Below, one piece after another: positions 1 through 64,000 of a stretch of 64,000 nucleotides of DNA. The notes under the pieces are model-generated. The model saw only the letters and a program-made list of their open reading frames with translations. It searched no databases and had not been told where the DNA came from. Both the position numbers and the translations under genes were made by a program. This DNA is from Niabella sp. (GTDB taxonomy: Bacteria > Bacteroidota > Bacteroidia > Chitinophagales > Chitinophagaceae), in assembly GCA_047601605.1 (NCBI GenBank), contig JASGIU010000002.1, positions 1,688,370 through 1,752,369 of the forward strand. Reading direction: 5' to 3'. Position 1 is the first letter of the stretch, and every line of letters begins with the position of its first letter.

Positions 1-1517
1 CCGCAAAGATTTCTCAAGGGAGAATATCATTTTCGGAAAATGGGGATACAACGGATTTGCTTCGCCTTCCGATGGAAGAGATGAGGCTGATAAGGGGTAA
101 TAAAATTGCCATGATTTTTCAGGAACCGATGACCTCGCTTAATCCGGTGTTCACTTGCGGTCAACAAGTTGCCGAAGCATTGCTGTTGCATAAACGATTG
201 ACCAAAAAAGCGGCGAAATCCGAAGTGTTATATTGGTTTGAAAAAGTGAAGCTGCCTCATCCCGAAGTTGTTTTTTCCAAATATCCGCACGAACTCAGTG
301 GTGGCCAAAAGCAACGGGTGATGATAGCAATGGCGATGTGCTGTCGTCCGTCTTTATTGATTTGCGATGAACCAACGACGGCGTTAGACGTGACCGTGCA
401 AAAAACGATTTTGTCGCTGATTAAGGAATTGCAACAAGAATCGGGCATGGGCGTGATTTTTATTACGCATGATTTGGGCGTGGTGGGCGAAATTGCAGAC
501 CGTGCCGTGGTGATGTTCAAAGGCGATATTGTGGAGACAGGAGATGTGGCACAATTGTTCACGAATCCGCAACATCCTTATACCAAGGCACTGCTGGCGT
601 GCAGGCCGGTCAATCATCAACGTGGTGAACGGTTGCCCGTGGTAAGCGATTTCTTGGGAAATAAACCTGACGAAAACCTTGCGGATGCAGGCGTTCACAA
701 TATTGATTCCGAAAAGCATGTATTGCTATCTGTTGAAAATCTTGCCGTGTATTTTCAGGGGAAACGCAAGTTTTTGGGCAAGTCATCACCTGTTATAAAA
801 GCAGTTAACGATGTGAGTTTTGAGGTTTACGAAAACGAAACTTTGGGCATCGTGGGCGAGAGTGGCTGCGGCAAAACCACGCTGGGCAGGGCTTTGTTGC
901 AATTGATTCCTGCCACGGCAGGCAAGATAGCGTATAAAGGAGAGGATTTGCTGATGCGTTCGCATCGCCAGATGCGCGACCTGCGCAGGCATTTGCAGAT
1001 TGTTTTTCAAGACCCGTATTCTTCTTTGAATCCGCGAAAAAAAATCGGCCTTGCCATTGAAGAAGTATTGTCAGTTCATCATCTTTTGCCCACGGCACGG
1101 CAGCGGAAACAGCGCGTACTGGAACTGTTGGTGAAAGTGGGATTGTTGCCGGAACACTACGACCGATATCCGCATGAGTTTAGTGGTGGGCAGCGGCAAC
1201 GCATTGTTATAGCCAGGGCCTTGGCATTGCAGCCGTCGTTCATTATTTGTGATGAATCCGTTTCTGCATTGGATGTGAGCGTGCAGGCGCAGGTCTTGAA
1301 TTTGCTCAATGATTTGAAAAAAGAATTTGGTTTCACGATTGTTTTTATCAGTCATGACCTATCGGCCGTGCGTTATTTTTGCGACCGGATATTGGTCATG
1401 AATAAAGGACGGATTGAAGAAAGCGGCAATGCCGATGATATCTATTTAAATCCCCAAACCGATTATACTAAGCGATTAATAGCTGCTATTCCAAAGGGCG
1501 TTGTTCATACGTTGTAA
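1..1517 (+). CDS. Peptide/nickel-type ABC transporter ATP-binding protein with two fused NBDs (5'-truncated by window edge)
   Basis: Frame is open back to base 3. Motifs FQEPMTSLNP, LSGGQKQR, DEPTTALD, second Walker A GESGCGKT, FSGGQRQR and DESVSALD. Confidence 0.92.
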   Translation, partial: AKISQGRISFSENGDTTDLLRLPMEEMRLIRGNKIAMIFQEPMTSLNPVFTCGQQVAEALLLHKRLTKKAAKSEVLYWFEKVKLPHPEVVFSKYPHELSGGQKQRVMIAMAMCCRPSLLICDEPTTALDVTVQKTILSLIKELQQESGMGVIFITHDLGVVGEIADRAVVMFKGDIVETGDVAQLFTNPQHPYTKALLACRPVNHQRGERLPVVSDFLGNKPDENLADAGVHNIDSEKHVLLSVENLAVYFQGKRKFLGKSSPVIKAVNDVSFEVYENETLGIVGESGCGKTTLGRALLQLIPATAGKIAYKGEDLLMRSHRQMRDLRRHLQIVFQDPYSSLNPRKKIGLAIEEVLSVHHLLPTARQRKQRVLELLVKVGLLPEHYDRYPHEFSGGQRQRIVIARALALQPSFIICDESVSALDVSVQAQVLNLLNDLKKEFGFTIVFISHDLSAVRYFCDRILVMNKGRIEESGNADDIYLNPQTDYTKRLIAAIPKGVVHTL

Positions 1518-1672
1518 ACAACCCGCTGTTTTCTTATCAATCATACTGTTTGATTTATTCGAGTCTTTGTTGGTAGCAGTTTAGCCCAGGTCATTAGTTT
1601 GTTTTTTCATGTTCAATGATTTGGTTTTATTAATAATTCGTGGTATATTTTGCCAATTGAATATTTTGTAAT

Positions 1673-3094
1673 ATGTCGAATCTTTTTAAGACCATTAAAC
1701 GCAGTTGGATTTATATTCAAAAGAGAAACAAGAAGTCGCCTTTAAGGCGCAATGTGTATAATTTGCTGAAGATTAGTCTTTTTGCCATCGTGGCCATTGC
1801 TTTGCTAAACCTGACTGATTTGCCGCAACACACGAGGAACGCCCTTTTTCTGCTGATACTTGCGGCTGGGCTGTGGGTAACAGAGGCGATTCCCCCTTTT
1901 GCCGTTAGTTTGCTTATTATGGGCTTCGCTGTGGGGTTTATTGCCGATAACAAGAGCAGTGACCACTGGCAGGAATATGTGAACACCTGGGCAAGCCCGA
2001 TGATGTGGCTGTTCATGGGCGGGTTCTTTTTGGCACAGGGCGCTGCCAACACGGGACTGGACAGGCTGTTTGCGAAAAGTATATTAAAACGGTTCGGCCA
2101 AAAACCGGATAGGGTACTTTTTAGCGTGATGCTTATAACGCTTATCTTGTCTTTGTTTATGTCCAACACGGCCACTGCCGCCTTGATGTTGATGACCATC
2201 ACGCCACTTACCAATAAACTTGGCAAACGTGACCCGCTTTCAAAATCGTTGGTGTTGGGCGTGGCTATAACGGCAGCTTTGGGGGGCATGGGCACGATTA
2301 TCTCCACACCCGCAAACCTGATTGCGGCGGGCGTTATAGAATCAAGGGGCTTAAAAATGGGTTTTACCGAATGGCTTTATTTTGGTTTGCCCCTTTGTAT
2401 AGGTTTTATCTATTTGACCTGGATCTTCCTGAAATATACTTATCGCTCCAAACGCGAGTATGTGGATATTGATGAATTGTTGGCGATAGATAAGGAAGTA
2501 CCGTTGGACAGCGAGGGACTTTTACGGAGGAGCGTTGCTATTATCACCATTATACTAACGGTGGTGCTATGGGTGTTCTCCAGTTATATAAATATACCGT
2601 TGGCCGTTATTTCTTTTGTGCCGATTGTTTGTTTTACGACAACGGGTATCATTTCCGCCGCCGACATCCCAAAGTTACCTTGGGATACGTTATTGCTCGT
2701 GGCCGGTAGCCTTACGCTTGGTATGGCGGTGACGGACACGGGGCTTGCGGATTATTTTGTCAATGCCATTAATTTCGGTTCAGCTTCCATACTGGTGATT
2801 TTTATTATTCTGGCGTATGTCAGCAGCGCAGTGTCCAATTTTATGAGTACCACTGCGGCGGCAAGTATACTCATTCCCATCGGGGCCACCCTGTTGCCGG
2901 AGCATACCGTGGCGATATCTTCTCTTATTGCCCTTTCCGTATCCACTGCGACCATCTTGCCCATTTCTACGCCGCCCAATGCTATTGCTTATAGTTCGGG
3001 CGTTATTAATGCGTCAGATTTTCGTCCGATAGGTTTTTTGCTGGGAGGCATAGCCCCGCTCGTGATAGCAGTGCTGATGTTTATTGTTTTCTGA
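1673..3094 (+). CDS. DASS/SLC13 family anion (sulfate/dicarboxylate):Na+ symporter
   Basis: Highly hydrophobic. FMSNTATA, NFMSTTA and PISTPPNAIAY signature motifs. Confidence 0.88.
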   Translation: MSNLFKTIKRSWIYIQKRNKKSPLRRNVYNLLKISLFAIVAIALLNLTDLPQHTRNALFLLILAAGLWVTEAIPPFAVSLLIMGFAVGFIADNKSSDHWQEYVNTWASPMMWLFMGGFFLAQGAANTGLDRLFAKSILKRFGQKPDRVLFSVMLITLILSLFMSNTATAALMLMTITPLTNKLGKRDPLSKSLVLGVAITAALGGMGTIISTPANLIAAGVIESRGLKMGFTEWLYFGLPLCIGFIYLTWIFLKYTYRSKREYVDIDELLAIDKEVPLDSEGLLRRSVAIITIILTVVLWVFSSYINIPLAVISFVPIVCFTTTGIISAADIPKLPWDTLLLVAGSLTLGMAVTDTGLADYFVNAINFGSASILVIFIILAYVSSAVSNFMSTTAAASILIPIGATLLPEHTVAISSLIALSVSTATILPISTPPNAIAYSSGVINASDFRPIGFLLGGIAPLVIAVLMFIVF

Positions 3095-3136
3095 TGTGCA
3101 GGGGATGGCAAAGGTGTTGTTTGTCTTAAATCCCAT

Positions 3137-3970
3137 TTACATCCATCCATAGAGTTGATTTTTGTAAAACGTCCATTCCGGCGTTTCGATAACATCAGCT
3201 TCGTTGAGGTTATACCACGGCGAGTTGTCATGGGGATTGCGCAAGATATGGATGTCCTGTGCGGGCATATAACTTTGTGCTAACAGATACTTTTTTTGTC
3301 CTTTACTGTTAACGGCCATATCCATCACGATGACCGTATGCCCGGGAGCGCCGGGTTTCAGGAATATATCGCCCGGTTGCATTTGACTTATGGGCTTGGG
3401 TATGGTCATCAATGGTAGCGTGGCCGTACCGCAATAGCTGAAAACGGTTTCAAGGTATTGTTCAAATTGTTGCCTTTGGCTTTTTGTGGATATATTTTGT
3501 TTGGAGGCTGCCAATTTATTTCCTACCGGATAATACCTCGTGCCTTGCAGCCATTTGTCAAAACGGATGTCCGTGCCGTCTCCTGCTTTAAAGTGTATAT
3601 TGCTCCACGCAGCATTTTCATAAAAATATTCGGCACGCAACCGCATGACCGCATCGGCACATTGTTGCAGATCTTTTTTGCCCACGCTGATGTCCAGCAC
3701 CGCATATTGAGCCCGTTGATTGGCTTTTTGCTGGCCGTTGTAGAGGTACACGGTTTTGTCCTTTTTCAGGGCAATACGTCGCAGGTAATTCCCAAAATTG
3801 TTCGCAGGCAACGGTAGGTGTTTGTAACCTGCTGGCAGTGCGATATCGCTTACTTTGGTTTCGGAAACAGGATTGGTCATGACGTCAGTCTCTGAAAGTG
3901 GTGCAGGCGCAGGGTCGCAGGCCACAAGGCAAAAGCAAAACAGGGTCAACATATAGATGGTTTTGTTCAT
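3137..3970 (-). CDS. DUF4846-family lipoprotein
   Basis: Lipobox (CLVAC). DLQQCADAVMRLRAEY and YLLAQSYMPAQDIH motifs typical of the family. Confidence 0.75.
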   Translation of the reverse strand: MNKTIYMLTLFCFCLVACDPAPAPLSETDVMTNPVSETKVSDIALPAGYKHLPLPANNFGNYLRRIALKKDKTVYLYNGQQKANQRAQYAVLDISVGKKDLQQCADAVMRLRAEYFYENAAWSNIHFKAGDGTDIRFDKWLQGTRYYPVGNKLAASKQNISTKSQRQQFEQYLETVFSYCGTATLPLMTIPKPISQMQPGDIFLKPGAPGHTVIVMDMAVNSKGQKKYLLAQSYMPAQDIHILRNPHDNSPWYNLNEADVIETPEWTFYKNQLYGWM

Positions 3971-4226
3971 GGTAAAAATGTTTCCAAGATGTGCCAGCCG
4001 GGGCTTCGTCTAATGCGGGAGCTGCGGTAGGCCAACAAAAAATAGGTTTTGTTAAAAGACTCAAATTCCCCGGAACTGCATAAATGTTTCGATGCATTTT
4101 AGGCTTTGATTTGTTAAAAATGATGGTGCGATAATTGATTATCGTCTATCTGTAATTTTTTGTTTAATTTTATCCGCCCTTAGGCAAACAAACAATCGGG
4201 CATTTTTTAATTACAGATTTTTAAGA

Positions 4227-5366
4227 ATGAATTTATTTGACGTTTATCCACTCAACGACGTGGTGATTACCAAAGCTAAAGGCTCTTATGTGTGGGACAG
4301 TGAAGGCAGCCAGTACCTTGATTTGTATGGTGGTCATGCCGTAATTAGTATCGGGCATACACATCCCCATTGGGTGAAGCGCATTGAGGAGCAACTGGAA
4401 AAAATAGCTTTTTACTCCAACTCCGTTCCTATTCCCATTCAGCAGGAACTTGCCAAAAAATTGGGCGAAGTTTCTGGCAAGGAAGATTACCAGCTTTTTC
4501 TTTGCAACTCTGGTGCTGAGGCAAATGAGAACGCGCTGAAACTGGCATCCTTTCACAACGGGAGAAGAAAAGTTGTGGCATTCAACAAATCTTTCCACGG
4601 GCGCACTTCCCTTGCCGTTTCCGTCACGGACAATAAAAATTATGTGGCACCGGTGAACGAAACGGATAACGTGGTGTTCATGCCTTTCAATGACGAGGAA
4701 GCGTTGGCCGAGTATTTTAGTAAACATGGCAAAGAAGTGTCTTCCGTTATCATCGAGGGTATTCAGGGCGTGGGCGGCATCAACGTCGCAAGTGAATCTT
4801 TCCTGAAACTTATCAGGAGCCTTTGCGACAAATATGGTGCGGTGTTTATCGCCGATAGTGTGCAATGCGGTTACGGGCGCAGCGGCAAGTTCTTCAGTCA
4901 TGACTTTGCGGGGGTAAATGCCGATATATATTCTATGGCAAAGGGGATGGGCAATGGCTTTCCTGTTGCGGGTATCATTATCGCGCCGCATATTAAGCCC
5001 AAGTATTTTCAACTCGGCACGACGTTTGGCGGCAACCATTTGGCCTGCGCCGCAGCTTTGGCGGTGCTTGAGGTGATTCAGGAAGAAAAACTGTTGGGCA
5101 ATGCCGTAATGGTAGGCAAGTATCTGCGGGAGGAATTGTCTCAAATACCGCAACTTCAAAACGTGCGCGGGCGCGGTCTGATGATAGGCTTTGATGTGCC
5201 GGAATCCATCGGGGCACTAAAGAAAAATCTACTGTTCAATCAAAAAATATTTACAGGGGAGGCGAAACCGAATGTGATACGCCTGTTGCCGTCCCTGGCT
5301 TTGAAGAAGAAAGATGCGGAGCATTTTATAGAGGCCGTGAAAGAAGAGATTGAATTATTGAGCTAA
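4227..5366 (+). CDS. argD: N-acyl-ornithine aminotransferase (class III PLP)
   Basis: YLDLYGGHAV, NSGAEANENA, SFHGRT, DSVQCGYGRSG, AKGMGNGFP and TTFGGNHLAC; lies in an arg cluster. Confidence 0.93.
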   Translation: MNLFDVYPLNDVVITKAKGSYVWDSEGSQYLDLYGGHAVISIGHTHPHWVKRIEEQLEKIAFYSNSVPIPIQQELAKKLGEVSGKEDYQLFLCNSGAEANENALKLASFHNGRRKVVAFNKSFHGRTSLAVSVTDNKNYVAPVNETDNVVFMPFNDEEALAEYFSKHGKEVSSVIIEGIQGVGGINVASESFLKLIRSLCDKYGAVFIADSVQCGYGRSGKFFSHDFAGVNADIYSMAKGMGNGFPVAGIIIAPHIKPKYFQLGTTFGGNHLACAAALAVLEVIQEEKLLGNAVMVGKYLREELSQIPQLQNVRGRGLMIGFDVPESIGALKKNLLFNQKIFTGEAKPNVIRLLPSLALKKKDAEHFIEAVKEEIELLS

Positions 5367-5448
5367 TGATGAAAATCCGTTAGGGATTTATGTCATTTGG
5401 CTAACGGCTATCTGTTGAATATTTATAGCTTTTTTGAATATCCATAAA

Positions 5449-6417
5449 ATGTCTTTATTAAAAAACAAAAACTTTATCAGCGCGCATGATGTTGCGGACA
5501 TCAATGCTCTTGTAGAAAAGGCGTTGCGCTACAAAGCAAATCCGTTTGCAGACAAAAAACTCGGCGAGGGCAAGCGCATCGGCTGTCTTTTTCTGAACCC
5601 GAGTATGCGCACGCGCCTGAGCACGCAGATTGCCGCCCAAAATTTGGGGATGGAAAGCATTGTGTTTAACGTGGGCAGCGAGGGCTGGAAGCTGGAGTTT
5701 GAAGACGGCGCGGTGATGGACGGCACGACTTCCGAGCATGTGAAGGAGGCTGCCCCTATCATGGGGAAGTATTTTGATATTTTGGCTATTCGTAGTTTTC
5801 CCTCTTTGGTAAATAAAGAAGAAGATTATAGCGAATTCTGCATCCAATCTTTTATAAAATATTCCGGCATCCCGGTATTGAGCCTGGAAAGCGCCACCTT
5901 GCACCCTTTGCAAAGCCTCACCGATGTGCTGACAATGAAGGAGCTTTTTTCTGGCGATAAAAAACCAAAGGTGGTCATGACATGGGCTCCTCATGTAAAG
6001 CCTTTGCCGCAATGCGTGGCCAATAGTTTTGCGCAATGGGTGAACGCCTGGGGCGGGGCAGATTTTGTGGTGACACATCCGCAGGGTTATGAGTTGGATG
6101 AACAGTTTACCAAGGGTGCAACTATCGAGTATAATCAAGACAAGGCATTGACAGACGCCGATTTTGTATATGTGAAAAACTGGAGCGCCTATACCGATTA
6201 CGGAAAGATATTGAACAACGACCCCGGTTGGATGCTTGGTAATGAAAAAATAAAATTGACGAACAATGCAAAGGTGATGCACTGCCTGCCCGTCCGTCGC
6301 AATGTAGAGCTGAGCGATGAAATACTTGATGGCCCGAACAGTGTGGTGACGCACGAGGCCGGGAACCGCGTTTGGGCTGCCCAGGCCGTGTTGAGCGAAA
6401 TGTTGAAATCTGTTTAA
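5449..6417 (+). CDS. argF: N-succinyl/acetyl-ornithine transcarbamylase (ArgF'), predicted succinyl-specific
   Basis: SMRTR and HCLP motifs, MDGTTSEH loop and WAPHVK loop. ATG at 5449 preferred over TTG at 5434. Confidence 0.9.
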   Translation: MSLLKNKNFISAHDVADINALVEKALRYKANPFADKKLGEGKRIGCLFLNPSMRTRLSTQIAAQNLGMESIVFNVGSEGWKLEFEDGAVMDGTTSEHVKEAAPIMGKYFDILAIRSFPSLVNKEEDYSEFCIQSFIKYSGIPVLSLESATLHPLQSLTDVLTMKELFSGDKKPKVVMTWAPHVKPLPQCVANSFAQWVNAWGGADFVVTHPQGYELDEQFTKGATIEYNQDKALTDADFVYVKNWSAYTDYGKILNNDPGWMLGNEKIKLTNNAKVMHCLPVRRNVELSDEILDGPNSVVTHEAGNRVWAAQAVLSEMLKSV

Positions 6418-6453
6418 TGAATAATTTGTAAGAATCCACTTTATTTAAAGAAT

Positions 6454-7266
6454 ATGGAGCAGCATACCGTGAGCAAAGAGCCGTTATTCGTGATAAAGAT
6501 TGGGGGCAATGTGATTGATAACCCCGATGCGTTGGATAGTTTTCTAAAAGACTTTGCTGCCATCGCTGGCAAGAAGATATTGATTCACGGTGGAGGAAAA
6601 ATTGCTACAAAAATCGGGGAAACGCTCGGTATTCAATCTAAATATGTCAACGGCAGGCGCATTACGGATGATGATACGATAGACCTTGTAACGATGGTTT
6701 ACGGAGGACTTGTCAATAAAAAAATGGTCGCGCAATTGCAGACGCTGCACTGCAACGCCATCGGTCTTACGGGTACCGATGCAAATATAATACCCGCACA
6801 AAAACGTCCGGTGAAGGAAGTTGATTTCGGTTGGGTAGGGGATGTGTTGCCGGAACAGGTTAACGCTTCCATATTGCATCTACTGTTGCAACAAGCGCTT
6901 GTCCCGGTGTTTGCCCCGTTAACGCACGACACCCATGGGCATATACTTAACACAAATGCCGATACGGTTGCTTCTGTCCTCGCCGTGGCGATGTCCGCGT
7001 TTTATAGAGTCCGCCTGATATATTGTTTTGAGAAAAAAGGGGTACTTGAAAACGTGGAGGATGAGGAGTCCGTTATCAGGACAATCAATAAAGAATTGTA
7101 TGCTTCACTGGTGGCAGGCGAAAAGTTGTTTGCTGGCATCCTGCCCAAGATTGACAATGCCTTTGCTTCTATTGATGCGGGCGTTGATCAGGTGTTGATT
7201 GGCCATGCGGCGGATGTGCTTTTAAACACAACAGGCCGCAATGCGGGTACGCTCATCAGTAAATAG
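6454..7266 (+). CDS. argB: N-acylglutamate kinase
   Basis: VIKIGG, IHGGG, GRRITD and LNTNAD motifs. Confidence 0.92.
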   Translation: MEQHTVSKEPLFVIKIGGNVIDNPDALDSFLKDFAAIAGKKILIHGGGKIATKIGETLGIQSKYVNGRRITDDDTIDLVTMVYGGLVNKKMVAQLQTLHCNAIGLTGTDANIIPAQKRPVKEVDFGWVGDVLPEQVNASILHLLLQQALVPVFAPLTHDTHGHILNTNADTVASVLAVAMSAFYRVRLIYCFEKKGVLENVEDEESVIRTINKELYASLVAGEKLFAGILPKIDNAFASIDAGVDQVLIGHAADVLLNTTGRNAGTLISK

Positions 7267-7267
7267 G

Positions 7268-8365
7268 ATGCGGATAAAGCAGTTTGCCACTTTAAACGAA
7301 AGTATGGAAACATTGTACCAAAATTCAGTAACATTATTAAAGCAATTAATAGAAACGCCCAGTTTCAGCAGGGAGGAGGAACAAACCGCTTTGCTTATCA
7401 TTGCCTATTTTGAGCAATATGGCATAGCGTGCGAGCGTTTGGGCAATAATATAATTTGCAGGAATAAATATTACGATGAAGCGAAGCCAACTATTTTGTT
7501 AAACTCTCACCATGACACGGTGAAGCCCAACCCCAAATACACACTTGACCCTTTTAAAGCCATAGAACATGACGGAAAACTTTATGGCCTGGGCAGCAAC
7601 GATGCGGGCGGGTGCCTCGTGTCACTGATGGCTACATTTATTTATTATTACGCCAAGCCCGATTTAAAATATAACCTGTTGTTTGTGGCGAGCGCCGAAG
7701 AAGAGGTCTCCGGTTATGGAGGTATAGAAGCTGTTGTTAAAGAATTACCTCCTGTGAGCTTTGCGATTGTCGGCGAGCCTACTCTATTGCAAATGGCGGT
7801 GGCAGAGCGTGGCCTGATGGTGCTTGACTGCACTGCACAAGGCAAGGCAGGACATGCTGCGCGTAACGAAGGTGAGAACGCTATCGTAAACGCGATACAG
7901 GATATTGAATGGTTTCATACTTATAAATATGAGAAAGTATCACCGTTGCTTGGCGAGAACAAGATGACCGTAACCGTAATTGAAACGGAGAATAAACATC
8001 ACAATGTTGTACCGCCGTCGTGCAGATTTGTGGTAGATGTGCGCGTGAACGAGCTGTATAGTTTTGAGGAAATACTCGCCGTGGTGAAAGATAATGTTCG
8101 CAGCGAGGTGAAGCCTCGTTCCATGCGGTTGCGTTCCACTTCTATTTCAATAGAACACCCGCTTGTGCTTGCCGGTATCGCAATGGGCAAAACAACTTAT
8201 GGTTCGCCGACAACTTCCGACAAAGCGCTGATGCCGTTCCCTGCATTAAAAATGGGCCCCGGAGATTCTGCCCGCAGCCATACCGCCGATGAGTTTATTT
8301 ATCTTAACGAAATTGAACAAGGGATTAAGGATTATATTGAGATTTTAAAGGATATTGTTATGTAA
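7268..8365 (+). CDS. argE: M20 N-acyl-ornithine/citrulline deacylase
   Basis: LNSHHDTV, GLGSNDAGG, AEEE, VGEPT and HTADE. ATG lies 1 nt after the argB stop (alternative ATG at 7304). Confidence 0.88.
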   Translation: MRIKQFATLNESMETLYQNSVTLLKQLIETPSFSREEEQTALLIIAYFEQYGIACERLGNNIICRNKYYDEAKPTILLNSHHDTVKPNPKYTLDPFKAIEHDGKLYGLGSNDAGGCLVSLMATFIYYYAKPDLKYNLLFVASAEEEVSGYGGIEAVVKELPPVSFAIVGEPTLLQMAVAERGLMVLDCTAQGKAGHAARNEGENAIVNAIQDIEWFHTYKYEKVSPLLGENKMTVTVIETENKHHNVVPPSCRFVVDVRVNELYSFEEILAVVKDNVRSEVKPRSMRLRSTSISIEHPLVLAGIAMGKTTYGSPTTSDKALMPFPALKMGPGDSARSHTADEFIYLNEIEQGIKDYIEILKDIVM

Positions 8366-8401
8366 AATCATGCCCGCATGCATCTTGTATAAAAATTCAA
8401 T

Positions 8402-9796
8402 ATGAAGCAAACGATTTTCTTGCTATTTATTATCCTGCCGACAATTCTTTTGGCGCAAAAAAGGATATCTTTTGAAATAGAAAAGCTTGACCCGCCGAAG
8501 GAACTGTTATTAAAAGAATCCGATAAAGAAATCTTTTCAAAATTAATTTTGCAGGATGCCAACCTTACAAAAGAGGTGGCGAAAGGAAATAATTTCGAGC
8601 CGCTCAAAAAAATCGTTGCTACTTACAAAGCTCCCCAAAACTTCGTCAACTTTGGGTTTCATTCTTTTTTTGACGGAATGTACCACGCTTATGCCGAGCA
8701 CAGACCCTTTGTTATTTCGCCAGATATGGTTTGGCTGCTTATTTCGCAAGGATTTGCGGAGCATGTAAACAATAATGCAGAACTATTAAGGCAACATTTT
8801 GTGAAACATTCCGGAAAGTTGACGTTATTAGTTCGAAATGATTCTATTGACCTGAACAATCCCAACAGCCCGTGGGAATCACTCTTTCCAATGTTTGCAG
8901 ATTCTATCGCAAACCATGTGGGGAAGGAGCTTGTGGATAACCTTACTTCAAATTTTTCTACTACTACACAAACGACTAAAATAGCTTCGCAGATTACTGT
9001 GATGAATGCTATGAAGAAATATTTCAATTATGTAGCGATGCGGATCGGGTGTGGTATTCCGAACGTCACACTTGAAGGCTCTTACAAAGACTGGGAGCTG
9101 GTTTTAAAGAAAGCCCGCTTTTTGAAAAAGTATGAGCTTGGATGGTGGATAGATGAAATAGCCCCCTTGTTGCAACAATTTGTAAACGCGTCCAAAAACA
9201 GGATTGACAAAGACTTTTGGCGGAATATGTTTAAGTATCACAAAAATGGGATATATGATTCCAAGGCGATTGACGGCTGGTTTATAAAATTTTTTCCTTA
9301 CGACAAAAACGGCCATAGAAACAATCTCGACAGTTTAAGCGGAAGTTGGAATCTGCCTGATGAAATATTTAAAACGGACTTGTTGTACATGCTTGTAAAT
9401 CCTGACGGAACTATTACAGAAGTTCCGCTGGAACTATGGGCGGGCTTCATCGGTCTTGTTCAGAATGAAAAGAATTTTGCTCTCCGTCCGGAAATCGGGT
9501 GGTTGGTAAAAATAAAAGATTCGATTAATAAAGCAGTACTTCAGGATTTTCAATCCAAAGCCGAAGGAGAAATTAACATCCGCGTAAACGAAATCCCCGA
9601 AGAAATTTTTGAGATTCCCTATATCAAAAACCTAAAAATTCAGTTTACGGGAAAAATCATAGTGCCGGACAAAATCAAAAAAGTAAAAATTGATAACCTC
9701 CATTTGAGAGGCCAGATAGATAAAAACGAAGCAGAAAGGATTTATAAACTGCTTCCAAATACTAATGTTAGCATAAACTCCGGACTGATTTTTTAA
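8402..9796 (+). CDS. Secreted DUF4419-family protein
   Basis: Signal peptide. AYAEHRPFVISPDMVWLLISQGF, NFSTTT and CGIPNVTLEGSYKDW motifs. Confidence 0.72.
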   Translation: MKQTIFLLFIILPTILLAQKRISFEIEKLDPPKELLLKESDKEIFSKLILQDANLTKEVAKGNNFEPLKKIVATYKAPQNFVNFGFHSFFDGMYHAYAEHRPFVISPDMVWLLISQGFAEHVNNNAELLRQHFVKHSGKLTLLVRNDSIDLNNPNSPWESLFPMFADSIANHVGKELVDNLTSNFSTTTQTTKIASQITVMNAMKKYFNYVAMRIGCGIPNVTLEGSYKDWELVLKKARFLKKYELGWWIDEIAPLLQQFVNASKNRIDKDFWRNMFKYHKNGIYDSKAIDGWFIKFFPYDKNGHRNNLDSLSGSWNLPDEIFKTDLLYMLVNPDGTITEVPLELWAGFIGLVQNEKNFALRPEIGWLVKIKDSINKAVLQDFQSKAEGEINIRVNEIPEEIFEIPYIKNLKIQFTGKIIVPDKIKKVKIDNLHLRGQIDKNEAERIYKLLPNTNVSINSGLIF

Positions 9797-9841
9797 AAGA
9801 GGCAATCCAGAAGAAGGGGAGAATTTGTCCGATTCTTCTTC

Positions 9842-10897
9842 TTATATTTCTCTATTTCCTGAAAAAGCCAGCAGGTTGCAAAGCTTAAAAAGTGTCCTTG
9901 CCCCTACGTTTGCATTCCAGTCCGTATCGGCCACACCGCCCACTTCTACCAAGTCAAAGCCGATAATCTGCCTGCCGCTTTTCAAAACTTTGTGAAAAAG
10001 ATAAAACATTCTGTCTAACTCAAAGCCGCCGGGCACGGGTGTTCCGGTGTTGGGGCAAAGTTTTGGGTCAAGGCCGTCAATGTCAAAACTGATATGGATT
10101 TTTTGTGGCAACTGTGCTACTATCTCATCCACGATGTGGCCAAACGTATCGCCATTATATTGCCTTTCTTTTATCTCCTTGTCAAAATATGTGATGACGC
10201 GGTAATTGCTGTTCTTAATATATTCCCATTCATCCTGCCCGAAATCGCGAACGCCCACCTGCATCAGGTTTTTGATTTGCGGTATCTCATTGAGCGCATT
10301 GTACATGATGCTGGCGTGAGAATAAGTAAGCCCCTCGTAAGACTTGCGAAGGTCGCAATGCGCATCAATCATCAAAATTCCAAATTCGTCGTGTTTTTCT
10401 GACAATGCTTTGTAAAGGCCCAGCGGGGTGCTATGGTCGCCACCCAGTAACCCCACCAATTTATCCCTTTCCATCAGGCTGATAGCCTGTTGATAAACCC
10501 AGTTGTTCAGGAATGCCCCGCCCTCGTTAATTTCTTTAATAGACTTTTGCATAAATTGATTCTTGCACAGATCCTCGCCTTTAGAGATGTAGTCAATATA
10601 CAACTCGGCTTCCTTGCGCAGGTAATCGCTTTTGAAAAGTATTTTTCGGTCGGTGGGCATCAGGTAAAAGCCACGTTTCCACGCATCGGGCAAGTCTGGG
10701 TCAAACAAGTCCACCTGAAGGCTTGCTTTTAATATGGCTTCCGGCGCCCGTGCAGTTCCCGTGCCGTAACTTACCGTCACCTCCCAAGGCACATTTATGA
10801 TGACGAGGTCAGCATTTTCCTCGGTACTGGGTAGTCCGAAAATATTATTATTAGGATTGCTAACGCTATTCTGGTCAAAATTATCAAGGTCTAACAT
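9842..10897 (-). CDS. speB: Agmatinase / ureohydrolase family protein
   Basis: GGDHS, DAHCD, SFDIDGLDP and TGTPVPGG Mn-binding motifs. Confidence 0.85.
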   Translation of the reverse strand: MLDLDNFDQNSVSNPNNNIFGLPSTEENADLVIINVPWEVTVSYGTGTARAPEAILKASLQVDLFDPDLPDAWKRGFYLMPTDRKILFKSDYLRKEAELYIDYISKGEDLCKNQFMQKSIKEINEGGAFLNNWVYQQAISLMERDKLVGLLGGDHSTPLGLYKALSEKHDEFGILMIDAHCDLRKSYEGLTYSHASIMYNALNEIPQIKNLMQVGVRDFGQDEWEYIKNSNYRVITYFDKEIKERQYNGDTFGHIVDEIVAQLPQKIHISFDIDGLDPKLCPNTGTPVPGGFELDRMFYLFHKVLKSGRQIIGFDLVEVGGVADTDWNANVGARTLFKLCNLLAFSGNREI

Positions 10898-11085
10898 CTG
10901 TCGGGGATTTAAACGGGGTGCAAGTTACGACTAACAAACGGTTTTGTGTAGATAATTGCACATCGCCCCATAAAACGATTTTGTGGTGTTTTTATTGTGG
11001 AAAAGGTAGATGGATTTGAAAATAAGCAGAACTTTCGGTAATAAGGATAGGAGAGGTTTAATAGTAGAACCTTCTTTTTATCTTC

Positions 11086-11739
11086 CTAATCCTTCAGTTT
11101 ATCCTTGAATACTTTCCTGAATTTATCCACTTTTGGCCTGATGACCATGCTGCAATAAGGGTTTTGATTTTCGTTGTTGTTAAAATATTCCTGATGATAA
11201 TCCTCGGCAGAATAGAAGACAGTGAACCGTTTTATCTCAGTCACAATCGGTGCATCAAACGCACCATTTTTGTCGAGTGCATCTTTATAATGTTCGGCTT
11301 TTTGCTTTTGGCTTTCGTTGTGATAATAGATGCCGCTGCGGTATTGCGTGCCCACATCGTTGCCCTGCCTGTTTAGCGTGGTGGGATCATGGGTTTTCCA
11401 AAATATCTCCAACAGTTCGTCAAAAGAAACGACAGAAGGGTCGTACACGATTTGCAGGCATTCCGCATGACCAGTCTCTCCGGTGCAAACTTGCTTGTAG
11501 GTCGGGTTCTTGACATGCCCGTCCGTGTACCCGCTGGTTACGCGCTCCACGCCTTTCACCTGTTGAAAAATGGCCTCGGTGCACCAAAAACAACCATTGG
11601 CAAAAGTAGCGGTATCTTTAACTGTATTCATTGTTCGTTTATTTTGTTCAGACTTTGCAAATTTAGTGCTATTGCCCTTTTGGGCGCAACTGAAGAATAT
11701 ACCCGTGAACGCAAAAAAGAAAAACAATATGGTTTTCAA
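11086..11739 (-). CDS. msrA: Peptide methionine sulfoxide reductase A, with lipoprotein-type N-terminus
   Basis: GCFWC, HDPTTLNRQGNDVGTQYRS, AEDYHQ and YC motifs. The TTG start is uncertain. Confidence 0.93.
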   Translation of the reverse strand: MKTILFFFFAFTGIFFSCAQKGNSTKFAKSEQNKRTMNTVKDTATFANGCFWCTEAIFQQVKGVERVTSGYTDGHVKNPTYKQVCTGETGHAECLQIVYDPSVVSFDELLEIFWKTHDPTTLNRQGNDVGTQYRSGIYYHNESQKQKAEHYKDALDKNGAFDAPIVTEIKRFTVFYSAEDYHQEYFNNNENQNPYCSMVIRPKVDKFRKVFKDKLKD

Positions 11740-12120
11740 GATGATGTTTTGATATATAACAAGAATATCGGCTTTGGGTTTAAAACGAATTTTGTATACA
11801 GAGGAGGTTTCTGTATGTTCCAGATTTGTATGGCATTGTTGCGCTTGCTTTGTGGATATTTTTTAAGTAGCTTTTAAATTGGGCATCTTATTTCCGTAGG
11901 AGGCCAACAATTGTCGGATTATTTCAAGTTGTTTCATTCGTAACACAAACTAAATTTGCTTTTCATGTTTGTTTTGTGCAAATCATCCTTAATTTTATCC
12001 CGTAGGCATCTGTTAAATCCATGGAATAAATTTTTTCTTAAAATTTACCGTTTCGAACTAAAATATATTTCATGCTTTAATCTTTGCCTTTATTTTTTAT
12101 TTTTAAACAGGCTGTTTAGT

Positions 12121-12993
12121 ATGATAAGTCCTGAAGTTTATCGCGAGAAGTCGCCGTTATCTGAAAAAGATTGCTTTGTTGTTTTTGACCGCAGAAAATC
12201 CAACTTTACTTTCCCCGTGCATATACATCCGGAATATGAACTCAACTTTGTGCACGGTGCCAAGGGTGCAAAAAGAATTGTGGGCGATCTGGAAGAAAGC
12301 ATTACGAACAAAGATTTAGTGCTGATAGCAAACCCTGAACTAAAACATGCCTGGAAAGATGGGGACTGTAAGAACAACAACATACATGAAATTACCATTC
12401 AATTTCATCCGCAACTAATTGAACAATACAAAAACAAAAGCCAGTTCGAGAGCATCCGAGACCTGCTGGAACGTGCCTCAAAAGGTGTGGCATTTGGACA
12501 GGCCACGATAGAAAAAATGCAACCCCTGTTGCAGGTCATTACTATGGAAACAGAAGGGTTTTATTCTGTGATGCGGCTGTTTATCCTCTTATATGAATTA
12601 TCAAAAAGCAATGATTATCGAATACTTTCTTCTGGTACCGACATTGAGATGAACCGCACTACCGAACTGTTAAGTAGGTTGCATGAATATATCAATACCA
12701 ATATTTCCGCAGACATCCGCTTATCGGACGCTGCTAAAGAACTGAACATGAGCAGGTCTACTTTTGCAAGATTTTTAGCGACTAATATACAGATAAGTTT
12801 TACGGACTATGTATTAGACCACAGGATAAAAACGGCCATATTAAAACTAAAAGCAGGGATTTCCATTGCGGAAGTTGCAGACCAATGTGGATTCAACAGC
12901 GTTTCGTACTTCTACCGTGTTTTCAAAAAATCACAGGGCATGAATCCTGCAGAGTTTAGGGATAATTATAAAAAACAACAACTAATCATATAA
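12121..12993 (+). CDS. AraC-family transcriptional regulator (cupin + HTH), likely PUL regulator
   Basis: HIHPEYEL cupin motif and C-terminal IAEVADQCGFNSVSYFYRVFKKSQGMNP. ATG at 12121 preferred over the track start at 11956. Confidence 0.9.
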   Translation: MISPEVYREKSPLSEKDCFVVFDRRKSNFTFPVHIHPEYELNFVHGAKGAKRIVGDLEESITNKDLVLIANPELKHAWKDGDCKNNNIHEITIQFHPQLIEQYKNKSQFESIRDLLERASKGVAFGQATIEKMQPLLQVITMETEGFYSVMRLFILLYELSKSNDYRILSSGTDIEMNRTTELLSRLHEYINTNISADIRLSDAAKELNMSRSTFARFLATNIQISFTDYVLDHRIKTAILKLKAGISIAEVADQCGFNSVSYFYRVFKKSQGMNPAEFRDNYKKQQLII

Positions 12994-13056
12994 CCATATA
13001 CAATTTAAACAGACTTTTCGTTTCCCACTTATACAATTTTTCAAAAACTATTGAGT

Positions 13057-13081
13057 AAATTGTTAAAGAAATTAACAATTT
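13057..13081. promoter_or_regulatory. Perfect 10-bp inverted repeat, candidate operator upstream of susC1
   Basis: AAATTGTTAA-AGAAA-TTAACAATTT. Confidence 0.4.
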
Positions 13082-13271
13082 GGTGATGATTTCCATACAG
13101 TTGTTTCTCTTTTTATCATATTACAAGATGACATTTTTATTACAAAATATATAATATGCTGTTAATCAATACGAATAACAAAAAATACTACTAAAGAAGC
13201 CATTTAATTTTTTGAACTAAAAGTTCAATTGCTATGGGCTTATTTTAAAAAACAGACTTCCGACCCTTAAC

Positions 13272-13370
13272 ATACTTTTAGCTTATTAATTCACCAAATA
13301 AGCCACATGGTATGAAAAGACTATTATTCTTGCTCCTTTTAGGAGCGGTTTGCCATTTTACATGGGCACA
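13272..13370 (+). repeat. Copy 1 of a 99-bp direct repeat (susC leader plus signal-peptide codons)
   Basis: 89/99 identical to 21069-21167 by manual alignment. Contains GCTTATT-N9-AATAAGC. Confidence 0.9.
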
Positions 13371-16300
13371 GAACACCTTTTCTGTTAAAGGAAATGTAAA
13401 GGATAAGCAGAATAATCCTTTAGAAGGTGTTACTGTCGCAATTAAAGGAACAAATGTTGCAACGACATCAGATGTTGACGGAAATTTCAGCATCAACACT
13501 GAAAAAGGAAAAGTTTTGGAGTTTTCCTATGCTGGTGTGAAAACCCAGACAGTTACCGTATCCAACGCTAACGACATCAACATTGTACTGGAAGGGGAAA
13601 GCCAGTTAGATGAGGTTGTCGTAGTAGGTTATGGTGTTCAGAAAAAAGTGAACCTTACAGGCGCTGTGGATATGGTCACATCCAAACAACTGGAAAGCAG
13701 GCCTATTGCCAATTTGGGCTCGGGCTTGCAAGGGTTAGTTCCCAACCTGAACATTACTACATCCAACGGCCGGGCTACCACAAACCCTGCTTTTAATATA
13801 CGCGGCTTCACCAGTGTAAATGGAGGAGACCCACTAATTATTGTTGACAATATCCCATATACTTCTGATGAACTTGCCCGCCTCAACCCAAATGATGTGG
13901 AATCGGTTTCTGTATTGAAGGATGCTGCCGCCTCAGCTATTTACGGTGCGCGCGCCTCATTTGGCGTGGTGTTGATTACCACCAAAAAAGCAAAAGGAAA
14001 TAAACTGAATGTATCGCTGAACGCCATGGTAGGCTACCGCACTATTGGCAAAGTGCCCGAGTTTATTACCGATCCCTACCAGGTAATGGCCATCAAAAAC
14101 GAAGCGGGCAAACCGTTGTATAACAATTATCCCGAGTCTGAGCGGGGTTATGCCAAACAACGTTCGGAAGACCCTTCATTGCCGGCTGTAACCATTTCTA
14201 CAGATGGCAAAAACAAGTGGGTGTACACCGGCACCACGGACTGGTTAAGTGAAGCCTACAACAAATCGGCGCCTACTTACAATGCCAATTTAAGCATCTC
14301 TAACCGCACAGAAAAACTGAGCTACTATTTGTCAGGCGACTATTACCAGCAGGACGGGTTGCTGAAGTATGGCAACGATGTGTACAAACGGTATAATATG
14401 AGGGGTAAAGTAGATTTTAATATCACCAATTGGTTGACACTTTCTAACAACACACAGCTTACCAGCACCGATTATGAGGCGCCGGTTTTCCTGGATGGCG
14501 ACTTTTTCTGGAACGTGAACCGAACCAACTCTCTGGATGTGGTAAGAAACCCCGATGGCAGCTGGACCCGCTCGGCCGCACAAGTACTTGGCGCTTTGCA
14601 GGAAGGCGGCAGGCGCAGGGACAAACTGAATGAATATATTACTACATTCTCTGCAAAAGCGGGCCTGATTAAGAATATCTGGGACCTGAACGCTGATGTT
14701 ACTTTCAGGCGTGGTTCGGGAACAATACGTTCTTACGACATACCTGTACCATATAAAGTAGGGCCCAACGATCCGATTGAATATACATTTTCCAATACCT
14801 GGGCAAAAAATGAAAATACCACTACCGCTTATAATGTGACCAATATTTATACAGATTTTCATAAAAGTTTTGGAGATCATTACCTGCAGGCTTTGGTTGG
14901 TTTTAACCAGGAGTATTATAATTCAGGCTACTTTTGGAATAGGCGCGATGGCCTGATCTCAACCTCACTACCTTCTCCGGGAGTGGCAACCGGCAATATT
15001 ACAGGCAGTGAAAGTATCAGCGACTGGGCTGTTCAGGGCGTATTTTCAAGACTTGCCTATAATTATAAGGAAAAATATCTGCTGGAGCTGAACAGCCGTT
15101 ACGACGGATCTTCCCGCTTCCCCAATGGAAGCCGCTGGGGCTTCTTCCCCTCCGCTTCCGCAGGCTGGGTGGTTTCGCAGGAAAAATTTTTCCAGCCGGT
15201 AAAAGACGCTATTGCATTAAATATGTTTAAGCTGAGGGCTTCTTACGGTACACTTGGCAACCAGTCATCAGTAGGTAATTACGCTTATATACCTACCATG
15301 AGCAATAGCCAGGTGACCTATATACTTGGTTCTACAAGGCCACAGGCTGTATATGCGCCCGGCGCCGTTTCGGGCAATTTTAGCTGGGAAAGTGTGGCTA
15401 CTGTAAACTTTGGGGCAGACCTTTCCTTTTTAAACAACAGGCTGGGGATTAATTTTGATAAATATACCCGTTATACCAACGACATGCTGATTCCGGGCAA
15501 AGAGCTGCCTGGTGTTTTTGGAACAGCTGTACCAACAGAGAACTCAGGCGATTTGAAAACCAAAGGATGGGAGCTTCGCCTGAGCTGGAGAGATAACGGC
15601 GACCTGGCCGGATCTCCTTTCTGGTATAACCTGGCCTTTACCCTGGCCGACAATCGTACCTGGATTACCCGCTATGATAATCCTACCAAATCGCTTGGAG
15701 GTGGATGGGACAGGTATTATGAAGGCAGGGAGATAGGTGAAATATGGGGTGCTGACATCATTGGGTTTTTTAAAGATGAAGCGGATATCACCAATTCTCC
15801 TAATCAGACCGCAATGGGCACAGACGATCAGTCGTATAAATTTTATCCCGGCGATCCCAAGTTTGCCGATCTGAATAAAGATGGTAAAGTGGATATGGGT
15901 AAAAAAACAGTGGATGATCCGGGCGATATGCACATCATTGGCAACAGCGCTTCCCGTTTCCCTTACAGCGCCGATCTTTCGGGCGGCTGGAAGGGCGTAG
16001 ACCTCCGTGTGTTTTTACAAGGTGTTGGTAAAAGGGACTGGTACCCCGGCGCCTCCAATATTTATTTCTGGGGTGTATTTGCACAACCCTGGACCAACCC
16101 TACGGTACAAAATGGTGATTACTGGACCCCTGATAACCCGAACGCATATTTCCCCGCGGTACGGGCGTACTCAGCCGAAGACAACTACCAGCAATTGGGC
16201 ATTCCCAATAAACGTTACCTGCAAAACGGCGCTTATATGCGTGTAAAGAACGTAACGCTGGGATATACGTTGCCGCAATCAGTATTACAAAAAATAAGGC

Positions 16301-16458
16301 TAAGCAAGTTGCGTGTGTACTTTAGCGCCGAGAACATTTTTGAAATATCGCACATTAAAGTGAAGCTCGACCCCGAATCGTTGGGAGACGGCAACCGGCC
16401 CCAGGCTGCGTACCCCTTTCAGCGTACCTACACTTTTGGCTTAAACCTGAATCTTTAA
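13312..16458 (+). CDS. susC: SusC/RagA TonB-dependent transporter 1
   Basis: VVVVGYG, VLKDAASAAIYGARA-type plug motif, RYDGSSRFP and C-terminal YPFQRTYTFGLNLNL. Confidence 0.97.
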   Translation: MKRLLFLLLLGAVCHFTWAQNTFSVKGNVKDKQNNPLEGVTVAIKGTNVATTSDVDGNFSINTEKGKVLEFSYAGVKTQTVTVSNANDINIVLEGESQLDEVVVVGYGVQKKVNLTGAVDMVTSKQLESRPIANLGSGLQGLVPNLNITTSNGRATTNPAFNIRGFTSVNGGDPLIIVDNIPYTSDELARLNPNDVESVSVLKDAAASAIYGARASFGVVLITTKKAKGNKLNVSLNAMVGYRTIGKVPEFITDPYQVMAIKNEAGKPLYNNYPESERGYAKQRSEDPSLPAVTISTDGKNKWVYTGTTDWLSEAYNKSAPTYNANLSISNRTEKLSYYLSGDYYQQDGLLKYGNDVYKRYNMRGKVDFNITNWLTLSNNTQLTSTDYEAPVFLDGDFFWNVNRTNSLDVVRNPDGSWTRSAAQVLGALQEGGRRRDKLNEYITTFSAKAGLIKNIWDLNADVTFRRGSGTIRSYDIPVPYKVGPNDPIEYTFSNTWAKNENTTTAYNVTNIYTDFHKSFGDHYLQALVGFNQEYYNSGYFWNRRDGLISTSLPSPGVATGNITGSESISDWAVQGVFSRLAYNYKEKYLLELNSRYDGSSRFPNGSRWGFFPSASAGWVVSQEKFFQPVKDAIALNMFKLRASYGTLGNQSSVGNYAYIPTMSNSQVTYILGSTRPQAVYAPGAVSGNFSWESVATVNFGADLSFLNNRLGINFDKYTRYTNDMLIPGKELPGVFGTAVPTENSGDLKTKGWELRLSWRDNGDLAGSPFWYNLAFTLADNRTWITRYDNPTKSLGGGWDRYYEGREIGEIWGADIIGFFKDEADITNSPNQTAMGTDDQSYKFYPGDPKFADLNKDGKVDMGKKTVDDPGDMHIIGNSASRFPYSADLSGGWKGVDLRVFLQGVGKRDWYPGASNIYFWGVFAQPWTNPTVQNGDYWTPDNPNAYFPAVRAYSAEDNYQQLGIPNKRYLQNGAYMRVKNVTLGYTLPQSVLQKIRLSKLRVYFSAENIFEISHIKVKLDPESLGDGNRPQAAYPFQRTYTFGLNLNL

Positions 16459-16478
16459 TACCGTAAATTTTCTTTAAA

Positions 16479-18248
16479 ATGAAACGAATTAATTATATAT
16501 TATTAGCTGTTGTGCTGACCGGCGTTTCCTGTAAAAAAGATTTTTTACAGCGAAACCCCCAGACATCCATTACCAAAGAAGCATTTTTTAATACGCCTAA
16601 AGACCTGGAAACTTATACCAACGGGCTTTATGGCCAGTTAAGGGCTAAGTATGAGGATCTTTTCTCCGATAACATTTCCATTAATACGGGAGGCTCCGAA
16701 GCGGACAACCTCATCAGGGGCGGGCTTAATCCTGGCAATGCAGGCGGCTGGAGCTGGGGCAACCTGCGCAGTATTAATTTTATGCTCGACAATGCAGGCA
16801 AAGCTACCGGCGACCAAGCGGCCATTAATCACTATATAGGCGTGGCACGCTTTTTCAGAGCCAATTTTTACTATAATATGGTAAAACGCTATGGCGATGT
16901 GCCCTGGTATTCGCATGTGATCAACTCTAACGAGGAAGACCTCCTTTATAAGGCCAAAGACCCCCGTACTGTGGTGGTAGACTCTATCATGGCCGACCTG
17001 GAGTTTGCAGCCGCTAATGTGCAGCCGGCCCTTACCAATAATACATATGTAACAAAATGGGGCGCGTTGACCCTGCTGGCGAGAATTGCGCTTAATGAGG
17101 GCACTTACCGTAAATATCATACCGAGCTGAACCTGCAGGGATCGGCACAATCTTTTTTGCAGCGTGCTGCCACCGCTTCGCAGGAAATTATGACCAATGG
17201 CGGGTTTGAAATTACCGGCAGCGATCTTGCTGCCTTCCAGGCATTGTTTTCAAGCAATGACATCTCTGCCAATAAGGAGGTGATCTTTTTGCAGAAAAAC
17301 AGCAAGGATCTGGGCATTGCCAACAATAGCCATACCGTGCTTGACTGGCAGTGGGCTTTAAGTTCCAGCCTGGCAGATGAGTTCTTAATGAAGGATGGTA
17401 CGCCGTTCACTTCCCAGGCAAACTACGATAAAAAGGGCTTTGTGGATATGTTTGCCAATCGCGATCCGCGCTTGAGCGAAACCATTATGCCTCCAGGGTT
17501 CAAAAAACAGCCCACAGATAATCCTTACAGAACCCGTCCAGATTTTGGCGGACTGCTGCAGCTGAAGTTTTACCCACGGTATCCGTTGGTTCCGAGCTGG
17601 GAACAAAACTATACAGATTTGCCTATATTCCGCTATGCAGAAGTATTGCTGATCAATGCAGAAGCCAAGGCCGAATTAGGAACGCTTACCCCGGACGATG
17701 TAGAAGCCACCATCAACAAAATACGCGGCCGTGTAGGAATGCCGCCGCTGAATATGGCAGCAGCTAATGCCAATCCGGATGCCTATCTTGCCGCCAGATA
17801 CCCGCTGGTAGCAGGAGCGAATAAAGGGGTGATACTGGAAATACGCCGCGAGCGCCGGGTAGAACTGGCTTGCGAAGGGCTCCGTTTTGACGACCTGTAT
17901 CGCTGGAAAGCAGGTTCGCTGTTAGCGCAAAATACCAGCGGCATGTATGTGCCTGCGCTGGGCGCACTGGATGTAACCGGAGATGGCGTAGCAGATATAG
18001 CCATTTTGAAATCAAAAGATGATGAAAGCCCGATTGCTGGGCTGCCGGCAGATTTGAAAGCCAGCATTTCAAAATATTATATTTCTGATGGCACATTCTA
18101 TTTATCCAACGAAACATCGGGCCGGGTAGTGTTTGTATACGACCAGAAAAATCCCCGGAGCTTTGTGGATCCTAAGTATTATTATTTCCCCATACCGGTA
18201 GAACAAACAGTGCTGAACCCCAAATTAACACAGCCCGAAGGCTGGTAG
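16479..18248 (+). CDS. susD: SusD/RagB lipoprotein 1
   Basis: Lipobox GVSC, FRYAEVLLINAEA, ERRVELACEGLRFDDL and YYFPIP. Confidence 0.96.
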   Translation: MKRINYILLAVVLTGVSCKKDFLQRNPQTSITKEAFFNTPKDLETYTNGLYGQLRAKYEDLFSDNISINTGGSEADNLIRGGLNPGNAGGWSWGNLRSINFMLDNAGKATGDQAAINHYIGVARFFRANFYYNMVKRYGDVPWYSHVINSNEEDLLYKAKDPRTVVVDSIMADLEFAAANVQPALTNNTYVTKWGALTLLARIALNEGTYRKYHTELNLQGSAQSFLQRAATASQEIMTNGGFEITGSDLAAFQALFSSNDISANKEVIFLQKNSKDLGIANNSHTVLDWQWALSSSLADEFLMKDGTPFTSQANYDKKGFVDMFANRDPRLSETIMPPGFKKQPTDNPYRTRPDFGGLLQLKFYPRYPLVPSWEQNYTDLPIFRYAEVLLINAEAKAELGTLTPDDVEATINKIRGRVGMPPLNMAAANANPDAYLAARYPLVAGANKGVILEIRRERRVELACEGLRFDDLYRWKAGSLLAQNTSGMYVPALGALDVTGDGVADIAILKSKDDESPIAGLPADLKASISKYYISDGTFYLSNETSGRVVFVYDQKNPRSFVDPKYYYFPIPVEQTVLNPKLTQPEGW

Positions 18249-18270
18249 CAGTAAAATAACATGGTTATTA

Positions 18271-18306
18271 AGAGAAAAAGCTTTTCTTTTGAAAGGCTTT
18301 TTCTCT
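18271..18306 (+). terminator. Stem-loop after susD1 (terminator or mRNA-stabilising hairpin)
   Basis: AGAGAAAAAGC...GCTTTTTCTCT inverted repeat. Confidence 0.6.
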
Positions 18307-18355
18307 TTGAAGCAGTTAAAAATTGTAACAACGAATTTGTTTAAACTTTTTTGAA

Positions 18356-19255
18356 ATGAAACGAAACGATTTTTTAAAAAGTATTTCATTAACCGCCGGT
18401 ACTTTAGCGCTTACCAGAACCGCATCGGCTACAGCCAAAGCCAAAAAAAAACCGGCGCTTACCATAGCTCATATAACAGACGTGCATATAAGGCCTGATG
18501 AAAATGTTCCGGCCAGGTATGTTCAATGCCTCGAAGAAATTAAAAAAAGGAAAGTGGATTTTTTTCTGAACGGCGGCGACAGCATCCACGCGGCCGATTA
18601 TGAGGATATTACGCGCGAGCGGGTACTGGAACAGTGGAAGTGCTGGGACGAGTGCATGCAAACCCTAAAAGGATACGAAGTGCACAGCTGTGTGGGCAAC
18701 CACGATAACTGGTGGGCTGCGCCATCAAAGGACGATGAAATGTATGGGGTGAACTATGCGGCCAAAAGAGTGGGCATGCTGCACCGTTATTACAGCTTTA
18801 AAAAGAAGAACTGGCATTTTATCATTCTGGATGGCAATAATAATGATGGCATATTGTTGGACAAAGAACAAATGGATTGGCTAAAGAAAGAGCTGGCACA
18901 AGTGCCTGCCGGTGAGCATGTATTGCTGATGTCGCATTTTCCTATACTTACGGTAACCAATACATGGGAAGGCGGCCAGCACAAAGATCATAAAGAGCTG
19001 AAGCAATTATTTTATCAGCACAGAGATAAAGTACGGGTTTGCCTGAGCGGTCACCAGCATTTGCTGGACAGGGCATGGTACAATGATGTACATTATTTCT
19101 GCAACGGCGCCATGAGCGGCTTCTGGTGGGGGAAAGGCAATGAGAACTCTGCACAACCCTATTATTACCAGGAAACACCTCCAGGCTATGCTATATTAAA
19201 ATTGTATGAAAACGGAACCGTAGAAAATGAATATATCGTTCACCGGCACTATTAA
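18356..19255 (+). CDS. Calcineurin-like metallophosphoesterase with Tat-type signal
   Basis: KRNDFLK signal. TDVH, GGD, GNHD, SH and GHQH metal-binding motifs. Confidence 0.9.
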   Translation: MKRNDFLKSISLTAGTLALTRTASATAKAKKKPALTIAHITDVHIRPDENVPARYVQCLEEIKKRKVDFFLNGGDSIHAADYEDITRERVLEQWKCWDECMQTLKGYEVHSCVGNHDNWWAAPSKDDEMYGVNYAAKRVGMLHRYYSFKKKNWHFIILDGNNNDGILLDKEQMDWLKKELAQVPAGEHVLLMSHFPILTVTNTWEGGQHKDHKELKQLFYQHRDKVRVCLSGHQHLLDRAWYNDVHYFCNGAMSGFWWGKGNENSAQPYYYQETPPGYAILKLYENGTVENEYIVHRHY

Positions 19256-19256
19256 A

Positions 19257-20801
19257 ATGTTAAAAACAATCTGTTTACCGGGCATTTTATTACTGCTTGC
19301 CTCTTTATATAAACCTTGCACGGGTCAAAATGCTTATGTCCGCAGAGAGGGTTCTATATTAAGAGATAGTACCGGAAGAATGCTTATTCTAAGGGGTTTA
19401 AACTATGTAAACAAAGACCAAAAGAACAAATACCTTAACCTTATAAAAGATGAGGCATTTGTTAAGATGCGAAGCTGGGGGTACAATGCCGTTCGCATGG
19501 GCGTTAACTGGTCGGCACTGGAGCCATCGCCCGGCCAGTACAACAGCATTTATCTGCACGACCTGGACGAGCGCCTCCAATATGCCAAACAGCATGGCAT
19601 TTATGTAATACTGGATATGCACCAGGACTTGTTTAGCGAAAAGTTTGGAAACGGCGCTCCGCTATGGGCCACTTTAGATGAAGATAAACCTCACTATACA
19701 GGTGGTACCTGGAGCGATGCCTATTATATAAGCCCCGCGGTGCAAACTACTTTTGATAACTTCTGGAACAATACACCTGCATCAACCGGAACAGGCGTTC
19801 AGGATCACTATATAAAAACCTGGGCTATGCTGGCTGCGCGGTACCGGCATGATAAAAATATTGTCGGCTTTGATGTGATGAATGAACCTTTTATAGGGTC
19901 TGCTGTCAGGGAGGCGCTACAGGCAATGATAACAGAAGTGACAAAATTCCTCAATCAAAAAAATACCGGGAAGACATACACTGTGGAAGAAGTAGCTGCT
20001 ATGTGGATGGATGAAAAAGGCAAAAGCTTTATTCTAAAAACATTATCAGGTAAGGAGGTTTTTATTAGTGCGCTACAACAAATGGAACCCACCTATCGCT
20101 TTTTTGAAGAAAACAGACTATTACCGTTTTACAGGAAACTTGCGGTTGCTATTCGTAAAGTGAACAAAGAGCATATCTTGTTTTGGGAGCCCAGCGTTTC
20201 CAGCAACAATGGTATTCCGTCTTATTTATCTCCTGTACCAGAGGCTGGAAGTCAGCAGGGTTATATGCCGCATTTTTATGATATTGTTTTAGATACTGAC
20301 CAGGCAGGAGAAGCAGATCCCGATCGTCTCTCCTATATGTTTACACAGCTTCGTTACACCATGCAAAAACTACAGTTGCCCACACTTATTGGAGAATGGG
20401 GCGCTTTTTACGGTGGAGACCAGCATGTAATAGGTGCAGCAACAATAATGGCTGCAGGGATAGACTCACTTCTGACAGGTGATTTTTATTGGGACTACTT
20501 TAACGGACTTGAAAACCAAGCTTATTTTAAAGAAGTATTACAGCGACCCTATACGCAGGTAGCAGCAGGTAAAATAATAAAGCAGGTAGCCGGAAAAAAA
20601 TCACTATTGCTCACCTGGCAGGAAGATGGGGTCATAAAGGCCGACAATATAATATTTGTTCCGGCCTCAAAAGATCTAAAAATAATGGGGAAGGCAAGAT
20701 ACAGCAAGCTTCAGCTGAATAACGGAGGCGGATGCCTGCTGAGAATAGCTCCTCTCAGAAGGCCCAGTACCCGTACAATAAAGATTTACTGGAAAAAATA
20801 A
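19257..20801 (+). CDS. GH5 endoglycoceramidase-like glycoside hydrolase
   Basis: Signal peptide, LDMHQD..S..GNGAPLWA, AVQTTFDNFW, acid/base NEP, nucleophile GEWG, and RPY..AAG start of the EGCase-type C-terminal domain. Confidence 0.8.
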   Translation: MLKTICLPGILLLLASLYKPCTGQNAYVRREGSILRDSTGRMLILRGLNYVNKDQKNKYLNLIKDEAFVKMRSWGYNAVRMGVNWSALEPSPGQYNSIYLHDLDERLQYAKQHGIYVILDMHQDLFSEKFGNGAPLWATLDEDKPHYTGGTWSDAYYISPAVQTTFDNFWNNTPASTGTGVQDHYIKTWAMLAARYRHDKNIVGFDVMNEPFIGSAVREALQAMITEVTKFLNQKNTGKTYTVEEVAAMWMDEKGKSFILKTLSGKEVFISALQQMEPTYRFFEENRLLPFYRKLAVAIRKVNKEHILFWEPSVSSNNGIPSYLSPVPEAGSQQGYMPHFYDIVLDTDQAGEADPDRLSYMFTQLRYTMQKLQLPTLIGEWGAFYGGDQHVIGAATIMAAGIDSLLTGDFYWDYFNGLENQAYFKEVLQRPYTQVAAGKIIKQVAGKKSLLLTWQEDGVIKADNIIFVPASKDLKIMGKARYSKLQLNNGGGCLLRIAPLRRPSTRTIKIYWKK

Positions 20802-21068
20802 TTATATAAACACAACAACTTTTTGAGTGGATAATACAAAAACAATGAGCTAATTGTTACAATATAAGCCTTCTATTTAGCTCACCACAGTATCTCTTTT
20901 ATCTGGATTTCCATTTCACAGATATAAACTTCTTAACAGAAACATTTTCCAACTATTTAAAAATAAATATGATAGAAATAGATTCTACTACTTTTAAAGC
21001 AATTTAGTTTTGAGCCGAGGGTTCAAACACAATGAGCTATTATTTAAAAAATATTTTGATGTCAAAAT

Positions 21069-21167
21069 ATACTTTTAGCTTATTAATTCACTAAATAAGC
21101 CATATGGTATGAAAAAACTATTCCTCGTACTGCTTTTAGGAGCTATTTGCCATTTTACATGGGCACA
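21069..21167 (+). repeat. Copy 2 of the 99-bp direct repeat (susC leader plus signal-peptide codons)
   Basis: Offset 7797 bp from copy 1, with 10 mismatches. Confidence 0.9.
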
Positions 21168-24141
21168 AGAAACGATTCCTGTTAAAGGAACTGTCAGGGA
21201 CAAAGACAATAACCCTCTTTCCGGCGTATCGGTAACTATTAAAGAAACAACTACCGGAACCGTATCGGCCGATGATGGAACATTTGCGCTGAACGTTGCC
21301 AAAGGTCAGGTACTTGTATTTTCCTATGCAGGGAAACAGACAACCGAAGTTCCCATTAACAACAACAGGGACCTTACAATCACTCTTATTGACAAAGATG
21401 AGGGCATGGATGAGGTTGTTGTGATTGGCTACGGTACCATCAGGAAAAAAGACCTGACAGGCGCTGTTGCTTCTGTAACAGGAAAAGACCTGCAGGCGAA
21501 CCTGGCCAAAACAGTTGCCGGAGCACTGCAAGGCCGCGTGGCCGGTGTTACCGTAACCAGTGTAGGCGGTCAGCCGGGAAGCGGCATGAACATCAACATC
21601 CGCGGTTTAAGCTCATTAGGCTCTAACACTCCTCTATATATTATAGACGGTGTTTATGGAGATATCAACATGGTAGATCCTGCAGATATAGCATTGGTAG
21701 AAGTTTTAAAAGACGCTTCTGCAGCAGCTATCTATGGTTCCCGTGCTGCGAATGGTGTGGTAATCATTACCACTAAAGGCGGCAAAAAAGGAATGCCTGC
21801 CTCAGTTAATATTAACGCTTATACAGGCGTACAAAGCATTACCAGGAAGCTGGATGTAATGAATGCACAACAGTGGAAAACTATTATGAAAGAATCCGGC
21901 TACTTACCGGATCAGGCAGCTAATTACACAGGAAATGGAACCAACTGGCAGGATGAAATTTACGTAAACGCACCTGTCAGTAAAATTAATGCAGATATAT
22001 CAGGTGGTGGCGACCAATCCACATACAGCGTGTCGGCAGGCTATATTGACCAGTTGGGTATTTTAATGACTACCGGATACAAGGCATTTAATATCCGTGC
22101 AAAAAATACATTTAATTTCTTCAACAATCATTTCCGTTTGGGTAATACATTCCTGGTAAAATCGGGGGACAGGAAATACAGCGACTTCACTATTACAGAT
22201 GCTTTGCGCCAAAACCCGATGATCCCTGTATTAGATCCCAACCAGTTAGGAGGCTATGCGCCCTGGCAGCCGTGGATGAAAAACCTGGATAACCCTGTTG
22301 GCTACTTAAAATTACACAATACCCATGTATACCAGACTGATATACTGGTGAATGGATTTGCAGAAGTTGACCTGTTTGTAAAAGGGTTGAAATATAGGTT
22401 CAACTTAGGCATCAACAGAACAAATGGCAGAAACTACAATTATAATGATCCCTATAATTTTGGTTCGGGCATTACTAAATCTTTTTTATCTGAAAACGCG
22501 TTTTTCAACAACCAGTGGTTAGCCGAAAATACCATTCATTATGATAACACATTTAATAAACACACCGTTTCATTTTTAGCCGGTTATTCGGCACAGGAAA
22601 ACAGTAACAGAGGTTTTGGCGCCAGCCGTAATGATCTGCCTTTTGGAACCAATTCCATCGGTGCAGGTTCTCCTACCGAGCAAAAAACATCCGGTGAATT
22701 ACAGGAGTCTTCTTTGGTTTCTGCTTTTTCACGTTTAATGTATAGCTATGATTCCCGTTACTTATTAACAGCTTCGGTACGTCGCGATGGCTCTTCCCGT
22801 TTTGCCGATGGTAATCGTTATGGCGTATTTCCATCCATAGCCGTGGGTTGGAATATCATGAATGAAAAATTCTTTGCTAATGCAAAAGATAAGATCAACG
22901 AATTAAAATTACGTGCCAGCTGGGGTAAATTAGGGAACCAGGAAATTGGTAATTATCCTACTCAAAGCACAGCGTCTACTGGTATTAACTATCTGCAAGG
23001 TGCCAGCAACAGTGAAGTTTGGTGGCAAGGTGCTATTACCGGCGCCAATTGGGTATCTCCTAAATACCTTACCTGGGAAGAAACCGTTACCAGCAACGTG
23101 GGTATTGATCTGGCCTTCCTGAAAAAGAAGCTTACTGTCAGCGCAGATTACTTCGTAAGAGAAACCCGCAATGTCCTTTTAAGTATCAATATGCCGCCAT
23201 CCGCAGGTTTGAGCGGAGCCCCCACAATGAACGCCGGCACAATTGAGAACAAAGGTTTTGAGTTTTTGGCAACCTACAGAAACGCTATCGGTGAATTAAA
23301 CTATAACATTGGCGTTAATGCTTCTTCTGTTAAAAACAATGTAAAAGCAGTAACGGTAGGTAATGTACAGGAGTTTGGCGGTTACAATCCGCAAAGTGAG
23401 GGCACTATAACCTGGGCTAAAGTAGGTTATCCTATCGGCGGCTTTTGGGCAATCAGAACCGATGGGATTTTCCAATCTGACGCCGAAGTACAGGCCTATA
23501 AAAACGCTAACGGTCAGGTAATACAGCCTGATGCTAATGCTGGTGACATCAAATTCATTGATTTTAATGGTGATGGAAAAATTGCAGATGACGACGCACA
23601 ATACCTGGGTAGTCCATTCCCTAAAATGGCTTACGGTATCAGAGCCGGATTTGACTATAAAGGAATCGATCTGGGTATCTTTTTTGATGGGGTGTATGGT
23701 AATAAAATCTATAACTATACCAGGGCCAGAATGGAATCTACCAATGAGATCATCAACTTCTCTACCAGCCTGCTAAACTCCTGGACCCCGTCTAATACCA
23801 ACACCGATTTACCGCGCTTTACACAACAGGATCCCAATAAAAACTTCCGCCGTGTAAGTGAGCGCTGGATAGAAGACGGATCTTTCTTCCGTTTGAAAAC
23901 GCTTGAAGTTGGTTATACATTACCTCAGCACATCACAAGTCTTGCAAGATTAAAAACCAGCAGAATTTATGTAGCAGGCGACAACTTGTTTACCGCCACC
24001 AGATATAAAGGATATACTCCGGATCTTGGACAGAATGATGAACAAAATGGCGGTGGTTCGGGTACGTTAACCAGAGGTACAGATCATGGCCGTTTCCCTA
24101 TTGCAAGAACTATAATTGTTGGGTTACAGGTTAACTTCTAA
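21109..24141 (+). CDS. susC: SusC/RagA TonB-dependent transporter 2
   Basis: EVVVIGYG, VLKDASAAAIYGSRAANGV, RRDGSSRF and C-terminal FPIARTIIVGLQVNF. Confidence 0.97.
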   Translation: MKKLFLVLLLGAICHFTWAQETIPVKGTVRDKDNNPLSGVSVTIKETTTGTVSADDGTFALNVAKGQVLVFSYAGKQTTEVPINNNRDLTITLIDKDEGMDEVVVIGYGTIRKKDLTGAVASVTGKDLQANLAKTVAGALQGRVAGVTVTSVGGQPGSGMNINIRGLSSLGSNTPLYIIDGVYGDINMVDPADIALVEVLKDASAAAIYGSRAANGVVIITTKGGKKGMPASVNINAYTGVQSITRKLDVMNAQQWKTIMKESGYLPDQAANYTGNGTNWQDEIYVNAPVSKINADISGGGDQSTYSVSAGYIDQLGILMTTGYKAFNIRAKNTFNFFNNHFRLGNTFLVKSGDRKYSDFTITDALRQNPMIPVLDPNQLGGYAPWQPWMKNLDNPVGYLKLHNTHVYQTDILVNGFAEVDLFVKGLKYRFNLGINRTNGRNYNYNDPYNFGSGITKSFLSENAFFNNQWLAENTIHYDNTFNKHTVSFLAGYSAQENSNRGFGASRNDLPFGTNSIGAGSPTEQKTSGELQESSLVSAFSRLMYSYDSRYLLTASVRRDGSSRFADGNRYGVFPSIAVGWNIMNEKFFANAKDKINELKLRASWGKLGNQEIGNYPTQSTASTGINYLQGASNSEVWWQGAITGANWVSPKYLTWEETVTSNVGIDLAFLKKKLTVSADYFVRETRNVLLSINMPPSAGLSGAPTMNAGTIENKGFEFLATYRNAIGELNYNIGVNASSVKNNVKAVTVGNVQEFGGYNPQSEGTITWAKVGYPIGGFWAIRTDGIFQSDAEVQAYKNANGQVIQPDANAGDIKFIDFNGDGKIADDDAQYLGSPFPKMAYGIRAGFDYKGIDLGIFFDGVYGNKIYNYTRARMESTNEIINFSTSLLNSWTPSNTNTDLPRFTQQDPNKNFRRVSERWIEDGSFFRLKTLEVGYTLPQHITSLARLKTSRIYVAGDNLFTATRYKGYTPDLGQNDEQNGGGSGTLTRGTDHGRFPIARTIIVGLQVNF

Positions 24142-24196
24142 GATAATTAAAGAATAACACTCTTTACATTTTATTGATCTAAAAAACGATATTTAA

Positions 24197-25822
24197 ATGA
24201 AAACGTCTATAAAAAAATTATCAGTAGTTGCAGCCGCCGCACTTCTCATGAGCGGGTGTAGTAAAGATTTTTTAAATAAAATAAACCCCAACGCTCCGGT
24301 AGAACAAACATTCTGGACAACAGAGGCCAATGCTGTTTCCGCTATTCCTACAATTTATGCGTCCATCCGCGGTCAGATGTATGGCTATTACGGCGCTTAT
24401 ACAGGATGGCACACAATGAACAGGGCAGATGATGTCTGGTTTATTTTAGGAGAGGAAGTATTGAACTGGGAGCCGGCAACATTCACCAATACGCCCAGCA
24501 CTGCCGAAAGTGATTTCGGCAGACTATATACCGGGGTAAACCGTGCCAATGTATTTTTAAAAAATATCGGTAACGTAAACATGGATGCAACTAAAAAGAA
24601 TGAGCTGATTGGCGAAGCCAGCTTTTTAAGAGGGATGTACTATCTCTTATTGGCATCTAATTTTGGTGATGTTCCCCTTAGGTTAATACCTGCGGGCGAT
24701 GAAGCGGATGGTACCATGAAAGAATCGTCGCCCGAAGCCGATGTCTGGAAACAGGTTATTGCAGATTTTACTACTGCCAAAAACTACTTGCCCTTAAGTC
24801 GTTCTGAGGCAGAAGCCGGCAGGGCTACAAAAGGCGCTGCTATTGCGTTCTTAGGTAAAGCCTTGGTTTATACAAAAGACTACCAAAATGCGGAAAAGGA
24901 ATTAGCAGCTCTTTTAACGGCTCCTTATACTTACGACCTGGTGGATAACTTTGAAGACAACTTTAAAGAAACAACAGAGCTGAATAAGGAATCTGTTTTT
25001 GAAATCATGTATAACGGTAAATTCTCTAATGGCGGCACCTGGGGTAATGACGGAAGTACTACACAGGGTTTTGTAATACCCAACTTTGCCGGATCGGCAG
25101 GTACCGGCGGTTGGTTTAAATGGATGCCTTCGGCTTCTATTGTCAGGGATTTTATTGCCGAAGAGCGTCCGGCAGGCTCTGATACCCGTTTCGACAAAAG
25201 AATGTACACCAGCTTTTTCTGGAAACATTCCGATTTTGAAAGCAATGTTGCAGACGGAGCATGGTTTGGTAACCAGTCTTTTGATGAAATGTGGGAGAAC
25301 GCTTCAGGTAAACGTCAGCGTGGTGAACCGGACTATCCTACCATTAACGGCAAAAAAGGAAGGTTCCTCATTAAAAAATATACCAATTTCTACAAAAACG
25401 TTGCGGATGCCAATAGTATGTACGACCAGTCCAATCAGAACAACAATTTACGTATGTTCCGCTTCTCTGAAGTATTGCTGTTACACGCCGAAGCGGCTAT
25501 CAAAAACGGGAACCTGGGTACAGCTGCAGCCGATTTAAAGCGTATCAGGGTTCGCGCAGGTTTAAATCCCAACAAAACCTGGAGTGGCCCCGACGCGATG
25601 ATGGACGAAGTTATAAAGCAAAATGAACTGGAGTTTTTCTTTGAAGGGCATCGTTTCTTTGATTTGAAACGCACTTACCCTTACGCCCAAATGAAACAAA
25701 TTTTTGTGGACAACAAAAAACAAGGCGCGGAAAACTTCCAGCAAAAGCATTATTATTTGCCCATTCCTCAGTCAGAGATCAACGCGAATACTAAAATCCA
25801 ACAAAACCCATTATGGAAATAA
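24197..25822 (+). CDS. susD: SusD/RagB lipoprotein 2
   Basis: Lipobox MSGC, RFSEVLLLHAEA, LEFFFEGHRFFDL and YLPIPQSEI. Confidence 0.96.
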   Translation: MKTSIKKLSVVAAAALLMSGCSKDFLNKINPNAPVEQTFWTTEANAVSAIPTIYASIRGQMYGYYGAYTGWHTMNRADDVWFILGEEVLNWEPATFTNTPSTAESDFGRLYTGVNRANVFLKNIGNVNMDATKKNELIGEASFLRGMYYLLLASNFGDVPLRLIPAGDEADGTMKESSPEADVWKQVIADFTTAKNYLPLSRSEAEAGRATKGAAIAFLGKALVYTKDYQNAEKELAALLTAPYTYDLVDNFEDNFKETTELNKESVFEIMYNGKFSNGGTWGNDGSTTQGFVIPNFAGSAGTGGWFKWMPSASIVRDFIAEERPAGSDTRFDKRMYTSFFWKHSDFESNVADGAWFGNQSFDEMWENASGKRQRGEPDYPTINGKKGRFLIKKYTNFYKNVADANSMYDQSNQNNNLRMFRFSEVLLLHAEAAIKNGNLGTAAADLKRIRVRAGLNPNKTWSGPDAMMDEVIKQNELEFFFEGHRFFDLKRTYPYAQMKQIFVDNKKQGAENFQQKHYYLPIPQSEINANTKIQQNPLWK

Positions 25823-27642
25823 TACTTCGGGCAGAAGCGATTATTTTAAGATATATAAAACTACCGGGCATTTTATTATGCCTGGTAGTTTTAATTCATT
25901 CCTGCTCGCGTACAGATGCGTTGCCTTCACAAATACCATCCAGATCATCTTTACAGCAAATGGCCGACAATGGGAGTCTCTTAAACCATATTTCACAAAA
26001 CGGATCCGTTTATACTTTTAGTTTTGAAACCGGCGATCTGCAAGTGCCATTGAACGAAATAAAGAAGATCACTGAAGCGCCCGAACGCTGGAAGACCATG
26101 CTCACTTTCAGCGATGGCTCAACACTTGTTATTCCTTCAAAAGGTGGCTCGCTGGATTTTATTGTTGAAGATATAAAGCTGAACCCATCCGGGTACAATC
26201 CGCTCGCGGCAATGGTTTACGTGTATCTCCCCGCCTCAGGCCGGGTAAAGGTAACGGTGCACGGTAAAAATGGCGAAACAGGCGCCATTACTCACTTATG
26301 CCATGAAAAAACGGAGCGGCAGGGTGTTCCTGTCTTCGGGCTATACGCTGATTACGATAATAAAGTCGACCTCACTTTTACCGATAAAAACGGTAATGAA
26401 AGAGGTTCCACGCAAATACATATTCGTACAGAGCCCCTGCCTGTAACAGGTTTTCCGGTTATTAAAGTGATCAGCAGCCAACCCAAAAAGATGGAACCGG
26501 GCATGAACCTGATCGGTTATCCGGGCATGAGCGAGCTGGATGTTTCCTTACCCTACTTCGTGGATGCAGAAGGAAACATTCGCTGGATCCTGCTTCTGAA
26601 ATCGTCTCCGGAGCTTCAGAAACTATCATCTTCCGTAGGATTTAAAAGAACAAAAAAAGGTACATTTATTACAGGAGACCAGTCGCAGGCCAGGATCGTT
26701 GAAATAGACATGTTTGGAAACCTGCTCCGGCAATGGGATTTAAAAAAATCAGGATATGCATTTCACCATGAAGTAACCGAAAGCAAAAACGGGAATTACC
26801 TGGTTACTGTTACTAAATCTTCAGCACGGTTAACCGATGGAAAGCCCAGGATCTATGACTTTATTATAGAACTCAACCCCTTTGACAATTCAATTGTGAA
26901 AGAGTGGGATCTGGCAACCATGGTGGATACCACGCGCTACATAAAATCCGGCGAAAGTGACCTGCCGCCTGAATATGCCCAAAACCCTACCAATTGGGCG
27001 CATAACAATGCCATTACGGAAATAGGCGACGACCTGTTGGCAACTTTGCGATTTCAGGGGATCATTAGCTATACCCGTTCCGGTAACCTGCGATGGATCA
27101 TATCGCCTCATAAAGATTGGGGCGCTAAATACAGACCATACCTCCTAAATCCGGTTGACGAAAAAGGGAATGCGGTTACCGACCCCGCCGTGATAAACGG
27201 AGATGCCGCAACCGAAGGTTTCGACTGGCCCTGGGGAATGCATTCACCCGTAGTTTTACCTGATAACAATATCCTTGTCTTTGACAATGGCTATAACCGC
27301 AACTGGATAGCCAATTCCAAGAGAGACAAAAATTATAGCAGGATTGTTGAATATAAGATCAGTGAAAGCAACCGAACAGTTCAGCAGGTGTGGAGTTATG
27401 GCAAAGAACTGGGGGCCGGCGGGTTTTCTTCGGCTCTATCCGGAGTACAATACCTTACGGTTACAAACAATGTACTGTTTTGTCCGGGTATGGGTGTGCC
27501 TACATCCATCGGCACAGGGGGCAAAGTAATTGAAATAGATCTTCAGACAAAAGAAGTTATTTTTGAAATGGAAATAGCAACACCAAGCGGTACTGCATTT
27601 CACAGGGTAACACGTCTGCCATTATATCCAGACTCAATTTAA
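25813..27642 (+). CDS. assT: Aryl-sulfate sulfotransferase (ASST) lipoprotein
   Basis: Lipobox IHSC, Ig-like NPSGYNPL/PVFGLYADY region, and catalytic-type FHHE, WAHNN, TLR and WGMH. Overlaps the susD2 stop by 10 nt. Confidence 0.82.
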   Translation: MEIILRAEAIILRYIKLPGILLCLVVLIHSCSRTDALPSQIPSRSSLQQMADNGSLLNHISQNGSVYTFSFETGDLQVPLNEIKKITEAPERWKTMLTFSDGSTLVIPSKGGSLDFIVEDIKLNPSGYNPLAAMVYVYLPASGRVKVTVHGKNGETGAITHLCHEKTERQGVPVFGLYADYDNKVDLTFTDKNGNERGSTQIHIRTEPLPVTGFPVIKVISSQPKKMEPGMNLIGYPGMSELDVSLPYFVDAEGNIRWILLLKSSPELQKLSSSVGFKRTKKGTFITGDQSQARIVEIDMFGNLLRQWDLKKSGYAFHHEVTESKNGNYLVTVTKSSARLTDGKPRIYDFIIELNPFDNSIVKEWDLATMVDTTRYIKSGESDLPPEYAQNPTNWAHNNAITEIGDDLLATLRFQGIISYTRSGNLRWIISPHKDWGAKYRPYLLNPVDEKGNAVTDPAVINGDAATEGFDWPWGMHSPVVLPDNNILVFDNGYNRNWIANSKRDKNYSRIVEYKISESNRTVQQVWSYGKELGAGGFSSALSGVQYLTVTNNVLFCPGMGVPTSIGTGGKVIEIDLQTKEVIFEMEIATPSGTAFHRVTRLPLYPDSI

Positions 27643-27661
27643 TATATTAATACAGGTAATT

Positions 27662-28846
27662 ATGAACGGTACATTTCAGAAAAAATTAGAAGAACTTACA
27701 CAGTCGTACAACCAGCTAATTGCTGCGCCCAATTCACCATCCGGTCAGTATAATGGTCTTGTTCAGCGGTTTCAAAACCCCATCCTTACAGCCAGCCATG
27801 TTCCCCTGTCCTGGCGGTATGATCTTGACCCCGAAACGAACCCGTTTTTAATGGAACGTTTTGGTATCAATGCGGTTTTTAATGCCGGCGCCATTAAATG
27901 GAAAGGTAAGTACCTGGTAATAGCACGGGTGGAAGGCTATGACCGGAAATCATTCTTCGCCATTGCTGAAAGTCCCAACGGGATTGATCATTTTACCTTT
28001 TGGGAGTATCCTGTTCAACTTCCTGAGATAGATGAAAAAGAGACCAACGTATATGACATGCGTTTAACAGCACATGAAGACGGATGGATATACGGATTGT
28101 TTTGTTCTGAAAGCAAAAGTCCTGATGCATTGCCGGGCGACCTGTCCAGCTCAAGAGCTGACACAGGTATTGTAAGAACAAAAGACCTCATTAATTGGGA
28201 AAGACTTCCCAACCTTGTGGCCTCCAGCCATCAAAGGAACGTGGTGCTGCACCCCGAATTCATGAACGGAAAATATGCTTTGTATACCCGCCCGCAGGAT
28301 GGTTTCATTAATGCAGGAAAAGGAGGCGGCATCAGCTGGGCGTTAATTGATGACATGAGAAATGCAATAGTGGAAAAAGAAACATTAATTGACGAAAGGC
28401 TTTATCATACCATTAAGGAAGCCAAGAACGGGGAAGGTCCGCATCCCATTAAAACAAAGAAAGGGTGGCTGCACCTGGCACATGGTGTAAGAGAATGTGC
28501 CGCGGGACTGCGCTATGTGCTGTATTTATACCTGACAGACCTGAAAGAGCCGCAAAAAATCATAGCCAGTCCTGCAGGATATTTCATGGCGCCTCTTGGC
28601 AAAGAGCGGGTTGGCGATGTATCGAATGTACTGTTTTCAAACGGCTGGATCTGCGATGATGATGGTACTGTTTATATTTACTACGCTTCAAGCGATACCC
28701 GCATGCACGTAGCTGTAACTTCGGTTGACCGACTGTTGGACTATTGCCTGAACACTCCCACAGATGGGCTGCGTTCGGCAGAGTCTGTGAAGCGCATTAC
28801 TGAGCTCATTAATAAAAATCAAAAGTTCCTGCAACAACATGTCTAA
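27662..28846 (+). CDS. mgp: GH130 4-O-beta-D-mannosyl-D-glucose phosphorylase
   Basis: WRYDL..ETNPFLMER, RVEGYDRKSFF, NVYDMR, YTRPQDG, HTIKEAKNGEGP and GDVSNV, as in the B. fragilis MGP subfamily. Confidence 0.92.
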   Translation: MNGTFQKKLEELTQSYNQLIAAPNSPSGQYNGLVQRFQNPILTASHVPLSWRYDLDPETNPFLMERFGINAVFNAGAIKWKGKYLVIARVEGYDRKSFFAIAESPNGIDHFTFWEYPVQLPEIDEKETNVYDMRLTAHEDGWIYGLFCSESKSPDALPGDLSSSRADTGIVRTKDLINWERLPNLVASSHQRNVVLHPEFMNGKYALYTRPQDGFINAGKGGGISWALIDDMRNAIVEKETLIDERLYHTIKEAKNGEGPHPIKTKKGWLHLAHGVRECAAGLRYVLYLYLTDLKEPQKIIASPAGYFMAPLGKERVGDVSNVLFSNGWICDDDGTVYIYYASSDTRMHVAVTSVDRLLDYCLNTPTDGLRSAESVKRITELINKNQKFLQQHV

Positions 28847-28953
28847 ACTTTTGCTATTTTACTTAATGGCAGGCAGATAGTGCATTGAAGTATCTAAAAC
28901 AACAATCATACACGCAAATAATAACAATTACGAAAGCATTAAAGCAAGTACAG

Positions 28954-30372
28954 ATGAGCAAAATTAAACTGAAAGAAAAAATCGGGTATGGCTTGGGGGA
29001 TGCTGCCTCCTCTATGTTCTGGAAGATTTTTGGAATGTACGCCTTGTTTTTCTATACCGATGTCATGGGCATTACCGCGGCGGCTGCAGGCACCATGTTT
29101 TTGGTTGCAAGGGTATGGGACTCTTTCTTTGATCTTTTTGTAGGCATAATGGCCGATCGTACAAAAACCAGGTGGGGACGGTACAGGCCTTACCTGTTAT
29201 GGTTCGCTGTTCCATTTGCCGTGATGGGCGTTATAACTTTTTTCGTTCCTGATTTTGGAAGTGCCGGTAAGCTGGTGTATGCATATATTACCTATTCTTT
29301 AATGATGATCGTGTATTCGCTCATCAATGTGCCATACGCGTCTTTATTAGGCGTAATGTCGTCCGATTCCAAGGAGCGGAATATACTGTCCTCCTATCGT
29401 ATGTCATTTGCCTTTATAGGAAGCTTTGTAACTTTTATGCTGCTCCAACCGCTGGTAGACGGATTCAGTGGTATGTTTAATAATGGTGCCATTTCTTCAA
29501 ATATGGATACTGGCATTAGCACGGCACCTATGGGATGGACACTTGCCGTGGCTTCTATCGGCGTGCTATGCGCCATCCTCTTTTTCCTTTGTTTTAGCTG
29601 GACAAAAGAAAGGGTAGCATCCATCAGCAATGATGCAAAAGGATCTGTAAAGGAAGATTTGAAAAACCTGATGCGCAATGCCCCGTGGTGGATACTGGTA
29701 GCTACGGGTCTCGCTTCCTTATTATTCAATGCTGTCCGGGACGGGGTGGCTATTTATTATTTCAGGGATCATGTGCAATTAAATTACAAAATGCCGATAA
29801 CTGGCTGGGATGCTACAACCATTTATTTTCTTATCGGTCAGGCGGCTAATTTAGTCGGTGTTATATTGGCCCCTGTCCTTTCTGAAAAATATGGGAAGAA
29901 AAAAACTTACATGATGGCCACGGCCTTAGCGGCTGTATTTAGTGCAATATTCTTTTTTGTTCCCAACCATATCGGTTGGATATTATTTATGCAAGCTATC
30001 ATATCAGTATGCGCAGGCTATGTATTGCCCTTACTCTGGAGCATGTTCGCCGATATCGTAGACTATCAGGAACTAAAAACCAACCGAAGGACATCGGGTC
30101 TTATCTTCTCATCCTCTTCCATGTCACAAAAGCTGGGATGGGCGTTGGGCTCGGCATTAACAGGATGGATTCTCTTTATTTTTAATTATAGGCCGCATTT
30201 GGCACAACAAAGCATGGAAACCATTTTTGGTGAGCGGTTGATGATAAGTCTGCTGCCAGCTCTTTGTTGTGTGCTGGCATTTATCGGGATGTCCTTTTAT
30301 CCGCTTAATGAAAAAAGAGTAAAAGAGATATCCGGAGAATTAGATCAAAGACGCAATGCCCAAGAAAACTAA
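28954..30372 (+). CDS. GPH/MFS sugar:cation symporter (mannosylglucose/mannobiose type)
   Basis: KEKIGYGLGDAASSMFW, DRTKTRWGRYRP and WSMFADIVDY; directly follows mgp as in Bacteroides man operons. Confidence 0.9.
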   Translation: MSKIKLKEKIGYGLGDAASSMFWKIFGMYALFFYTDVMGITAAAAGTMFLVARVWDSFFDLFVGIMADRTKTRWGRYRPYLLWFAVPFAVMGVITFFVPDFGSAGKLVYAYITYSLMMIVYSLINVPYASLLGVMSSDSKERNILSSYRMSFAFIGSFVTFMLLQPLVDGFSGMFNNGAISSNMDTGISTAPMGWTLAVASIGVLCAILFFLCFSWTKERVASISNDAKGSVKEDLKNLMRNAPWWILVATGLASLLFNAVRDGVAIYYFRDHVQLNYKMPITGWDATTIYFLIGQAANLVGVILAPVLSEKYGKKKTYMMATALAAVFSAIFFFVPNHIGWILFMQAIISVCAGYVLPLLWSMFADIVDYQELKTNRRTSGLIFSSSSMSQKLGWALGSALTGWILFIFNYRPHLAQQSMETIFGERLMISLLPALCCVLAFIGMSFYPLNEKRVKEISGELDQRRNAQEN

Positions 30373-30627
30373 ATAAATAGCCTTATTCAAATATTAATTT
30401 GCACGCGTGTATTTTGCATAACACTTCGATATAGGATTAAGTATAAAGATGATGAACATTACCTTAAAGAGACAGAAGATGCTTTTACGATAGATGAAAA
30501 AATCCTTCTGCCTCTTTTTCTTTCAAATGCAAAAAAGCGACAGTCTCATATAGTTGATTTTAAAGTTCAAACAACTAATGAGAAAAAATCGGCAAACCGA
30601 AGCCAGCCAAGCATTACAGGGCTTTAA
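30373..30627 (+). pseudogene. Start-less 84-codon open frame, possible gene remnant at the PUL boundary
   Basis: No stops and no ATG/GTG/TTG in frame, in an AT-rich stretch. Protein-like ...YRIKYKDDEHYLKETEDAFTIDEKILLPLFL... Confidence 0.3.
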
Positions 30628-30694
30628 GATATCTTGCCTGTACAAGCCCCAAATAATTCCATTTTAATATAAAAAAATTGCTGCCTTTTTTATA

Positions 30695-30702
30695 TATCTT
30701 TG
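30695..30702 (+). promoter_or_regulatory. Bacteroidota sigma70 -7 element for the DUF3857 pair
   Basis: TATCTTTG matches TAnnTTTG. Confidence 0.6.
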
Positions 30703-30748
30703 GGTAGCTGAAGAACTAAACGATTGACCACCATATTAATACTATATT

Positions 30749-32770
30749 ATGAGAACAGCCTTCTGTATGAAACTGCTTATAATAGCAGTCCTGCTTCCAA
30801 CATTTTTATTAAATGCACAAGACAAGCTAAACATTAAATTTGGCAAACTAAACAAAGACGATTTTAATATTCAGTCTCCGGCAATTGACTCGTCTACCAA
30901 TGCAGTTGTTTTGGCGGATATTGGTAGTTCAAAAATAGAGGGGAATAACAAAGGGTTCTTCTCACTTATCTATACGCAGATAAGACGTATAAAAGTATTG
31001 AACAAAAAAGGCTTCGATGCAGCCGATGTGTCTATTGTCCTGTATACTTCTGGCTCGGATGAAGAAAAACTGACCGACTGTAAAGCCATTACCTACAATA
31101 TGGAGAACGGGGAGTTGAAGCAAACAAAGCTTGAGCAAAAAAATATCTTTAAAGAAAAAATAGATAAAAATATAACCGTAAAAAAATTCACGTTCCCTGA
31201 TGTAAAGGAAGGTTCTATTTTGGAATATACTTATACCATCGAATCTGATTTTTTGACTCATTTACGGGCATGGGAATTTCAGGGCACGTCCTGGCCTCGT
31301 GTTTATACCCAGTATTCCGTAAAAATTCCTGAGTTTTTTTCTTATATATTTTTGGCACAGGGATATTTTCCCCTTAAACATGAAAACAAAAGTAATTTTA
31401 AAGGTTACAGTGTAAGCGATACGAAAGGCGCCCAGGCAACGGAGCATTACTCGCTAAACGGATATGAAAACGAAAACACATGGATAGCCCGGGATGTTCC
31501 GGCACTTAAAGAAGAGACTTATACATCCTCTATGGACAATCATCTTTCCAAGATAGATTTCCAGCTAAAGCAATACCAGTTCCCAAACAACCCTCCCCAC
31601 GATTATATGGGCAACTGGACGAAAGCCGCAGAAGAATTATTAAAGCGGGATGACTTTGGCGTAGAAATTACACGTCCCAACAATTGGCTGAGCAACGATG
31701 TAGATAAGATCATTGCAGGCTCGACCAACAATATGGAAAAGGCTCAAAAGATTTATGCCTTTGTGCGGGATAACTTCACTGCAACCCGTCACTCGGGGAT
31801 TTATATAAGCGACAATACAACTCTTAAAGATATTTTCAGAAAGAAAAGTGGTCATGCCGGCGAAATTAACTTGCTGTTGATTGCCATGTTACGCCAGGCC
31901 CGCATTACAGCCGATCCTGTTTTAATAAGCACAAGAAGCCATGGTTGGGCGCATCCCTTTTATCCCTTAATGACCAAATATAACCTTGCTATTTGCAATA
32001 CACAAATTGATGAAAAAAGTATTTACTTAAATGCTTCTGAACCAAAGATGGGTTTTGGCCGTTTATCATCGGAGTGTTATAACGGTGCCGGGTTCATTGT
32101 CAAGCCGACTCCCTGGAACATATCACTTGAACCGGATTCCCTAAGAGAAGTAAAAGTCACGCAGCTATTTGTGGTAAATGATAACAAGAAAGGATTGGCT
32201 GGTTCTTTTGCCACCACGCCTGGATATTATGAATCATCCAGCCTTCGACAAAGACTTGTAAAGGAGAGCCTCGACGATTTCACAAAGGAAACTGTCAAAA
32301 GCTATTCCTTCCCCGTAAAAATAACCAATGCACGTGTAGATTCATTAAATCAATACGATTATCCTGTGCAGCTCAAATATGAGATGCAGTTTTATTTTGA
32401 TGATCAGGAAATAGTATACCTAAACCCCATGTTCAGCGAGGCCACCACCAAAAATCCCTTCAGTTCCGCCGAAAGAAAATATCCCGTGGAAATGCCTTTT
32501 AAAATAGGAGAGGTATATGTGCTGAACATGGAAATCCCCAAAGGTTATAAAGTGGAGGAACTTCCCAAATCGGCCAGGGTGATGTTGAATGATAATGAAG
32601 GTATTTTTGAGTACCTTATTTCCGCTACTGATCAAAAAATAATGATGAACAGTCGGATAGATATCAAAAAGGCAACTTTTGCACCTGAAGATTATCAGAC
32701 GCTCCGTGATTTTTTTGGTTATATCGTTAAAAAGCAGGCAGAGCAGATTGTATTCAAGAAAATTAATTGA
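30749..32770 (+). CDS. DUF3857/transglutaminase-like protein, predicted inactive
   Basis: Signal peptide, TFPDVKEGSILEY, W.FQ and F.S..R.YPVE. The catalytic Cys position reads SGHAGEIN. Confidence 0.8.
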   Translation: MRTAFCMKLLIIAVLLPTFLLNAQDKLNIKFGKLNKDDFNIQSPAIDSSTNAVVLADIGSSKIEGNNKGFFSLIYTQIRRIKVLNKKGFDAADVSIVLYTSGSDEEKLTDCKAITYNMENGELKQTKLEQKNIFKEKIDKNITVKKFTFPDVKEGSILEYTYTIESDFLTHLRAWEFQGTSWPRVYTQYSVKIPEFFSYIFLAQGYFPLKHENKSNFKGYSVSDTKGAQATEHYSLNGYENENTWIARDVPALKEETYTSSMDNHLSKIDFQLKQYQFPNNPPHDYMGNWTKAAEELLKRDDFGVEITRPNNWLSNDVDKIIAGSTNNMEKAQKIYAFVRDNFTATRHSGIYISDNTTLKDIFRKKSGHAGEINLLLIAMLRQARITADPVLISTRSHGWAHPFYPLMTKYNLAICNTQIDEKSIYLNASEPKMGFGRLSSECYNGAGFIVKPTPWNISLEPDSLREVKVTQLFVVNDNKKGLAGSFATTPGYYESSSLRQRLVKESLDDFTKETVKSYSFPVKITNARVDSLNQYDYPVQLKYEMQFYFDDQEIVYLNPMFSEATTKNPFSSAERKYPVEMPFKIGEVYVLNMEIPKGYKVEELPKSARVMLNDNEGIFEYLISATDQKIMMNSRIDIKKATFAPEDYQTLRDFFGYIVKKQAEQIVFKKIN

Positions 32771-32830
32771 TGATATCGTAGCTATCCGAAAATGTCCATT
32801 GACGAATCAAAGACAGATAAAAACAAGTGT

Positions 32831-34732
32831 ATGAAAAAAATACTTTGTGGTTGTATATTCTTTATAATAGCCTGCAATGGTTTTGCACAATATGCGGTCG
32901 CCGATATACCCGAGGTATTACTTAAAGAGGCCAAACTTGTAAAACGTTTGGAAGAACTGCGTGTTGAAATAAAAAACCCCGGAAAGGCTGTCTACTACAG
33001 GCATTATGTGTATACATTGCTGAACGAAGCTGCCGAAGGATACGCTTTTTTTTATGACTATTATGATAAGTTCAGAGATATACAAAGTATTTCGGGTACC
33101 TTGTACGATGCCGCTGGCAATAAAATAAAAAGTGTAAAGAAAAAAGATATCAGCGACGAAACCGGCAACAGCGGAGCGCATCTGGCGTATGACGAACGGT
33201 ATAAAGCCCATAATTTTTATTACAAAAATTATCCCTACACCATAGAATACGAAGTAGAGGTTTCGCTTAACGGAATACTGCACTTACCTGAATGGCAGCC
33301 TGTTTCTGCACCGAGAGTTTCGGTAGAAAAATCATTGTTCAGCGTGACTGCTCCTAAAGATTATGAGTTACGCTACAAGCAATTCCGATATAACGGGTCT
33401 CCGGTCGTGAAAGAAGAAAAATCATCCAAAGTATATACCTGGCAACTAAATGGCCAGATAGCGAAAAAGGATGAAGTGCTGGCTCCGGAATGGGATGAAA
33501 TTACCACAAGGGTGGTAATCGCCCCTTCTGATTTTGAAATTGCCGGGTATAAAGGCAACATGAATAGTTGGCAACAATTCGGTAAGTTCATGACCGCACT
33601 TTATGGTGGTCGCGATGTGTTGCCTGCGAGTGTAAAAGCCAAGGTGCACGAGCTCACAGATAATCTTAAAACCGACAACGAAAAAATAAACACGCTATAT
33701 AAATTTTTACAAGATAACACGCATTACATAAGCATACAATTAGGCATTGGTGGTTGGCAACCTTTAGATGCCACTTATGTTGCCGAAAAGAAATATGGTG
33801 ATTGTAAAGCACTATCCAATTACATGGTAGCTTTATTAAAAGAAGCCGGAATAAAAGCGCATAATGTTTTGATTAAAGCAGGCACGGACGAAAAGGATAT
33901 CATTACAGATTTTCCTTCCAATCAGTTCAACCATGTGGTGGTATGCGTGCCGGGCAAAAAGGACACCACCTGGCTCGAATGTACCAGTCAAACAGCCCTG
34001 CCCGGTTATATGGGCAGTTTTACCGGAAACCGGGAAGCTTTGTTGGTGGATGAAAACAACAGCACTATTGTCCGTACACCTGTATATAATAAAACGCAGA
34101 ACCTGCAACAGCGCACGATACATGCCACCATAGATGCAGAGGGGAACCTGAAAGCTAAAGTAACCACGATAAGCACGGGGCTGCAACAGGACGGACTGCA
34201 TAGCATCATAAACAATTCAACAAAGGAAGAACAGCAAAAAAGATTACGCCAAATATTCCCCTTGCCTAATTATGACGTGCCGTCTTTTACCTATAATGAA
34301 AGTAAAACAACCGCTATTCCAACCGTTAATGAAACAATGGAAATCGTATCTAATAATTATGCAAGCGTCACCGGCAAGCGAATGTTTATAAAGCCAAACA
34401 TACTGGCAACTTACGTGTCAAAGCTGAGCGAAGAGGATGCCCGCGAAAACGACATTGTTTACAGCTATCCTTTTATTCATACAGACACTGTAAACATAAC
34501 CCTGCCCGATGGTTACAAAATAGAATCTATGCCTAAGCCATTCAGTGTTTCCAATAAGTTCGGCAAATATGATATATCATACAACATAGATGGGGCTAAG
34601 GTAAAAATGGTTAGAACTTATGAAAGAAACAACGGACGTTTTCCCGCAAGTGATTACCCTGCTTATGTGGAATTCAATAATAGTATTTATAAGTCAGACA
34701 ATGCAAGAATTGTTTTTGTAAAGAATGAATAA
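32831..34732 (+). CDS. DUF3857/transglutaminase-like protein with Cys-His site
   Basis: Signal peptide, HYISIQLGIGGWQP, YGDCKALS, FNHVV and WLECTS. ATG at 32831 preferred. Confidence 0.82.
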   Translation: MKKILCGCIFFIIACNGFAQYAVADIPEVLLKEAKLVKRLEELRVEIKNPGKAVYYRHYVYTLLNEAAEGYAFFYDYYDKFRDIQSISGTLYDAAGNKIKSVKKKDISDETGNSGAHLAYDERYKAHNFYYKNYPYTIEYEVEVSLNGILHLPEWQPVSAPRVSVEKSLFSVTAPKDYELRYKQFRYNGSPVVKEEKSSKVYTWQLNGQIAKKDEVLAPEWDEITTRVVIAPSDFEIAGYKGNMNSWQQFGKFMTALYGGRDVLPASVKAKVHELTDNLKTDNEKINTLYKFLQDNTHYISIQLGIGGWQPLDATYVAEKKYGDCKALSNYMVALLKEAGIKAHNVLIKAGTDEKDIITDFPSNQFNHVVVCVPGKKDTTWLECTSQTALPGYMGSFTGNREALLVDENNSTIVRTPVYNKTQNLQQRTIHATIDAEGNLKAKVTTISTGLQQDGLHSIINNSTKEEQQKRLRQIFPLPNYDVPSFTYNESKTTAIPTVNETMEIVSNNYASVTGKRMFIKPNILATYVSKLSEEDARENDIVYSYPFIHTDTVNITLPDGYKIESMPKPFSVSNKFGKYDISYNIDGAKVKMVRTYERNNGRFPASDYPAYVEFNNSIYKSDNARIVFVKNE

Positions 34733-34834
34733 TCACTCCATCAGTATTAGATGAGAGGTATTATTCATTCTTACAACAAATTGTATCAAGCTAAGTAATG
34801 TGCCGGAAAATCAAACTCCAATTATTGATGATGT

Positions 34835-36340
34835 TTACTCAAACGACATCAGTATGGATTTTTCTTTACTTTCAAGCAAGGAGCTGCCCATCAGGAACTC
34901 GTCCACTTTACGGGCGCACTCACGGCCTTCGCTGATGGCCCATACCACCAGGCTTTGGCCACGGCGCATATCGCCCGCTGCAAATACTTTGGATATGGAA
35001 GTCTTATAAAACTTCTCAGTCGCCAATACATTACCGCGCGCATCCAACTCCAGTTCAAGCTGATCAAGCATCCCTTCATGTTGCGGATGAACAAAACCCA
35101 TCGCCAGCAGTGCCAATTCGCAGGGTATTTCGCGCTCGCTGCCCGGCACTTCGGTAAACCGGGCGGGTTTGCCCGGCTCCGGTGTTGTCCATTGCAGGTC
35201 AACCACCTTCAAGGCTTTGAGCTTGCCGTTATTGTCACCTATAAATTCTTTTGTAGCAATAGACCAATGCCTTTGCGCCCCTTCCTCATGGCTGGTCGTT
35301 GTTTTCAACAGCATGGGATAGGTTGGCCAAGGCATGGCTTCGGTACGCTCTTTGGGCGGCATGGGCAACAGCTCAAACTGTGTCACGGAAACCGCGCCGT
35401 GGCGGTTACTGGTGCCCACACAGTCACTGCCCGTATCACCGCCGCCGATAACCACTACGTTTTTGCCCGTAGCCGTTACTTCCTTCGGCAGGATATTGCT
35501 TTCGATATTAGCATGTTCCAGAAAATCTTTCCCTGCCACGCGCTTGTTGTTTTGCTTTAAAAAGTTCATGGCAAAATGCACCCCGTCAAGTTCCCTGCCG
35601 GGAATCGGAAGGTCGCGCGGCTTGGTGCTGCCGCCGCAAAGCACCAAGGCATCATATTGCCGCAGGATGTCGTGCACATTTACGTTCACGCCCACATTGG
35701 CATGACATTTAAACACCACCCCTTCTTCCTGCATCACCGCGATGCGCCTGTCCACCACCCATTTTTCCAGCTTAAAGTCAGGTATACCATAGCGCAACAG
35801 ACCGCCCGGCAATTCGTCGCGCTCAAATACCGTCACGCTGTGACCCGCATAGTTCAACTGGGCGGCAGCGGCCAAGCCAGAAGGGCCGCTACCTATCACG
35901 GCCACTTTCTTGCCCGTGCGCATATTGGGCGCTTTGCTCTTCACGAATCCTTTTTCAAAAGCAATCTCTATAATATGCTTTTCTATTTCTTCTATGGTCA
36001 CGGGCGGTTGATTAATGCCCAGCACACAGGCACTTTCGCAGGGTGCGGGACAAATGCGCCCCGTAAACTCCGGAAAGTTATTGGTCGAGGTTAGTGTATC
36101 ATAAGCCTCTTTGTAATCCTTGCGATATACGGCATCGTTAAACTCGGGTATCACATTGCCCAGCGGGCAGCCACTGTGGCAAAACGGAATGCCGCAGTCC
36201 ATGCAGCGCGCCGCCTGTTTGTTCAACTTTTCCTCGGGAAAAAGCGATACAAACTCGCGATAGTGTTTCAAACGCTCTTCTATCGGCCTTTTATCAGGGG
36301 TTTCCCTTGTAAATTCTAAAAATCCTGTTGGTTTGCCCAT
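34835..36340 (-). CDS. gltD: Glutamate synthase small subunit
   Basis: [25 protein letters not shown] and GGGDTGSDC. Confidence 0.97.
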
Positions 36341-36370
36341 TGTCTATGTATGGTTTACTTTTTTATTGTC

Positions 36371-36530
36371 CCGGCTTCAGCGCTACTATCAGCCCCGTTG
36401 CGTCGCACACTTCAACTAAAGAATATGGATGGGCTGTTAAAATGTTTATTCCCTCTCCACTAATGCTAATAGAAGCACTAAAGTTGAACGGAGCGTCGCA
36501 ACATCAGCCCCATCAGGGCACTAAAGCCGG
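36371..36530 (-). other. 160-nt structured palindromic element (MITE/REP-like or ncRNA)
   Basis: 13-bp terminal stem perfect with G-U on the minus strand; inner inverted arms; 9-bp direct repeat ATCAGCCCC at 36388-36396 and 36503-36511. Confidence 0.75.
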
Positions 36531-36569
36531 TAAACAAAAAACTATTTCTTTTAAAAAATTTCACCTTTG

Positions 36570-36596
36570 AAAAACCTTTCCGATAAGAATCGGAAA
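36570..36596 (-). terminator. Terminator-like hairpin after gltB
   Basis: TTTCCGAT-TCTT-ATCGGAAA followed by GGTTTTT on the minus strand. Confidence 0.45.
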
Positions 36597-36604
36597 AATC
36601 ACTT

Positions 36605-39600
36605 CTATGCCAACTGCTTTTGTTCCTTTTTCGCCAAAACGATTTTTTTGTAATCGCTTGGGAACACTTTTACAAAATGTCTGATTTGGTTTTCTAAATC
36701 ATCCAAAAGGAACTTGGCCACGGTGCTGCCCGTGTAAGTATAATGACGGCTTATCATGTCCTGCAGAAAAGCTATATCTTCCTCGTCCACAGGGTCAAGC
36801 TCTACCATTTCCCTGTTGCAGTTGTTCGCGAACTTTTGGCCTGCATCATAAATGTACGCAATGCCACCGCTCATGCCTGCCGCAAAGTTTCTTCCGGTAT
36901 CGCCCAGTATCACCACGCGCCCGCCGGTCATATACTCGCACCCGTGATCGCCCACGCCTTCTACCAACACGGTAGCACCGGAATTGCGAACGGCAAAACG
37001 CTCACCTGCCTTTCCGCGTATAAATGCCTCGCCGCTGGTGGCACCGTAAAACGCCACGTTACCGATGATGCTGTTTTCTTCTGGCACAAAGCCCGCTTGC
37101 TTATCAGGGTATATGACCAACCTTGCACCGCTGAGGCCCTTGCCAAAATAGTCGTTGGCATCACCTTCCAGCTCCAACGTAATGCCTTTGTTGCAAAACG
37201 CGCCCAAACTTTGGCCTGCCGTACCTTTCAGCTTGAAATGAATGGTGTCGTCCGGTAAGCCCTTGTCACGATAAACCTTGGTAAGTTCATGCGACAGAAC
37301 CGTCCCGGCGGCGCGGTCGGTATTGACGATATCAAAACTGGCGGTTACTTTTTCACCTCTTTCCAAGGCAGGTTTTGCCGCCTCTATAAATTTCCAGTCG
37401 AGGATCTTATCCAATCCGTGATCCTGGCTTTCGTAGTGATAAATGCCCACACCTTCGGATTCTTCTTCGCGGTACAATATCGGAGAAAGGTCAAGATTTT
37501 TATATTTCCAGTGATTGATGCTATCGCGCATTTTCAATTCGTCAGAATGTCCGACCATTTCATCAATCGTGCGGAAACCAAGCTCCGCCATCAGTTCCCT
37601 GATTTCCTGTGTCAGGAATTTGAAGAAATTCACCACGTGGTCGGCATTGCCCTTGAACCTCTTTCTGAGGTCAGGGTCTTGCGTGGCTACACCGACAGGG
37701 CATGTGTTCAGGTGGCATTTACGCATCATGATGCAACCTTCTACAACCAATGCTGCCGTGGCAACACCCCACTCTTCTGCCCCGAGCAAAGTCGCTATCA
37801 CGATGTCGCGCGCAGAACGCATCTGCCCATCTGCCTGCAACACCACACGACTCCGCAATTTGTTCTTCACCAATGTTTGTTGGGCCTCTGCCACGCCCAG
37901 TTCCCAAGGTAGGCCTGCGTGCCGGATGGAGCTCAACGGCGATGCGCCTGTGCCGCCATCATAGCCTGCAATCAGCACCACATCTGCCTTTGCTTTGGTG
38001 ACGCCTGCGGCAATAGTGCCCACGCCGGCCTTACTCACCAGCTTCACGTTGATGCGCGCGTGACGGTTTGAGTTTTTAAGGTCAAATATTAATTGCGCCA
38101 AATCCTCAATGGAATAAATATCGTGGTGCGGGGGAGGTGAAATCAATCCCACGCCCGGTGTAGAGTGGCGGGTTTTGCCAATCCAATCGTCCACTTTATG
38201 GCCGGGCAACTGGCCGCCTTCGCCCGGCTTGGCCCCCTGTGCCATTTTAATTTGCAGTTCGTCTGCTTCGGTAAGATACAGGCTGGTCACACCAAACCTG
38301 CCACTGGCCACCTGCTTGATGGCGCTACGCATACTGTCACCGTTTTCAAGTGGTGCGTAACGGCGTTCGTCTTCCCCGCCCTCGCCCGTGTTGCTCTTGC
38401 CGCCAAGACGGTTCATGGCAATGGCCAACGTTGTGTGTGCCTCCCAACTGATAGAGCCAAAGCTCATCGCCCCGGTGGCAAATCTTTTGTATATATTTTC
38501 TGCAGGTTCTACCTCATCAATAGAAATAGAAGGCCGCGAGCGTTTAAAATCGAGCAGGCTGCGAATGGTAATGGCTCTTTCACTTTGCTCATCAATCAGC
38601 CGGGTATATTTTTTAAACGTATTGTAATCGTTCATACGGGTGGAATGTTGTAGCAAATGCACCGTTTGCGGATTGAACATGTGGGCTTCGCCTTTACGTT
38701 TCCACTGATAAAAACCACCCGTAGGTAATTGATTCACCGGAACATCTTTGCGGCTAAACGCAAAACGATGCTTGGCCAGGGTTTCCTTTGCAATTTCATC
38801 AAGCCCCATACCTTCTATGCGTGAGGTGGCTCCTGTAAAATAATGGTCAACGACCTCATGATTCAGGCCGATAATCTCAAATATCTGCGCGCCCATGTAA
38901 GACTGCAAAGTAGAAATGCCCATCTTGGAAAAAACCTTCAACAATCCATCGCTCACGGCTTTGATATAGTTTTTCTCCAACTGTTCCATGGACAAGTCGC
39001 TTTTAATCCTGTCTGTTTCCTTCATTGCACGGATGGAAGAGAATGCCAGATACGGGTTGATGGCCGTAGCCCCAAAACCGAGCAAACAAGCAAAATGATG
39101 CACTTCCCAAACATCCCCGGCCTCCACAACAAGACCAACCTTGCCACGCAAGCCTTTCCGAATCAAGTGGTGATGCACGGCAGAAACCGCCAACAGGGAA
39201 GGAATGGCCGCGTGGTCACTATCAATAGCCCTGTCCTGTAACACGATTACCTCAAAGCCATCGTTTACGGCATCCTCGGAATATTGGCAAATCCTGTCCA
39301 CGGCTCTTTTCAATGAACCGGGTTTGCCATCTGCCACATAATAGCATTGCAATGTTTTCGCCTGAAAGACACCTGTATCAATACTACGTAATTTTTCCAA
39401 CTCATAATTTGTCAGGATAGGCTGTTTGAGCGCTACCACGTGACAGTCGAATTCATCCTCGATGAGCAGGCTACCATTGTTGCCCACAAACGTGGCCAAT
39501 GACATGACCATCCTTTCCCGGATAGGGTCAATCGGCGGATTGGTAACCTGCGCGAACAATTGTTTAAAATAGTAGCTGAGATGTTGGGGCTGGTCGCTCA

Positions 39601-41128
39601 AAACAGCCAAAGGCGTATCCACGCCCATAGAACCTATCGGTTCTTTGCCGTCAACGGCCATGGGTATCAGGATGTTCTCTAAATCCTCGGAGGTGAATCC
39701 AAAAGCTTTCTGATATTTGAAAACCTGATCTTCGCCGAGATTGGTAAACATCACCCTCGGTTCGGGGAGTTCCGCCAAACGGATTTTATGTTTGTTCAAC
39801 CAATCGCCATAAGGCTTTTGGGAGCAAATTTGTTTTTTGAGTTCCTCATCGCTGATGATGCGCCCCTGTTCCATATCCACCACGAACATCTTGCCCGGTT
39901 GCAAGCGGCCTTTTTCTATCACAAGGCTTTGGTCAACTGGCAATGCCCCTGTTTCCGAAGCCATGATGACACGGCCATCGGACGTAACACAATAGCGTGA
40001 GGGACGCAGCCCGTTGCGGTCGAGGGTAGCGCCAATCATCTTGCCATCGGTAAAGGATATGGATGCCGGCCCGTCCCACGGTTCCATCAAACAAGCGTGA
40101 AACTCATAGAATGCCTTTTTCAACGGATCCATGTCTTCATTGCCATCCCACGCCTCGGGAATGAGCATCATCATCACATGCGGCAATGAACGCCCGGTAA
40201 GGGCTAGAAGTTCTATCATATTGTCCAGACAGGCAGAGTCGCTTTGGCCGTGATACACAATCGGCACCAGCATGTCCATCTCCTCTGGCGTGAACAACGG
40301 CGAATCAAAACTCGTCTCGCTGGAACGAAGCCAGTTCAGGTTTCCCTGCAAGGTATTAATTTCCCCGTTGTGCGCAATGAATCGGAAAGGCTGCGCCAAC
40401 TTCCAGGAAGGAAAAGTATTGGTAGCAAAGCGGGAATGCACCAAACCAAAAGCACTGACAGCCCGCTTGTCGGAAAGGTCAAGATAATATTCGCGCACCT
40501 GGTGGCTGGTCAACTGTCCTTTATATATTACCGTGCGGCAAGACAGCGAGGTCACATAAAAACCAATCGGGTCTTTCTTCACCGCGCTCTGCGTCATGTG
40601 AGAAGCATGTTTGCGCAGCACGAACAACTTGCGTTCAAACTCGTCCGCATCTTTGATATGTTCTGGACGTTCGATAAAAACCTGCTCTATGTCAGGCTCT
40701 ACGCCCAGGGCAGAAGGCCCGATGCCGCTATTGTTCACTGGTACGTTCCGCCAGCAAATTACCTTCATGCCCATTTTTTCTGTCGCACGGGTAAAAATGT
40801 CCCGGCATTCCTCCCGCACGCTGATTGATTTCGGGAAGAATATCATGCCCACGGCATAATGTTCCACCTCGGGCAAGGTAATGCCAATCTTGAGGCAATC
40901 ATCATAATATAGCTCATGCGGGATTTGTATCATGATACCGGCACCATCGCCCGTTGTGGGCTCGCAGCCACAGGCACCCCGGTGCTCCATATTCTCCAAA
41001 ATCGTCAAGGCGTCGGATATGGTAGGATGATTTTTGTTGCCTTTTATATTGGCCACAAATCCGATACCACAAGCGTCGCGCTCAAAAGAAGGGTCATAAA
41101 GTCCTTTTTTTTCTGTCATAAATACCAA
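36605..41128 (-). CDS. gltB: Glutamate synthase large subunit
   Basis: N-terminal ERDACGIG (Ntn Cys), HRGACG, AMSFGSIS, KMAQGAKPGEGGQLPG and CIMMRKCHLNTCP. Confidence 0.98.
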   Translation of the reverse strand: MVFMTEKKGLYDPSFERDACGIGFVANIKGNKNHPTISDALTILENMEHRGACGCEPTTGDGAGIMIQIPHELYYDDCLKIGITLPEVEHYAVGMIFFPKSISVREECRDIFTRATEKMGMKVICWRNVPVNNSGIGPSALGVEPDIEQVFIERPEHIKDADEFERKLFVLRKHASHMTQSAVKKDPIGFYVTSLSCRTVIYKGQLTSHQVREYYLDLSDKRAVSAFGLVHSRFATNTFPSWKLAQPFRFIAHNGEINTLQGNLNWLRSSETSFDSPLFTPEEMDMLVPIVYHGQSDSACLDNMIELLALTGRSLPHVMMMLIPEAWDGNEDMDPLKKAFYEFHACLMEPWDGPASISFTDGKMIGATLDRNGLRPSRYCVTSDGRVIMASETGALPVDQSLVIEKGRLQPGKMFVVDMEQGRIISDEELKKQICSQKPYGDWLNKHKIRLAELPEPRVMFTNLGEDQVFKYQKAFGFTSEDLENILIPMAVDGKEPIGSMGVDTPLAVLSDQPQHLSYYFKQLFAQVTNPPIDPIRERMVMSLATFVGNNGSLLIEDEFDCHVVALKQPILTNYELEKLRSIDTGVFQAKTLQCYYVADGKPGSLKRAVDRICQYSEDAVNDGFEVIVLQDRAIDSDHAAIPSLLAVSAVHHHLIRKGLRGKVGLVVEAGDVWEVHHFACLLGFGATAINPYLAFSSIRAMKETDRIKSDLSMEQLEKNYIKAVSDGLLKVFSKMGISTLQSYMGAQIFEIIGLNHEVVDHYFTGATSRIEGMGLDEIAKETLAKHRFAFSRKDVPVNQLPTGGFYQWKRKGEAHMFNPQTVHLLQHSTRMNDYNTFKKYTRLIDEQSERAITIRSLLDFKRSRPSISIDEVEPAENIYKRFATGAMSFGSISWEAHTTLAIAMNRLGGKSNTGEGGEDERRYAPLENGDSMRSAIKQVASGRFGVTSLYLTEADELQIKMAQGAKPGEGGQLPGHKVDDWIGKTRHSTPGVGLISPPPHHDIYSIEDLAQLIFDLKNSNRHARINVKLVSKAGVGTIAAGVTKAKADVVLIAGYDGGTGASPLSSIRHAGLPWELGVAEAQQTLVKNKLRSRVVLQADGQMRSARDIVIATLLGAEEWGVATAALVVEGCIMMRKCHLNTCPVGVATQDPDLRKRFKGNADHVVNFFKFLTQEIRELMAELGFRTIDEMVGHSDELKMRDSINHWKYKNLDLSPILYREEESEGVGIYHYESQDHGLDKILDWKFIEAAKPALERGEKVTASFDIVNTDRAAGTVLSHELTKVYRDKGLPDDTIHFKLKGTAGQSLGAFCNKGITLELEGDANDYFGKGLSGARLVIYPDKQAGFVPEENSIIGNVAFYGATSGEAFIRGKAGERFAVRNSGATVLVEGVGDHGCEYMTGGRVVILGDTGRNFAAGMSGGIAYIYDAGQKFANNCNREMVELDPVDEEDIAFLQDMISRHYTYTGSTVAKFLLDDLENQIRHFVKVFPSDYKKIVLAKKEQKQLA

Positions 41129-41534
41129 TAGTCAGTGTTAAAAATTACATTAGTTTTCGATATGGTGGGCACCGTTGAGTAGCGTAAAGTAATAAAAGAT
41201 GTTCTATTTTTGCCAAAAAGATATATATATTAAATTAAATATAGAAAATATTTAATAAATAATATAAATTATTAAAAACCATCTAACGAAAAACATCCAA
41301 AAAGTAGGGGCTTACGCTACCACAGATTACCCGCACGCTACCCGAAACGACACAATTTAGTCATTTTTTTGTAAAAAAACAGTCCGGGAAAACCTTTGGT
41401 TCTTTTAGAGATAGTTCCACCGATTATTGCAAGTAAGAGAAAACGAAATAACAGATTTTTTAAATTAGGACATTATAACTGACGCATCCCCGTTCAAGCA
41501 AAATACGCCGCCCCGAAAAAACAATGTTCAAACC

Positions 41535-41564
41535 TTTGATAAAAACTTTCAATGCTTATCTTCG
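41535..41564 (+). promoter_or_regulatory. Putative sucC promoter
   Basis: TTTG (41535-38), 18-nt spacer, TATCTTCG (41557-64; one mismatch to TAnnTTTG). Confidence 0.5.
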
Positions 41565-41582
41565 TAGCAAAAGTTATTATTT

Positions 41583-42794
41583 ATGAACCTTCACGAATAT
41601 CAGGCCAAGGAATTATTGAAAAAATACAGCGTACCGGTGCAGGAAGGGTACGCCTGTAGTTCCGTACAGGAAGCCGAAGAAGCTTATCGCAAAATTAAAA
41701 CAGACAGCGGCAGCAAGTTCGCGGTGATAAAAGCCCAAATCCATGCCGGGGGCAGGGGCAAGGGCACGATTAAGGAAACGGGGATCAACGGCGTAAAAGT
41801 TGCCAAATCGCTCGAAGACGTACAGGAATTTTCAAAGGGCATCCTCGGCGGCACATTGGTGACACTGCAAACAGGCCCTTCGGGGAAACTGGTCAACAAG
41901 ATATTCGTGGCACAGGACATGTACTATGACGGCCCTTCTGAAAGGCAAGAGTTTTACCTTTCCATTCTTTTAGACCGCGCCAAGGGGCAAAACGTTATCA
42001 TGTACAGCACCGAAGGCGGCATGAACATAGAGGAAGTTGCCCATCATACACCTGAAAAGATTTTTAAAGAGTGGGTACATCCGTCCGGCGGCTTACTACC
42101 CTTTCAGGCACGCAAAATAGCTTTCAACCTCGGTTTGAAAGGAGATGCTTTCAAGAATTGCGTAAAATTTGTGACAAATCTCTACAACGCTTATGTAGGG
42201 CTTGATTGCAACATGCTTGAAATAAACCCACTTTTTAAAGCCGCTGACGAAAAAATTATCGCGGTTGACTGCAAGATGAACCTTGACGACAACGCCATGA
42301 TGCGGCATGCGGATTTGGCATCGCTGCGCGACATCACGGAAGAAGACCCGACGGAAGTGGAAGCCGGAAAATACAACCTGAACTTTGTGAAATTGGATGG
42401 CAACGTGGGCTGCATGGTAAACGGTGCCGGGCTGGCCATGGCCACGATGGACATGATAAAACTCAGCGGCGGCGAACCCGCCAATTTCCTTGATGTGGGC
42501 GGCACGGCAAACGCACAAACCGTGGAAGCTGGATTTAAAATCATCATGAAAGACCCCGCCGTAAAAGCAATCCTCATCAATATTTTTGGGGGAATCGTTC
42601 GCTGCGACCGTGTGGCCGCCGGGGTTATCGAAGCGTATAACAAACTCGGCAATATAGACATTCCCATCATCGTAAGACTGCAAGGGACTAATGCCGAAGA
42701 GGCAAAGAAATTAATTGATGAAAGCGGACTGAAAGTGCAGTCTGCCATCCTGCTCAGCGAGGCGGCAGATCTTGTGAAAAAGGCCGTTGCCTAA
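41583..42794 (+). CDS. sucC: Succinyl-CoA ligase beta subunit
   Basis: MNLHEYQAK, KAQIHAGGRGK, GCMVNGAGLAMATMD, NFLDVGG and NIFGGIVRCD. sucD is not adjacent. Confidence 0.97.
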   Translation: MNLHEYQAKELLKKYSVPVQEGYACSSVQEAEEAYRKIKTDSGSKFAVIKAQIHAGGRGKGTIKETGINGVKVAKSLEDVQEFSKGILGGTLVTLQTGPSGKLVNKIFVAQDMYYDGPSERQEFYLSILLDRAKGQNVIMYSTEGGMNIEEVAHHTPEKIFKEWVHPSGGLLPFQARKIAFNLGLKGDAFKNCVKFVTNLYNAYVGLDCNMLEINPLFKAADEKIIAVDCKMNLDDNAMMRHADLASLRDITEEDPTEVEAGKYNLNFVKLDGNVGCMVNGAGLAMATMDMIKLSGGEPANFLDVGGTANAQTVEAGFKIIMKDPAVKAILINIFGGIVRCDRVAAGVIEAYNKLGNIDIPIIVRLQGTNAEEAKKLIDESGLKVQSAILLSEAADLVKKAVA

Positions 42795-42808
42795 AATCAC
42801 TTTACCGT

Positions 42809-42843
42809 AAATAAAAAGCCTGCGACATGCAGGCTTTTTATTT
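42809..42843. terminator. Bidirectional intrinsic terminator (sucC/queD)
   Basis: AAATAAAAAGCCTGC-GACAT-GCAGGCTTTTTATTT. Confidence 0.85.
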
Positions 42844-42871
42844 ATAAAATATTTTGGAGACAGATGCACTG

Positions 42872-43297
42872 CTATTCGTCCACCCATTCTGCATAGGAAT
42901 CTTTTGTTTCGTAAATCTTGACACGCACGGGTTTGATGCCTTCGGGCAAAGTTTGGTCAAAAACACTTTTGGCATAAAGCAGGATGTTTTCTGCCGTTGG
43001 CTCAAAATCCCAAACCACTAAATTCTCGTGCGAAGAAAGCTCGGGGTGGGCAGTTATATAATCCTTGGATAAGACCACTTTATGGTCAAGACCTTCCACA
43101 ATCGTCACACCCGCTTTTTTGATGTCCTTAAAATCGAGAATGAAGCCCGGCGCGGGAATAAAACCCTCATGCGGCGCATCGGCGGCCACCGTCACGTGCA
43201 GTTCGTAGGAATGCCCGTGGATATTCTTACACTGCCCGTCGTAACCATGAATGGCATGTGCCGTTTCAAAATGAAAAACCTTTGTCAATCTAATCAT
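42872..43297 (-). CDS. queD: 6-carboxy-5,6,7,8-tetrahydropterin synthase
   Basis: FETAH, CKNIHGHSY, LDH and PTAEN motifs. TATCTTTG promoter at 43346-43353 (minus). Confidence 0.88.
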   Translation of the reverse strand: MIRLTKVFHFETAHAIHGYDGQCKNIHGHSYELHVTVAADAPHEGFIPAPGFILDFKDIKKAGVTIVEGLDHKVVLSKDYITAHPELSSHENLVVWDFEPTAENILLYAKSVFDQTLPEGIKPVRVKIYETKDSYAEWVDE

Positions 43298-43488
43298 GTT
43301 CACCTATTTTATAAAAACCGCCCCAAAGCAGGGTAGCAAAGGTTGCAAAGATATTGTTATATATGGTAAAAAGTCAAAAACAGGGTTAAGAATAGAGTAA
43401 TGATGTGTGTCATAAAACGGATCTGCGGTATAGGATATTACTCAAAGATTTTCTCAAAAAGCAATTATTATAAAGAGTATAATAGTCT

Positions 43489-44609
43489 TTACTTGAGTCC
43501 TTCTTTTACTCCCTGCAACAAGCTGTCTTTTAAAATATCGACGGGGTGAGCCAGCCTCCTTCGCCGTATTCGTTCCAAGCATATAGCATTCCTAACTTTT
43601 CTTTTGTGGCTGTGGTAGGATTTTCGAGTATCCACTTTTTGATACCTGCTATTGAGTTCGTCACCGATGCCTTTGAAAAACCCGTATAATACTTTTCGGC
43701 TTCAGGCGTATCGCTCCAGGGGCGCACGTCCCAATTAAGAGTGGACACAGGAATGCAATAAGCGCCTTTGTTTACAAACTTCGGCCATAACGTTCCATAT
43801 TCTGCCGTAGCCATATTTTCAATAGGTGTGGACATGTCAGCAGAGAAACCGGCAGTGTGGTAATTGTAACCTGTTAGCACATCGCAGCCAACCTGCACCG
43901 CGTAATTAATTCCATTGGCAGACGTAGGTGAAGGACATCCGCCTATTGCAACGTCGGGGAAGCCAAGTGCTTTTACCTCATCCCTAAAAGTAGCAAATTC
44001 ATTCTTGAGGTTTTGTATCGAGCCCCAATTGGTGATCATATTGTTGATATCGAAAAAGATAATGAGCGGTTTGCCATCTACTTTTAAATATGTTTCGTCT
44101 TGAAACCATTTCTTCCAATGTTCTTTAAGTGTTGTCCAATTTTGTGGGTTGATGCGATAGCCATCATGGTTGGCCACGAGAAGGCAAAATTTCAGACGTT
44201 TCTTATTTGGTGCGTTGGCAAATAACGTAATGGCATTGTTGGCCGGCCTGTTTTCGGATAAGTCCTGTGTATTAAAATACCAGCAAAAACTAAAGAAATA
44301 CAATCCTGCATCCGCTGCCAGGTCAATCTGTGCTTTCATGGCATCTGCCGTGTTGGTCACCCACCCCCAAATAGGTCTACGCTCAGGAAAGTCGTTTACA
44401 AGTGCTGGTTTTATATGGTGCGAGTTTTCATACCATCCGCCAAAATAGTAAGCGCCTAACTTTACTAGCGGTGTATCCACTGCAACCGGGTTTTTTGTCG
44501 TGTCAATTGCCGGAGGGTCGGGAATTACATTTTTCTTAGAACTATTGCTGCACGATGCTATCAATAATGTTGAACCTATAATAAAAAAACTATCAGAGAG
44601 CCATTTCAT
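43489..44609 (-). pseudogene. GH99-like/WbsX-type lipoprotein, frameshifted near the 3' end (in-frame ORF 43530-44609)
   Basis: Lipobox IASC, AYYFGGW, QIDLAADAGLYFFSFCWY and YAWNEYGEGG. The -1 frame continues DILKDSLLQGVKEGLK* to 43489. Confidence 0.65.
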
Positions 44610-44743
44610 AAATAAGATTTATGGTATCCTGATAGCCAAAAACCGTGCTAAAAATTATATTCTTAATAGCCAAATCGGTGATTATCCATTTTGGGGTGTC
44701 TCCATATATGGCTATTTTCTCTTAGATTTTTGTCGGTTGGCTT

Positions 44744-45922
44744 TTACACTTCCACCGAAATAGCCAGCCAAGCCATCATTCCCATACCGATTTCAATGGC
44801 ATGTTCATCTACATTGAAAGTGGGTGTATGAACACCGGAAACAATACCTTTCGCTTCGTTCATCACGCCAAGCCTGTAAAAGCATCCGGGGATTAATTGC
44901 GTATAATAGCCAAAGTCCTCGGCACCCATCCTTATTTCAGTAGGCACAACGTCTGAAGGGGCAAGATACTTAGCTGCTGTTTCCTTGGCATTCGCAGATA
45001 ATGTTTCGTTATTATACACGCTGGGATAGCCCACATCAATATGCAAATCCAATTGGCCGCCCATGCTTTCCACCAGATTGTCAGATATCGTCCTGATAAT
45101 TTCATGTGCCTTGAAACGCCATGCTTCGTCCATTGCACGGAACGTTCCTTTTAACTTTACTTCATCGGGGATAACGTTTGTGGTCGTGCCGCCGTTAATG
45201 GCCGTGATGGAAAGCACCGACGGATTATGCGGGTTGTTGCGCCTGCTGATGATTTGCTGCAACGCAATAATAAGGTGAGACGCAATAAGTATCGGGTCAA
45301 TGGCATTTTGCGGAGCAGCCGCGTGGCCGCCCTTCCCTTTGATAGTAAAATAAAGTTCATCTGCACTGGCCATTACCTTGCCGCTGTTGAAACCGACTTT
45401 GCCCACTTCAAGGCCGGGGTGCACATGCAGTCCGAGAATGGCAGACGGGGCGGGATTTTCAAGTACGCCTTCCTTGATCAACAGGCTGGCGCCTCCGGGA
45501 TTTTTTTCCTCGCCGGGTTGAAAAATCAACTTAATAGTTCCTTCCCATTTGCCTTTTAGTTCGTGCAGGATTTTGGCAGCGCCCAGCAGGCAGGTGGTAT
45601 GCACATCGTGCCCGCAGGCGTGCATCACACCATTGTTTTGAGATTTGTAAGGAACATCATTGGCTTCCATAATCGGCAGGGCATCAATATCTGCGCGCAG
45701 CGCGATAATGCGTTTTTCAGGATTTTTGCCTTTCAATAAACCGATAACACCTGTTTGGGCTTTTATCTCAAAAGAGATATCCCAATCTGATAATTTTTGC
45801 TGGATATATTTTGAGGTTTCAAACTCCTGATAACTTAGTTCAGGGTGCGCGTGCAGGTGACGGCGCACCTCTATAAATTCCGAGGCGTACGCTTTTGCCA
45901 ATGATTTAATATCTCCGACCAT
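44744..45922 (-). CDS. M20D amidohydrolase (hippurate hydrolase-like)
   Basis: HPELSYQE, RADIDALP, MHACGHD, FQPGEE, GAEDF and HTPTF. Confidence 0.92.
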   Translation of the reverse strand: MVGDIKSLAKAYASEFIEVRRHLHAHPELSYQEFETSKYIQQKLSDWDISFEIKAQTGVIGLLKGKNPEKRIIALRADIDALPIMEANDVPYKSQNNGVMHACGHDVHTTCLLGAAKILHELKGKWEGTIKLIFQPGEEKNPGGASLLIKEGVLENPAPSAILGLHVHPGLEVGKVGFNSGKVMASADELYFTIKGKGGHAAAPQNAIDPILIASHLIIALQQIISRRNNPHNPSVLSITAINGGTTTNVIPDEVKLKGTFRAMDEAWRFKAHEIIRTISDNLVESMGGQLDLHIDVGYPSVYNNETLSANAKETAAKYLAPSDVVPTEIRMGAEDFGYYTQLIPGCFYRLGVMNEAKGIVSGVHTPTFNVDEHAIEIGMGMMAWLAISVEV

Positions 45923-45943
45923 TTGACAAAAATAAGGCTTTTG

Positions 45944-47359
45944 TCAGGGTGTCGTTTTAACAGGGATTCTTTTTTTGATGTTGCGGACAGAAACGCCATC
46001 TCTGGGCGAGAGCTTAAGATATTCAAATAAAGTAAGAAGCCCCAATGCACCAATCAAAGCAAATGCCAGATGAAAGTCCTTCACCTGATAATTAAAGTTT
46101 GTATGATTAATGAGGCTTGCGGTGCGCAGTGAAATAGCACCCAGCGTAATGCCCATACCGAGCGACATTTGTTGTGCGGTACTGTACAAGGTGTTGGCGT
46201 TGTTCATTCTTTCCGCAGGCACATCGGCATAAGCTAATGTGTTCAGACTGCTGAACTGTACAGAGCGTATCATGCCGGAAATAAACAATACTGTTATAAT
46301 CATCCAATGCGGTGTTTCGGGGAACAATAGAACCATTGCAAAGGAAGACAGGCTAAGCAGGATAGTGTTCACCACCAATACGGCCCGGAAAGAAAAATTC
46401 TTGGTAATCCACACCGTTGCGGGTTTCATGGATAGGTTGCCAATCATCGTGGCCATCAGCAGCGTGCCCGATTGAAAAGCGTTTAACCCAAAACCTACCT
46501 GAAACATCATCGGTGTCAGGAAAGGTGCCATGCCGATGACCATCCTCGTAAGCGAGCCGGAGTATATGGTAACCGCGTAGGTCTTCGTCCTCATTTCCGT
46601 AAAGTCAATTAATGGGTACTTGGTTTTTTTTGTATGTCGATAAAAGGCATAAAAAACACTCGCACTTGCCAGCACCAACAGTGTGCTTGTGGTAAAGGAC
46701 AGCATTCTGTTACTGATGCTTTCCAGTCCTATCATAAAACCAATCATGCCGATGGTGCTCAGTATAAAACCTTTAAAGTCCAGTGGCTTTTTCTTATATT
46801 CCTTTGTATCGGGGATGAATTTCAGCACCAACAGAAAGGCGATAATGCCTAACGGTACATTGATAAAAAATATCCAGTGCCAGGAAAAATAGGTAGTGAT
46901 GTAGCCGCCCACAAAAGGCCCGATGATGGGGCCGATAAGCCCGGGCCATGTAATAAAGGCGATAGCGCTTACCAAATCATGCTTGGCCGTATTGCGTAAA
47001 ACAGATAGTCTACCCACCGGCACCATCATAGAGCCGAAGATGCCTTGCAGCGTACGAGCCAGTGTAAATGTTACCAGATTGTAACTAAATCCGCACAATA
47101 CAGAAGAAACCACAAAGCCTAATATAGCCGTACCGAATACTTTTTTCAGTCCGAACCGTTCGGTAATCCACCCGCTGACGGGGATGAACACTGCCAGCAT
47201 AATGATGTATGTAGAAACACCGATACTTAAATGAAGGGGGTCGGCATGAAAAGATTTTGCCATTTGCGGAAGAGCAGTGGTAATTACCGTCCCATCTAAG
47301 TTTTCCATCAGAAAAGTGCCGCCTACAATTAAAGAAACCGTAAGTGCTTTTCGCTCCAT
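45944..47359 (-). CDS. DHA2-family MFS efflux transporter
   Basis: FLMENLDGTV, LARTLQG, PVGRL and WIFFINVPLG. TACTTTTG promoter at 47367-47374. Confidence 0.9.
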   Translation of the reverse strand: MERKALTVSLIVGGTFLMENLDGTVITTALPQMAKSFHADPLHLSIGVSTYIIMLAVFIPVSGWITERFGLKKVFGTAILGFVVSSVLCGFSYNLVTFTLARTLQGIFGSMMVPVGRLSVLRNTAKHDLVSAIAFITWPGLIGPIIGPFVGGYITTYFSWHWIFFINVPLGIIAFLLVLKFIPDTKEYKKKPLDFKGFILSTIGMIGFMIGLESISNRMLSFTTSTLLVLASASVFYAFYRHTKKTKYPLIDFTEMRTKTYAVTIYSGSLTRMVIGMAPFLTPMMFQVGFGLNAFQSGTLLMATMIGNLSMKPATVWITKNFSFRAVLVVNTILLSLSSFAMVLLFPETPHWMIITVLFISGMIRSVQFSSLNTLAYADVPAERMNNANTLYSTAQQMSLGMGITLGAISLRTASLINHTNFNYQVKDFHLAFALIGALGLLTLFEYLKLSPRDGVSVRNIKKRIPVKTTP

Positions 47360-47502
47360 ATTCACGCAAAAGTAAGACCTATTTTGTTAATGATATGATA
47401 GATTGATGTATCATGTAGCAGTGCTGTTTATCAAAATGTATGATAGGCCGATTGCCGCTGTTGCCATGAATGTTGTATTTTGCGCTTCAAAAACTATTAA
47501 AT

Positions 47503-48150
47503 ATGGCTTTAGTTGCCGCGTCGGTATTGGCTGCCGATTTTTTGAAACTTGCAGACGAATGTGAAATGGTGAACGAAAGTGCCGCCGACTGGTTTCATGT
47601 GGATGTAATGGACGGGCATTTTGTCCCCAATATCAGTTTTGGGCCGATGGTACTTGCCTTTATCAAAAAGATAGCCACAAAACCCTGTGATGTGCATCTG
47701 ATGATTGAGCAGCCCTCAAGGTATTTCGAGGCGTTCCAAAAAGCAGGGGCAGACCACTTGGCGGTGCATCTGGAAGCCTGTCCCATGCTGCATCAGGACA
47801 TCATGCAGATAAAGGCACTTGGCATGAAGCCCGGTGTGGCCATCAACCCCCACACGCCAGTTTCGCTTCTAAGTGAAATCATACAGGAACTGCACGAGGT
47901 AATCGTGATGAGCGTGAACCCGGGTTTTGGCGGTCAGCAGTTTATTCCGCATACATTGGAAAAAATAAAAGAGCTTAGGGCATTGATGCAGGCTAAAAAT
48001 ACGAATGCGCATATCGTGATTGATGGCGGGGTGAACGCAAGCAACGCGCCCGACATATTACAGGCCGGGGCAGATGTGCTGGTGGCGGGTAGTTTTGTGT
48101 TTGGCGCCAGTGACCCGAAAGGTACGGTTGCGGCACTGAAAGCATTATAA
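47503..48150 (+). CDS. rpe: Ribulose-phosphate 3-epimerase
   Basis: HVDVMDGHFVPN, DVHLMI, MSVNPGFGGQ, DGG and VAGS. Confidence 0.96.
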   Translation: MALVAASVLAADFLKLADECEMVNESAADWFHVDVMDGHFVPNISFGPMVLAFIKKIATKPCDVHLMIEQPSRYFEAFQKAGADHLAVHLEACPMLHQDIMQIKALGMKPGVAINPHTPVSLLSEIIQELHEVIVMSVNPGFGGQQFIPHTLEKIKELRALMQAKNTNAHIVIDGGVNASNAPDILQAGADVLVAGSFVFGASDPKGTVAALKAL

Positions 48151-48233
48151 AGAAGCTAATAGTAAACATTCCAATGTTGTGGCTACTTTTTTACAGAGCT
48201 TCCACACCTATGTATAAAATAAAGTAAATAGAA

Positions 48234-49217
48234 ATGAAATCCTATAAATGCCTGCTTATAACGGAAGAAGAGGGGCGTTTCTCTCAAACGATAGCTACGC
48301 GTTCTTTGGATGATTTGCCCGCAGGCGATGTGCTGATTCGCGTGCATTATTCCTCCTTAAATTATAAAGATGCCATGTCCGCAACGGGGAAAAAGGGCGT
48401 GACGCCGAAGTATCCCCATACGCCCGGTATTGATGCGGCGGGCGTTGTGGAGCTTTCAACCGATAGTAGATATCAGGCAGGTGATGAAGTACTGGTAACA
48501 GGCTTTGACCTCGGTATGGGCACGAGCGGCGGCTTTGCGCAATATATCCGCGTTCCGGCTGATTGGGTGGTGAAGTTGCCCATAGGACTAAGCCTTCGGG
48601 ATAGCATGGTTTATGGCACGGCAGGCTTTACTGCCGGATTAAGTGTAGGTGCGTTGCTGAATAACGGTGTTTCTCCACAAAAAGGAATCGTTGCCGTGAC
48701 GGGCGCTTCAGGAGGAGTGGGGTCGCTTGCGGCGGCCATGCTGAAAAAACTTGGGTTCAGGGTGGCGGCAATTAGCGGCAAGGGAAATATTTCTTCTTTT
48801 TTTGGGTCAATAGGCGTGGATGAGATTATTCCTCGGGCGGAAATAGAAGAAAGTTTTGGACGGCCTTTGCTAAAGCCAAGATTTGCGGGGGTGGTAGATA
48901 CCGTTGGAGGCAAAATGCTCGCGGCATTGCTTAGCAGCCTTCAATATGGTGGTGCGGCCAGCACTTGTGGCATGTTGAACGGCACCGAAGTGCCTGCCAG
49001 TATTTTTCCGTTTATATTGCGTGGCGTTAAACTTATAGGTATTGATTCGGTGCAATTGCCGCTTGAAGAGCGATTACAGATATGGGAACATCTTGCCACG
49101 GATTGGCGTCCTGCAAATCTGGAAGTTTCGGAAATTACGCTGGAAGAACTACCGACCGTGTTTAACAGCATCCTGAATGGACAAATGAAAGGGAAGTGCG
49201 TGGTGCGGATAGATTGA
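48234..49217 (+). CDS. acuI: YhdH/AcuI-family NADPH:quinone/acrylyl-CoA reductase
   Basis: SSLNYKDA, PGIDAAG, GTAGFTA, TGASGGVGS and PFILRGVKLIGIDS. Confidence 0.85.
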   Translation: MKSYKCLLITEEEGRFSQTIATRSLDDLPAGDVLIRVHYSSLNYKDAMSATGKKGVTPKYPHTPGIDAAGVVELSTDSRYQAGDEVLVTGFDLGMGTSGGFAQYIRVPADWVVKLPIGLSLRDSMVYGTAGFTAGLSVGALLNNGVSPQKGIVAVTGASGGVGSLAAAMLKKLGFRVAAISGKGNISSFFGSIGVDEIIPRAEIEESFGRPLLKPRFAGVVDTVGGKMLAALLSSLQYGGAASTCGMLNGTEVPASIFPFILRGVKLIGIDSVQLPLEERLQIWEHLATDWRPANLEVSEITLEELPTVFNSILNGQMKGKCVVRID

Positions 49218-49295
49218 TTTGCTGAACCGGGAAAATCCCATTGCAATCTGCAAGTCTTTTTTCTTATAATTCTATTCGTAGATTAAACCTAAATG

Positions 49296-49323
49296 AAAAA
49301 GCCCACTCGGGTAACGAGCGGGC
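49296..49323 (-). terminator. Intrinsic terminator after rpsG
   Basis: GCCCGCTCG-TTACC-CGAGTGGGC-TTTTT on the minus strand. Confidence 0.85.
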
Positions 49324-49351
49324 AAATCTTCAAGTTCGTAATATTTATAAC

Positions 49352-49819
49352 TTATACCCTGAAGTGTGCAAAAGCCTTGTTTGCCTCTGCCATACGGTGG
49401 GTATCTTCTTTCTTTTTGAAAGCTGCACCTTCGCCTTTGCTGGCTGCCACGATTTCGTTGGCCAGTTTATCGGACATGCTGCGGCCGTTTCGGTCGCGGC
49501 TGTAACGTATCAACCATTTGATGCTCAATGAAATTTTCCTGTCGGGGCGAACCTCTGAAGGAATCTGGAATGTAGCCCCACCGATACGGCGGCTGCGTAC
49601 TTCTACGGCCGGAGTAACGTTTGCCAACGCTTTCTTCCACACTTCGTATCCATCTTCGTTGGTTTGTTTGGCCACTTTGTCCAAAGCATCATAAAAAATC
49701 GTGAAGGCGCCACTTTTCTTGCCTTCCCACATCAGGTTGTTTACAAACCTTGTTACCAGTTTATCATTAAACTTGGGATCGGGGGCTAACGGGAGCTTTT
49801 TGGCTTGTGCTTTACGCAT
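49352..49819 (-). CDS. rpsG: 30S ribosomal protein S7
   Basis: [21 protein letters not shown] and [13 protein letters not shown]. Confidence 0.99.
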
Positions 49820-49824
49820 TATCT

Positions 49825-49859
49825 TTAACTATTAATTCTTAATTACTAATTATCAATTA
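49825..49859 (-). repeat. Five imperfect 7-bp tandem units between rpsL and rpsG
   Basis: TAATTGA TAATTAG TAATTAA GAATTAA TAGTTAA. Confidence 0.6.
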
Positions 49860-50231
49860 TTTTTTGGCTTTTTTAGTTCCATATTTGGAGCGGCTCTGCT
49901 TGCGGTCTTTTACACCGGCAGTATCCAAGCTACCGCGCACGATATGATAACGTACACCGGGCAAATCTTTTACCCTGCCACCCCTGATTAATACAATGGA
50001 GTGTTCTTGCAGGTTGTGACCTTCACCGGGGATGTAGGCGATAACCTCGATTTTGTTGGTAAGGCGTACTTTGGCCACTTTGCGAAGCGCAGAGTTAGGT
50101 TTTTTAGGCGTAGTGGTATATACGCGCGTACATACGCCACGGCGTTGCGGGCATTGATCCAAGGCCCTTGATTTGCTCTTCGCCTTGATAATTTCTCTTC
50201 CTTTACGAACTAATTGATTTATTGTAGGCAT
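49857..50231 (-). CDS. rpsL: 30S ribosomal protein S12
   Basis: [25 protein letters not shown] and [10 protein letters not shown]. Confidence 0.99.
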
Positions 50232-50256
50232 TCTTAATGCTTTAATTTTTGGACGG

Positions 50257-50287
50257 CAAAGGTAAGGCTTGTACGGGAATAAACAAA
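50257..50287 (-). promoter_or_regulatory. rpsL promoter
   Basis: TTTG (50287-84), 19-nt spacer, TACCTTTG (50264-57). Confidence 0.7.
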
Positions 50288-50428
50288 AATAATTCAGTTT
50301 TTTTATGCACCGACCTATTTTTTCAGTAACTGGAAGAAATAGGGGAAATATTGTTCAGACGTTGTCTTAATTTTGGTTTTACGATGTTGTTTAGAATAAA
50401 AATTTAGCGATCGCATAAAACTTTTGAA

Positions 50429-50920
50429 TTGAAAACTGTACTAATAGCCTCGGTGCTAATAGTTTTTGTAATGGGCTGTAATAGCGGCGCAAACAAACCA
50501 ACTATTGCTAAAAATAGTACCCAAGCTAAAGAAAAGCCTATTTCTAATGCAGGAATATTAAAACTCATTGATTCTTCAAAAAAGGAATTGTCAGGTAAAG
50601 CCGTTACTATAACTGTTTCTTATGCGGCAATAGCATGTAGTTGTGCCCAATGGTTTGAAACAAAATATGAGAATGTATCTTTTTTGGAAGGAGTGGAGCG
50701 CTTTTATATGGAGCCAATGGATGCTGCTTTACTTAATGCAAATGATTTGTGGGATGGAGAATCCTTGCCGTTAAAGCTAAAAGTAACGGGTAGGTTTTCC
50801 AAAGAAAAAGGAGTTCCTCTAACCCATAGTATAAAAGGTGAACCTGAAAAAGCGAGAATTTTTTGGTATGATAAGATAACGGTATTATCACCATCTTTTT
50901 ATAAAAGTGTTAAGAAATAA
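50429..50920 (+). CDS. Hypothetical lipoprotein
   Basis: TTG start, lipobox VMGC and an IACSCAQW motif; followed by a terminator. Confidence 0.7.
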   Translation: MKTVLIASVLIVFVMGCNSGANKPTIAKNSTQAKEKPISNAGILKLIDSSKKELSGKAVTITVSYAAIACSCAQWFETKYENVSFLEGVERFYMEPMDAALLNANDLWDGESLPLKLKVTGRFSKEKGVPLTHSIKGEPEKARIFWYDKITVLSPSFYKSVKK

Positions 50921-50950
50921 AAAATCCCCTGAAATTTCAGGGGATTTTTT
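50919..50950. terminator. Bidirectional terminator
   Basis: Perfect palindrome AAAAAATCCCCTGAAATTTCAGGGGATTTTTT. Confidence 0.88.
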
Positions 50951-50967
50951 ATTGAACGTTGATTATT

Positions 50968-52032
50968 TTACACCCTTTCCAGCCAACCGTGCGGGTCACC
51001 GTGGATATTTTCCTTATAATCCAACAGGTATTTCTTCATGTCGGCTGAAACGGTCATGCTGTCCACGTCAAATTCCATCACAAAATCCTTGTACTTCAGT
51101 TCTTTTACGTGGGAGATGGTGGCCGCCGTGCCGCATCCGAACACTTCTTTTAATTGACCATCTTTGTAAGCTGCTACCAGTTCGTCAATAGAAACCTTCC
51201 TTTCTTCAACCTTATGCCCTTTTTCTTTAAACAAGTCTATGAGGCTCATCCGTGTAATACCGTTCAGGATGGTGCCGTCGGTGAGGTCGGGGGTCACGAT
51301 GGTGTCCCCGATGATGAACATAATGTTCATTGCGCCAACTTCCTGCACGTATTTATGTTCCAATGCGTCCATCCACAGCACCTGGTCATAACCTTGCTTC
51401 TTGGCTTCCGCGGAAGAAAGGAGCGAGGAGGCATAGTTGCCCCCGGTTTTGGCAAAGCCAGTGCCCCCGGGCGCGGCACGTGTAAATTTTTCCTCTACGT
51501 AAATCCTTGCCGGTGCGGAAAAGTACGAACCTACCGGCCCGGTAATAATTAAAAATTTATAGGAAGAAGATTCCTTGACGCCCAATGTTTCCTCGGTGGC
51601 AAACAGGAACGGGCGTATATAAAGGGATTCGTCGTAACCGGAAGGTATAAAAGCCTTGTCCAGTTCGATGAGTTGTTTCATCCCGTCAATAAAAATTTCT
51701 TCCGGGATTTGCGGCATCGCCAGGCGTTCTGCCGAAAGGTTCATCCGTTTCCAGTTTTCGTGCGGACGAAAAATATGGATATTGCCGTTTTCGTCCTTAT
51801 GTGCTTTTTGGCCTTCAAAAATGGTTTGCGCATAATGCAGCACCGAAAGGGCGGGCAGAAACCCCAGTTCCGCATAAGGGCGGATATTCACGTTTTTCCA
51901 CTCTCCGTTTTCCCAATCTGCTTCCAGCATGTGGTCGGAAAAATATTTCCCAAATCCTAAATTACTAAAATCTACCTGCGGGAGCTTGCTTTGCTTCACC
52001 CGTTGCACGGGTATTGTCATTGTTTCTGCCAT
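50968..52032 (-). CDS. ilvE: Branched-chain amino acid aminotransferase
   Basis: LHYAQTIFEG, YIRPF, AKTGGNYA, EVGAMN, ILNGITR and FGCGTAA. Confidence 0.95.
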   Translation of the reverse strand: MAETMTIPVQRVKQSKLPQVDFSNLGFGKYFSDHMLEADWENGEWKNVNIRPYAELGFLPALSVLHYAQTIFEGQKAHKDENGNIHIFRPHENWKRMNLSAERLAMPQIPEEIFIDGMKQLIELDKAFIPSGYDESLYIRPFLFATEETLGVKESSSYKFLIITGPVGSYFSAPARIYVEEKFTRAAPGGTGFAKTGGNYASSLLSSAEAKKQGYDQVLWMDALEHKYVQEVGAMNIMFIIGDTIVTPDLTDGTILNGITRMSLIDLFKEKGHKVEERKVSIDELVAAYKDGQLKEVFGCGTAATISHVKELKYKDFVMEFDVDSMTVSADMKKYLLDYKENIHGDPHGWLERV

Positions 52033-52154
52033 AAAAAAAATTAAATGAGGGGTACGAATATACGAAAACCTTCTCAATTGAAGCTTTTAAGGCTTTGTGA
52101 AAAACCGTTAAGCCATAAAGGTCTCTTTATCTTGACGAAATTTTTCTATCTGTT

Positions 52155-52646
52155 TTACAGCGGCGTATCCGTCTTTCGAAGTAATACTGTTGCATAAGCC
52201 ACCAAACCTTCTTCCCTGCCGGCAAAGCCCATCGTTTCGGTCGTGGTGGCTTTTATGGACACATCGTTGACCGTAAGTCCGGTAATCGCCGAAATGGTTT
52301 CGCACATGGCGGGTACGTGTGGTTTTATTTTGGGTTTTTCAAGACAGAGCGTGCTGTCTATATTTACTACTGCATAACCTTTTTCCGTTATCAACCGCAT
52401 ACATTCGCGCAGCAGTATCTTGCTGTCAATATCCTTGTAACGCTCATCCGTGTTGGGAAAATGTACGCCGATGTCGCCCAACGCCAACGCGCCGAGCAGT
52501 GCATCACAAATGGCATGAAGCAATACGTCAGCATCGCTATGGCCCAGCGCGCCTTTGTGGTGCGGGATTTGTACACCGCCTATCCATAGTGCGCGGCCTT
52601 CTACCAATTGATGAAAATCTATTCCGGAACCGATACGGTAAGGCAT
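52155..52646 (-). CDS. ispF: 2-C-methyl-D-erythritol 2,4-cyclodiphosphate synthase
   Basis: RIGSGIDFH, GHSDADVLLHA and KATTTE. Confidence 0.97.
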   Translation of the reverse strand: MPYRIGSGIDFHQLVEGRALWIGGVQIPHHKGALGHSDADVLLHAICDALLGALALGDIGVHFPNTDERYKDIDSKILLRECMRLITEKGYAVVNIDSTLCLEKPKIKPHVPAMCETISAITGLTVNDVSIKATTTETMGFAGREEGLVAYATVLLRKTDTPL

Positions 52647-52787
52647 GATATTTTTTGTGGCTAAAGTAAGGCTATTGGGGATGGTAAACAAACCCGACAG
52701 CGTTTTGCGTCATAAATTATAATGATTTCTATTATTTGCTTTAAAGATCAACCTTCCCAAATCATCGGCTTATGTTATTTTTGTTAG

Positions 52788-54074
52788 ATGAATATCGAAA
52801 AGCTGTACGAAATATATACACAATACCCACAGGTGCAAACCGACACCCGGAAATTGCAAACGGGTGATATTTTTTTCGCATTGAAAGGCCCAAATTTCAA
52901 CGGCAACAAATTTGCCCGGCAAGCTATCGAGGCAGGTGCGGCATACTCCGTGATTGATGAAAAGGAGTTTGAGATTCCCGGTAAAACCATTCTGGTTGAT
53001 GATGTGATGTCAACCTTGCAGGAACTGGCACACTATCACCGTCGGCAGTTTCAAATACCTTTTATTGCTGTAACGGGCAGCAACGGAAAGACAACCACAA
53101 AGGAACTAATTCATGCTGTCCTGAACCAAACATTTAAGACATCCACCACAGAAGGTAATCTGAATAACCATATTGGCGTGCCGTTGACTTTATTGAAAAT
53201 ACGTCCCGGTACGGAAATGGCCGTTGTGGAAATGGGCGCGAACCATCTTGGAGAGATTGCGGGTTATTGCAACGTGGCCGACCCCACGCACGGCATTATC
53301 ACCAATTGCGGAAAAGCTCACCTTGAAGGTTTTGGCAGTCTGGAAGGCGTAAAGAAAGCCAAGGGCGAGCTGTACGACCACCTTCGTCAAAGAGGTGATG
53401 GTACTGCTTTTGTGATGTGGGATTATGATTACCTGCGGCAAATGAGTCAGGGCATTGAAACGGTGGTGCGTTATGGCACGGGCGATGCAGAAGTCAACGG
53501 GAAGGTCGTTTCGGTCAATCCTTTTCTCACGGTGGCGTTAGATGATAATCTTGTTATCAAGACGCAATTGGTAGGTGCGTACAATCTACCCAATGTATTA
53601 GCGACAGTTGCCGTTGGCCAAACGATGGGCGTGTCTTTGGAAAAAATTATTCATGCAATAGAAAACTACACACCTTCCAACAGTCGTTCTCAATTGATGA
53701 AAGAAGGCACGAATACGATTGTGCTGGATGCCTACAACGCTAATCCGACAAGTATGAAAGTGGCTATCGAAAACTTTACCGCGATGCCCGGTCAAAAAAA
53801 GATACTCGTGTTGGGCGCGATGGCGGAGATGGGCGCGGAAACAGAAGTTGAACATCAAACGCTGATAAACCTGATTGATAAATATAATTGGGACGGCGTG
53901 TATCTTGTAGGAGCCGCTTTCTCTCCGTTCCATGATAAATATCGTACCTTTGGCAACGCAGAGGAAGCTGCTACCGCATTGGCTGCACAAGCATTTGACC
54001 ATACGTTGTTTTTGGTAAAGGGCAGCCGTAGCAGCCAAATGGAGAAAGTGCTTCCCGCTATTCGTCATACATAA
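52788..54074 (+). CDS. murF: UDP-MurNAc-tripeptide:D-Ala-D-Ala ligase
   Basis: DTRK, ALKG.NF.G, TGSNGKTTTK, NNHIGVP, DAYNANP and KGSR. Confidence 0.96.
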   Translation: MNIEKLYEIYTQYPQVQTDTRKLQTGDIFFALKGPNFNGNKFARQAIEAGAAYSVIDEKEFEIPGKTILVDDVMSTLQELAHYHRRQFQIPFIAVTGSNGKTTTKELIHAVLNQTFKTSTTEGNLNNHIGVPLTLLKIRPGTEMAVVEMGANHLGEIAGYCNVADPTHGIITNCGKAHLEGFGSLEGVKKAKGELYDHLRQRGDGTAFVMWDYDYLRQMSQGIETVVRYGTGDAEVNGKVVSVNPFLTVALDDNLVIKTQLVGAYNLPNVLATVAVGQTMGVSLEKIIHAIENYTPSNSRSQLMKEGTNTIVLDAYNANPTSMKVAIENFTAMPGQKKILVLGAMAEMGAETEVEHQTLINLIDKYNWDGVYLVGAAFSPFHDKYRTFGNAEEAATALAAQAFDHTLFLVKGSRSSQMEKVLPAIRHT

Positions 54075-54088
54075 ACATTCAATATATC

Positions 54089-54550
54089 GTGCCAGAACAT
54101 AAAGCAAACAGAGGTTATTTGCCCGCTACGTTGGGCTGTTATTGTCCCAGGTGCCGCGAGGGAAAACTCTTTAAGAATTCCGTTAGCATCAGTGTGAAAA
54201 AAACATTGGAGATGAATAAAACTTGTCCCGTGTGCGGGCAACCTACCGAGATAGAAGTAGGGTTTTATTACGGTACAGGTTATGTGAGCTATGCGCTTGC
54301 CATTGCCATCAGCGTGGCCAGTGCCATTGCATGGTGGGTCTTTATCGGCTTTTCCACAACCGACATGACCCGTTTGGTTTCCTGGCTTGTCTTCAATGCC
54401 TTGTTGCTGCTATCGCTGCAACCTTGGTTGATGCGGCTTTCGCGAAGCCTGTGGATTTCCTGGTTTGTTCATTACGACCCTTACTGGAAAGAGAGCGGCC
54501 CGGTGGAAACGCCGGAAAGATACAATGAACAACATGCAGGGAACTGGTAG
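54089..54550 (+). CDS. DUF983-family membrane protein
   Basis: CPRCREG and CPVCGQ, then E.GFYYG and two transmembrane segments. Confidence 0.75.
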   Translation: MPEHKANRGYLPATLGCYCPRCREGKLFKNSVSISVKKTLEMNKTCPVCGQPTEIEVGFYYGTGYVSYALAIAISVASAIAWWVFIGFSTTDMTRLVSWLVFNALLLLSLQPWLMRLSRSLWISWFVHYDPYWKESGPVETPERYNEQHAGNW

Positions 54551-54669
54551 GAGAGAAGTGCTGTATGATATTCTTCCATTCGTTTTTGTTTCATGCAAAA
54601 TGTGTGGTGTCAGCTATTCCCTAAAGATATTTTATATATAATATTTTTAATGCCCGATAACGATCTGCA

Positions 54670-55593
54670 ATGGATAACAAAACTCACGAGGTAGTATGTT
54701 TTGGAGAAGTCCTTTGGGATATATTGCCCGACCGGGAACTACCCGGCGGTGCACTGATGAACGTTACGTATCACCTGTCAAAATTAGGACGAAAAGCCAC
54801 GCTTATATCCAGGTTGGGTAATGATGAAAGAGGCATTGCCTTGCGAAAAATTTTTGAGGAAAGAGGCATTGATACCAGCAATGTGCAAACGGATGCAACA
54901 CATGAGACGAGCACTGTTTTGGCCACACCGAACGAAGCAGGCGATATGAAATACCAAATTGTGGAAAATGTCGCCTGGGATTATATTGAGCGGTTGCCCG
55001 ATCATGAAGCGCTCATTTCGTCCGCGCAGTATTTTGTTTTTGGTAGTTTGGCAGCGCGGCATGAAGTGTCAAGAAATACGTTGTTCAGTTTGATGGATAT
55101 CCCGTGCAAAAAAGTGTTTGACATTAATCTCAGGGCGCCCTTCTATAATAGAGAGCTGTTGGAATATGAGATGTCCAAAGCGCATATTGTTAAAATGAAT
55201 GATGAAGAGCTCGTATTGGTGGCAGACTGGTACACAAATTACAAAACGGTTGAAGATAACATGATGCTGTTGCAGGACAGGTTCAATATCGAAACGTTGG
55301 TTGTAACCTGTGGCGCGAAAGGTGCGATGGTAAATCATTGCGGCAGTTTTTATGCCGATGCAGGCTTCAAGGTAACAGTGGCCGACACCATAGGTAGCGG
55401 GGACAGTTTCCTCGCCGCATTTCTATCAAAATTTATAGAAAATAAAGGGGTGCAGACCGCTTTGTCTTTTGCCTGCACGGTGGGGGCATTCGTGGCCACA
55501 CAGAAAGGTGGCTGCCCCGATTATTCGCTTGCAGATATAGAGCATTTTCGTAACGGGGCTTTACGCAATAACAAATGCCCTATATTAGAATGA
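54670..55593 (+). CDS. PfkB-family carbohydrate kinase (fructokinase)
   Basis: GEVLWD, PGGA, FDINLR and DTIGSGDSF; adjacent to a GH32. Confidence 0.88.
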   Translation: MDNKTHEVVCFGEVLWDILPDRELPGGALMNVTYHLSKLGRKATLISRLGNDERGIALRKIFEERGIDTSNVQTDATHETSTVLATPNEAGDMKYQIVENVAWDYIERLPDHEALISSAQYFVFGSLAARHEVSRNTLFSLMDIPCKKVFDINLRAPFYNRELLEYEMSKAHIVKMNDEELVLVADWYTNYKTVEDNMMLLQDRFNIETLVVTCGAKGAMVNHCGSFYADAGFKVTVADTIGSGDSFLAAFLSKFIENKGVQTALSFACTVGAFVATQKGGCPDYSLADIEHFRNGALRNNKCPILE

Positions 55594-55630
55594 TACTTTA
55601 TCGGAACAAACGTCCTGACAAAACAATAAA

Positions 55631-57127
55631 ATGATGTGTATGAAAGAATTATTATCGCTACTATGTGTGCTGTTGTTTTTGCAGATAACCCATGCGCAGC
55701 CTGATGCATATATATCCGAACCCCATCGTCCGCTCGTTCACTTTACTCCTAAAAGGGGTTGGATGAACGACCCTAATGGCATGGTGTATTATAACGGCAC
55801 TTACCACTTATTCTTTCAGCATAACCCGGATAGTACCGTGTGGGGGCCAATGCATTGGGGCCATGCCACCAGCACCGACCTGGTACACTGGCGGGAGCTG
55901 CCGATTGCTTTATATCCTGATGCGCTGGGCACTATCTTTTCAGGCAGCGCCGTGATAGATGTAAATAATGCCGCAGGGTTTGGTAAAAATGCAATGGTGG
56001 CAATTTATACCAGCCATAACCATGCGATGGAAAGGGAAGGGTTTGAAACATTTCAAACGCAGAGTATTGCTTACAGTCTGGATGAAGGGAAGACGTGGAC
56101 GAAGTACAAGGGCAATCCGGTATTACCAAACCCCGGCATTCGTGATTTTCGCGACCCGAAAGTAATGTGGTATGAACCTGCTCAAAAATGGGTTATGACA
56201 TTGGCAACTTCCGACCATATTACTTTTTATTCATCGCCTGACCTAAAACATTGGCAAGAGGAAAGCCAGTTTGGTAAAGGTGTCGGCGCGCACGGTGGCG
56301 TGTGGGAATGCCCGGATTTATTTCCTTTGGATTATAATGGCCATAAAGTTTGGGTGTTGATTGTAAACCTGAATCCCGGCGGGCCTAACGGTGGTTCGGC
56401 CACACAATATTTCACGGGAGCGTTTGACGGAACAACCTTTAAACCTTTCGATATGCAAACCCGCTGGTTGGATTATGGCCCGGATGAATACGCGGGCATC
56501 ACTTGGAGCAATACTGGTGACCGGGAAATATTTTTAGGCTGGATGAGCAACTGGCAATATGCCAATGTAGTGCCTACCAAGAACTGGCGCAGCGCTACAA
56601 CCATTGCAAGGGAACTTGCTGTTCAAAAGTTGGGAGAGCAATATCTCGTCGTGTCCAAACCGGTAAAAGAATTTGCTGACGCGGTTGCAAAAAGCACTGT
56701 ATTGAAAAACGTAAAGGTTGCCAACTTTGATGTAACCAAAAAAACCGGGAAGCTGGATGGTGCTGCTGTATTAAATCTTGCGACCAGTAACGCAAAATCA
56801 TTCAATATTGTTTTGTCTAATGCTCAAGGGGAGCAAGTGGTAGTGGGTTTTGATGCCACAGCGAATCAGTATTTTATTGATCGTACAAAAAGTGGGGATG
56901 TTTCGTTTGAAAAGGACTTTGCTAAAAAACATATTGCGCCGCGTTTTGTGAACAGCAAGGAAATGGATATGACGCTGGTGATAGATGTGGCATCCGTGGA
57001 ATTGTTTGCAGACAACGGTTTGAGCGTGATGACGGAAATATTTTTCCCGACTACCCCGTTTACGGATATCAAAATACAGTCACCTGAAAAGATGGTTATA
57101 CAGAAGCTACAAATCAACAGGTTGTAA
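55631..57127 (+). CDS. Secreted GH32 levanase/beta-fructofuranosidase
   Basis: Signal peptide, WMNDPNG, FSGS, FRDP and WECPD catalytic motifs. Confidence 0.93.
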   Translation: MMCMKELLSLLCVLLFLQITHAQPDAYISEPHRPLVHFTPKRGWMNDPNGMVYYNGTYHLFFQHNPDSTVWGPMHWGHATSTDLVHWRELPIALYPDALGTIFSGSAVIDVNNAAGFGKNAMVAIYTSHNHAMEREGFETFQTQSIAYSLDEGKTWTKYKGNPVLPNPGIRDFRDPKVMWYEPAQKWVMTLATSDHITFYSSPDLKHWQEESQFGKGVGAHGGVWECPDLFPLDYNGHKVWVLIVNLNPGGPNGGSATQYFTGAFDGTTFKPFDMQTRWLDYGPDEYAGITWSNTGDREIFLGWMSNWQYANVVPTKNWRSATTIARELAVQKLGEQYLVVSKPVKEFADAVAKSTVLKNVKVANFDVTKKTGKLDGAAVLNLATSNAKSFNIVLSNAQGEQVVVGFDATANQYFIDRTKSGDVSFEKDFAKKHIAPRFVNSKEMDMTLVIDVASVELFADNGLSVMTEIFFPTTPFTDIKIQSPEKMVIQKLQINRL

Positions 57128-57179
57128 GCAATGCAGTAACGCAGATAGACGTTTGATACACTAAACGGTTAATGCAAAT

Positions 57180-57818
57180 TTATTCTTCATAAGGCATCAT
57201 CCATGCACCGACAGGTATGGCAAAGCCGTTTATTTGCGCAAACCGCGATAGTATAGTGATGGCGATTTGGTCTTTGCCCACGGTCTGCCAGCTAAGAGTG
57301 AGCGGGGACAGTGGGTAAGTACCCCATGTATAATGGATTGCCTTTCCTTCCCGAACATTTTCAATACCTTTTAGGTCAATTTCCTCTGAGCTTTTAAAAC
57401 TGCGTTTTAGTTTTTTATGAATCTTGTTAAATTCCTTGAGTAGAAAGCGACGGGTTGTTTCGTTATCCTCGGCAAAGGCAATAATCTGGTAAGAAAGTAC
57501 TGTGTCTTTCAGGGATTGGTTTCCCTGAGATCCTACCTCGTTTTCACTCAACACTACGTGTACTTTTTTTGTTTTGATTAAAAACGGATTGAATTGTTTA
57601 TAATCTCCGCTAAAAAGGAACAGCGATGTATCGGTGCGCAGGAATTGCTTTTTATTGGTCACTTCAGGGTCGGATGTTACAGCTTTGATAAACGCGGGAA
57701 AACTGCCTTCAAACGGGTTCACCCTGTAGTATTCCTTGATTATTTTTATATAGTCTTTTTGTCCTTGGCTTACCAAGGCTATTAATATCGATAGTAAAAA
57801 CAAACAATATTTTTTCAC
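57180..57818 (-). CDS. Hypothetical secreted protein
   Basis: Signal-like N-terminus from GTG 57818 (VKKYCLFLLSILIALVSQGQ). The track's upstream start is 57863. Confidence 0.65.
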   Translation of the reverse strand: MKKYCLFLLSILIALVSQGQKDYIKIIKEYYRVNPFEGSFPAFIKAVTSDPEVTNKKQFLRTDTSLFLFSGDYKQFNPFLIKTKKVHVVLSENEVGSQGNQSLKDTVLSYQIIAFAEDNETTRRFLLKEFNKIHKKLKRSFKSSEEIDLKGIENVREGKAIHYTWGTYPLSPLTLSWQTVGKDQIAITILSRFAQINGFAIPVGAWMMPYEE

Positions 57819-57988
57819 GGCTTTATTTGAATAGTTGCTGCAATGTACAAAATAAATCCGCACACGAACCTGTGCAAATTGCGTTAGCGCAATAGCGGAA
57901 ATTATTTTGCAATGATAATGCGTGATTGAAGGTGCAGGAAAATGCGTGATTTGAGGAAGTCAAACATACGCTGTTTTTCCAGTGGAAG

Positions 57989-59287
57989 CTAATGTGCAAA
58001 GTCCACTTCGTACCTGCCTTTGATGCGCTCCATCGGCGGGTTAAAATATCCGAATTTCAGATTAGGGAATTCTTCGCGGATGAGTTGCATCATTTGTCCA
58101 ACACCCATGCACACGCCCGTGTCGGTAACACCTATCTTGCGCAGATACCAATCCGGGTCAATGTTAAAGTTGCGCCATTGTATCATCTTCAGGTCTGTAT
58201 CCCTAATGACTTTTCTGAGGGCTTCGTATTCTTCTTCGGTGTCGGTCATACCGGGGAACACAAAATAGTTGACCGAAGTCCAGCCGCCAAAACCATTCAC
58301 TATTTTCAGGCTTTCGATGATGTCCTCCATGTGGTAATTATTAGGCCGGTAATACGGCGTGTAAATTTCCTTTCGGAAACTGTTGGTGCTTACGCGGATG
58401 GAGTTAAGCCCTGCTTCGCAAAGGCGCTTTACGGCATCAGGCCGCGAACCGTTGGTATTGATGTTGATGCTGCCTTTGTCCGTATGCTTGCGTATTTCGA
58501 TGATGGCTTTTTCTATCGTTTCCCACATGAGCAACGGCTCGCCCTCGCATCCCTGCCCAAAACTGATAAGTGGGAAAGGTGCCGTTTCCAAATGTGGAAC
58601 AGTAAATTCCACGATTTCCTCTGGCGTGGGTTTGAAATTCAACCTGTCCTGCGTGGAAACAACTGTTTCTTCATCGGGTTGCAACGAAATACAGCCCACG
58701 CAATTGGCGTTACAGGCGGGCGATGCCGGCACGGGGCATTCCCATCTGCCCATGAAGAAATTCCGCGCGGCAGGGCAGTGATACGTGTTGGCGCAATTTT
58801 CCGACAAGTGCTTGATAAGCCTGTTGTGCGGATAAGCGCGCGTTAACCGCTCAATGCCATCTCCGACGACACCATCATTAAATCCCGCGCATTCCTGACG
58901 GATGTCCTGTTCGATGCGGATGGCGGGCACATAAAACTTTTCGTTCAGCCACCCCGCGGCGGTATAGCAGAACAAAGGCAATATTGGTGCCTCGGGTTGT
59001 GTTTCGTATGCCGCCAGATAAAATCCAGTATAGGCCGGCGGAATAAATGCAGCCACCGCCCATCCCTTGTCGCAAAGGCGCATTTCACCTGTCCTGACAT
59101 CTATGCCGATGCCGCGCCTGCCGGGCAGTTCGTACAGGTTACCGCCCTCGGGCAGTTCTATCCATTCTTCGGTGGGGATAGGGTATGCGTCCCAGCCGCA
59201 ACGGCCTACCGCGTATAAAGAGGTGTCCTCGAAAATGTTACCCTGCCCGTCAGAGTATAAGAGATAAGGTGATTGACGAATGCTCAT
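57989..59287 (-). CDS. Uncharacterised radical SAM protein
   Basis: CNANCVGC (CxxxCxxC), FGQGCEGEP and NINTNGS. Its ATG overlaps the upstream TGA (ATGA). Confidence 0.88.
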   Translation of the reverse strand: MSIRQSPYLLYSDGQGNIFEDTSLYAVGRCGWDAYPIPTEEWIELPEGGNLYELPGRRGIGIDVRTGEMRLCDKGWAVAAFIPPAYTGFYLAAYETQPEAPILPLFCYTAAGWLNEKFYVPAIRIEQDIRQECAGFNDGVVGDGIERLTRAYPHNRLIKHLSENCANTYHCPAARNFFMGRWECPVPASPACNANCVGCISLQPDEETVVSTQDRLNFKPTPEEIVEFTVPHLETAPFPLISFGQGCEGEPLLMWETIEKAIIEIRKHTDKGSININTNGSRPDAVKRLCEAGLNSIRVSTNSFRKEIYTPYYRPNNYHMEDIIESLKIVNGFGGWTSVNYFVFPGMTDTEEEYEALRKVIRDTDLKMIQWRNFNIDPDWYLRKIGVTDTGVCMGVGQMMQLIREEFPNLKFGYFNPPMERIKGRYEVDFAH

Positions 59288-59835
59288 TTTGTTATTTGTC
59301 TGTGGCAAAATTCGTTAAATTCTGCCTCATTAGCAAGGGTTTCGCTGTTTTCAACGTAATGTTGATAGATTTTATTGTTCTTGCAGTCAATGGTCAGCAG
59401 TCCGTCTTTCAGTATAACATTGCTGAGTTCCTGCCAGTTAAAGTTCTTTTTTGGGAAAGACGGATACGATATATGCGACTCAGAAATGCTTATTTCCATA
59501 TTCCTGCGGGCGATGACATATAACAACCAAAGCGCCATGTTGGCAAAGAACGCCCAATAATTGTGAAACCTGAACCACCGCACGGCAATGATAATGATCA
59601 GAAGGCCAATGGGCGTGAGCGGTTTATTTTTTTTGGTCAGATACGCATCCCTGCCCACTACGAAAAGCAGCGCTATACTGACGAGTATAGTAAAGAGATG
59701 GTATCTGTTCGTGCCCATCATGTAATCCTGATATAGCTGCACGATAAGATTGACCAACACGATGCCATAAGCCATGAACTGATAAAGCTTCAGTTTGGTA
59801 TTGGGTATGGGAAAATGATAAGACTTTTCCGGCAT
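59284..59835 (-). CDS. Hypothetical membrane protein with C-terminal PH-like segment
   Basis: About four hydrophobic segments, then WQELSNVILKDGLLTID. Starts 3 nt after the ccmF stop. Confidence 0.7.
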   Translation of the reverse strand: MPEKSYHFPIPNTKLKLYQFMAYGIVLVNLIVQLYQDYMMGTNRYHLFTILVSIALLFVVGRDAYLTKKNKPLTPIGLLIIIIAVRWFRFHNYWAFFANMALWLLYVIARRNMEISISESHISYPSFPKKNFNWQELSNVILKDGLLTIDCKNNKIYQHYVENSETLANEAEFNEFCHRQITK

Positions 59836-59838
59836 GGC

Positions 59839-62442
59839 TTAGTCGGTTTTTAGTTTTCTCCGGTTGTTTTTGATACGATAGAACATGCTGATGAGCGAGC
59901 CTAACACCGTGATCACCACGCCGCCCCACAGCACATTGATATAAGGGAATTTGTATGCTTTAAGCGTCACATATTCCAGCACGTCCGTGGATTCCTTTAC
60001 CCCGATTTTGGCTTGTCCGTTGTTCACATCGTCCAATTGCAGCACAAGGTTTTGCGACATAACCGTGTCCTGTGAGCGATAAAACGGTTTCCCCTGACTT
60101 TTGATGAGCAACAGGTCAGATTGATAAGAGGAACCGTGGAGCTGCTGCACTTTCACGGTCGCGGTGTATCCTGTGTCCGCAGGTGAAACACCCGCCAGGG
60201 GCAATTTGTCTTTGCCGACCAATTTTTCAATGGTCATGAAGCCTTTACTGTAAAAAATAGTATCGCCGATGGCTTTCCAATGTGTTGCAAAGCCGCTTGT
60301 ATCTTCGGAAGCTGCCGGTTTGTAGAAAGACGAAATGTAGGTAAATATATCATGATCCCAATAATGCTTGGCATCCGGGTTGGCCATCAGTCCTTCCTGA
60401 CCTTTATAATTTACAAAGGCATTGGGCGTCAGCCAAAACTTTTCTTTCCCGTCCTTGGACTCCATGTATATTTTAAAATAAGTCTGTTGTTTTTTGGGGT
60501 GGGCAGAATCGCCGACATAAGTCACCATGTAATTGTTCATCTGCATAGGTACGCCTTTTACAAGCGTCAGGTTCTCGCCTGTTTTTTCCTTGCTGTCTTT
60601 GCCAAACGGCACTGCAATGCCGCTGGTATTATAAGAAAGGACTTCTTTTTTGCCCGAAGAAAGCAATATGCCCACGAGCATCAACCCAAAGCCAAAATGC
60701 GCAATCGAGCCGCCCGCTTTTTTAAGGTTGCCCTTTTGTGCGGAAAAAATATACATGGCGTTGGCTATCGTGGCATACACTGCGGCAACCAAAGCAATCC
60801 AGATGTTTATCAGAAAACCAAGCCCTTCTTTGTCATAATTGATTTTTATCACGACAAGGATAAATGTGGCCACGACAGCACTAATCAGTGTGGGGAGGGC
60901 TATGTTTTTCAGGAAAATATTTTTCGGTGTGGATTTATAACGGAAATACTGCGCGATGGCGGTCAGGAATCCGATGATGATAGCCACCAGGATTTGTATC
61001 TGGTTATATTCAAACTCGTTTCTTTCGCCCAAAGCCCTGTTTACGTTGAACAATTTGTTGAACACGGGCAAAGAGGTCTGGAACGTGATGATAAGAGCCG
61101 AAAGGAAAAATACAATTGCGCCGATGAACATCCAGAACTCGCGGGAGGATGTACTTTCTTCCTGCTTTGCTGCCGGGATTTGTTTGTTGACAAGCGCGAT
61201 AAAAGTAACAATACCGCCCAGCAGTACATACAATGGAAAACCGGGGACAACTTCACTAAGAAAATAAGTTGCCAGCGACAGCAGTAAAGTGACGGCGGCG
61301 ATGATGCCGCGCTGTTTGTTAGTGGTCGCTGCTAAAAAAGGTGCCAGCCATACAAACACAAGCATAAACAAAAACAATTGCCCGTTCATGCCGATGTCCG
61401 CAAAAGCGTGTACGGAAGCCTCGCCCAGCACGCCGCTCTTGGTAAGAAAAGTAGAATATACTACAAAGATGAACGAAAGCGCCATGAAGAGGAACGTGGC
61501 GCGCAACGATTGCTTGGTGTGCTTATAAATCAGCATCGTGTGCAGCCCCGCCACCGAAATCATCCACGGCACGAGCGAGGCGTTCTCCACAGGATCCCAG
61601 GCCCAATAACCACCAAAGTTCAGGGATTCATAAGCCCATTTGGCACCCATCATAATGCCTAAGCCAAACACGCCGATGGAAAATAATGTCCACGGCAGCG
61701 CGCGGTTTATCCACTCGCCAAGCTTTTTTGTCCATAAACCAGCTAAAGCAAAAGCAAAGGGTATGAGCACCGAGGCAAAACCTAAAAACAGCACCGGGGG
61801 GTGGATTACCATCCAATAGTTCTGCAATAAAGGGTTCAGGTCATTTCCGTCCTTTATCATGCTCAGGTAATCGGGACGTATGGGCTGGCTCAGGTCAAAG
61901 TTCACGTGCATGGCGGGCGCTTCGTCCAGCACGCCCGATTCGCGCAGGAGGATGAACGGGTTAGAGCCTATCCTGACATCAAAAATATGGATGCCCACAA
62001 TCATCGTGGCAAGGAAAAACTGCGCAAAGCTCACGATGGCCATCACGGGCGCTTCCCATTCTTTTTCACGGCGGATGACAATCAGCCCTAATATGCAGTG
62101 CCAAAAAGACCACAGCAGCGTACTGCCTTCCTGCCCTTCCCAAAAACTACTAAGGATATATTTGAACTCCAACGAGCGGCTGGTGTGCTGCCAGGCATAT
62201 TTGTACTCAAAAAGATGATGGTAAAGAATGTGCAACAGGGCGGCAAAGATGATAAATACCGAGAGGCTCTCTGCGATGAAAGACCAACGCGCCAGTTTCA
62301 GCCATGCCTTTTTATCATCGGGCTGCTGTGTGCCCACGGTCTTAAAATAGGCAAAGGAAGCTATCAGCGAAGCTACAAGCGATAATACTACAAAAAAATG
62401 TCCTACTTGTCCGGGCAAAAGCTGTTCACCTATGTACGTCAT
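59839..62442 (-). CDS. ccmF: Cytochrome c maturation heme lyase CcmF (Bacteroidota long form)
   Basis: W.GQEGS, NPLLQNYWMVIHPP, GGYWAWDPVENASL (WWD) and SVHAF. Confidence 0.93.
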   Translation of the reverse strand: MTYIGEQLLPGQVGHFFVVLSLVASLIASFAYFKTVGTQQPDDKKAWLKLARWSFIAESLSVFIIFAALLHILYHHLFEYKYAWQHTSRSLEFKYILSSFWEGQEGSTLLWSFWHCILGLIVIRREKEWEAPVMAIVSFAQFFLATMIVGIHIFDVRIGSNPFILLRESGVLDEAPAMHVNFDLSQPIRPDYLSMIKDGNDLNPLLQNYWMVIHPPVLFLGFASVLIPFAFALAGLWTKKLGEWINRALPWTLFSIGVFGLGIMMGAKWAYESLNFGGYWAWDPVENASLVPWMISVAGLHTMLIYKHTKQSLRATFLFMALSFIFVVYSTFLTKSGVLGEASVHAFADIGMNGQLFLFMLVFVWLAPFLAATTNKQRGIIAAVTLLLSLATYFLSEVVPGFPLYVLLGGIVTFIALVNKQIPAAKQEESTSSREFWMFIGAIVFFLSALIITFQTSLPVFNKLFNVNRALGERNEFEYNQIQILVAIIIGFLTAIAQYFRYKSTPKNIFLKNIALPTLISAVVATFILVVIKINYDKEGLGFLINIWIALVAAVYATIANAMYIFSAQKGNLKKAGGSIAHFGFGLMLVGILLSSGKKEVLSYNTSGIAVPFGKDSKEKTGENLTLVKGVPMQMNNYMVTYVGDSAHPKKQQTYFKIYMESKDGKEKFWLTPNAFVNYKGQEGLMANPDAKHYWDHDIFTYISSFYKPAASEDTSGFATHWKAIGDTIFYSKGFMTIEKLVGKDKLPLAGVSPADTGYTATVKVQQLHGSSYQSDLLLIKSQGKPFYRSQDTVMSQNLVLQLDDVNNGQAKIGVKESTDVLEYVTLKAYKFPYINVLWGGVVITVLGSLISMFYRIKNNRRKLKTD

Positions 62443-62448
62443 GATTGT

Positions 62449-62895
62449 TTATTGTTTAGCAATGGCCGGCGCGGCGGCACTTTGTGTCGTCGTTCTTTGT
62501 TCCTGCGGAATGTGTTTGCTGGGATCCTGATCTTTGTACTTGCTTGGGCATTTGGTCTGAATACTTTGGCAAACGAACTTTTCACCGTCGTATTTGCCCT
62601 TCATGACCAATTTTTCGCTGAGTTCAAAATTTTCGGGTTTGGGATTGTGATACACCACGTCAATTTTTTCTCCAAGACTGTCTATCGCCCTGAATGCCAG
62701 ATAATTCGGGTTTTTTATGGCATCGTATTCCATTGGGGCGCTTTTATCCCATTTAGCCATCAGGTGCACAAACTTGCCCGGCTTTGCCTTGGCTGTAGCC
62801 ACGGTGTCGTAAGTGGTGGTCGTTTGTAAAAAACTAACCAGCACCGCGATGGATGCCGCAATCAGTACTAAAAGGATAATGTGGATTTTTTTCAT
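62449..62895 (-). CDS. ccmE: Heme chaperone CcmE, CxxxY type
   Basis: N-terminal anchor, OB-fold-type body and TKCPSKY. TAATTTTG promoter at 62916-62923. Confidence 0.88.
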   Translation of the reverse strand: MKKIHIILLVLIAASIAVLVSFLQTTTTYDTVATAKAKPGKFVHLMAKWDKSAPMEYDAIKNPNYLAFRAIDSLGEKIDVVYHNPKPENFELSEKLVMKGKYDGEKFVCQSIQTKCPSKYKDQDPSKHIPQEQRTTTQSAAAPAIAKQ

Positions 62896-63140
62896 TCCCG
62901 CCTATAAAATTTTTGCAAAATTAGGCCAAAAGCCCTGACTTTTTACAGTAACATTACAAAAGGCGTTTTGTTGAGCGGGTGGGGAAATATTTTTACCCGA
63001 AAGATTTTAAGTCTTTCTTTACAGGGGGGACGGTGTTAGTTTGTTAACAAAAAATGTACCGAACAGATTCGTTAAGATATGACTTTCCGCCAATGATTTG
63101 AGTCAGAGGCAGTTTTGAATTATTATGAAAACGGCTTTTT

Positions 63141-63156
63141 TGGCAGACAATTTGCT
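63141..63156 (+). promoter_or_regulatory. Putative sigma54 (-24/-12) promoter
   Basis: TGGCAGACAATTTGCT versus consensus TGGCACG-N4-TTGCW, with exact GG-GC spacing. Confidence 0.6.
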
Positions 63157-63316
63157 TTATAAATGATGTTACCCTCTGAATGATAATGGTGACAACAACC
63201 CGTTAAGAAAGCAGGCAGCCCTGCTGATAGCACGAAAAGGCAGTACATATTCTCAGGGGAGTATTTCTATACTAAGTTAGGTATTCATTGTTCAACTTTT
63301 AAAAATCTGTAATCGT

Positions 63317-63529
63317 ATGAGGACTGTTTTAAAAAACAACACCGGAGTGATTGACATGGGGCTCGGTAATGCTTTGCCCGTGAGTTTTACAGGAGATGCC
63401 ATTAACCATCTTTCCCATTCCAAAGAGTCGTTTAACCTTAGCGAATGGGTTTGGCATGTAGAGGTTATCAACGGTGTAAAGTATTGTATTGTTACGGACA
63501 AATTACTTCGTAAAGATTCGGGCAAATAG
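63317..63529 (+). CDS. Small hypothetical protein (70 aa)
   Basis: ATG after an AT-rich leader; lies between the predicted promoter and a terminator. Confidence 0.5.
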   Translation: MRTVLKNNTGVIDMGLGNALPVSFTGDAINHLSHSKESFNLSEWVWHVEVINGVKYCIVTDKLLRKDSGK

Positions 63530-63667
63530 AAAGGCACAAAGGTTAAATTTATACGCATGAAAACTTTTCTTATGATTTTACTTTGCAAAAAGAGTAGGAC
63601 AGGTGTTTGGTGATAGCCCGCGTAGGCGATGAAGCTGTTTGTATAAAAGAGGGAAGGAAAGTTTTCG

Positions 63668-63692
63668 TCCCCGGCTAATGCCGGGGATTTTT
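63668..63692 (+). terminator. Intrinsic terminator
   Basis: TCCCCGGC-TAAT-GCCGGGGA-TTTTT. Confidence 0.85.
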
Positions 63693-64000
63693 GTGTTGGA
63701 CATGAATCCAACCGAAGGATTGACTCTCAATATACCTGATAGTTTAGACATGGGCGATAAGTTTTCTACATTTCTATTGCTTTGTCGCTCTAAAATGTCG
63801 CTCGTTCCTTAATGATAGGTTTCATTCGATTCTGCCGCTGGGTCTAAACGTACGAAATTCGTTTGCCGACCTCCGGTGAAATAAATGAACCTGCTGCTGA
63901 TTTTTACAAATTATTATCATACCGATTTGATTTTAAATCGGGTAAACCCAAAGAATTTTAGTAGCTTAGCAGAAAGGTGCAGACAAATGAATTTGTTTGA

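Follow-up and report, generated by a model that had tools for sequence, protein, structure and literature searches.

Between positions 12121 and 30372 of the window, the whole 64-kb stretch of Niabella sp. DNA that was analysed, ORF listing combined with Pfam and NCBIfam scans resolves a single co-oriented run of genes on the + strand, in the order AraC, SusC1/D1, MPE, GH5, SusC2/D2, ASST, GH130_1 MGP and GPH symporter:

12121..12993, + strand: AraC-family regulator (HTH_18/HTH_AraC; longest ORF 11956-12993)
12994..13311, + strand: regulatory region, copy 1 (conserved blocks at ~13028-13068, 13210-13239 and 13271-13311)
13312..16458, + strand: SusC1, a chimera (TIGR04056, 847 bits)
16479..18248, + strand: SusD1 (SusD_RagB; 90% identity to SusD of the N. 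aquatica GH5 PUL)
18356..19255, + strand: calcineurin-like metallophosphoesterase, MPE (MPE298; PF00149)
19257..20801, + strand: endoglycoceramidase-like GH5 of the glycolipid-hydrolase clade (NCBIfam, PDB, Foldseek)
20802..21108, + strand: regulatory region, copy 2 (blocks at ~20821-20859, 21008-21040 and 21068-21108)
21109..24141, + strand: SusC2 (TIGR04056, 854 bits; 91% identity to G001 SusC2)
24197..25822, + strand: SusD2 (Pfam scan; 94% identity to G001)
25813..27642, + strand: arylsulfate sulfotransferase-family lipoprotein, ASST (PF05935, 283 bits)
27662..28846, + strand: GH130_1 mannosylglucose phosphorylase, MGP (PDB matches BfMGP 3WAS and RaMP1)
28885..30372, + strand: GPH-family sugar:cation symporter (TIGR00792, 385 bits)

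This confirms the gene content given in the initial annotation, namely an AraC regulator, two SusCD pairs, a phosphoesterase, a GH5, ASST, MGP and GPH. The absence of a GH26 mannanase and of a cellobiose 2-epimerase (CE), which it had reported for the locus, holds across the 64-kb window. The regulator probably starts at 12121, as first proposed, rather than at 11956, because its relatives align only from residue ~40-56 onward.

Part of the locus belongs to a conserved type. In other Niabella and Chitinophagaceae, AraC-SusCD-ASST-MGP loci begin with a regulator that shares 65-88% identity with the AraC protein, and the G001 match of SusC2 comes from such a locus, ending in GPH. The order AraC-SusC2-SusD2-ASST-MGP-GPH recurs in seven genomes (G001, G002, G005, G008, G010, G011 and G032), and ASST also adjoins MGP in 13 other Niabella genomes. 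Across Bacteroidota this adjacency was counted in 10 of 79 MGP loci, and Chitinophaga, Parabacteroides goldsteinii, Tannerellaceae and one Prevotella MAG have it too. By sequence comparison, AraC-SusCD-ASST-MGP(-transporter) is thus a conserved compact PUL of Niabella, Chitinophaga, Parabacteroides and other Bacteroidota, which is a new finding. Most Niabella with this PUL have no endoglycoceramidase (EGCase)-like GH5, and none was found in the eight non-Niabella genomes that carry it; the MGP therefore has a GH5-independent supply. The ASST matches E. coli AssT (3ELQ, E=5e-48) with His436, His356 and Arg374 aligned and conserved. The scheme proposed below offers no explanation for its place in a Man-Glc pathway.

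The window MGP matches BfMGP (3WAS, E=4e-185; 67% identity in the alignment) and RaMP1 (E=5e-155). The CE-linked MGPs, BfMGP and RaMP1 fall outside the clades formed by AraC-type MGPs (support 0.98), and the two sets have 142 invariant columns in common. As in the Bacteroides fragilis mannan operon BF0771-BF0774, which consists of a GH26 mannanase, MGP, a symporter and CE, a GH130_1 MGP is followed by a GPH-type symporter, and Man-beta1,4-Glc is predicted to be phosphorolysed here in the cytoplasm, giving Man-1-P and Glc. Unlike that operon, the window locus has neither GH26 nor CE, its MGP lies in a clade separate from BfMGP, and its MGP partners are ASST and the EGCase-like GH5.

A set of the B. 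fragilis type is held separately by the same genome, as the initial annotation had allowed in noting that CE could be encoded elsewhere. GH26 and one true CE (3WKF, E=4e-110) lie at C2:714-734 kb, in a mannan PUL of canonical type composed of SusD, TIG, metallophosphoesterase, GH26, GH43, GH26-CBM35, MGP, a 427-aa protein, GPH and CE. Its MGP is 69% identical to the window MGP and its GPH 55% identical to the window GPH, which shares 77-88% identity with the GPH of other AraC-type loci. The one further PF07221 protein of the genome is an N-acylglucosamine 2-epimerase (8BRY, E=5e-234) and was rejected as a CE. Of 20 Niabella genomes searched, 15 gave no CE match at E<=1e-20, and 13 of those 15 are known AraC-type MGP carriers. 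CE orthologues are present only where MGP sits in a GH26/CE locus, and Niabella genomes with the AraC type as their sole MGP lack CE; in this, AraC-type genomes generally differ from B. fragilis. We conclude from this distribution that the window MGP/GPH pair belongs to a CE-independent system. The earlier proposal that CE is unnecessary stands to this extent; its other half, the release of Man-Glc by the GH5, is a possibility.

The best NCBIfam match of the GH5 is endoglycoceramidase I, at 124 of 700 bits and far under the cut-off, and by this score the protein is not an equivalog of EGCase. Among PDB entries, Rhodococcus EGCase II matches best (E=8e-40), and the catalytic NEP and GEWG motifs align; across 27 homologues neither NEP (E210) nor GEWG (E380) varies. 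EGCase II also heads the Foldseek matches of the AlphaFold model (TM 0.81, E=2e-30). Both by sequence and by AlphaFold model with Foldseek, the 31 best relatives of solved structure belong without exception to the glycolipid hydrolases (EGCase II, EGCase I, endogalactosylceramidase and fungal sterylglucosidases), and the GH5 that ranks next is weaker by 9 orders of magnitude. Membership in a mannanase or glucanase subfamily, which the initial annotation had raised, is contradicted by this grouping of sequence and predicted fold solely with glycolipid hydrolases.

The GH5 and the Rhodococcus endoglycoceramidases (EGCase II, 2OSW/2OSX; EGCase I, 5J14; EGALC, 6JYZ; GH5_28/29) have in common a (beta/alpha)8 domain and a C-terminal beta-sandwich, aligning NEP (acid/base) and GEW/FG (nucleophile) residues, and an LDMHQD motif. 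Their TM-scores are 0.74-0.82 normalised to target, and identity over the structural alignment is just ~21-24%. The window enzyme differs in a helical insert of ~60-90 residues (about 214-302) beside the acid/base residue, visible in alignment and model and absent from EGCase II, as well as in its Bacteroidota host, its place inside a SusCD PUL and its probably periplasmic location, which we propose because it carries an ordinary SPI-type signal peptide. The second-best structural relatives, fungal sterylglucosidases/EGCrP2 (Sgl1, 7LPO; SglA, 8EXD; E ~1e-22), are also GH5 enzymes cutting a beta-glucosidic bond to a lipid aglycone. They are much larger (TM 0.47-0.55 normalised to target) and, unlike the window GH5, are cytosolic eukaryotic enzymes with exo-activity on a single glucose.

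The GH5 arrived with a cassette of different origin. SusC1 is an intact in-frame chimera, whose head to ~13620 is of the AraC-PUL type and whose body is an ECF-sigma-type SusC that has lost the STN domain. Positions 13211-13634 are 84% identical to the 5' end of the AraC-PUL susC of G034, and from ~13609-13624 on the gene is 80-85% identical to the susC of N. aquatica and L031 (86% at the protein level to N. aquatica SusC, starting at its residue 131). The MPE, probably periplasmic with its conserved Tat-like MKRNDFLK signal, is 89% identical to an N. aquatica gene that likewise lies directly upstream of GH5. The order in N. aquatica and on an ENA contig is ECF-sigma, FecR, STN-SusC, SusD, MPE, (GH20), GH5, GH16, with proteins 83-90% identical.

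Over its full extent, regulatory copy 1 can be aligned with copy 2 and with the regions between araC and susC in G001, G010 and G034. Its block at 13210-13239 is a TTGAAC..GTTCAA palindrome, and the block at 13271-13311 comprises a -7-like box, TACTTTTAG, and a leader, a 22-mer of which has just two occurrences in the genome. Copy 2 opens with ATTATATAAAC, the sequence found at the araC end in G001. An assembly artefact is ruled out as the source of this arrangement, since the repeats are only ~70-86% identical to each other and susC1 is intact in frame. On these alignments, SusC1-SusD1-MPE-GH5 is a cassette out of an ECF-sigma-controlled PUL that recombined under a second full AraC-PUL regulatory copy, again a new finding. 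The crossover would have fallen in the conserved DEVVV(V/I)GYG motif of susC, taking out the STN signalling domain and leaving a complete second regulatory copy, and both cassettes are therefore probably induced together. Classical Bacteroidota PULs under hybrid or ECF-sigma control also have SusC/SusD pairs, periplasmic glycosidases and cassette-like exchange, and the cassette's relatives use the trans-envelope control of ECF sigma, anti-sigma and STN-SusC. The window locus is unlike them in that an AraC-dependent regulatory region, present twice, takes the place of the STN domain and of the sigma and anti-sigma genes, and in having two SusCD pairs in one locus.

Conservation of the EGCase-MGP linkage in other genomes was not borne out: GH5 lies within 10 kb of MGP in 0 of 79 MGP loci, the adjacency being unique to the Niabella sp. 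genome of the window, and five congeners hold the GH5 away from MGP. Across Niabella, cassette genes are nevertheless joined to MGP-GPH in three arrangements, including ASST-MGP-GPH-MPE-GH16 (G019) and AraC-SusC-SusD-GH16-MGP-GPH (G034). Among 35 Niabella genomes, the AraC-type MGP occurs in 6 of 7 with the GH5 and in 9 of the 28 that lack it (Fisher p=0.016, phylogeny ignored). None of 49 genomes with distant EGCase-like GH5s carries an MGP, and eight non-Niabella ASST-MGP genomes have no such GH5. The two modules, unlinked in most genomes, might be independent PULs that became neighbours when similar susC genes recombined, with MGP handling Man-Glc from others' glucomannan fragments or mannobiose epimerised by the mannan-PUL CE. 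CE and GH26 are indeed present in this genome, and such mosaics could plausibly arise without selection for coupling. We nonetheless doubt this explanation, given that a full regulatory copy is kept before each susC and the cassette's own ECF/STN control is removed. The three arrangements, the phyletic co-occurrence, the general lack of CE in AraC-type MGP genomes and the dedicated MGP/GPH pair already present in the mannan PUL also speak against it.

The AraC-type MGP is tracked more tightly by a GH16 than by the GH5, occurring in 11 of 14 GH16-bearing and 4 of 21 GH16-less genomes (p=0.0007, phylogeny ignored). This 531-aa protein has a lipobox, FN3 and GH16 domains, a FEIDVFE catalytic motif and a CBM-like C-terminus (Pfam E=2e-6); its gene lies directly 3' of GH5 in N. 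aquatica and L031 and adjoins MGP-GPH in G034 and G019. A lipoprotein of this kind as a frequent GH5 partner suggests a glycan polymer as substrate. A surface GH16 could cut a beta-linked, possibly phosphorylated hetero-glycan, whose imported oligosaccharides would be dephosphorylated by the periplasmic MPE, while the GH5, as an endo- or disaccharide-releasing beta-glucosidase with a sugar in its +1 site, would free Man-beta1,4-Glc for GPH and MGP. The periplasm-type signals on GH5 and MPE and the SusCD architecture, typical for glycan import, fit this possibility. We regard it as somewhat unlikely: we know of no polysaccharide combining GH16-cleavable links with Man-beta1,4-Glc units, the close structural relatives of the GH5 all have lipid aglycones, and in this genome the GH16 lies outside the window, with its own SusCD pair, 416 kb away.

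Elsewhere, GH5 orthologues cluster with GH123, GH20, GH29, a GH97 alpha-galactosidase (scoring 740 bits against the model for retaining alpha-galactosidases) and phosphoesterases of the EEP/PAP type, and this set is present in the same genome, 420 kb from the locus. These neighbours bear on the initial annotation's reading, a special case of the one we prefer, in which exo-glycosidases and phosphoesterases encoded elsewhere would trim invertebrate (arthro-/mollu-series) or plant glycosphingolipids to Man-beta1,4-Glc-ceramide, and the GH5, as an endoglycoceramidase, would release Man-Glc for GPH and MGP. Linkage by linkage they match Gal-alpha/GalNAc-beta1,4-GlcNAc-beta1,3-Man-beta1,4-Glc-Cer, a structure with an alpha-Gal cap and these linkage positions, and GH123 is the beta-GalNAc-ase family first defined on glycosphingolipids. 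Man-beta1,4-Glc-Cer is, to our knowledge, the known natural Man-Glc beta-glucoside, so that a CE-free MGP fits it as source. Such glycolipids have been described with a Man-Glc core, an extension by GlcNAc and then GalNAc, and substituents of phosphoethanolamine or phosphorylcholine (PMC10337751). A distant EGCase-like GH5 also adjoins an EEP phosphoesterase, and the grouping of the window GH5 solely with ceramide- or sterol-glycoside hydrolases points the same way. The caveat that longer glycans need hexosaminidases is eased by GH123 and GH20 beside the orthologues and 420 kb off, though still outside the window.

This reading is supported in part, and we consider it unlikely as a whole. The SPI signal, present in most GH5 orthologues, means that the substrate would be met in the periplasm, and SusCD would have to import a ceramide lipid, for which we know of no precedent. 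The large insert beside the acid/base residue, the lack of EGCase equivalog status and the exact GH5-MGP linkage in one genome only weigh against it as well. None of the loci showed a gene for a ceramidase or for sphingoid-base catabolism, characterised sphingomyelinases gave no sequence match to the EEP proteins, and the two GH16 genes are left unexplained.

We favour, at a probability of roughly 0.55, a mosaic PUL in which a CE-free Man-Glc unit and an inserted EGCase-like GH5 cassette jointly serve the use of Man-Glc-ended glycoconjugates. The backbone (AraC, SusC2/D2, ASST, MGP and GPH) would bring in a substrate containing beta-Man-(1->4)-Glc and cleave this disaccharide in the cytoplasm to Man-1-P and Glc, without CE or mannanase. 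The second cassette (SusC1/D1, periplasmic MPE and GH5), in relatives under an ECF sigma/anti-sigma pair, would have recombined between araC and susC2. SusC1/D1 may import the glycoconjugate, MPE remove a phosphoester substituent and GH5 cut the beta-glucosidic bond between the Man-beta1,4-Glc-ended glycan and its aglycone; Man-Glc would then enter the cytoplasm through GPH and be phosphorolysed by MGP. Homology favours a lipid aglycone, either ceramide or sterol, and a sugar within an imported oligosaccharide is about equally likely. Glycolipid foraging by Niabella, a soil or water bacterium, is therefore a plausible and testable proposition.

The locus consists of ten co-oriented genes at 11956-30372 of the window, and the ORF listing and family profile searches agree with the gene content first described for it. 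The longest ORF of the regulator opens at 11956, but its start is probably 12121, because alignments with its relatives begin at about residue 40-56. Two SusC/SusD pairs (TIGR04056, 847 and 854 bits) together with GH5, GH130 and AraC genes make the locus a PUL. We refer to SusC1-SusD1-MPE-GH5 as the cassette and to the remaining genes as the backbone.

Genes of the locus in 5' to 3' order (window positions, all on the + strand)
12121 (probable start; longest ORF from 11956), +: AraC regulator
+: SusC1 (13211-13634 covers regulatory region and first 107 codons)
+: SusD1
+: MPE, calcineurin-like metallophosphoesterase with a conserved MKRNDFLK Tat-like signal
+: GH5
+: SusC2
+: SusD2
25813-27642, +: ASST, arylsulfotransferase-family lipoprotein
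+: GH130 (MGP, mannosylglucose phosphorylase)
to 30372, +: GPH sugar:cation symporter

The flanking genes are unrelated to the PUL: upstream lie arginine biosynthesis genes and PMSR, and downstream two transglutaminase-like DUF3857/3858 proteins and glutamate synthase. The two DUF3857-transglutaminase-DUF3858 proteins are tandem paralogs (673 and 646 aa; 30749-34732, same strand) that follow the PUL after a gap of 376 nt.

The window GH130 aligns with BfMGP (3WAS) over residues 5-390 without gaps (E=4e-185, 67% identity) and with RaMP1 (5AY9) at E=5e-155 and 60% identity. By these matches it is a GH130_1 MGP, with predicted phosphorolysis of Man-beta1,4-Glc. Across 16 MGP sequences, 142 of 400 alignment columns are invariant, and just three positions that are fixed in the reference MGPs are changed in all proteins from backbone loci, hereafter AraC-type MGPs (Bf R21, D183N and S219K/R/N). 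With a support of 0.98, the AraC-type MGPs fall into clades of their own, to which neither the CE-linked sequences nor BfMGP and RaMP1 belong.

In contrast to the B. fragilis-type mannan pathway, this MGP has no linked mannanase or cellobiose 2-epimerase (CE). The initial annotation had noted that GH26 and CE were missing from the locus, and both are absent from the whole 64-kb window. In this genome of 3.85 Mb and 4 contigs, they occur solely in L011, a canonical mannan PUL at a distance of about 965 kb, which encodes SusD, a TIG protein, a metallophosphoesterase, GH26, GH43, GH26-CBM35, MGP, a 427-aa protein, GPH and CE. The metallophosphoesterase of this PUL (L011 5828-7333; 501 aa, MetallophosN/C architecture) is flanked by the genes for the TIG surface protein and GH26, and is kept in G001, another Niabella genome (85% identity). 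The epimerase proves to be a genuine CE (3WKF, E=4e-110), and the sole other PF07221 protein in the genome is an N-acylglucosamine 2-epimerase (8BRY). A search for CE and GH26 elsewhere in the genome, proposed at the outset, found both; this CE, however, has its own MGP and GPH, which are paralogs of the window pair (69% and 55% identity).

The backbone recurs without CE in other genomes. The order AraC-SusC2-SusD2-ASST-MGP(-GPH) is found in seven Niabella genomes (G001, G002, G005, G008, G010, G011 and G032), with proteins 64-94% identical. Of the 34 Niabella genomes sampled besides this one, 13 have ASST next to MGP. Using the genome's own CE as query in 20 Niabella genomes (E<=1e-20), we found orthologs confined to those with MGP beside GH26/CE (G000, G001, G012, G022 and G023) and no match in the remaining 15 genomes. 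Of the latter, thirteen are known to carry an AraC-type MGP (G002, G005, G008, G010, G011, G013, G017, G019 and G030-G034); the last two are G015, whose MGP may be of either type, and G020, where no MGP was seen. We therefore reject CE encoded elsewhere as an explanation, since CE is paired with its own MGP and GPH, Niabella genomes with AraC-type MGPs generally lack it, and the other PF07221 candidate is an N-acylglucosamine 2-epimerase.

We also scanned the genomes of 185,579 species for MGP and took the best 79 loci with their neighbors within 10 kb. CE was present in 44 of them, GH26 in 45 and ASST in 10, and neither CE nor GH26 occurred within 10 kb in any of the ten ASST-bearing loci (Niabella, Chitinophaga, Chitinophagaceae, Sphingobacteriales, Parabacteroides goldsteinii, Tannerellaceae and a Prevotella MAG). 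As PF07221 is not specific for CE, a scan of the eight non-Niabella ASST-MGP genomes is uninformative on CE. The compact AraC-SusC-SusD-ASST-MGP PUL spans Chitinophagales, Bacteroidales and Sphingobacteriales (L049 and L056 in Chitinophaga, L080 in P. goldsteinii DSM 19448, and L053, L066, L098, L060 and L048). Its inner-membrane carrier varies: GPH is replaced by SSF plus MFS carriers in Chitinophaga, and no carrier is adjacent in P. goldsteinii. This CE-free ASST-MGP PUL type appears to be undescribed.

The window ASST aligns with E. coli AssT at the catalytic His436 and at His356 and Arg374, all conserved (PF05935), and its activity is predicted. Its identity to the ASSTs of all other Niabella genomes is no higher than 57-69%, compared to 93-94% between the flanking SusD2 and MGP and those of G001, which indicates that this gene alone was probably replaced locally or diverged fast. 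The gap between MGP and GPH is about 940 nt in the closest AraC-type locus, that of G001 (L033 14834-15771), compared to 38 nt in the window. In G005:C8 (L018, L021, L023 and L044), the GH5 ortholog is interrupted by stop codons, and the AraC-type locus has a fragmented SusD2 and a TAG within ASST; both modules appear to be decaying in this genome, unless these are sequencing errors of the MAG.

The best PDB matches of the GH5 are, in order, endoglycoceramidase (EGCase) II (E=8e-40), EGALC and EGCase I, and fungal sterylglucosidases. Both domains align with EGCase II, with the NEP and GEWG motifs in register, and the catalytic pair (E210 of NEP and E380 of GEWG) is invariant; the protein thus combines a GH5 fold, an EGCase-type C-terminal beta-sandwich and an aligned pair of catalytic glutamates. 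When the AlphaFold model (pLDDT 90.6) was searched with Foldseek, EGCase II, EGCase I and EGALC took ranks 1-15 (TM 0.74-0.82) and sterylglucosidases ranks 16-31, after which matches fell to E=1e-13 from about 1e-30 at the top. Unlike EGCase II, the GH5 has a helical insert of about 60-90 residues, within approximately 214-302, after the acid/base residue. EGCases make up subfamilies GH5_27, GH5_28 and GH5_29 (PMC3526467), and the window protein scores below the EGCase equivalog threshold (NF051847, 124 bits, cut-off 700). Sequence and fold matches thus place it in the glycolipid-active GH5 clade, with predicted activity, and not as an EGCase equivalog. The alternative that it cuts glucomannan found no support: neither search matched a mannanase, and the best cellulase was a single sequence match at 3e-7. 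We reject a mannanase or glucomannanase on the lack of any mannanase match and on the distance to the nearest non-glycolipid GH5 (1e-13 versus 1e-30). Its orthologs mostly have ordinary signal peptides, one being a lipoprotein with a CDDG motif, which makes a periplasmic location likely.

The closest relatives of the GH5 are found in Niabella aquatica (83% identity) and a Niabella sp. MAG (77%). Orthologs of the whole cassette in N. aquatica and an ENA contig (SusC 86%, SusD 90%, MPE 89%, GH5 83-88%) lie in loci of the order ECF-sigma, FecR, STN-SusC, SusD, MPE, (GH20), GH5 and GH16(531), a 531-aa GH16 lipoprotein. Unlike these, the window cassette lacks the sigma/anti-sigma genes and the STN domain. 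Positions 13211-13634 are 84% identical to the susC head of the AraC-PUL of G034, and beyond about 13609-13624 susC1 is 80-85% identical to the ECF-type susC; this switch points to a crossover at the conserved DEVVV(V/I)GYG motif. By these alignments, the GH5 block is a captured cassette.

The 3' side of the block carries a second regulatory copy. The sequence directly 3' of the GH5 stop, ATTATATAAAC, corresponds to the one that closes araC in G001, and the next 307 nt can be aligned end to end with the region between araC and susC in G001, G010 and G034, as well as with the araC-susC1 region of the window itself. Three blocks are conserved in both copies: an upstream box, a TTGAAC..GTTCAA palindrome, and a -7-like box, TACTTTTAG, with a near-identical leader. 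The two window copies are the only occurrences of the 22-nt leader in the genome. From these duplicated elements it is reasonable to infer that AraC would co-regulate the cassette and the backbone. The leader was not found at the genome's other clusters, including one with GH123 and GH97, so there is no evidence that this cluster belongs to the AraC regulon. A scan for sigma-70 promoters and terminators returned counts at chance level.

Adjacency of GH5 and MGP occurs in 0 of the best 79 MGP loci, among which the exact arrangement is unique to this genome; MGP is absent from 49 genomes with distant EGCase-like GH5s, and an EGCase-like GH5 from the eight non-Niabella ASST-MGP genomes. A broad EGCase-MGP linkage, which the initial annotation had suggested looking for in other genomes, was not found in these sets. 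Cassette genes join MGP-GPH in two further arrangements, ASST-MGP-GPH-MPE-GH16(531) in G019 (L043, contig C175) and AraC-SusC-SusD-GH16(531)-MGP-GPH in G034 (L037/L047). In Fisher tests on 35 Niabella genomes that ignore phylogeny, an AraC-type MGP is present in 6/7 genomes with the GH5 and 9/28 without it (p=0.016), and in 11/14 with GH16(531) and 4/21 without it (p=0.0007). We read the functional coupling of the cassette genes and MGP as real but loose, and AraC, MGP and GPH look like a common catabolic core that takes different uptake cassettes. Some kind of functional coupling between cassette and MGP is probable; that the two units are purely juxtaposed, as the lack of adjacency elsewhere might suggest, seems unlikely in view of these co-occurrences. 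We give a probability of roughly 0.55 to the main reading, in which the product of the cassette feeds the MGP without CE.

The GH5 would release Man-beta1,4-Glc from either a sugar or a lipid aglycone. GH16(531) has a lipobox, FN3, an FEIDVFE catalytic motif and a CBM-like C-terminus, with no PDB or NCBIfam match. A surface GH16 could make an imported, possibly phosphorylated, oligosaccharide in which the aglycone is a sugar; this is a tentative possibility, set against the matches of the GH5 to glycolipid-active enzymes. A lipid aglycone, ceramide or sterol, as originally proposed, agrees with those matches and is still somewhat doubtful.

In G034, G010, G019 and G001, the GH5 ortholog lies within a cluster of GH123, EEP (endonuclease/exonuclease/phosphatase-family phosphoesterase), GH16, GH29, GH5 and a purple-acid-phosphatase-like gene, and GH123, EEP, GH16 and GH29 also lie near the cassettes of N. 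aquatica and the ENA contig. The counterpart in the genome itself (C2:2.125-2.136 Mb) is without GH5 and includes two EEP genes and a GH97 that scores 740 bits against the retaining alpha-galactosidase model. It lies in a PUL-like region (L039, C2:2122000-2139999) with SusD, a BT_3987-like/F5-8C surface protein, EEP, GH97 of alpha-galactosidase type, GH123, EEP, GH16, GH29-F5/8C and a purple-acid-phosphatase-like gene. The early caveat that hexosaminidases are missing thus holds for the window, but GH123, GH29 and GH97 are present in this cluster and GH20 beside an orthologous GH5. GH5-EEP pairing recurs far from Niabella, as seen in a genome of a distant family (G039:C1, L028), where an EGCase-like GH5 of 37% identity and an Exo_endo_phos2 protein are immediate neighbors without belonging to any PUL.

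Arthro-series glycolipids bear fucose and alpha-Gal caps. They have a Man-beta1,4-Glc-Cer core, extended by GlcNAc and then GalNAc, with PEtn or PC substituents (PMC10337751). The families of the cluster fit these sugars and phospho-substituents. The EEP proteins have no sequence match to characterized sphingomyelinases, and we reject them as such because their sequence support goes no deeper than the superfamily; no ceramidase was seen in the loci examined. In the proposed mechanism, a dispersed regulon would strip the glycan to mactosylceramide through GH97 alpha-galactosidase, GH123, GH20 and GH29, while EEP, PAP and MPE phosphoesterases would remove phosphocholine or phosphoethanolamine. 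The EGCase-like GH5 would then release Man-beta1,4-Glc from mactosylceramide, to be consumed by the epimerase-independent MGP/GPH wired to the same AraC promoter. Such foraging by Niabella on glycosphingolipids, whether of the invertebrate arthro-series or of plants, is at present a doubtful proposition. In line with the first claim that no PUL of this logic had been described, we found no paper in the literature searched that connects EGCase to PULs, MGP to glycosphingolipids or ASST to SusD, and EGCase-like PUL cassettes also appear to be undescribed.

To our knowledge, MGP is known solely as the last step of the epimerase-requiring mannan pathway. A widespread AraC-SusCD-ASST-MGP PUL type works without the epimerase, which implies that some natural source of Man-beta1,4-Glc has been overlooked. 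This genome is the best lead to it, with a glycolipid-type GH5 cassette probably under the same control and cassette relatives accompanied by glycosidases suited to the glycans of animal or invertebrate glycolipids. The locus is also a clean natural case of PUL evolution via cassette capture, in which regulation was probably swapped from ECF-sigma/STN to AraC. If Niabella does forage on glycosphingolipids, no earlier PUL-type pathway for their catabolism would be known, nor any earlier natural and CE-free substrate source for a GH130_1 phosphorylase. Confirmation would provide new enzymes for glycolipid analysis, give a function to many 'endoglycosylceramidase' annotations in Bacteroidota, and extend SusCD-based foraging beyond polysaccharides to glycolipids or other glycosides.

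Follow-up and report, generated by a model that had tools for sequence, protein, structure and literature searches.

Two inverted copies of a dispersed Chitinophagaceae intergenic repeat form the hairpin in the gltB-gltD spacer of a Niabella genome

The window, a 64,000-nt stretch of a Niabella sp. genome, carries the two glutamate synthase genes on its minus strand. The large subunit gene gltB (36605..41128) and the small subunit gene gltD (34835..36340) were both identified as open reading frames with strong matches to the respective protein models (NF008730, 1712 bits; TIGR01317, 693 bits), in agreement with the initial annotation, and are separated by a spacer of 264 nt. Just past the gltB stop codon, a short hairpin (36573..36600, minus strand) appears as a 12-bp stem in the fold of the whole spacer. 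A terminator-like hairpin had been proposed 3' of gltB; the hairpin exists and lies outside the repeat described below, but it was not flagged by a consensus terminator scan, and its U-run lies partly within the stem. One sigma-70-like site was found outside the element described below. A cmscan of positions 36000-37000 against Rfam (E ≤ 10) returned three chance-level matches only, all of them outside the element.

At 36371-36530, the minus strand folds into a nested hairpin of -66.1 kcal/mol (z = -5.23, with none of 200 shuffled sequences as good). The plus strand of the same segment gave a weaker fold (-49.4 kcal/mol, z = -3.66) in which the outer stem is broken, and the fold of the whole spacer reached -87.9 kcal/mol (z = -5.28). 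The hairpin is a real structure, far above chance. Its coordinates and architecture, originally read from the letters, were reproduced by the minus-strand fold, including the outer stem of 13 bp with two G-U pairs, the bubble, the inner stems GUUGCG/CGCAAC and UUCAACU/AGUUGAA, and the two small hairpins at the junction. Its extent has to be revised, as the paired region is longer: in the whole-spacer fold, the stem continues by pairing of a 5' U-run with a 3' A-run to about 36356-36544. On both strands the U-run precedes the hairpin and the A-run follows it, which is the reverse of terminator geometry, and the terminator consensus scan found no intrinsic terminator site in the hairpin. A reading as terminator was rejected on these two grounds.

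The genome-wide BLASTn search suggested earlier as a check of copy number, with the spacer and the 160-mer as queries against the window's own 3.85-Mb genome, yielded matches at about 93 dispersed places, nearly all of them to one arm only. Each arm of the hairpin is one copy of a polar, non-palindromic intergenic repeat of about 85 nt. The element in the window consists of an A unit (36464-36547, minus strand) and a B unit (36356-36436, plus strand), which lie tail to tail with their T-rich ends outward and which we refer to as a doublet. Unit A begins with a T-rich 5' flank (36531..36547), recognized by the family consensus T-run before CCGGC and by the fold, in which it extends the stem by base-pairing to the A-rich flank of unit B. 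CCGGC and a left wing of the 'CCCTGATGGGGC' type follow (36503..36530; alignment of 87 A-type copies), a segment that supplies one strand of the outer stem and one side of the internal bubble. The near-invariant core of dialect A (G plus TTGCGACGCTCCGTTCAAC) occupies 36483..36502 (87 genome copies with ≤3 mismatches), and the right wing, of the 'GTGCTnCTATnAGCA' type (36464..36482), corresponds by fold and alignment to the UAGUGCU/AGCAUUA hairpin of the junction. A spacer of 27 nt (36437..36463), which the BLAST search with the 160-mer did not find repeated elsewhere, separates unit A from unit B. On the plus strand, unit B comprises a T-rich 5' flank (36356..36369; sequence, family consensus and fold), which on the sense strand of gltD forms a leader rich in A and stops 15 nt short of the gltD ATG, CCCGGC with a left wing of the 'GCTACTATCAGC' type (36370..36396; alignment), the near-invariant core of dialect B (GTTGCGTCGCACACTTCAAC on the plus strand, 36397..36416; 38 genome copies with ≤3 mismatches) and a right wing of the 'GAATATGGATGGGC' type (36417..36436; alignment). 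Both arms match the family consensus and carry exact A and B cores.

As a whole, the doublet is unique in the genome, and BLAST of the 160-mer detected no second copy of its central part. The sole other such doublet in the genome (C2:665921-666015) likewise combines an A with a B unit. Units A and B are complementary only through being homologous and inverted. The two G-U pairs of the outer stem had been put forward as a sign of RNA-type pairing. At the level of the family this argument fails, and the two pairs are best read as chance transitions between two non-identical copies, because in another genome the sense strand was the better-folding one in just 6 of 12 doublets between co-directional genes.

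The repeat family comprises about 125 copies in this Niabella genome, 87 of dialect A and 38 of dialect B (≤3 mismatches). The dialect A core, TTGCGACGCTCCGTTCAAC, is present in 51 exact copies and the dialect B core, TTGCGTCGCACACTTCAAC, in 13, and shuffled cores gave 0-1 matches in the genome. In the 'R' orientation, a unit is laid out as a T-run (roughly TTTTTAT, then two variable bases), 0-6 bases, CCGGC, left wing, core and right wing, and spans about -45 to +20 nt around the core. The wings measure about 20 nt each and occur in three types, with both wings of a unit being direct and not inverted repeats of each other. The core of 19-20 nt is near-invariant; conservation by column amounts to 90-99% in the core and 30-70% in the wings. 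Most copies in this genome are singlets. RNAalifold found no consensus structure for single units (96 units from a high-copy genome), with mean z values of -0.2 and -0.6 for the two strands; hairpins are made by inverted pairs only.

By a crude ORF map, 119 of the 125 copies are intergenic. The T-rich end tends to lie at a gene border: in 45 of these 119 units, CCGGC follows the stop codon of a co-directional gene at a distance of 0-25 nt, and in 80 the T-rich side is nearer to a gene than the other side. With respect to the flanking genes, 49 and 34 units fall into the two tandem arrangements, 24 lie between divergent and 12 between convergent genes. A replication-strand bias was not observed (66 leading versus 61 lagging). 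The best pair of copies in the genome is 89% identical over 82 nt, and there were no recent identical copies here from which the unit boundaries could be fixed. The family is old in this genome, because even its best pair reaches just this identity, and constraint on the core is much stronger than on the remainder of the unit. Given the same lack of recent copies, the sequences do not seem to support current mobility of the repeat in this genome.

Two further readings of the units were tried and rejected. An ATG in the T-rich flank opens a hydrophobic reading frame in some copies, but one of the three wing types contains an in-frame TGA. A promoter function was dismissed in view of the lack of a conserved -33 element, the absence of TAnnTTTG by eye in the flanks inspected and an orientation to the downstream gene of 73:46. 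Comparison of flanks within the genome also brought up other small repeat families unrelated to the units, such as a 106-nt stretch shared at 89% identity between C1:~69.8 kb and C2:~1111.9 kb.

The closest relatives of the window's gltD belong to Niabella, and BLAST matches to the arms were found in 19 of 24 other Niabella genomes, while 0 of 16 genomes from other families of the order had any. Of 121 Chitinophagaceae genomes sampled, 62 contain a 13-mer of the B core (61 of 120 genera; reversed control about 0), with the highest exact counts being 729, 590, 218 and 164 copies per genome, and 33 contain a 14-mer of the A core. Outside the family, a single stray match to the B core was obtained in 94 genomes of the order. 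Two further core dialects were recognized, C (TTGCCACGCTCGGTTCA) and D (TTGTGTCACTCACTTGTAC). The core contains a 7-bp palindrome: GCGTCGC of dialect B is GTGTCAC in dialect D, changed on both sides (GCGWCGC to GTGTCAC across dialects). This compensatory change suggests recognition by a dimeric DNA-binding protein and not a nucleic-acid hairpin, because a 3-bp stem with a 1-nt loop cannot form. An exact 16-mer of the B core was further detected in 15 stretches of IMG/VR, 14 of which have the full unit context, with several cores per locus; the repeat is thus present on predicted viral or proviral DNA as well. BLAST against GenBank phages and PLSDB plasmids gave no match. A full-text literature search by name and core sequence retrieved no description of the repeat family.

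We also compared the gltB-gltD spacer among relatives, the check for empty sites that had been proposed for the locus. In other Niabella, 26 of 29 gltB-gltD spacers are free of units and measure 34-156 nt, and 3 hold a single unit each, at differing positions and orientations. The two closest relatives (91-93% identity of the GltD N-terminus) have one B-like unit in the orientation of the window's unit B, truncated in one of the two, and the third occupied Niabella spacer has its unit in the other orientation. A B-like unit is also found in the gltB-gltD spacer of three more distant genera. The empty congener spacers could not be aligned with that of the window. On this comparison, the locus is polymorphic for occupancy; unit B may be older than unit A, which in this spacer is unique to this genome. 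With spacers of as little as 34 nt in congeners, gltB and gltD are probably cotranscribed, and the doublet would then lie within their mRNA. Many Niabella spacers consist largely of tandem motifs of about 9 nt, of the ATCAGCAAT / ATCAGAAAT kind, just upstream of gltD. These motifs are possibly a conserved leader or an array of binding sites and are absent from the window's spacer.

To describe how neighbouring units are oriented, we compared them in this genome and in three samples of about 400 kb from three other genera (G120, G130 and G144). At spacings under 400 nt, 66 pairs were inverted (62 convergent, with the T-rich ends outward, and 4 divergent) and none tandem. At 400-1500 nt the ratio was 57 inverted to 7 tandem, at 1500-3000 nt 87 to 33, and at 3-6 kb 84 to 79. 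After removal of doublets, the three wider spacing classes still gave inverted-to-tandem ratios of 53:4, 67:18 and 41:39. Inversion of neighbours under about 3 kb thus holds with genes in between and for singlets alone, and the convergent doublet in the window obeys this orientation rule of the family. The rule cannot be derived from the preferred direction of units relative to genes, because units that followed gene direction would lie in tandem on either side of co-directional genes.

In high-copy genomes, about 30-40% of the units are in doublets. Two units in one spacer are expected by chance about 2.5 times in this genome and the count fits, though the chance expectation offers no explanation for both doublets being convergent. 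Two units of an inverted pair resemble each other no more than randomly chosen units do (P = 0.95 and 0.33), which argues against local copying, against REPIN-like co-replication of doublets and against selection for complementarity; duplicative inversion and selected complementarity of partners were rejected accordingly. A rule on the pairing of dialects within doublets was abandoned as well, the results differing between genomes. No common family was found among the 268 ORFs between inverted pairs, so that a cargo transposon or autonomous element between them was also rejected. In one block syntenic between G120 (C1:11195 and 12625) and G144 (C12:9821 and about 11190), units sit in the same two spacers but are convergent in one genus and divergent in the other, while the intervening genes keep their orientation.

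To explain the rule, we favor a selective loss of directly repeated neighbours, with the sites being recombinogenic at short range. A further-reaching reading, which we offer tentatively and consider possible but doubtful, is that the units are sites of a Chitinophagaceae-specific recombination or transposition system, in which a dimer would read the core palindrome, direct neighbours would be lost and only inverted ones would survive within ~3 kb. If this is true, the units would represent a novel type of interspersed element in bacteria, distinct from both REP/RAYT and TIR-MITE, and the system would also shape which genes can sit between copies.

A search for an enzyme that mobilizes the repeat, covering Y1/RAYT transposases, larger insertion sequences and cargo genes, found none. 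This genome has one clear Y1_Tnp gene (C4:80167-80511), which scores as IS200 (62 bits) and reaches only 28.6 bits with the RAYT model, against a cut-off of 80. No unit lies within 14 kb of it. Across the family, 85 of 121 genomes contain PF01797, whatever their number of units, and Y1_Tnp is missing in 4 of the 20 genomes with more than 20 copies. A link to RAYT was rejected on the sub-cut-off score, the presence of other small hairpins at the Y1 gene and the lack of correlation with copy number. The ends of larger insertion sequences were discarded as a source of the units, the sequence beyond the units being unrelated between copies. Small GC-rich hairpins of the xxCC-TTCG-GGxx kind lie on either side of the Y1 gene of this genome. 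Comparable flanks, in part with GTAG/CTAC, were seen at the Y1 genes of other genera; these hairpins may be a separate, classical REP-like family. In two genera, a unit of the rarer dialect C lies 90-330 nt upstream of a Y1 (IS200-like) gene (L173:1285-1303 in G120 and L174:2158-2176 in G130). Such proximity is unlikely by chance, with 31 and 78 C copies in those genomes, and the two Y1 proteins belong to different subfamilies.

We consider it very probable that two independent copies of a dispersed, non-autonomous, polar intergenic repeat of Chitinophagaceae give rise to the hairpin as a by-product. Among the alternatives offered in the initial annotation, a lineage-specific MITE/REP family comes nearest, as the arms do belong to a family that is dispersed over this genome in about 125 copies with variable flanks; the anatomy proposed for it, a MITE of 106 bp with a target site duplication (TSD) in a REP hairpin, was wrong. 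According to that proposal, a MITE with GTTGCG...CGCAAC termini and a 9-bp TSD had inserted into a REP-like hairpin of 45 bp. Both the direct repeat ATCAGCCCC on either side of 36397-36502 and the inverted GTTGCG/CGCAAC ends are present, but the alignment of the family refutes the reading, which we regard as extremely improbable. The supposed termini are the conserved cores and lie in the middle of the units, the 106-bp stretch merely runs from the core of one copy to that of the other and has no further copy in the genome, and the two CCGGC-plus-wing segments that make up the supposed host hairpin always travel with the core, as they do in about 125 solitary copies. The 9-nt repeat is internal to the outer wings of the units and is not a TSD. 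No such direct repeat occurs in the doublet at C2:665921-666015, and in the window it is a coincidental match of the end of one wing type to another type in reverse complement. The chances of a dedicated structured RNA between gltB and gltD, 6S-like rod or other sRNA, are smaller still, to the point of being negligible. Its rod-like fold with an internal bubble is significant on the gene strand; against this stand the lack of an Rfam family at E < 10, the dispersal of the arms in about 125 copies that occur in both orientations relative to genes and are unstructured as single units, the emptiness of the locus in most congeners and a central part that is conserved nowhere. Dispersal in many copies with variable flanks had been named in the initial annotation as a finding that would refute a dedicated ncRNA, and we regard that reading as refuted.

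Somewhat more room is left for readings in which a doublet acts as a unit. In a REPIN-RAYT system, the doublet would be replicated and moved as a hairpin by a single-copy REP-associated Y1 transposase. High-copy genomes often contain hairpin-forming inverted doublets, a Y1_Tnp gene is present once in this genome, and a type-C unit precedes a Y1 gene by 90-330 nt in two other genera. Nevertheless, such a system is very unlikely here: the units are non-palindromic, lack a fixed GTAG and occur mostly as singlets in this genome, the halves of doublets are no more alike than random units, and units show no replication-strand bias (66:61). Neither does the gene itself fit, as described above, with its IS200-type score, its distance of more than 14 kb from any unit, the different hairpins that flank it and a distribution in the family that disregards copy number. 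Exaptation of the doublet as an intercistronic regulator has a better, though still low, probability. In the manner of REP/BIME, the hairpin would block 3'-5' exonucleases or partly terminate transcription or translation, and so set the GltB:GltD ratio. Its position between co-directional genes that are likely cotranscribed, its high stability (-66 kcal/mol, or -88 kcal/mol with flanks) and the better folding of the minus (sense) strand would be in line with this. However, the idea that the element uncouples the stoichiometry of gltB and gltD loses weight, as units are absent from the spacer in 26 of 29 congeners and the remaining three have a single, unstructured one. The strand preference is not shared by the doublets of the other genome (6 of 12), and the order of U-run and A-run is the reverse of a terminator. 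Glutamate synthase subunits are also required in equal amounts, which argues against an altered ratio.

In the reading as two independent repeat copies, copies of dialects A and B with different wing types lie tail to tail in the gltB-gltD spacer. The near-invariant core would be a putative binding site for a protein, be it a recombinase, a transposase or a host factor, by which the units are spread or maintained, and the doublet would fold in the gltBD mRNA as a long imperfect hairpin. A cis-effect of the doublet on gltBD expression is possible by analogy with REP/BIME elements, where the hairpin might at most modestly stabilize the gltB message or dampen gltD expression. Most likely, the doublet is a tolerated passenger.

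Among known systems, the family behaves closest to REP/BIME/REPIN elements, yet it fails their defining features. Like the REPs and BIMEs of Enterobacteria and the REPINs of Pseudomonas, it consists of short non-coding intergenic repeats in tens to >1000 copies, often just past stop codons, whose presence varies between related species and which occur as singlets and as inverted pairs, the latter folding into long hairpins once transcribed within an operon. Pairs bring together several sequence types, much like the Y and Z REPs in BIMEs. In contrast, a REP is an imperfect, self-folding palindrome of 20-40 nt, whereas the present unit measures ~85 nt, is polar and does not fold. No tag equivalent to GTAG/CGTC is fixed among the 125 units (CTAC is found in one of the three wing types), and the conserved part is a central core of 19-20 nt and not a stem. 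The halves of a doublet are unrelated copies, unlike in REPINs, there is no association with a RAYT, which in those systems is a single-copy gene flanked by repeats, and the repeat has no strand bias.

With MITEs such as the Correia elements of Neisseria and Nezha of cyanobacteria, the family shares a non-autonomous, dispersed and intergenic nature and patchy copy numbers, and a doublet looks as if it were an element bounded by long terminal inverted repeats. It is the half, however, and not the doublet that is repeated; terminal inverted repeats are absent within the unit, and inverted ends exist only in the unique doublet. There is no TSD, the T-run flanks the unit on one side only, the flanks of the doublet are complementary and not direct, and this genome has no parent insertion sequence with matching ends. 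DNA uptake sequences (DUS of Neisseriaceae, USS of Pasteurellaceae) are comparable in having a short, near-invariant core throughout a family, 'dialects' and copy numbers from the hundreds into the thousands, with inverted pairs between genes being common. They differ in that the present core is part of a conserved unit of ~85 nt which is nearly excluded from coding sequence (119 of 125 intergenic), and in that half of the sampled genera have no copy. The pdif (XerC/D) modules of Acinetobacter plasmids also have neighbouring sites that alternate in orientation and genes bracketed by inverted sites. Here, the core shows no 11-6-11 Xer-type architecture, hundreds of sites lie on the chromosome, the genes they bracket are housekeeping genes in synteny, and an associated recombinase was not found.

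We conclude that the doublet is an ordinary member of a repeat family that is apparently undescribed in the literature searched. At the level of the locus, a striking hairpin is accounted for by two copies of a repeat, and a candidate ncRNA or riboregulator drops out. Masking of the units during annotation is advisable, as it avoids false calls of sRNAs, terminators and promoters. In some Chitinophagaceae, the repeat makes up as much as a few percent of the genome. In architecture it matches neither REPs nor MITEs, conservation of its core extends over >60 genera and its copies follow a strict orientation rule at short range. The partner protein could reveal a new mechanism of mobilization or genome structuring in Bacteroidota.
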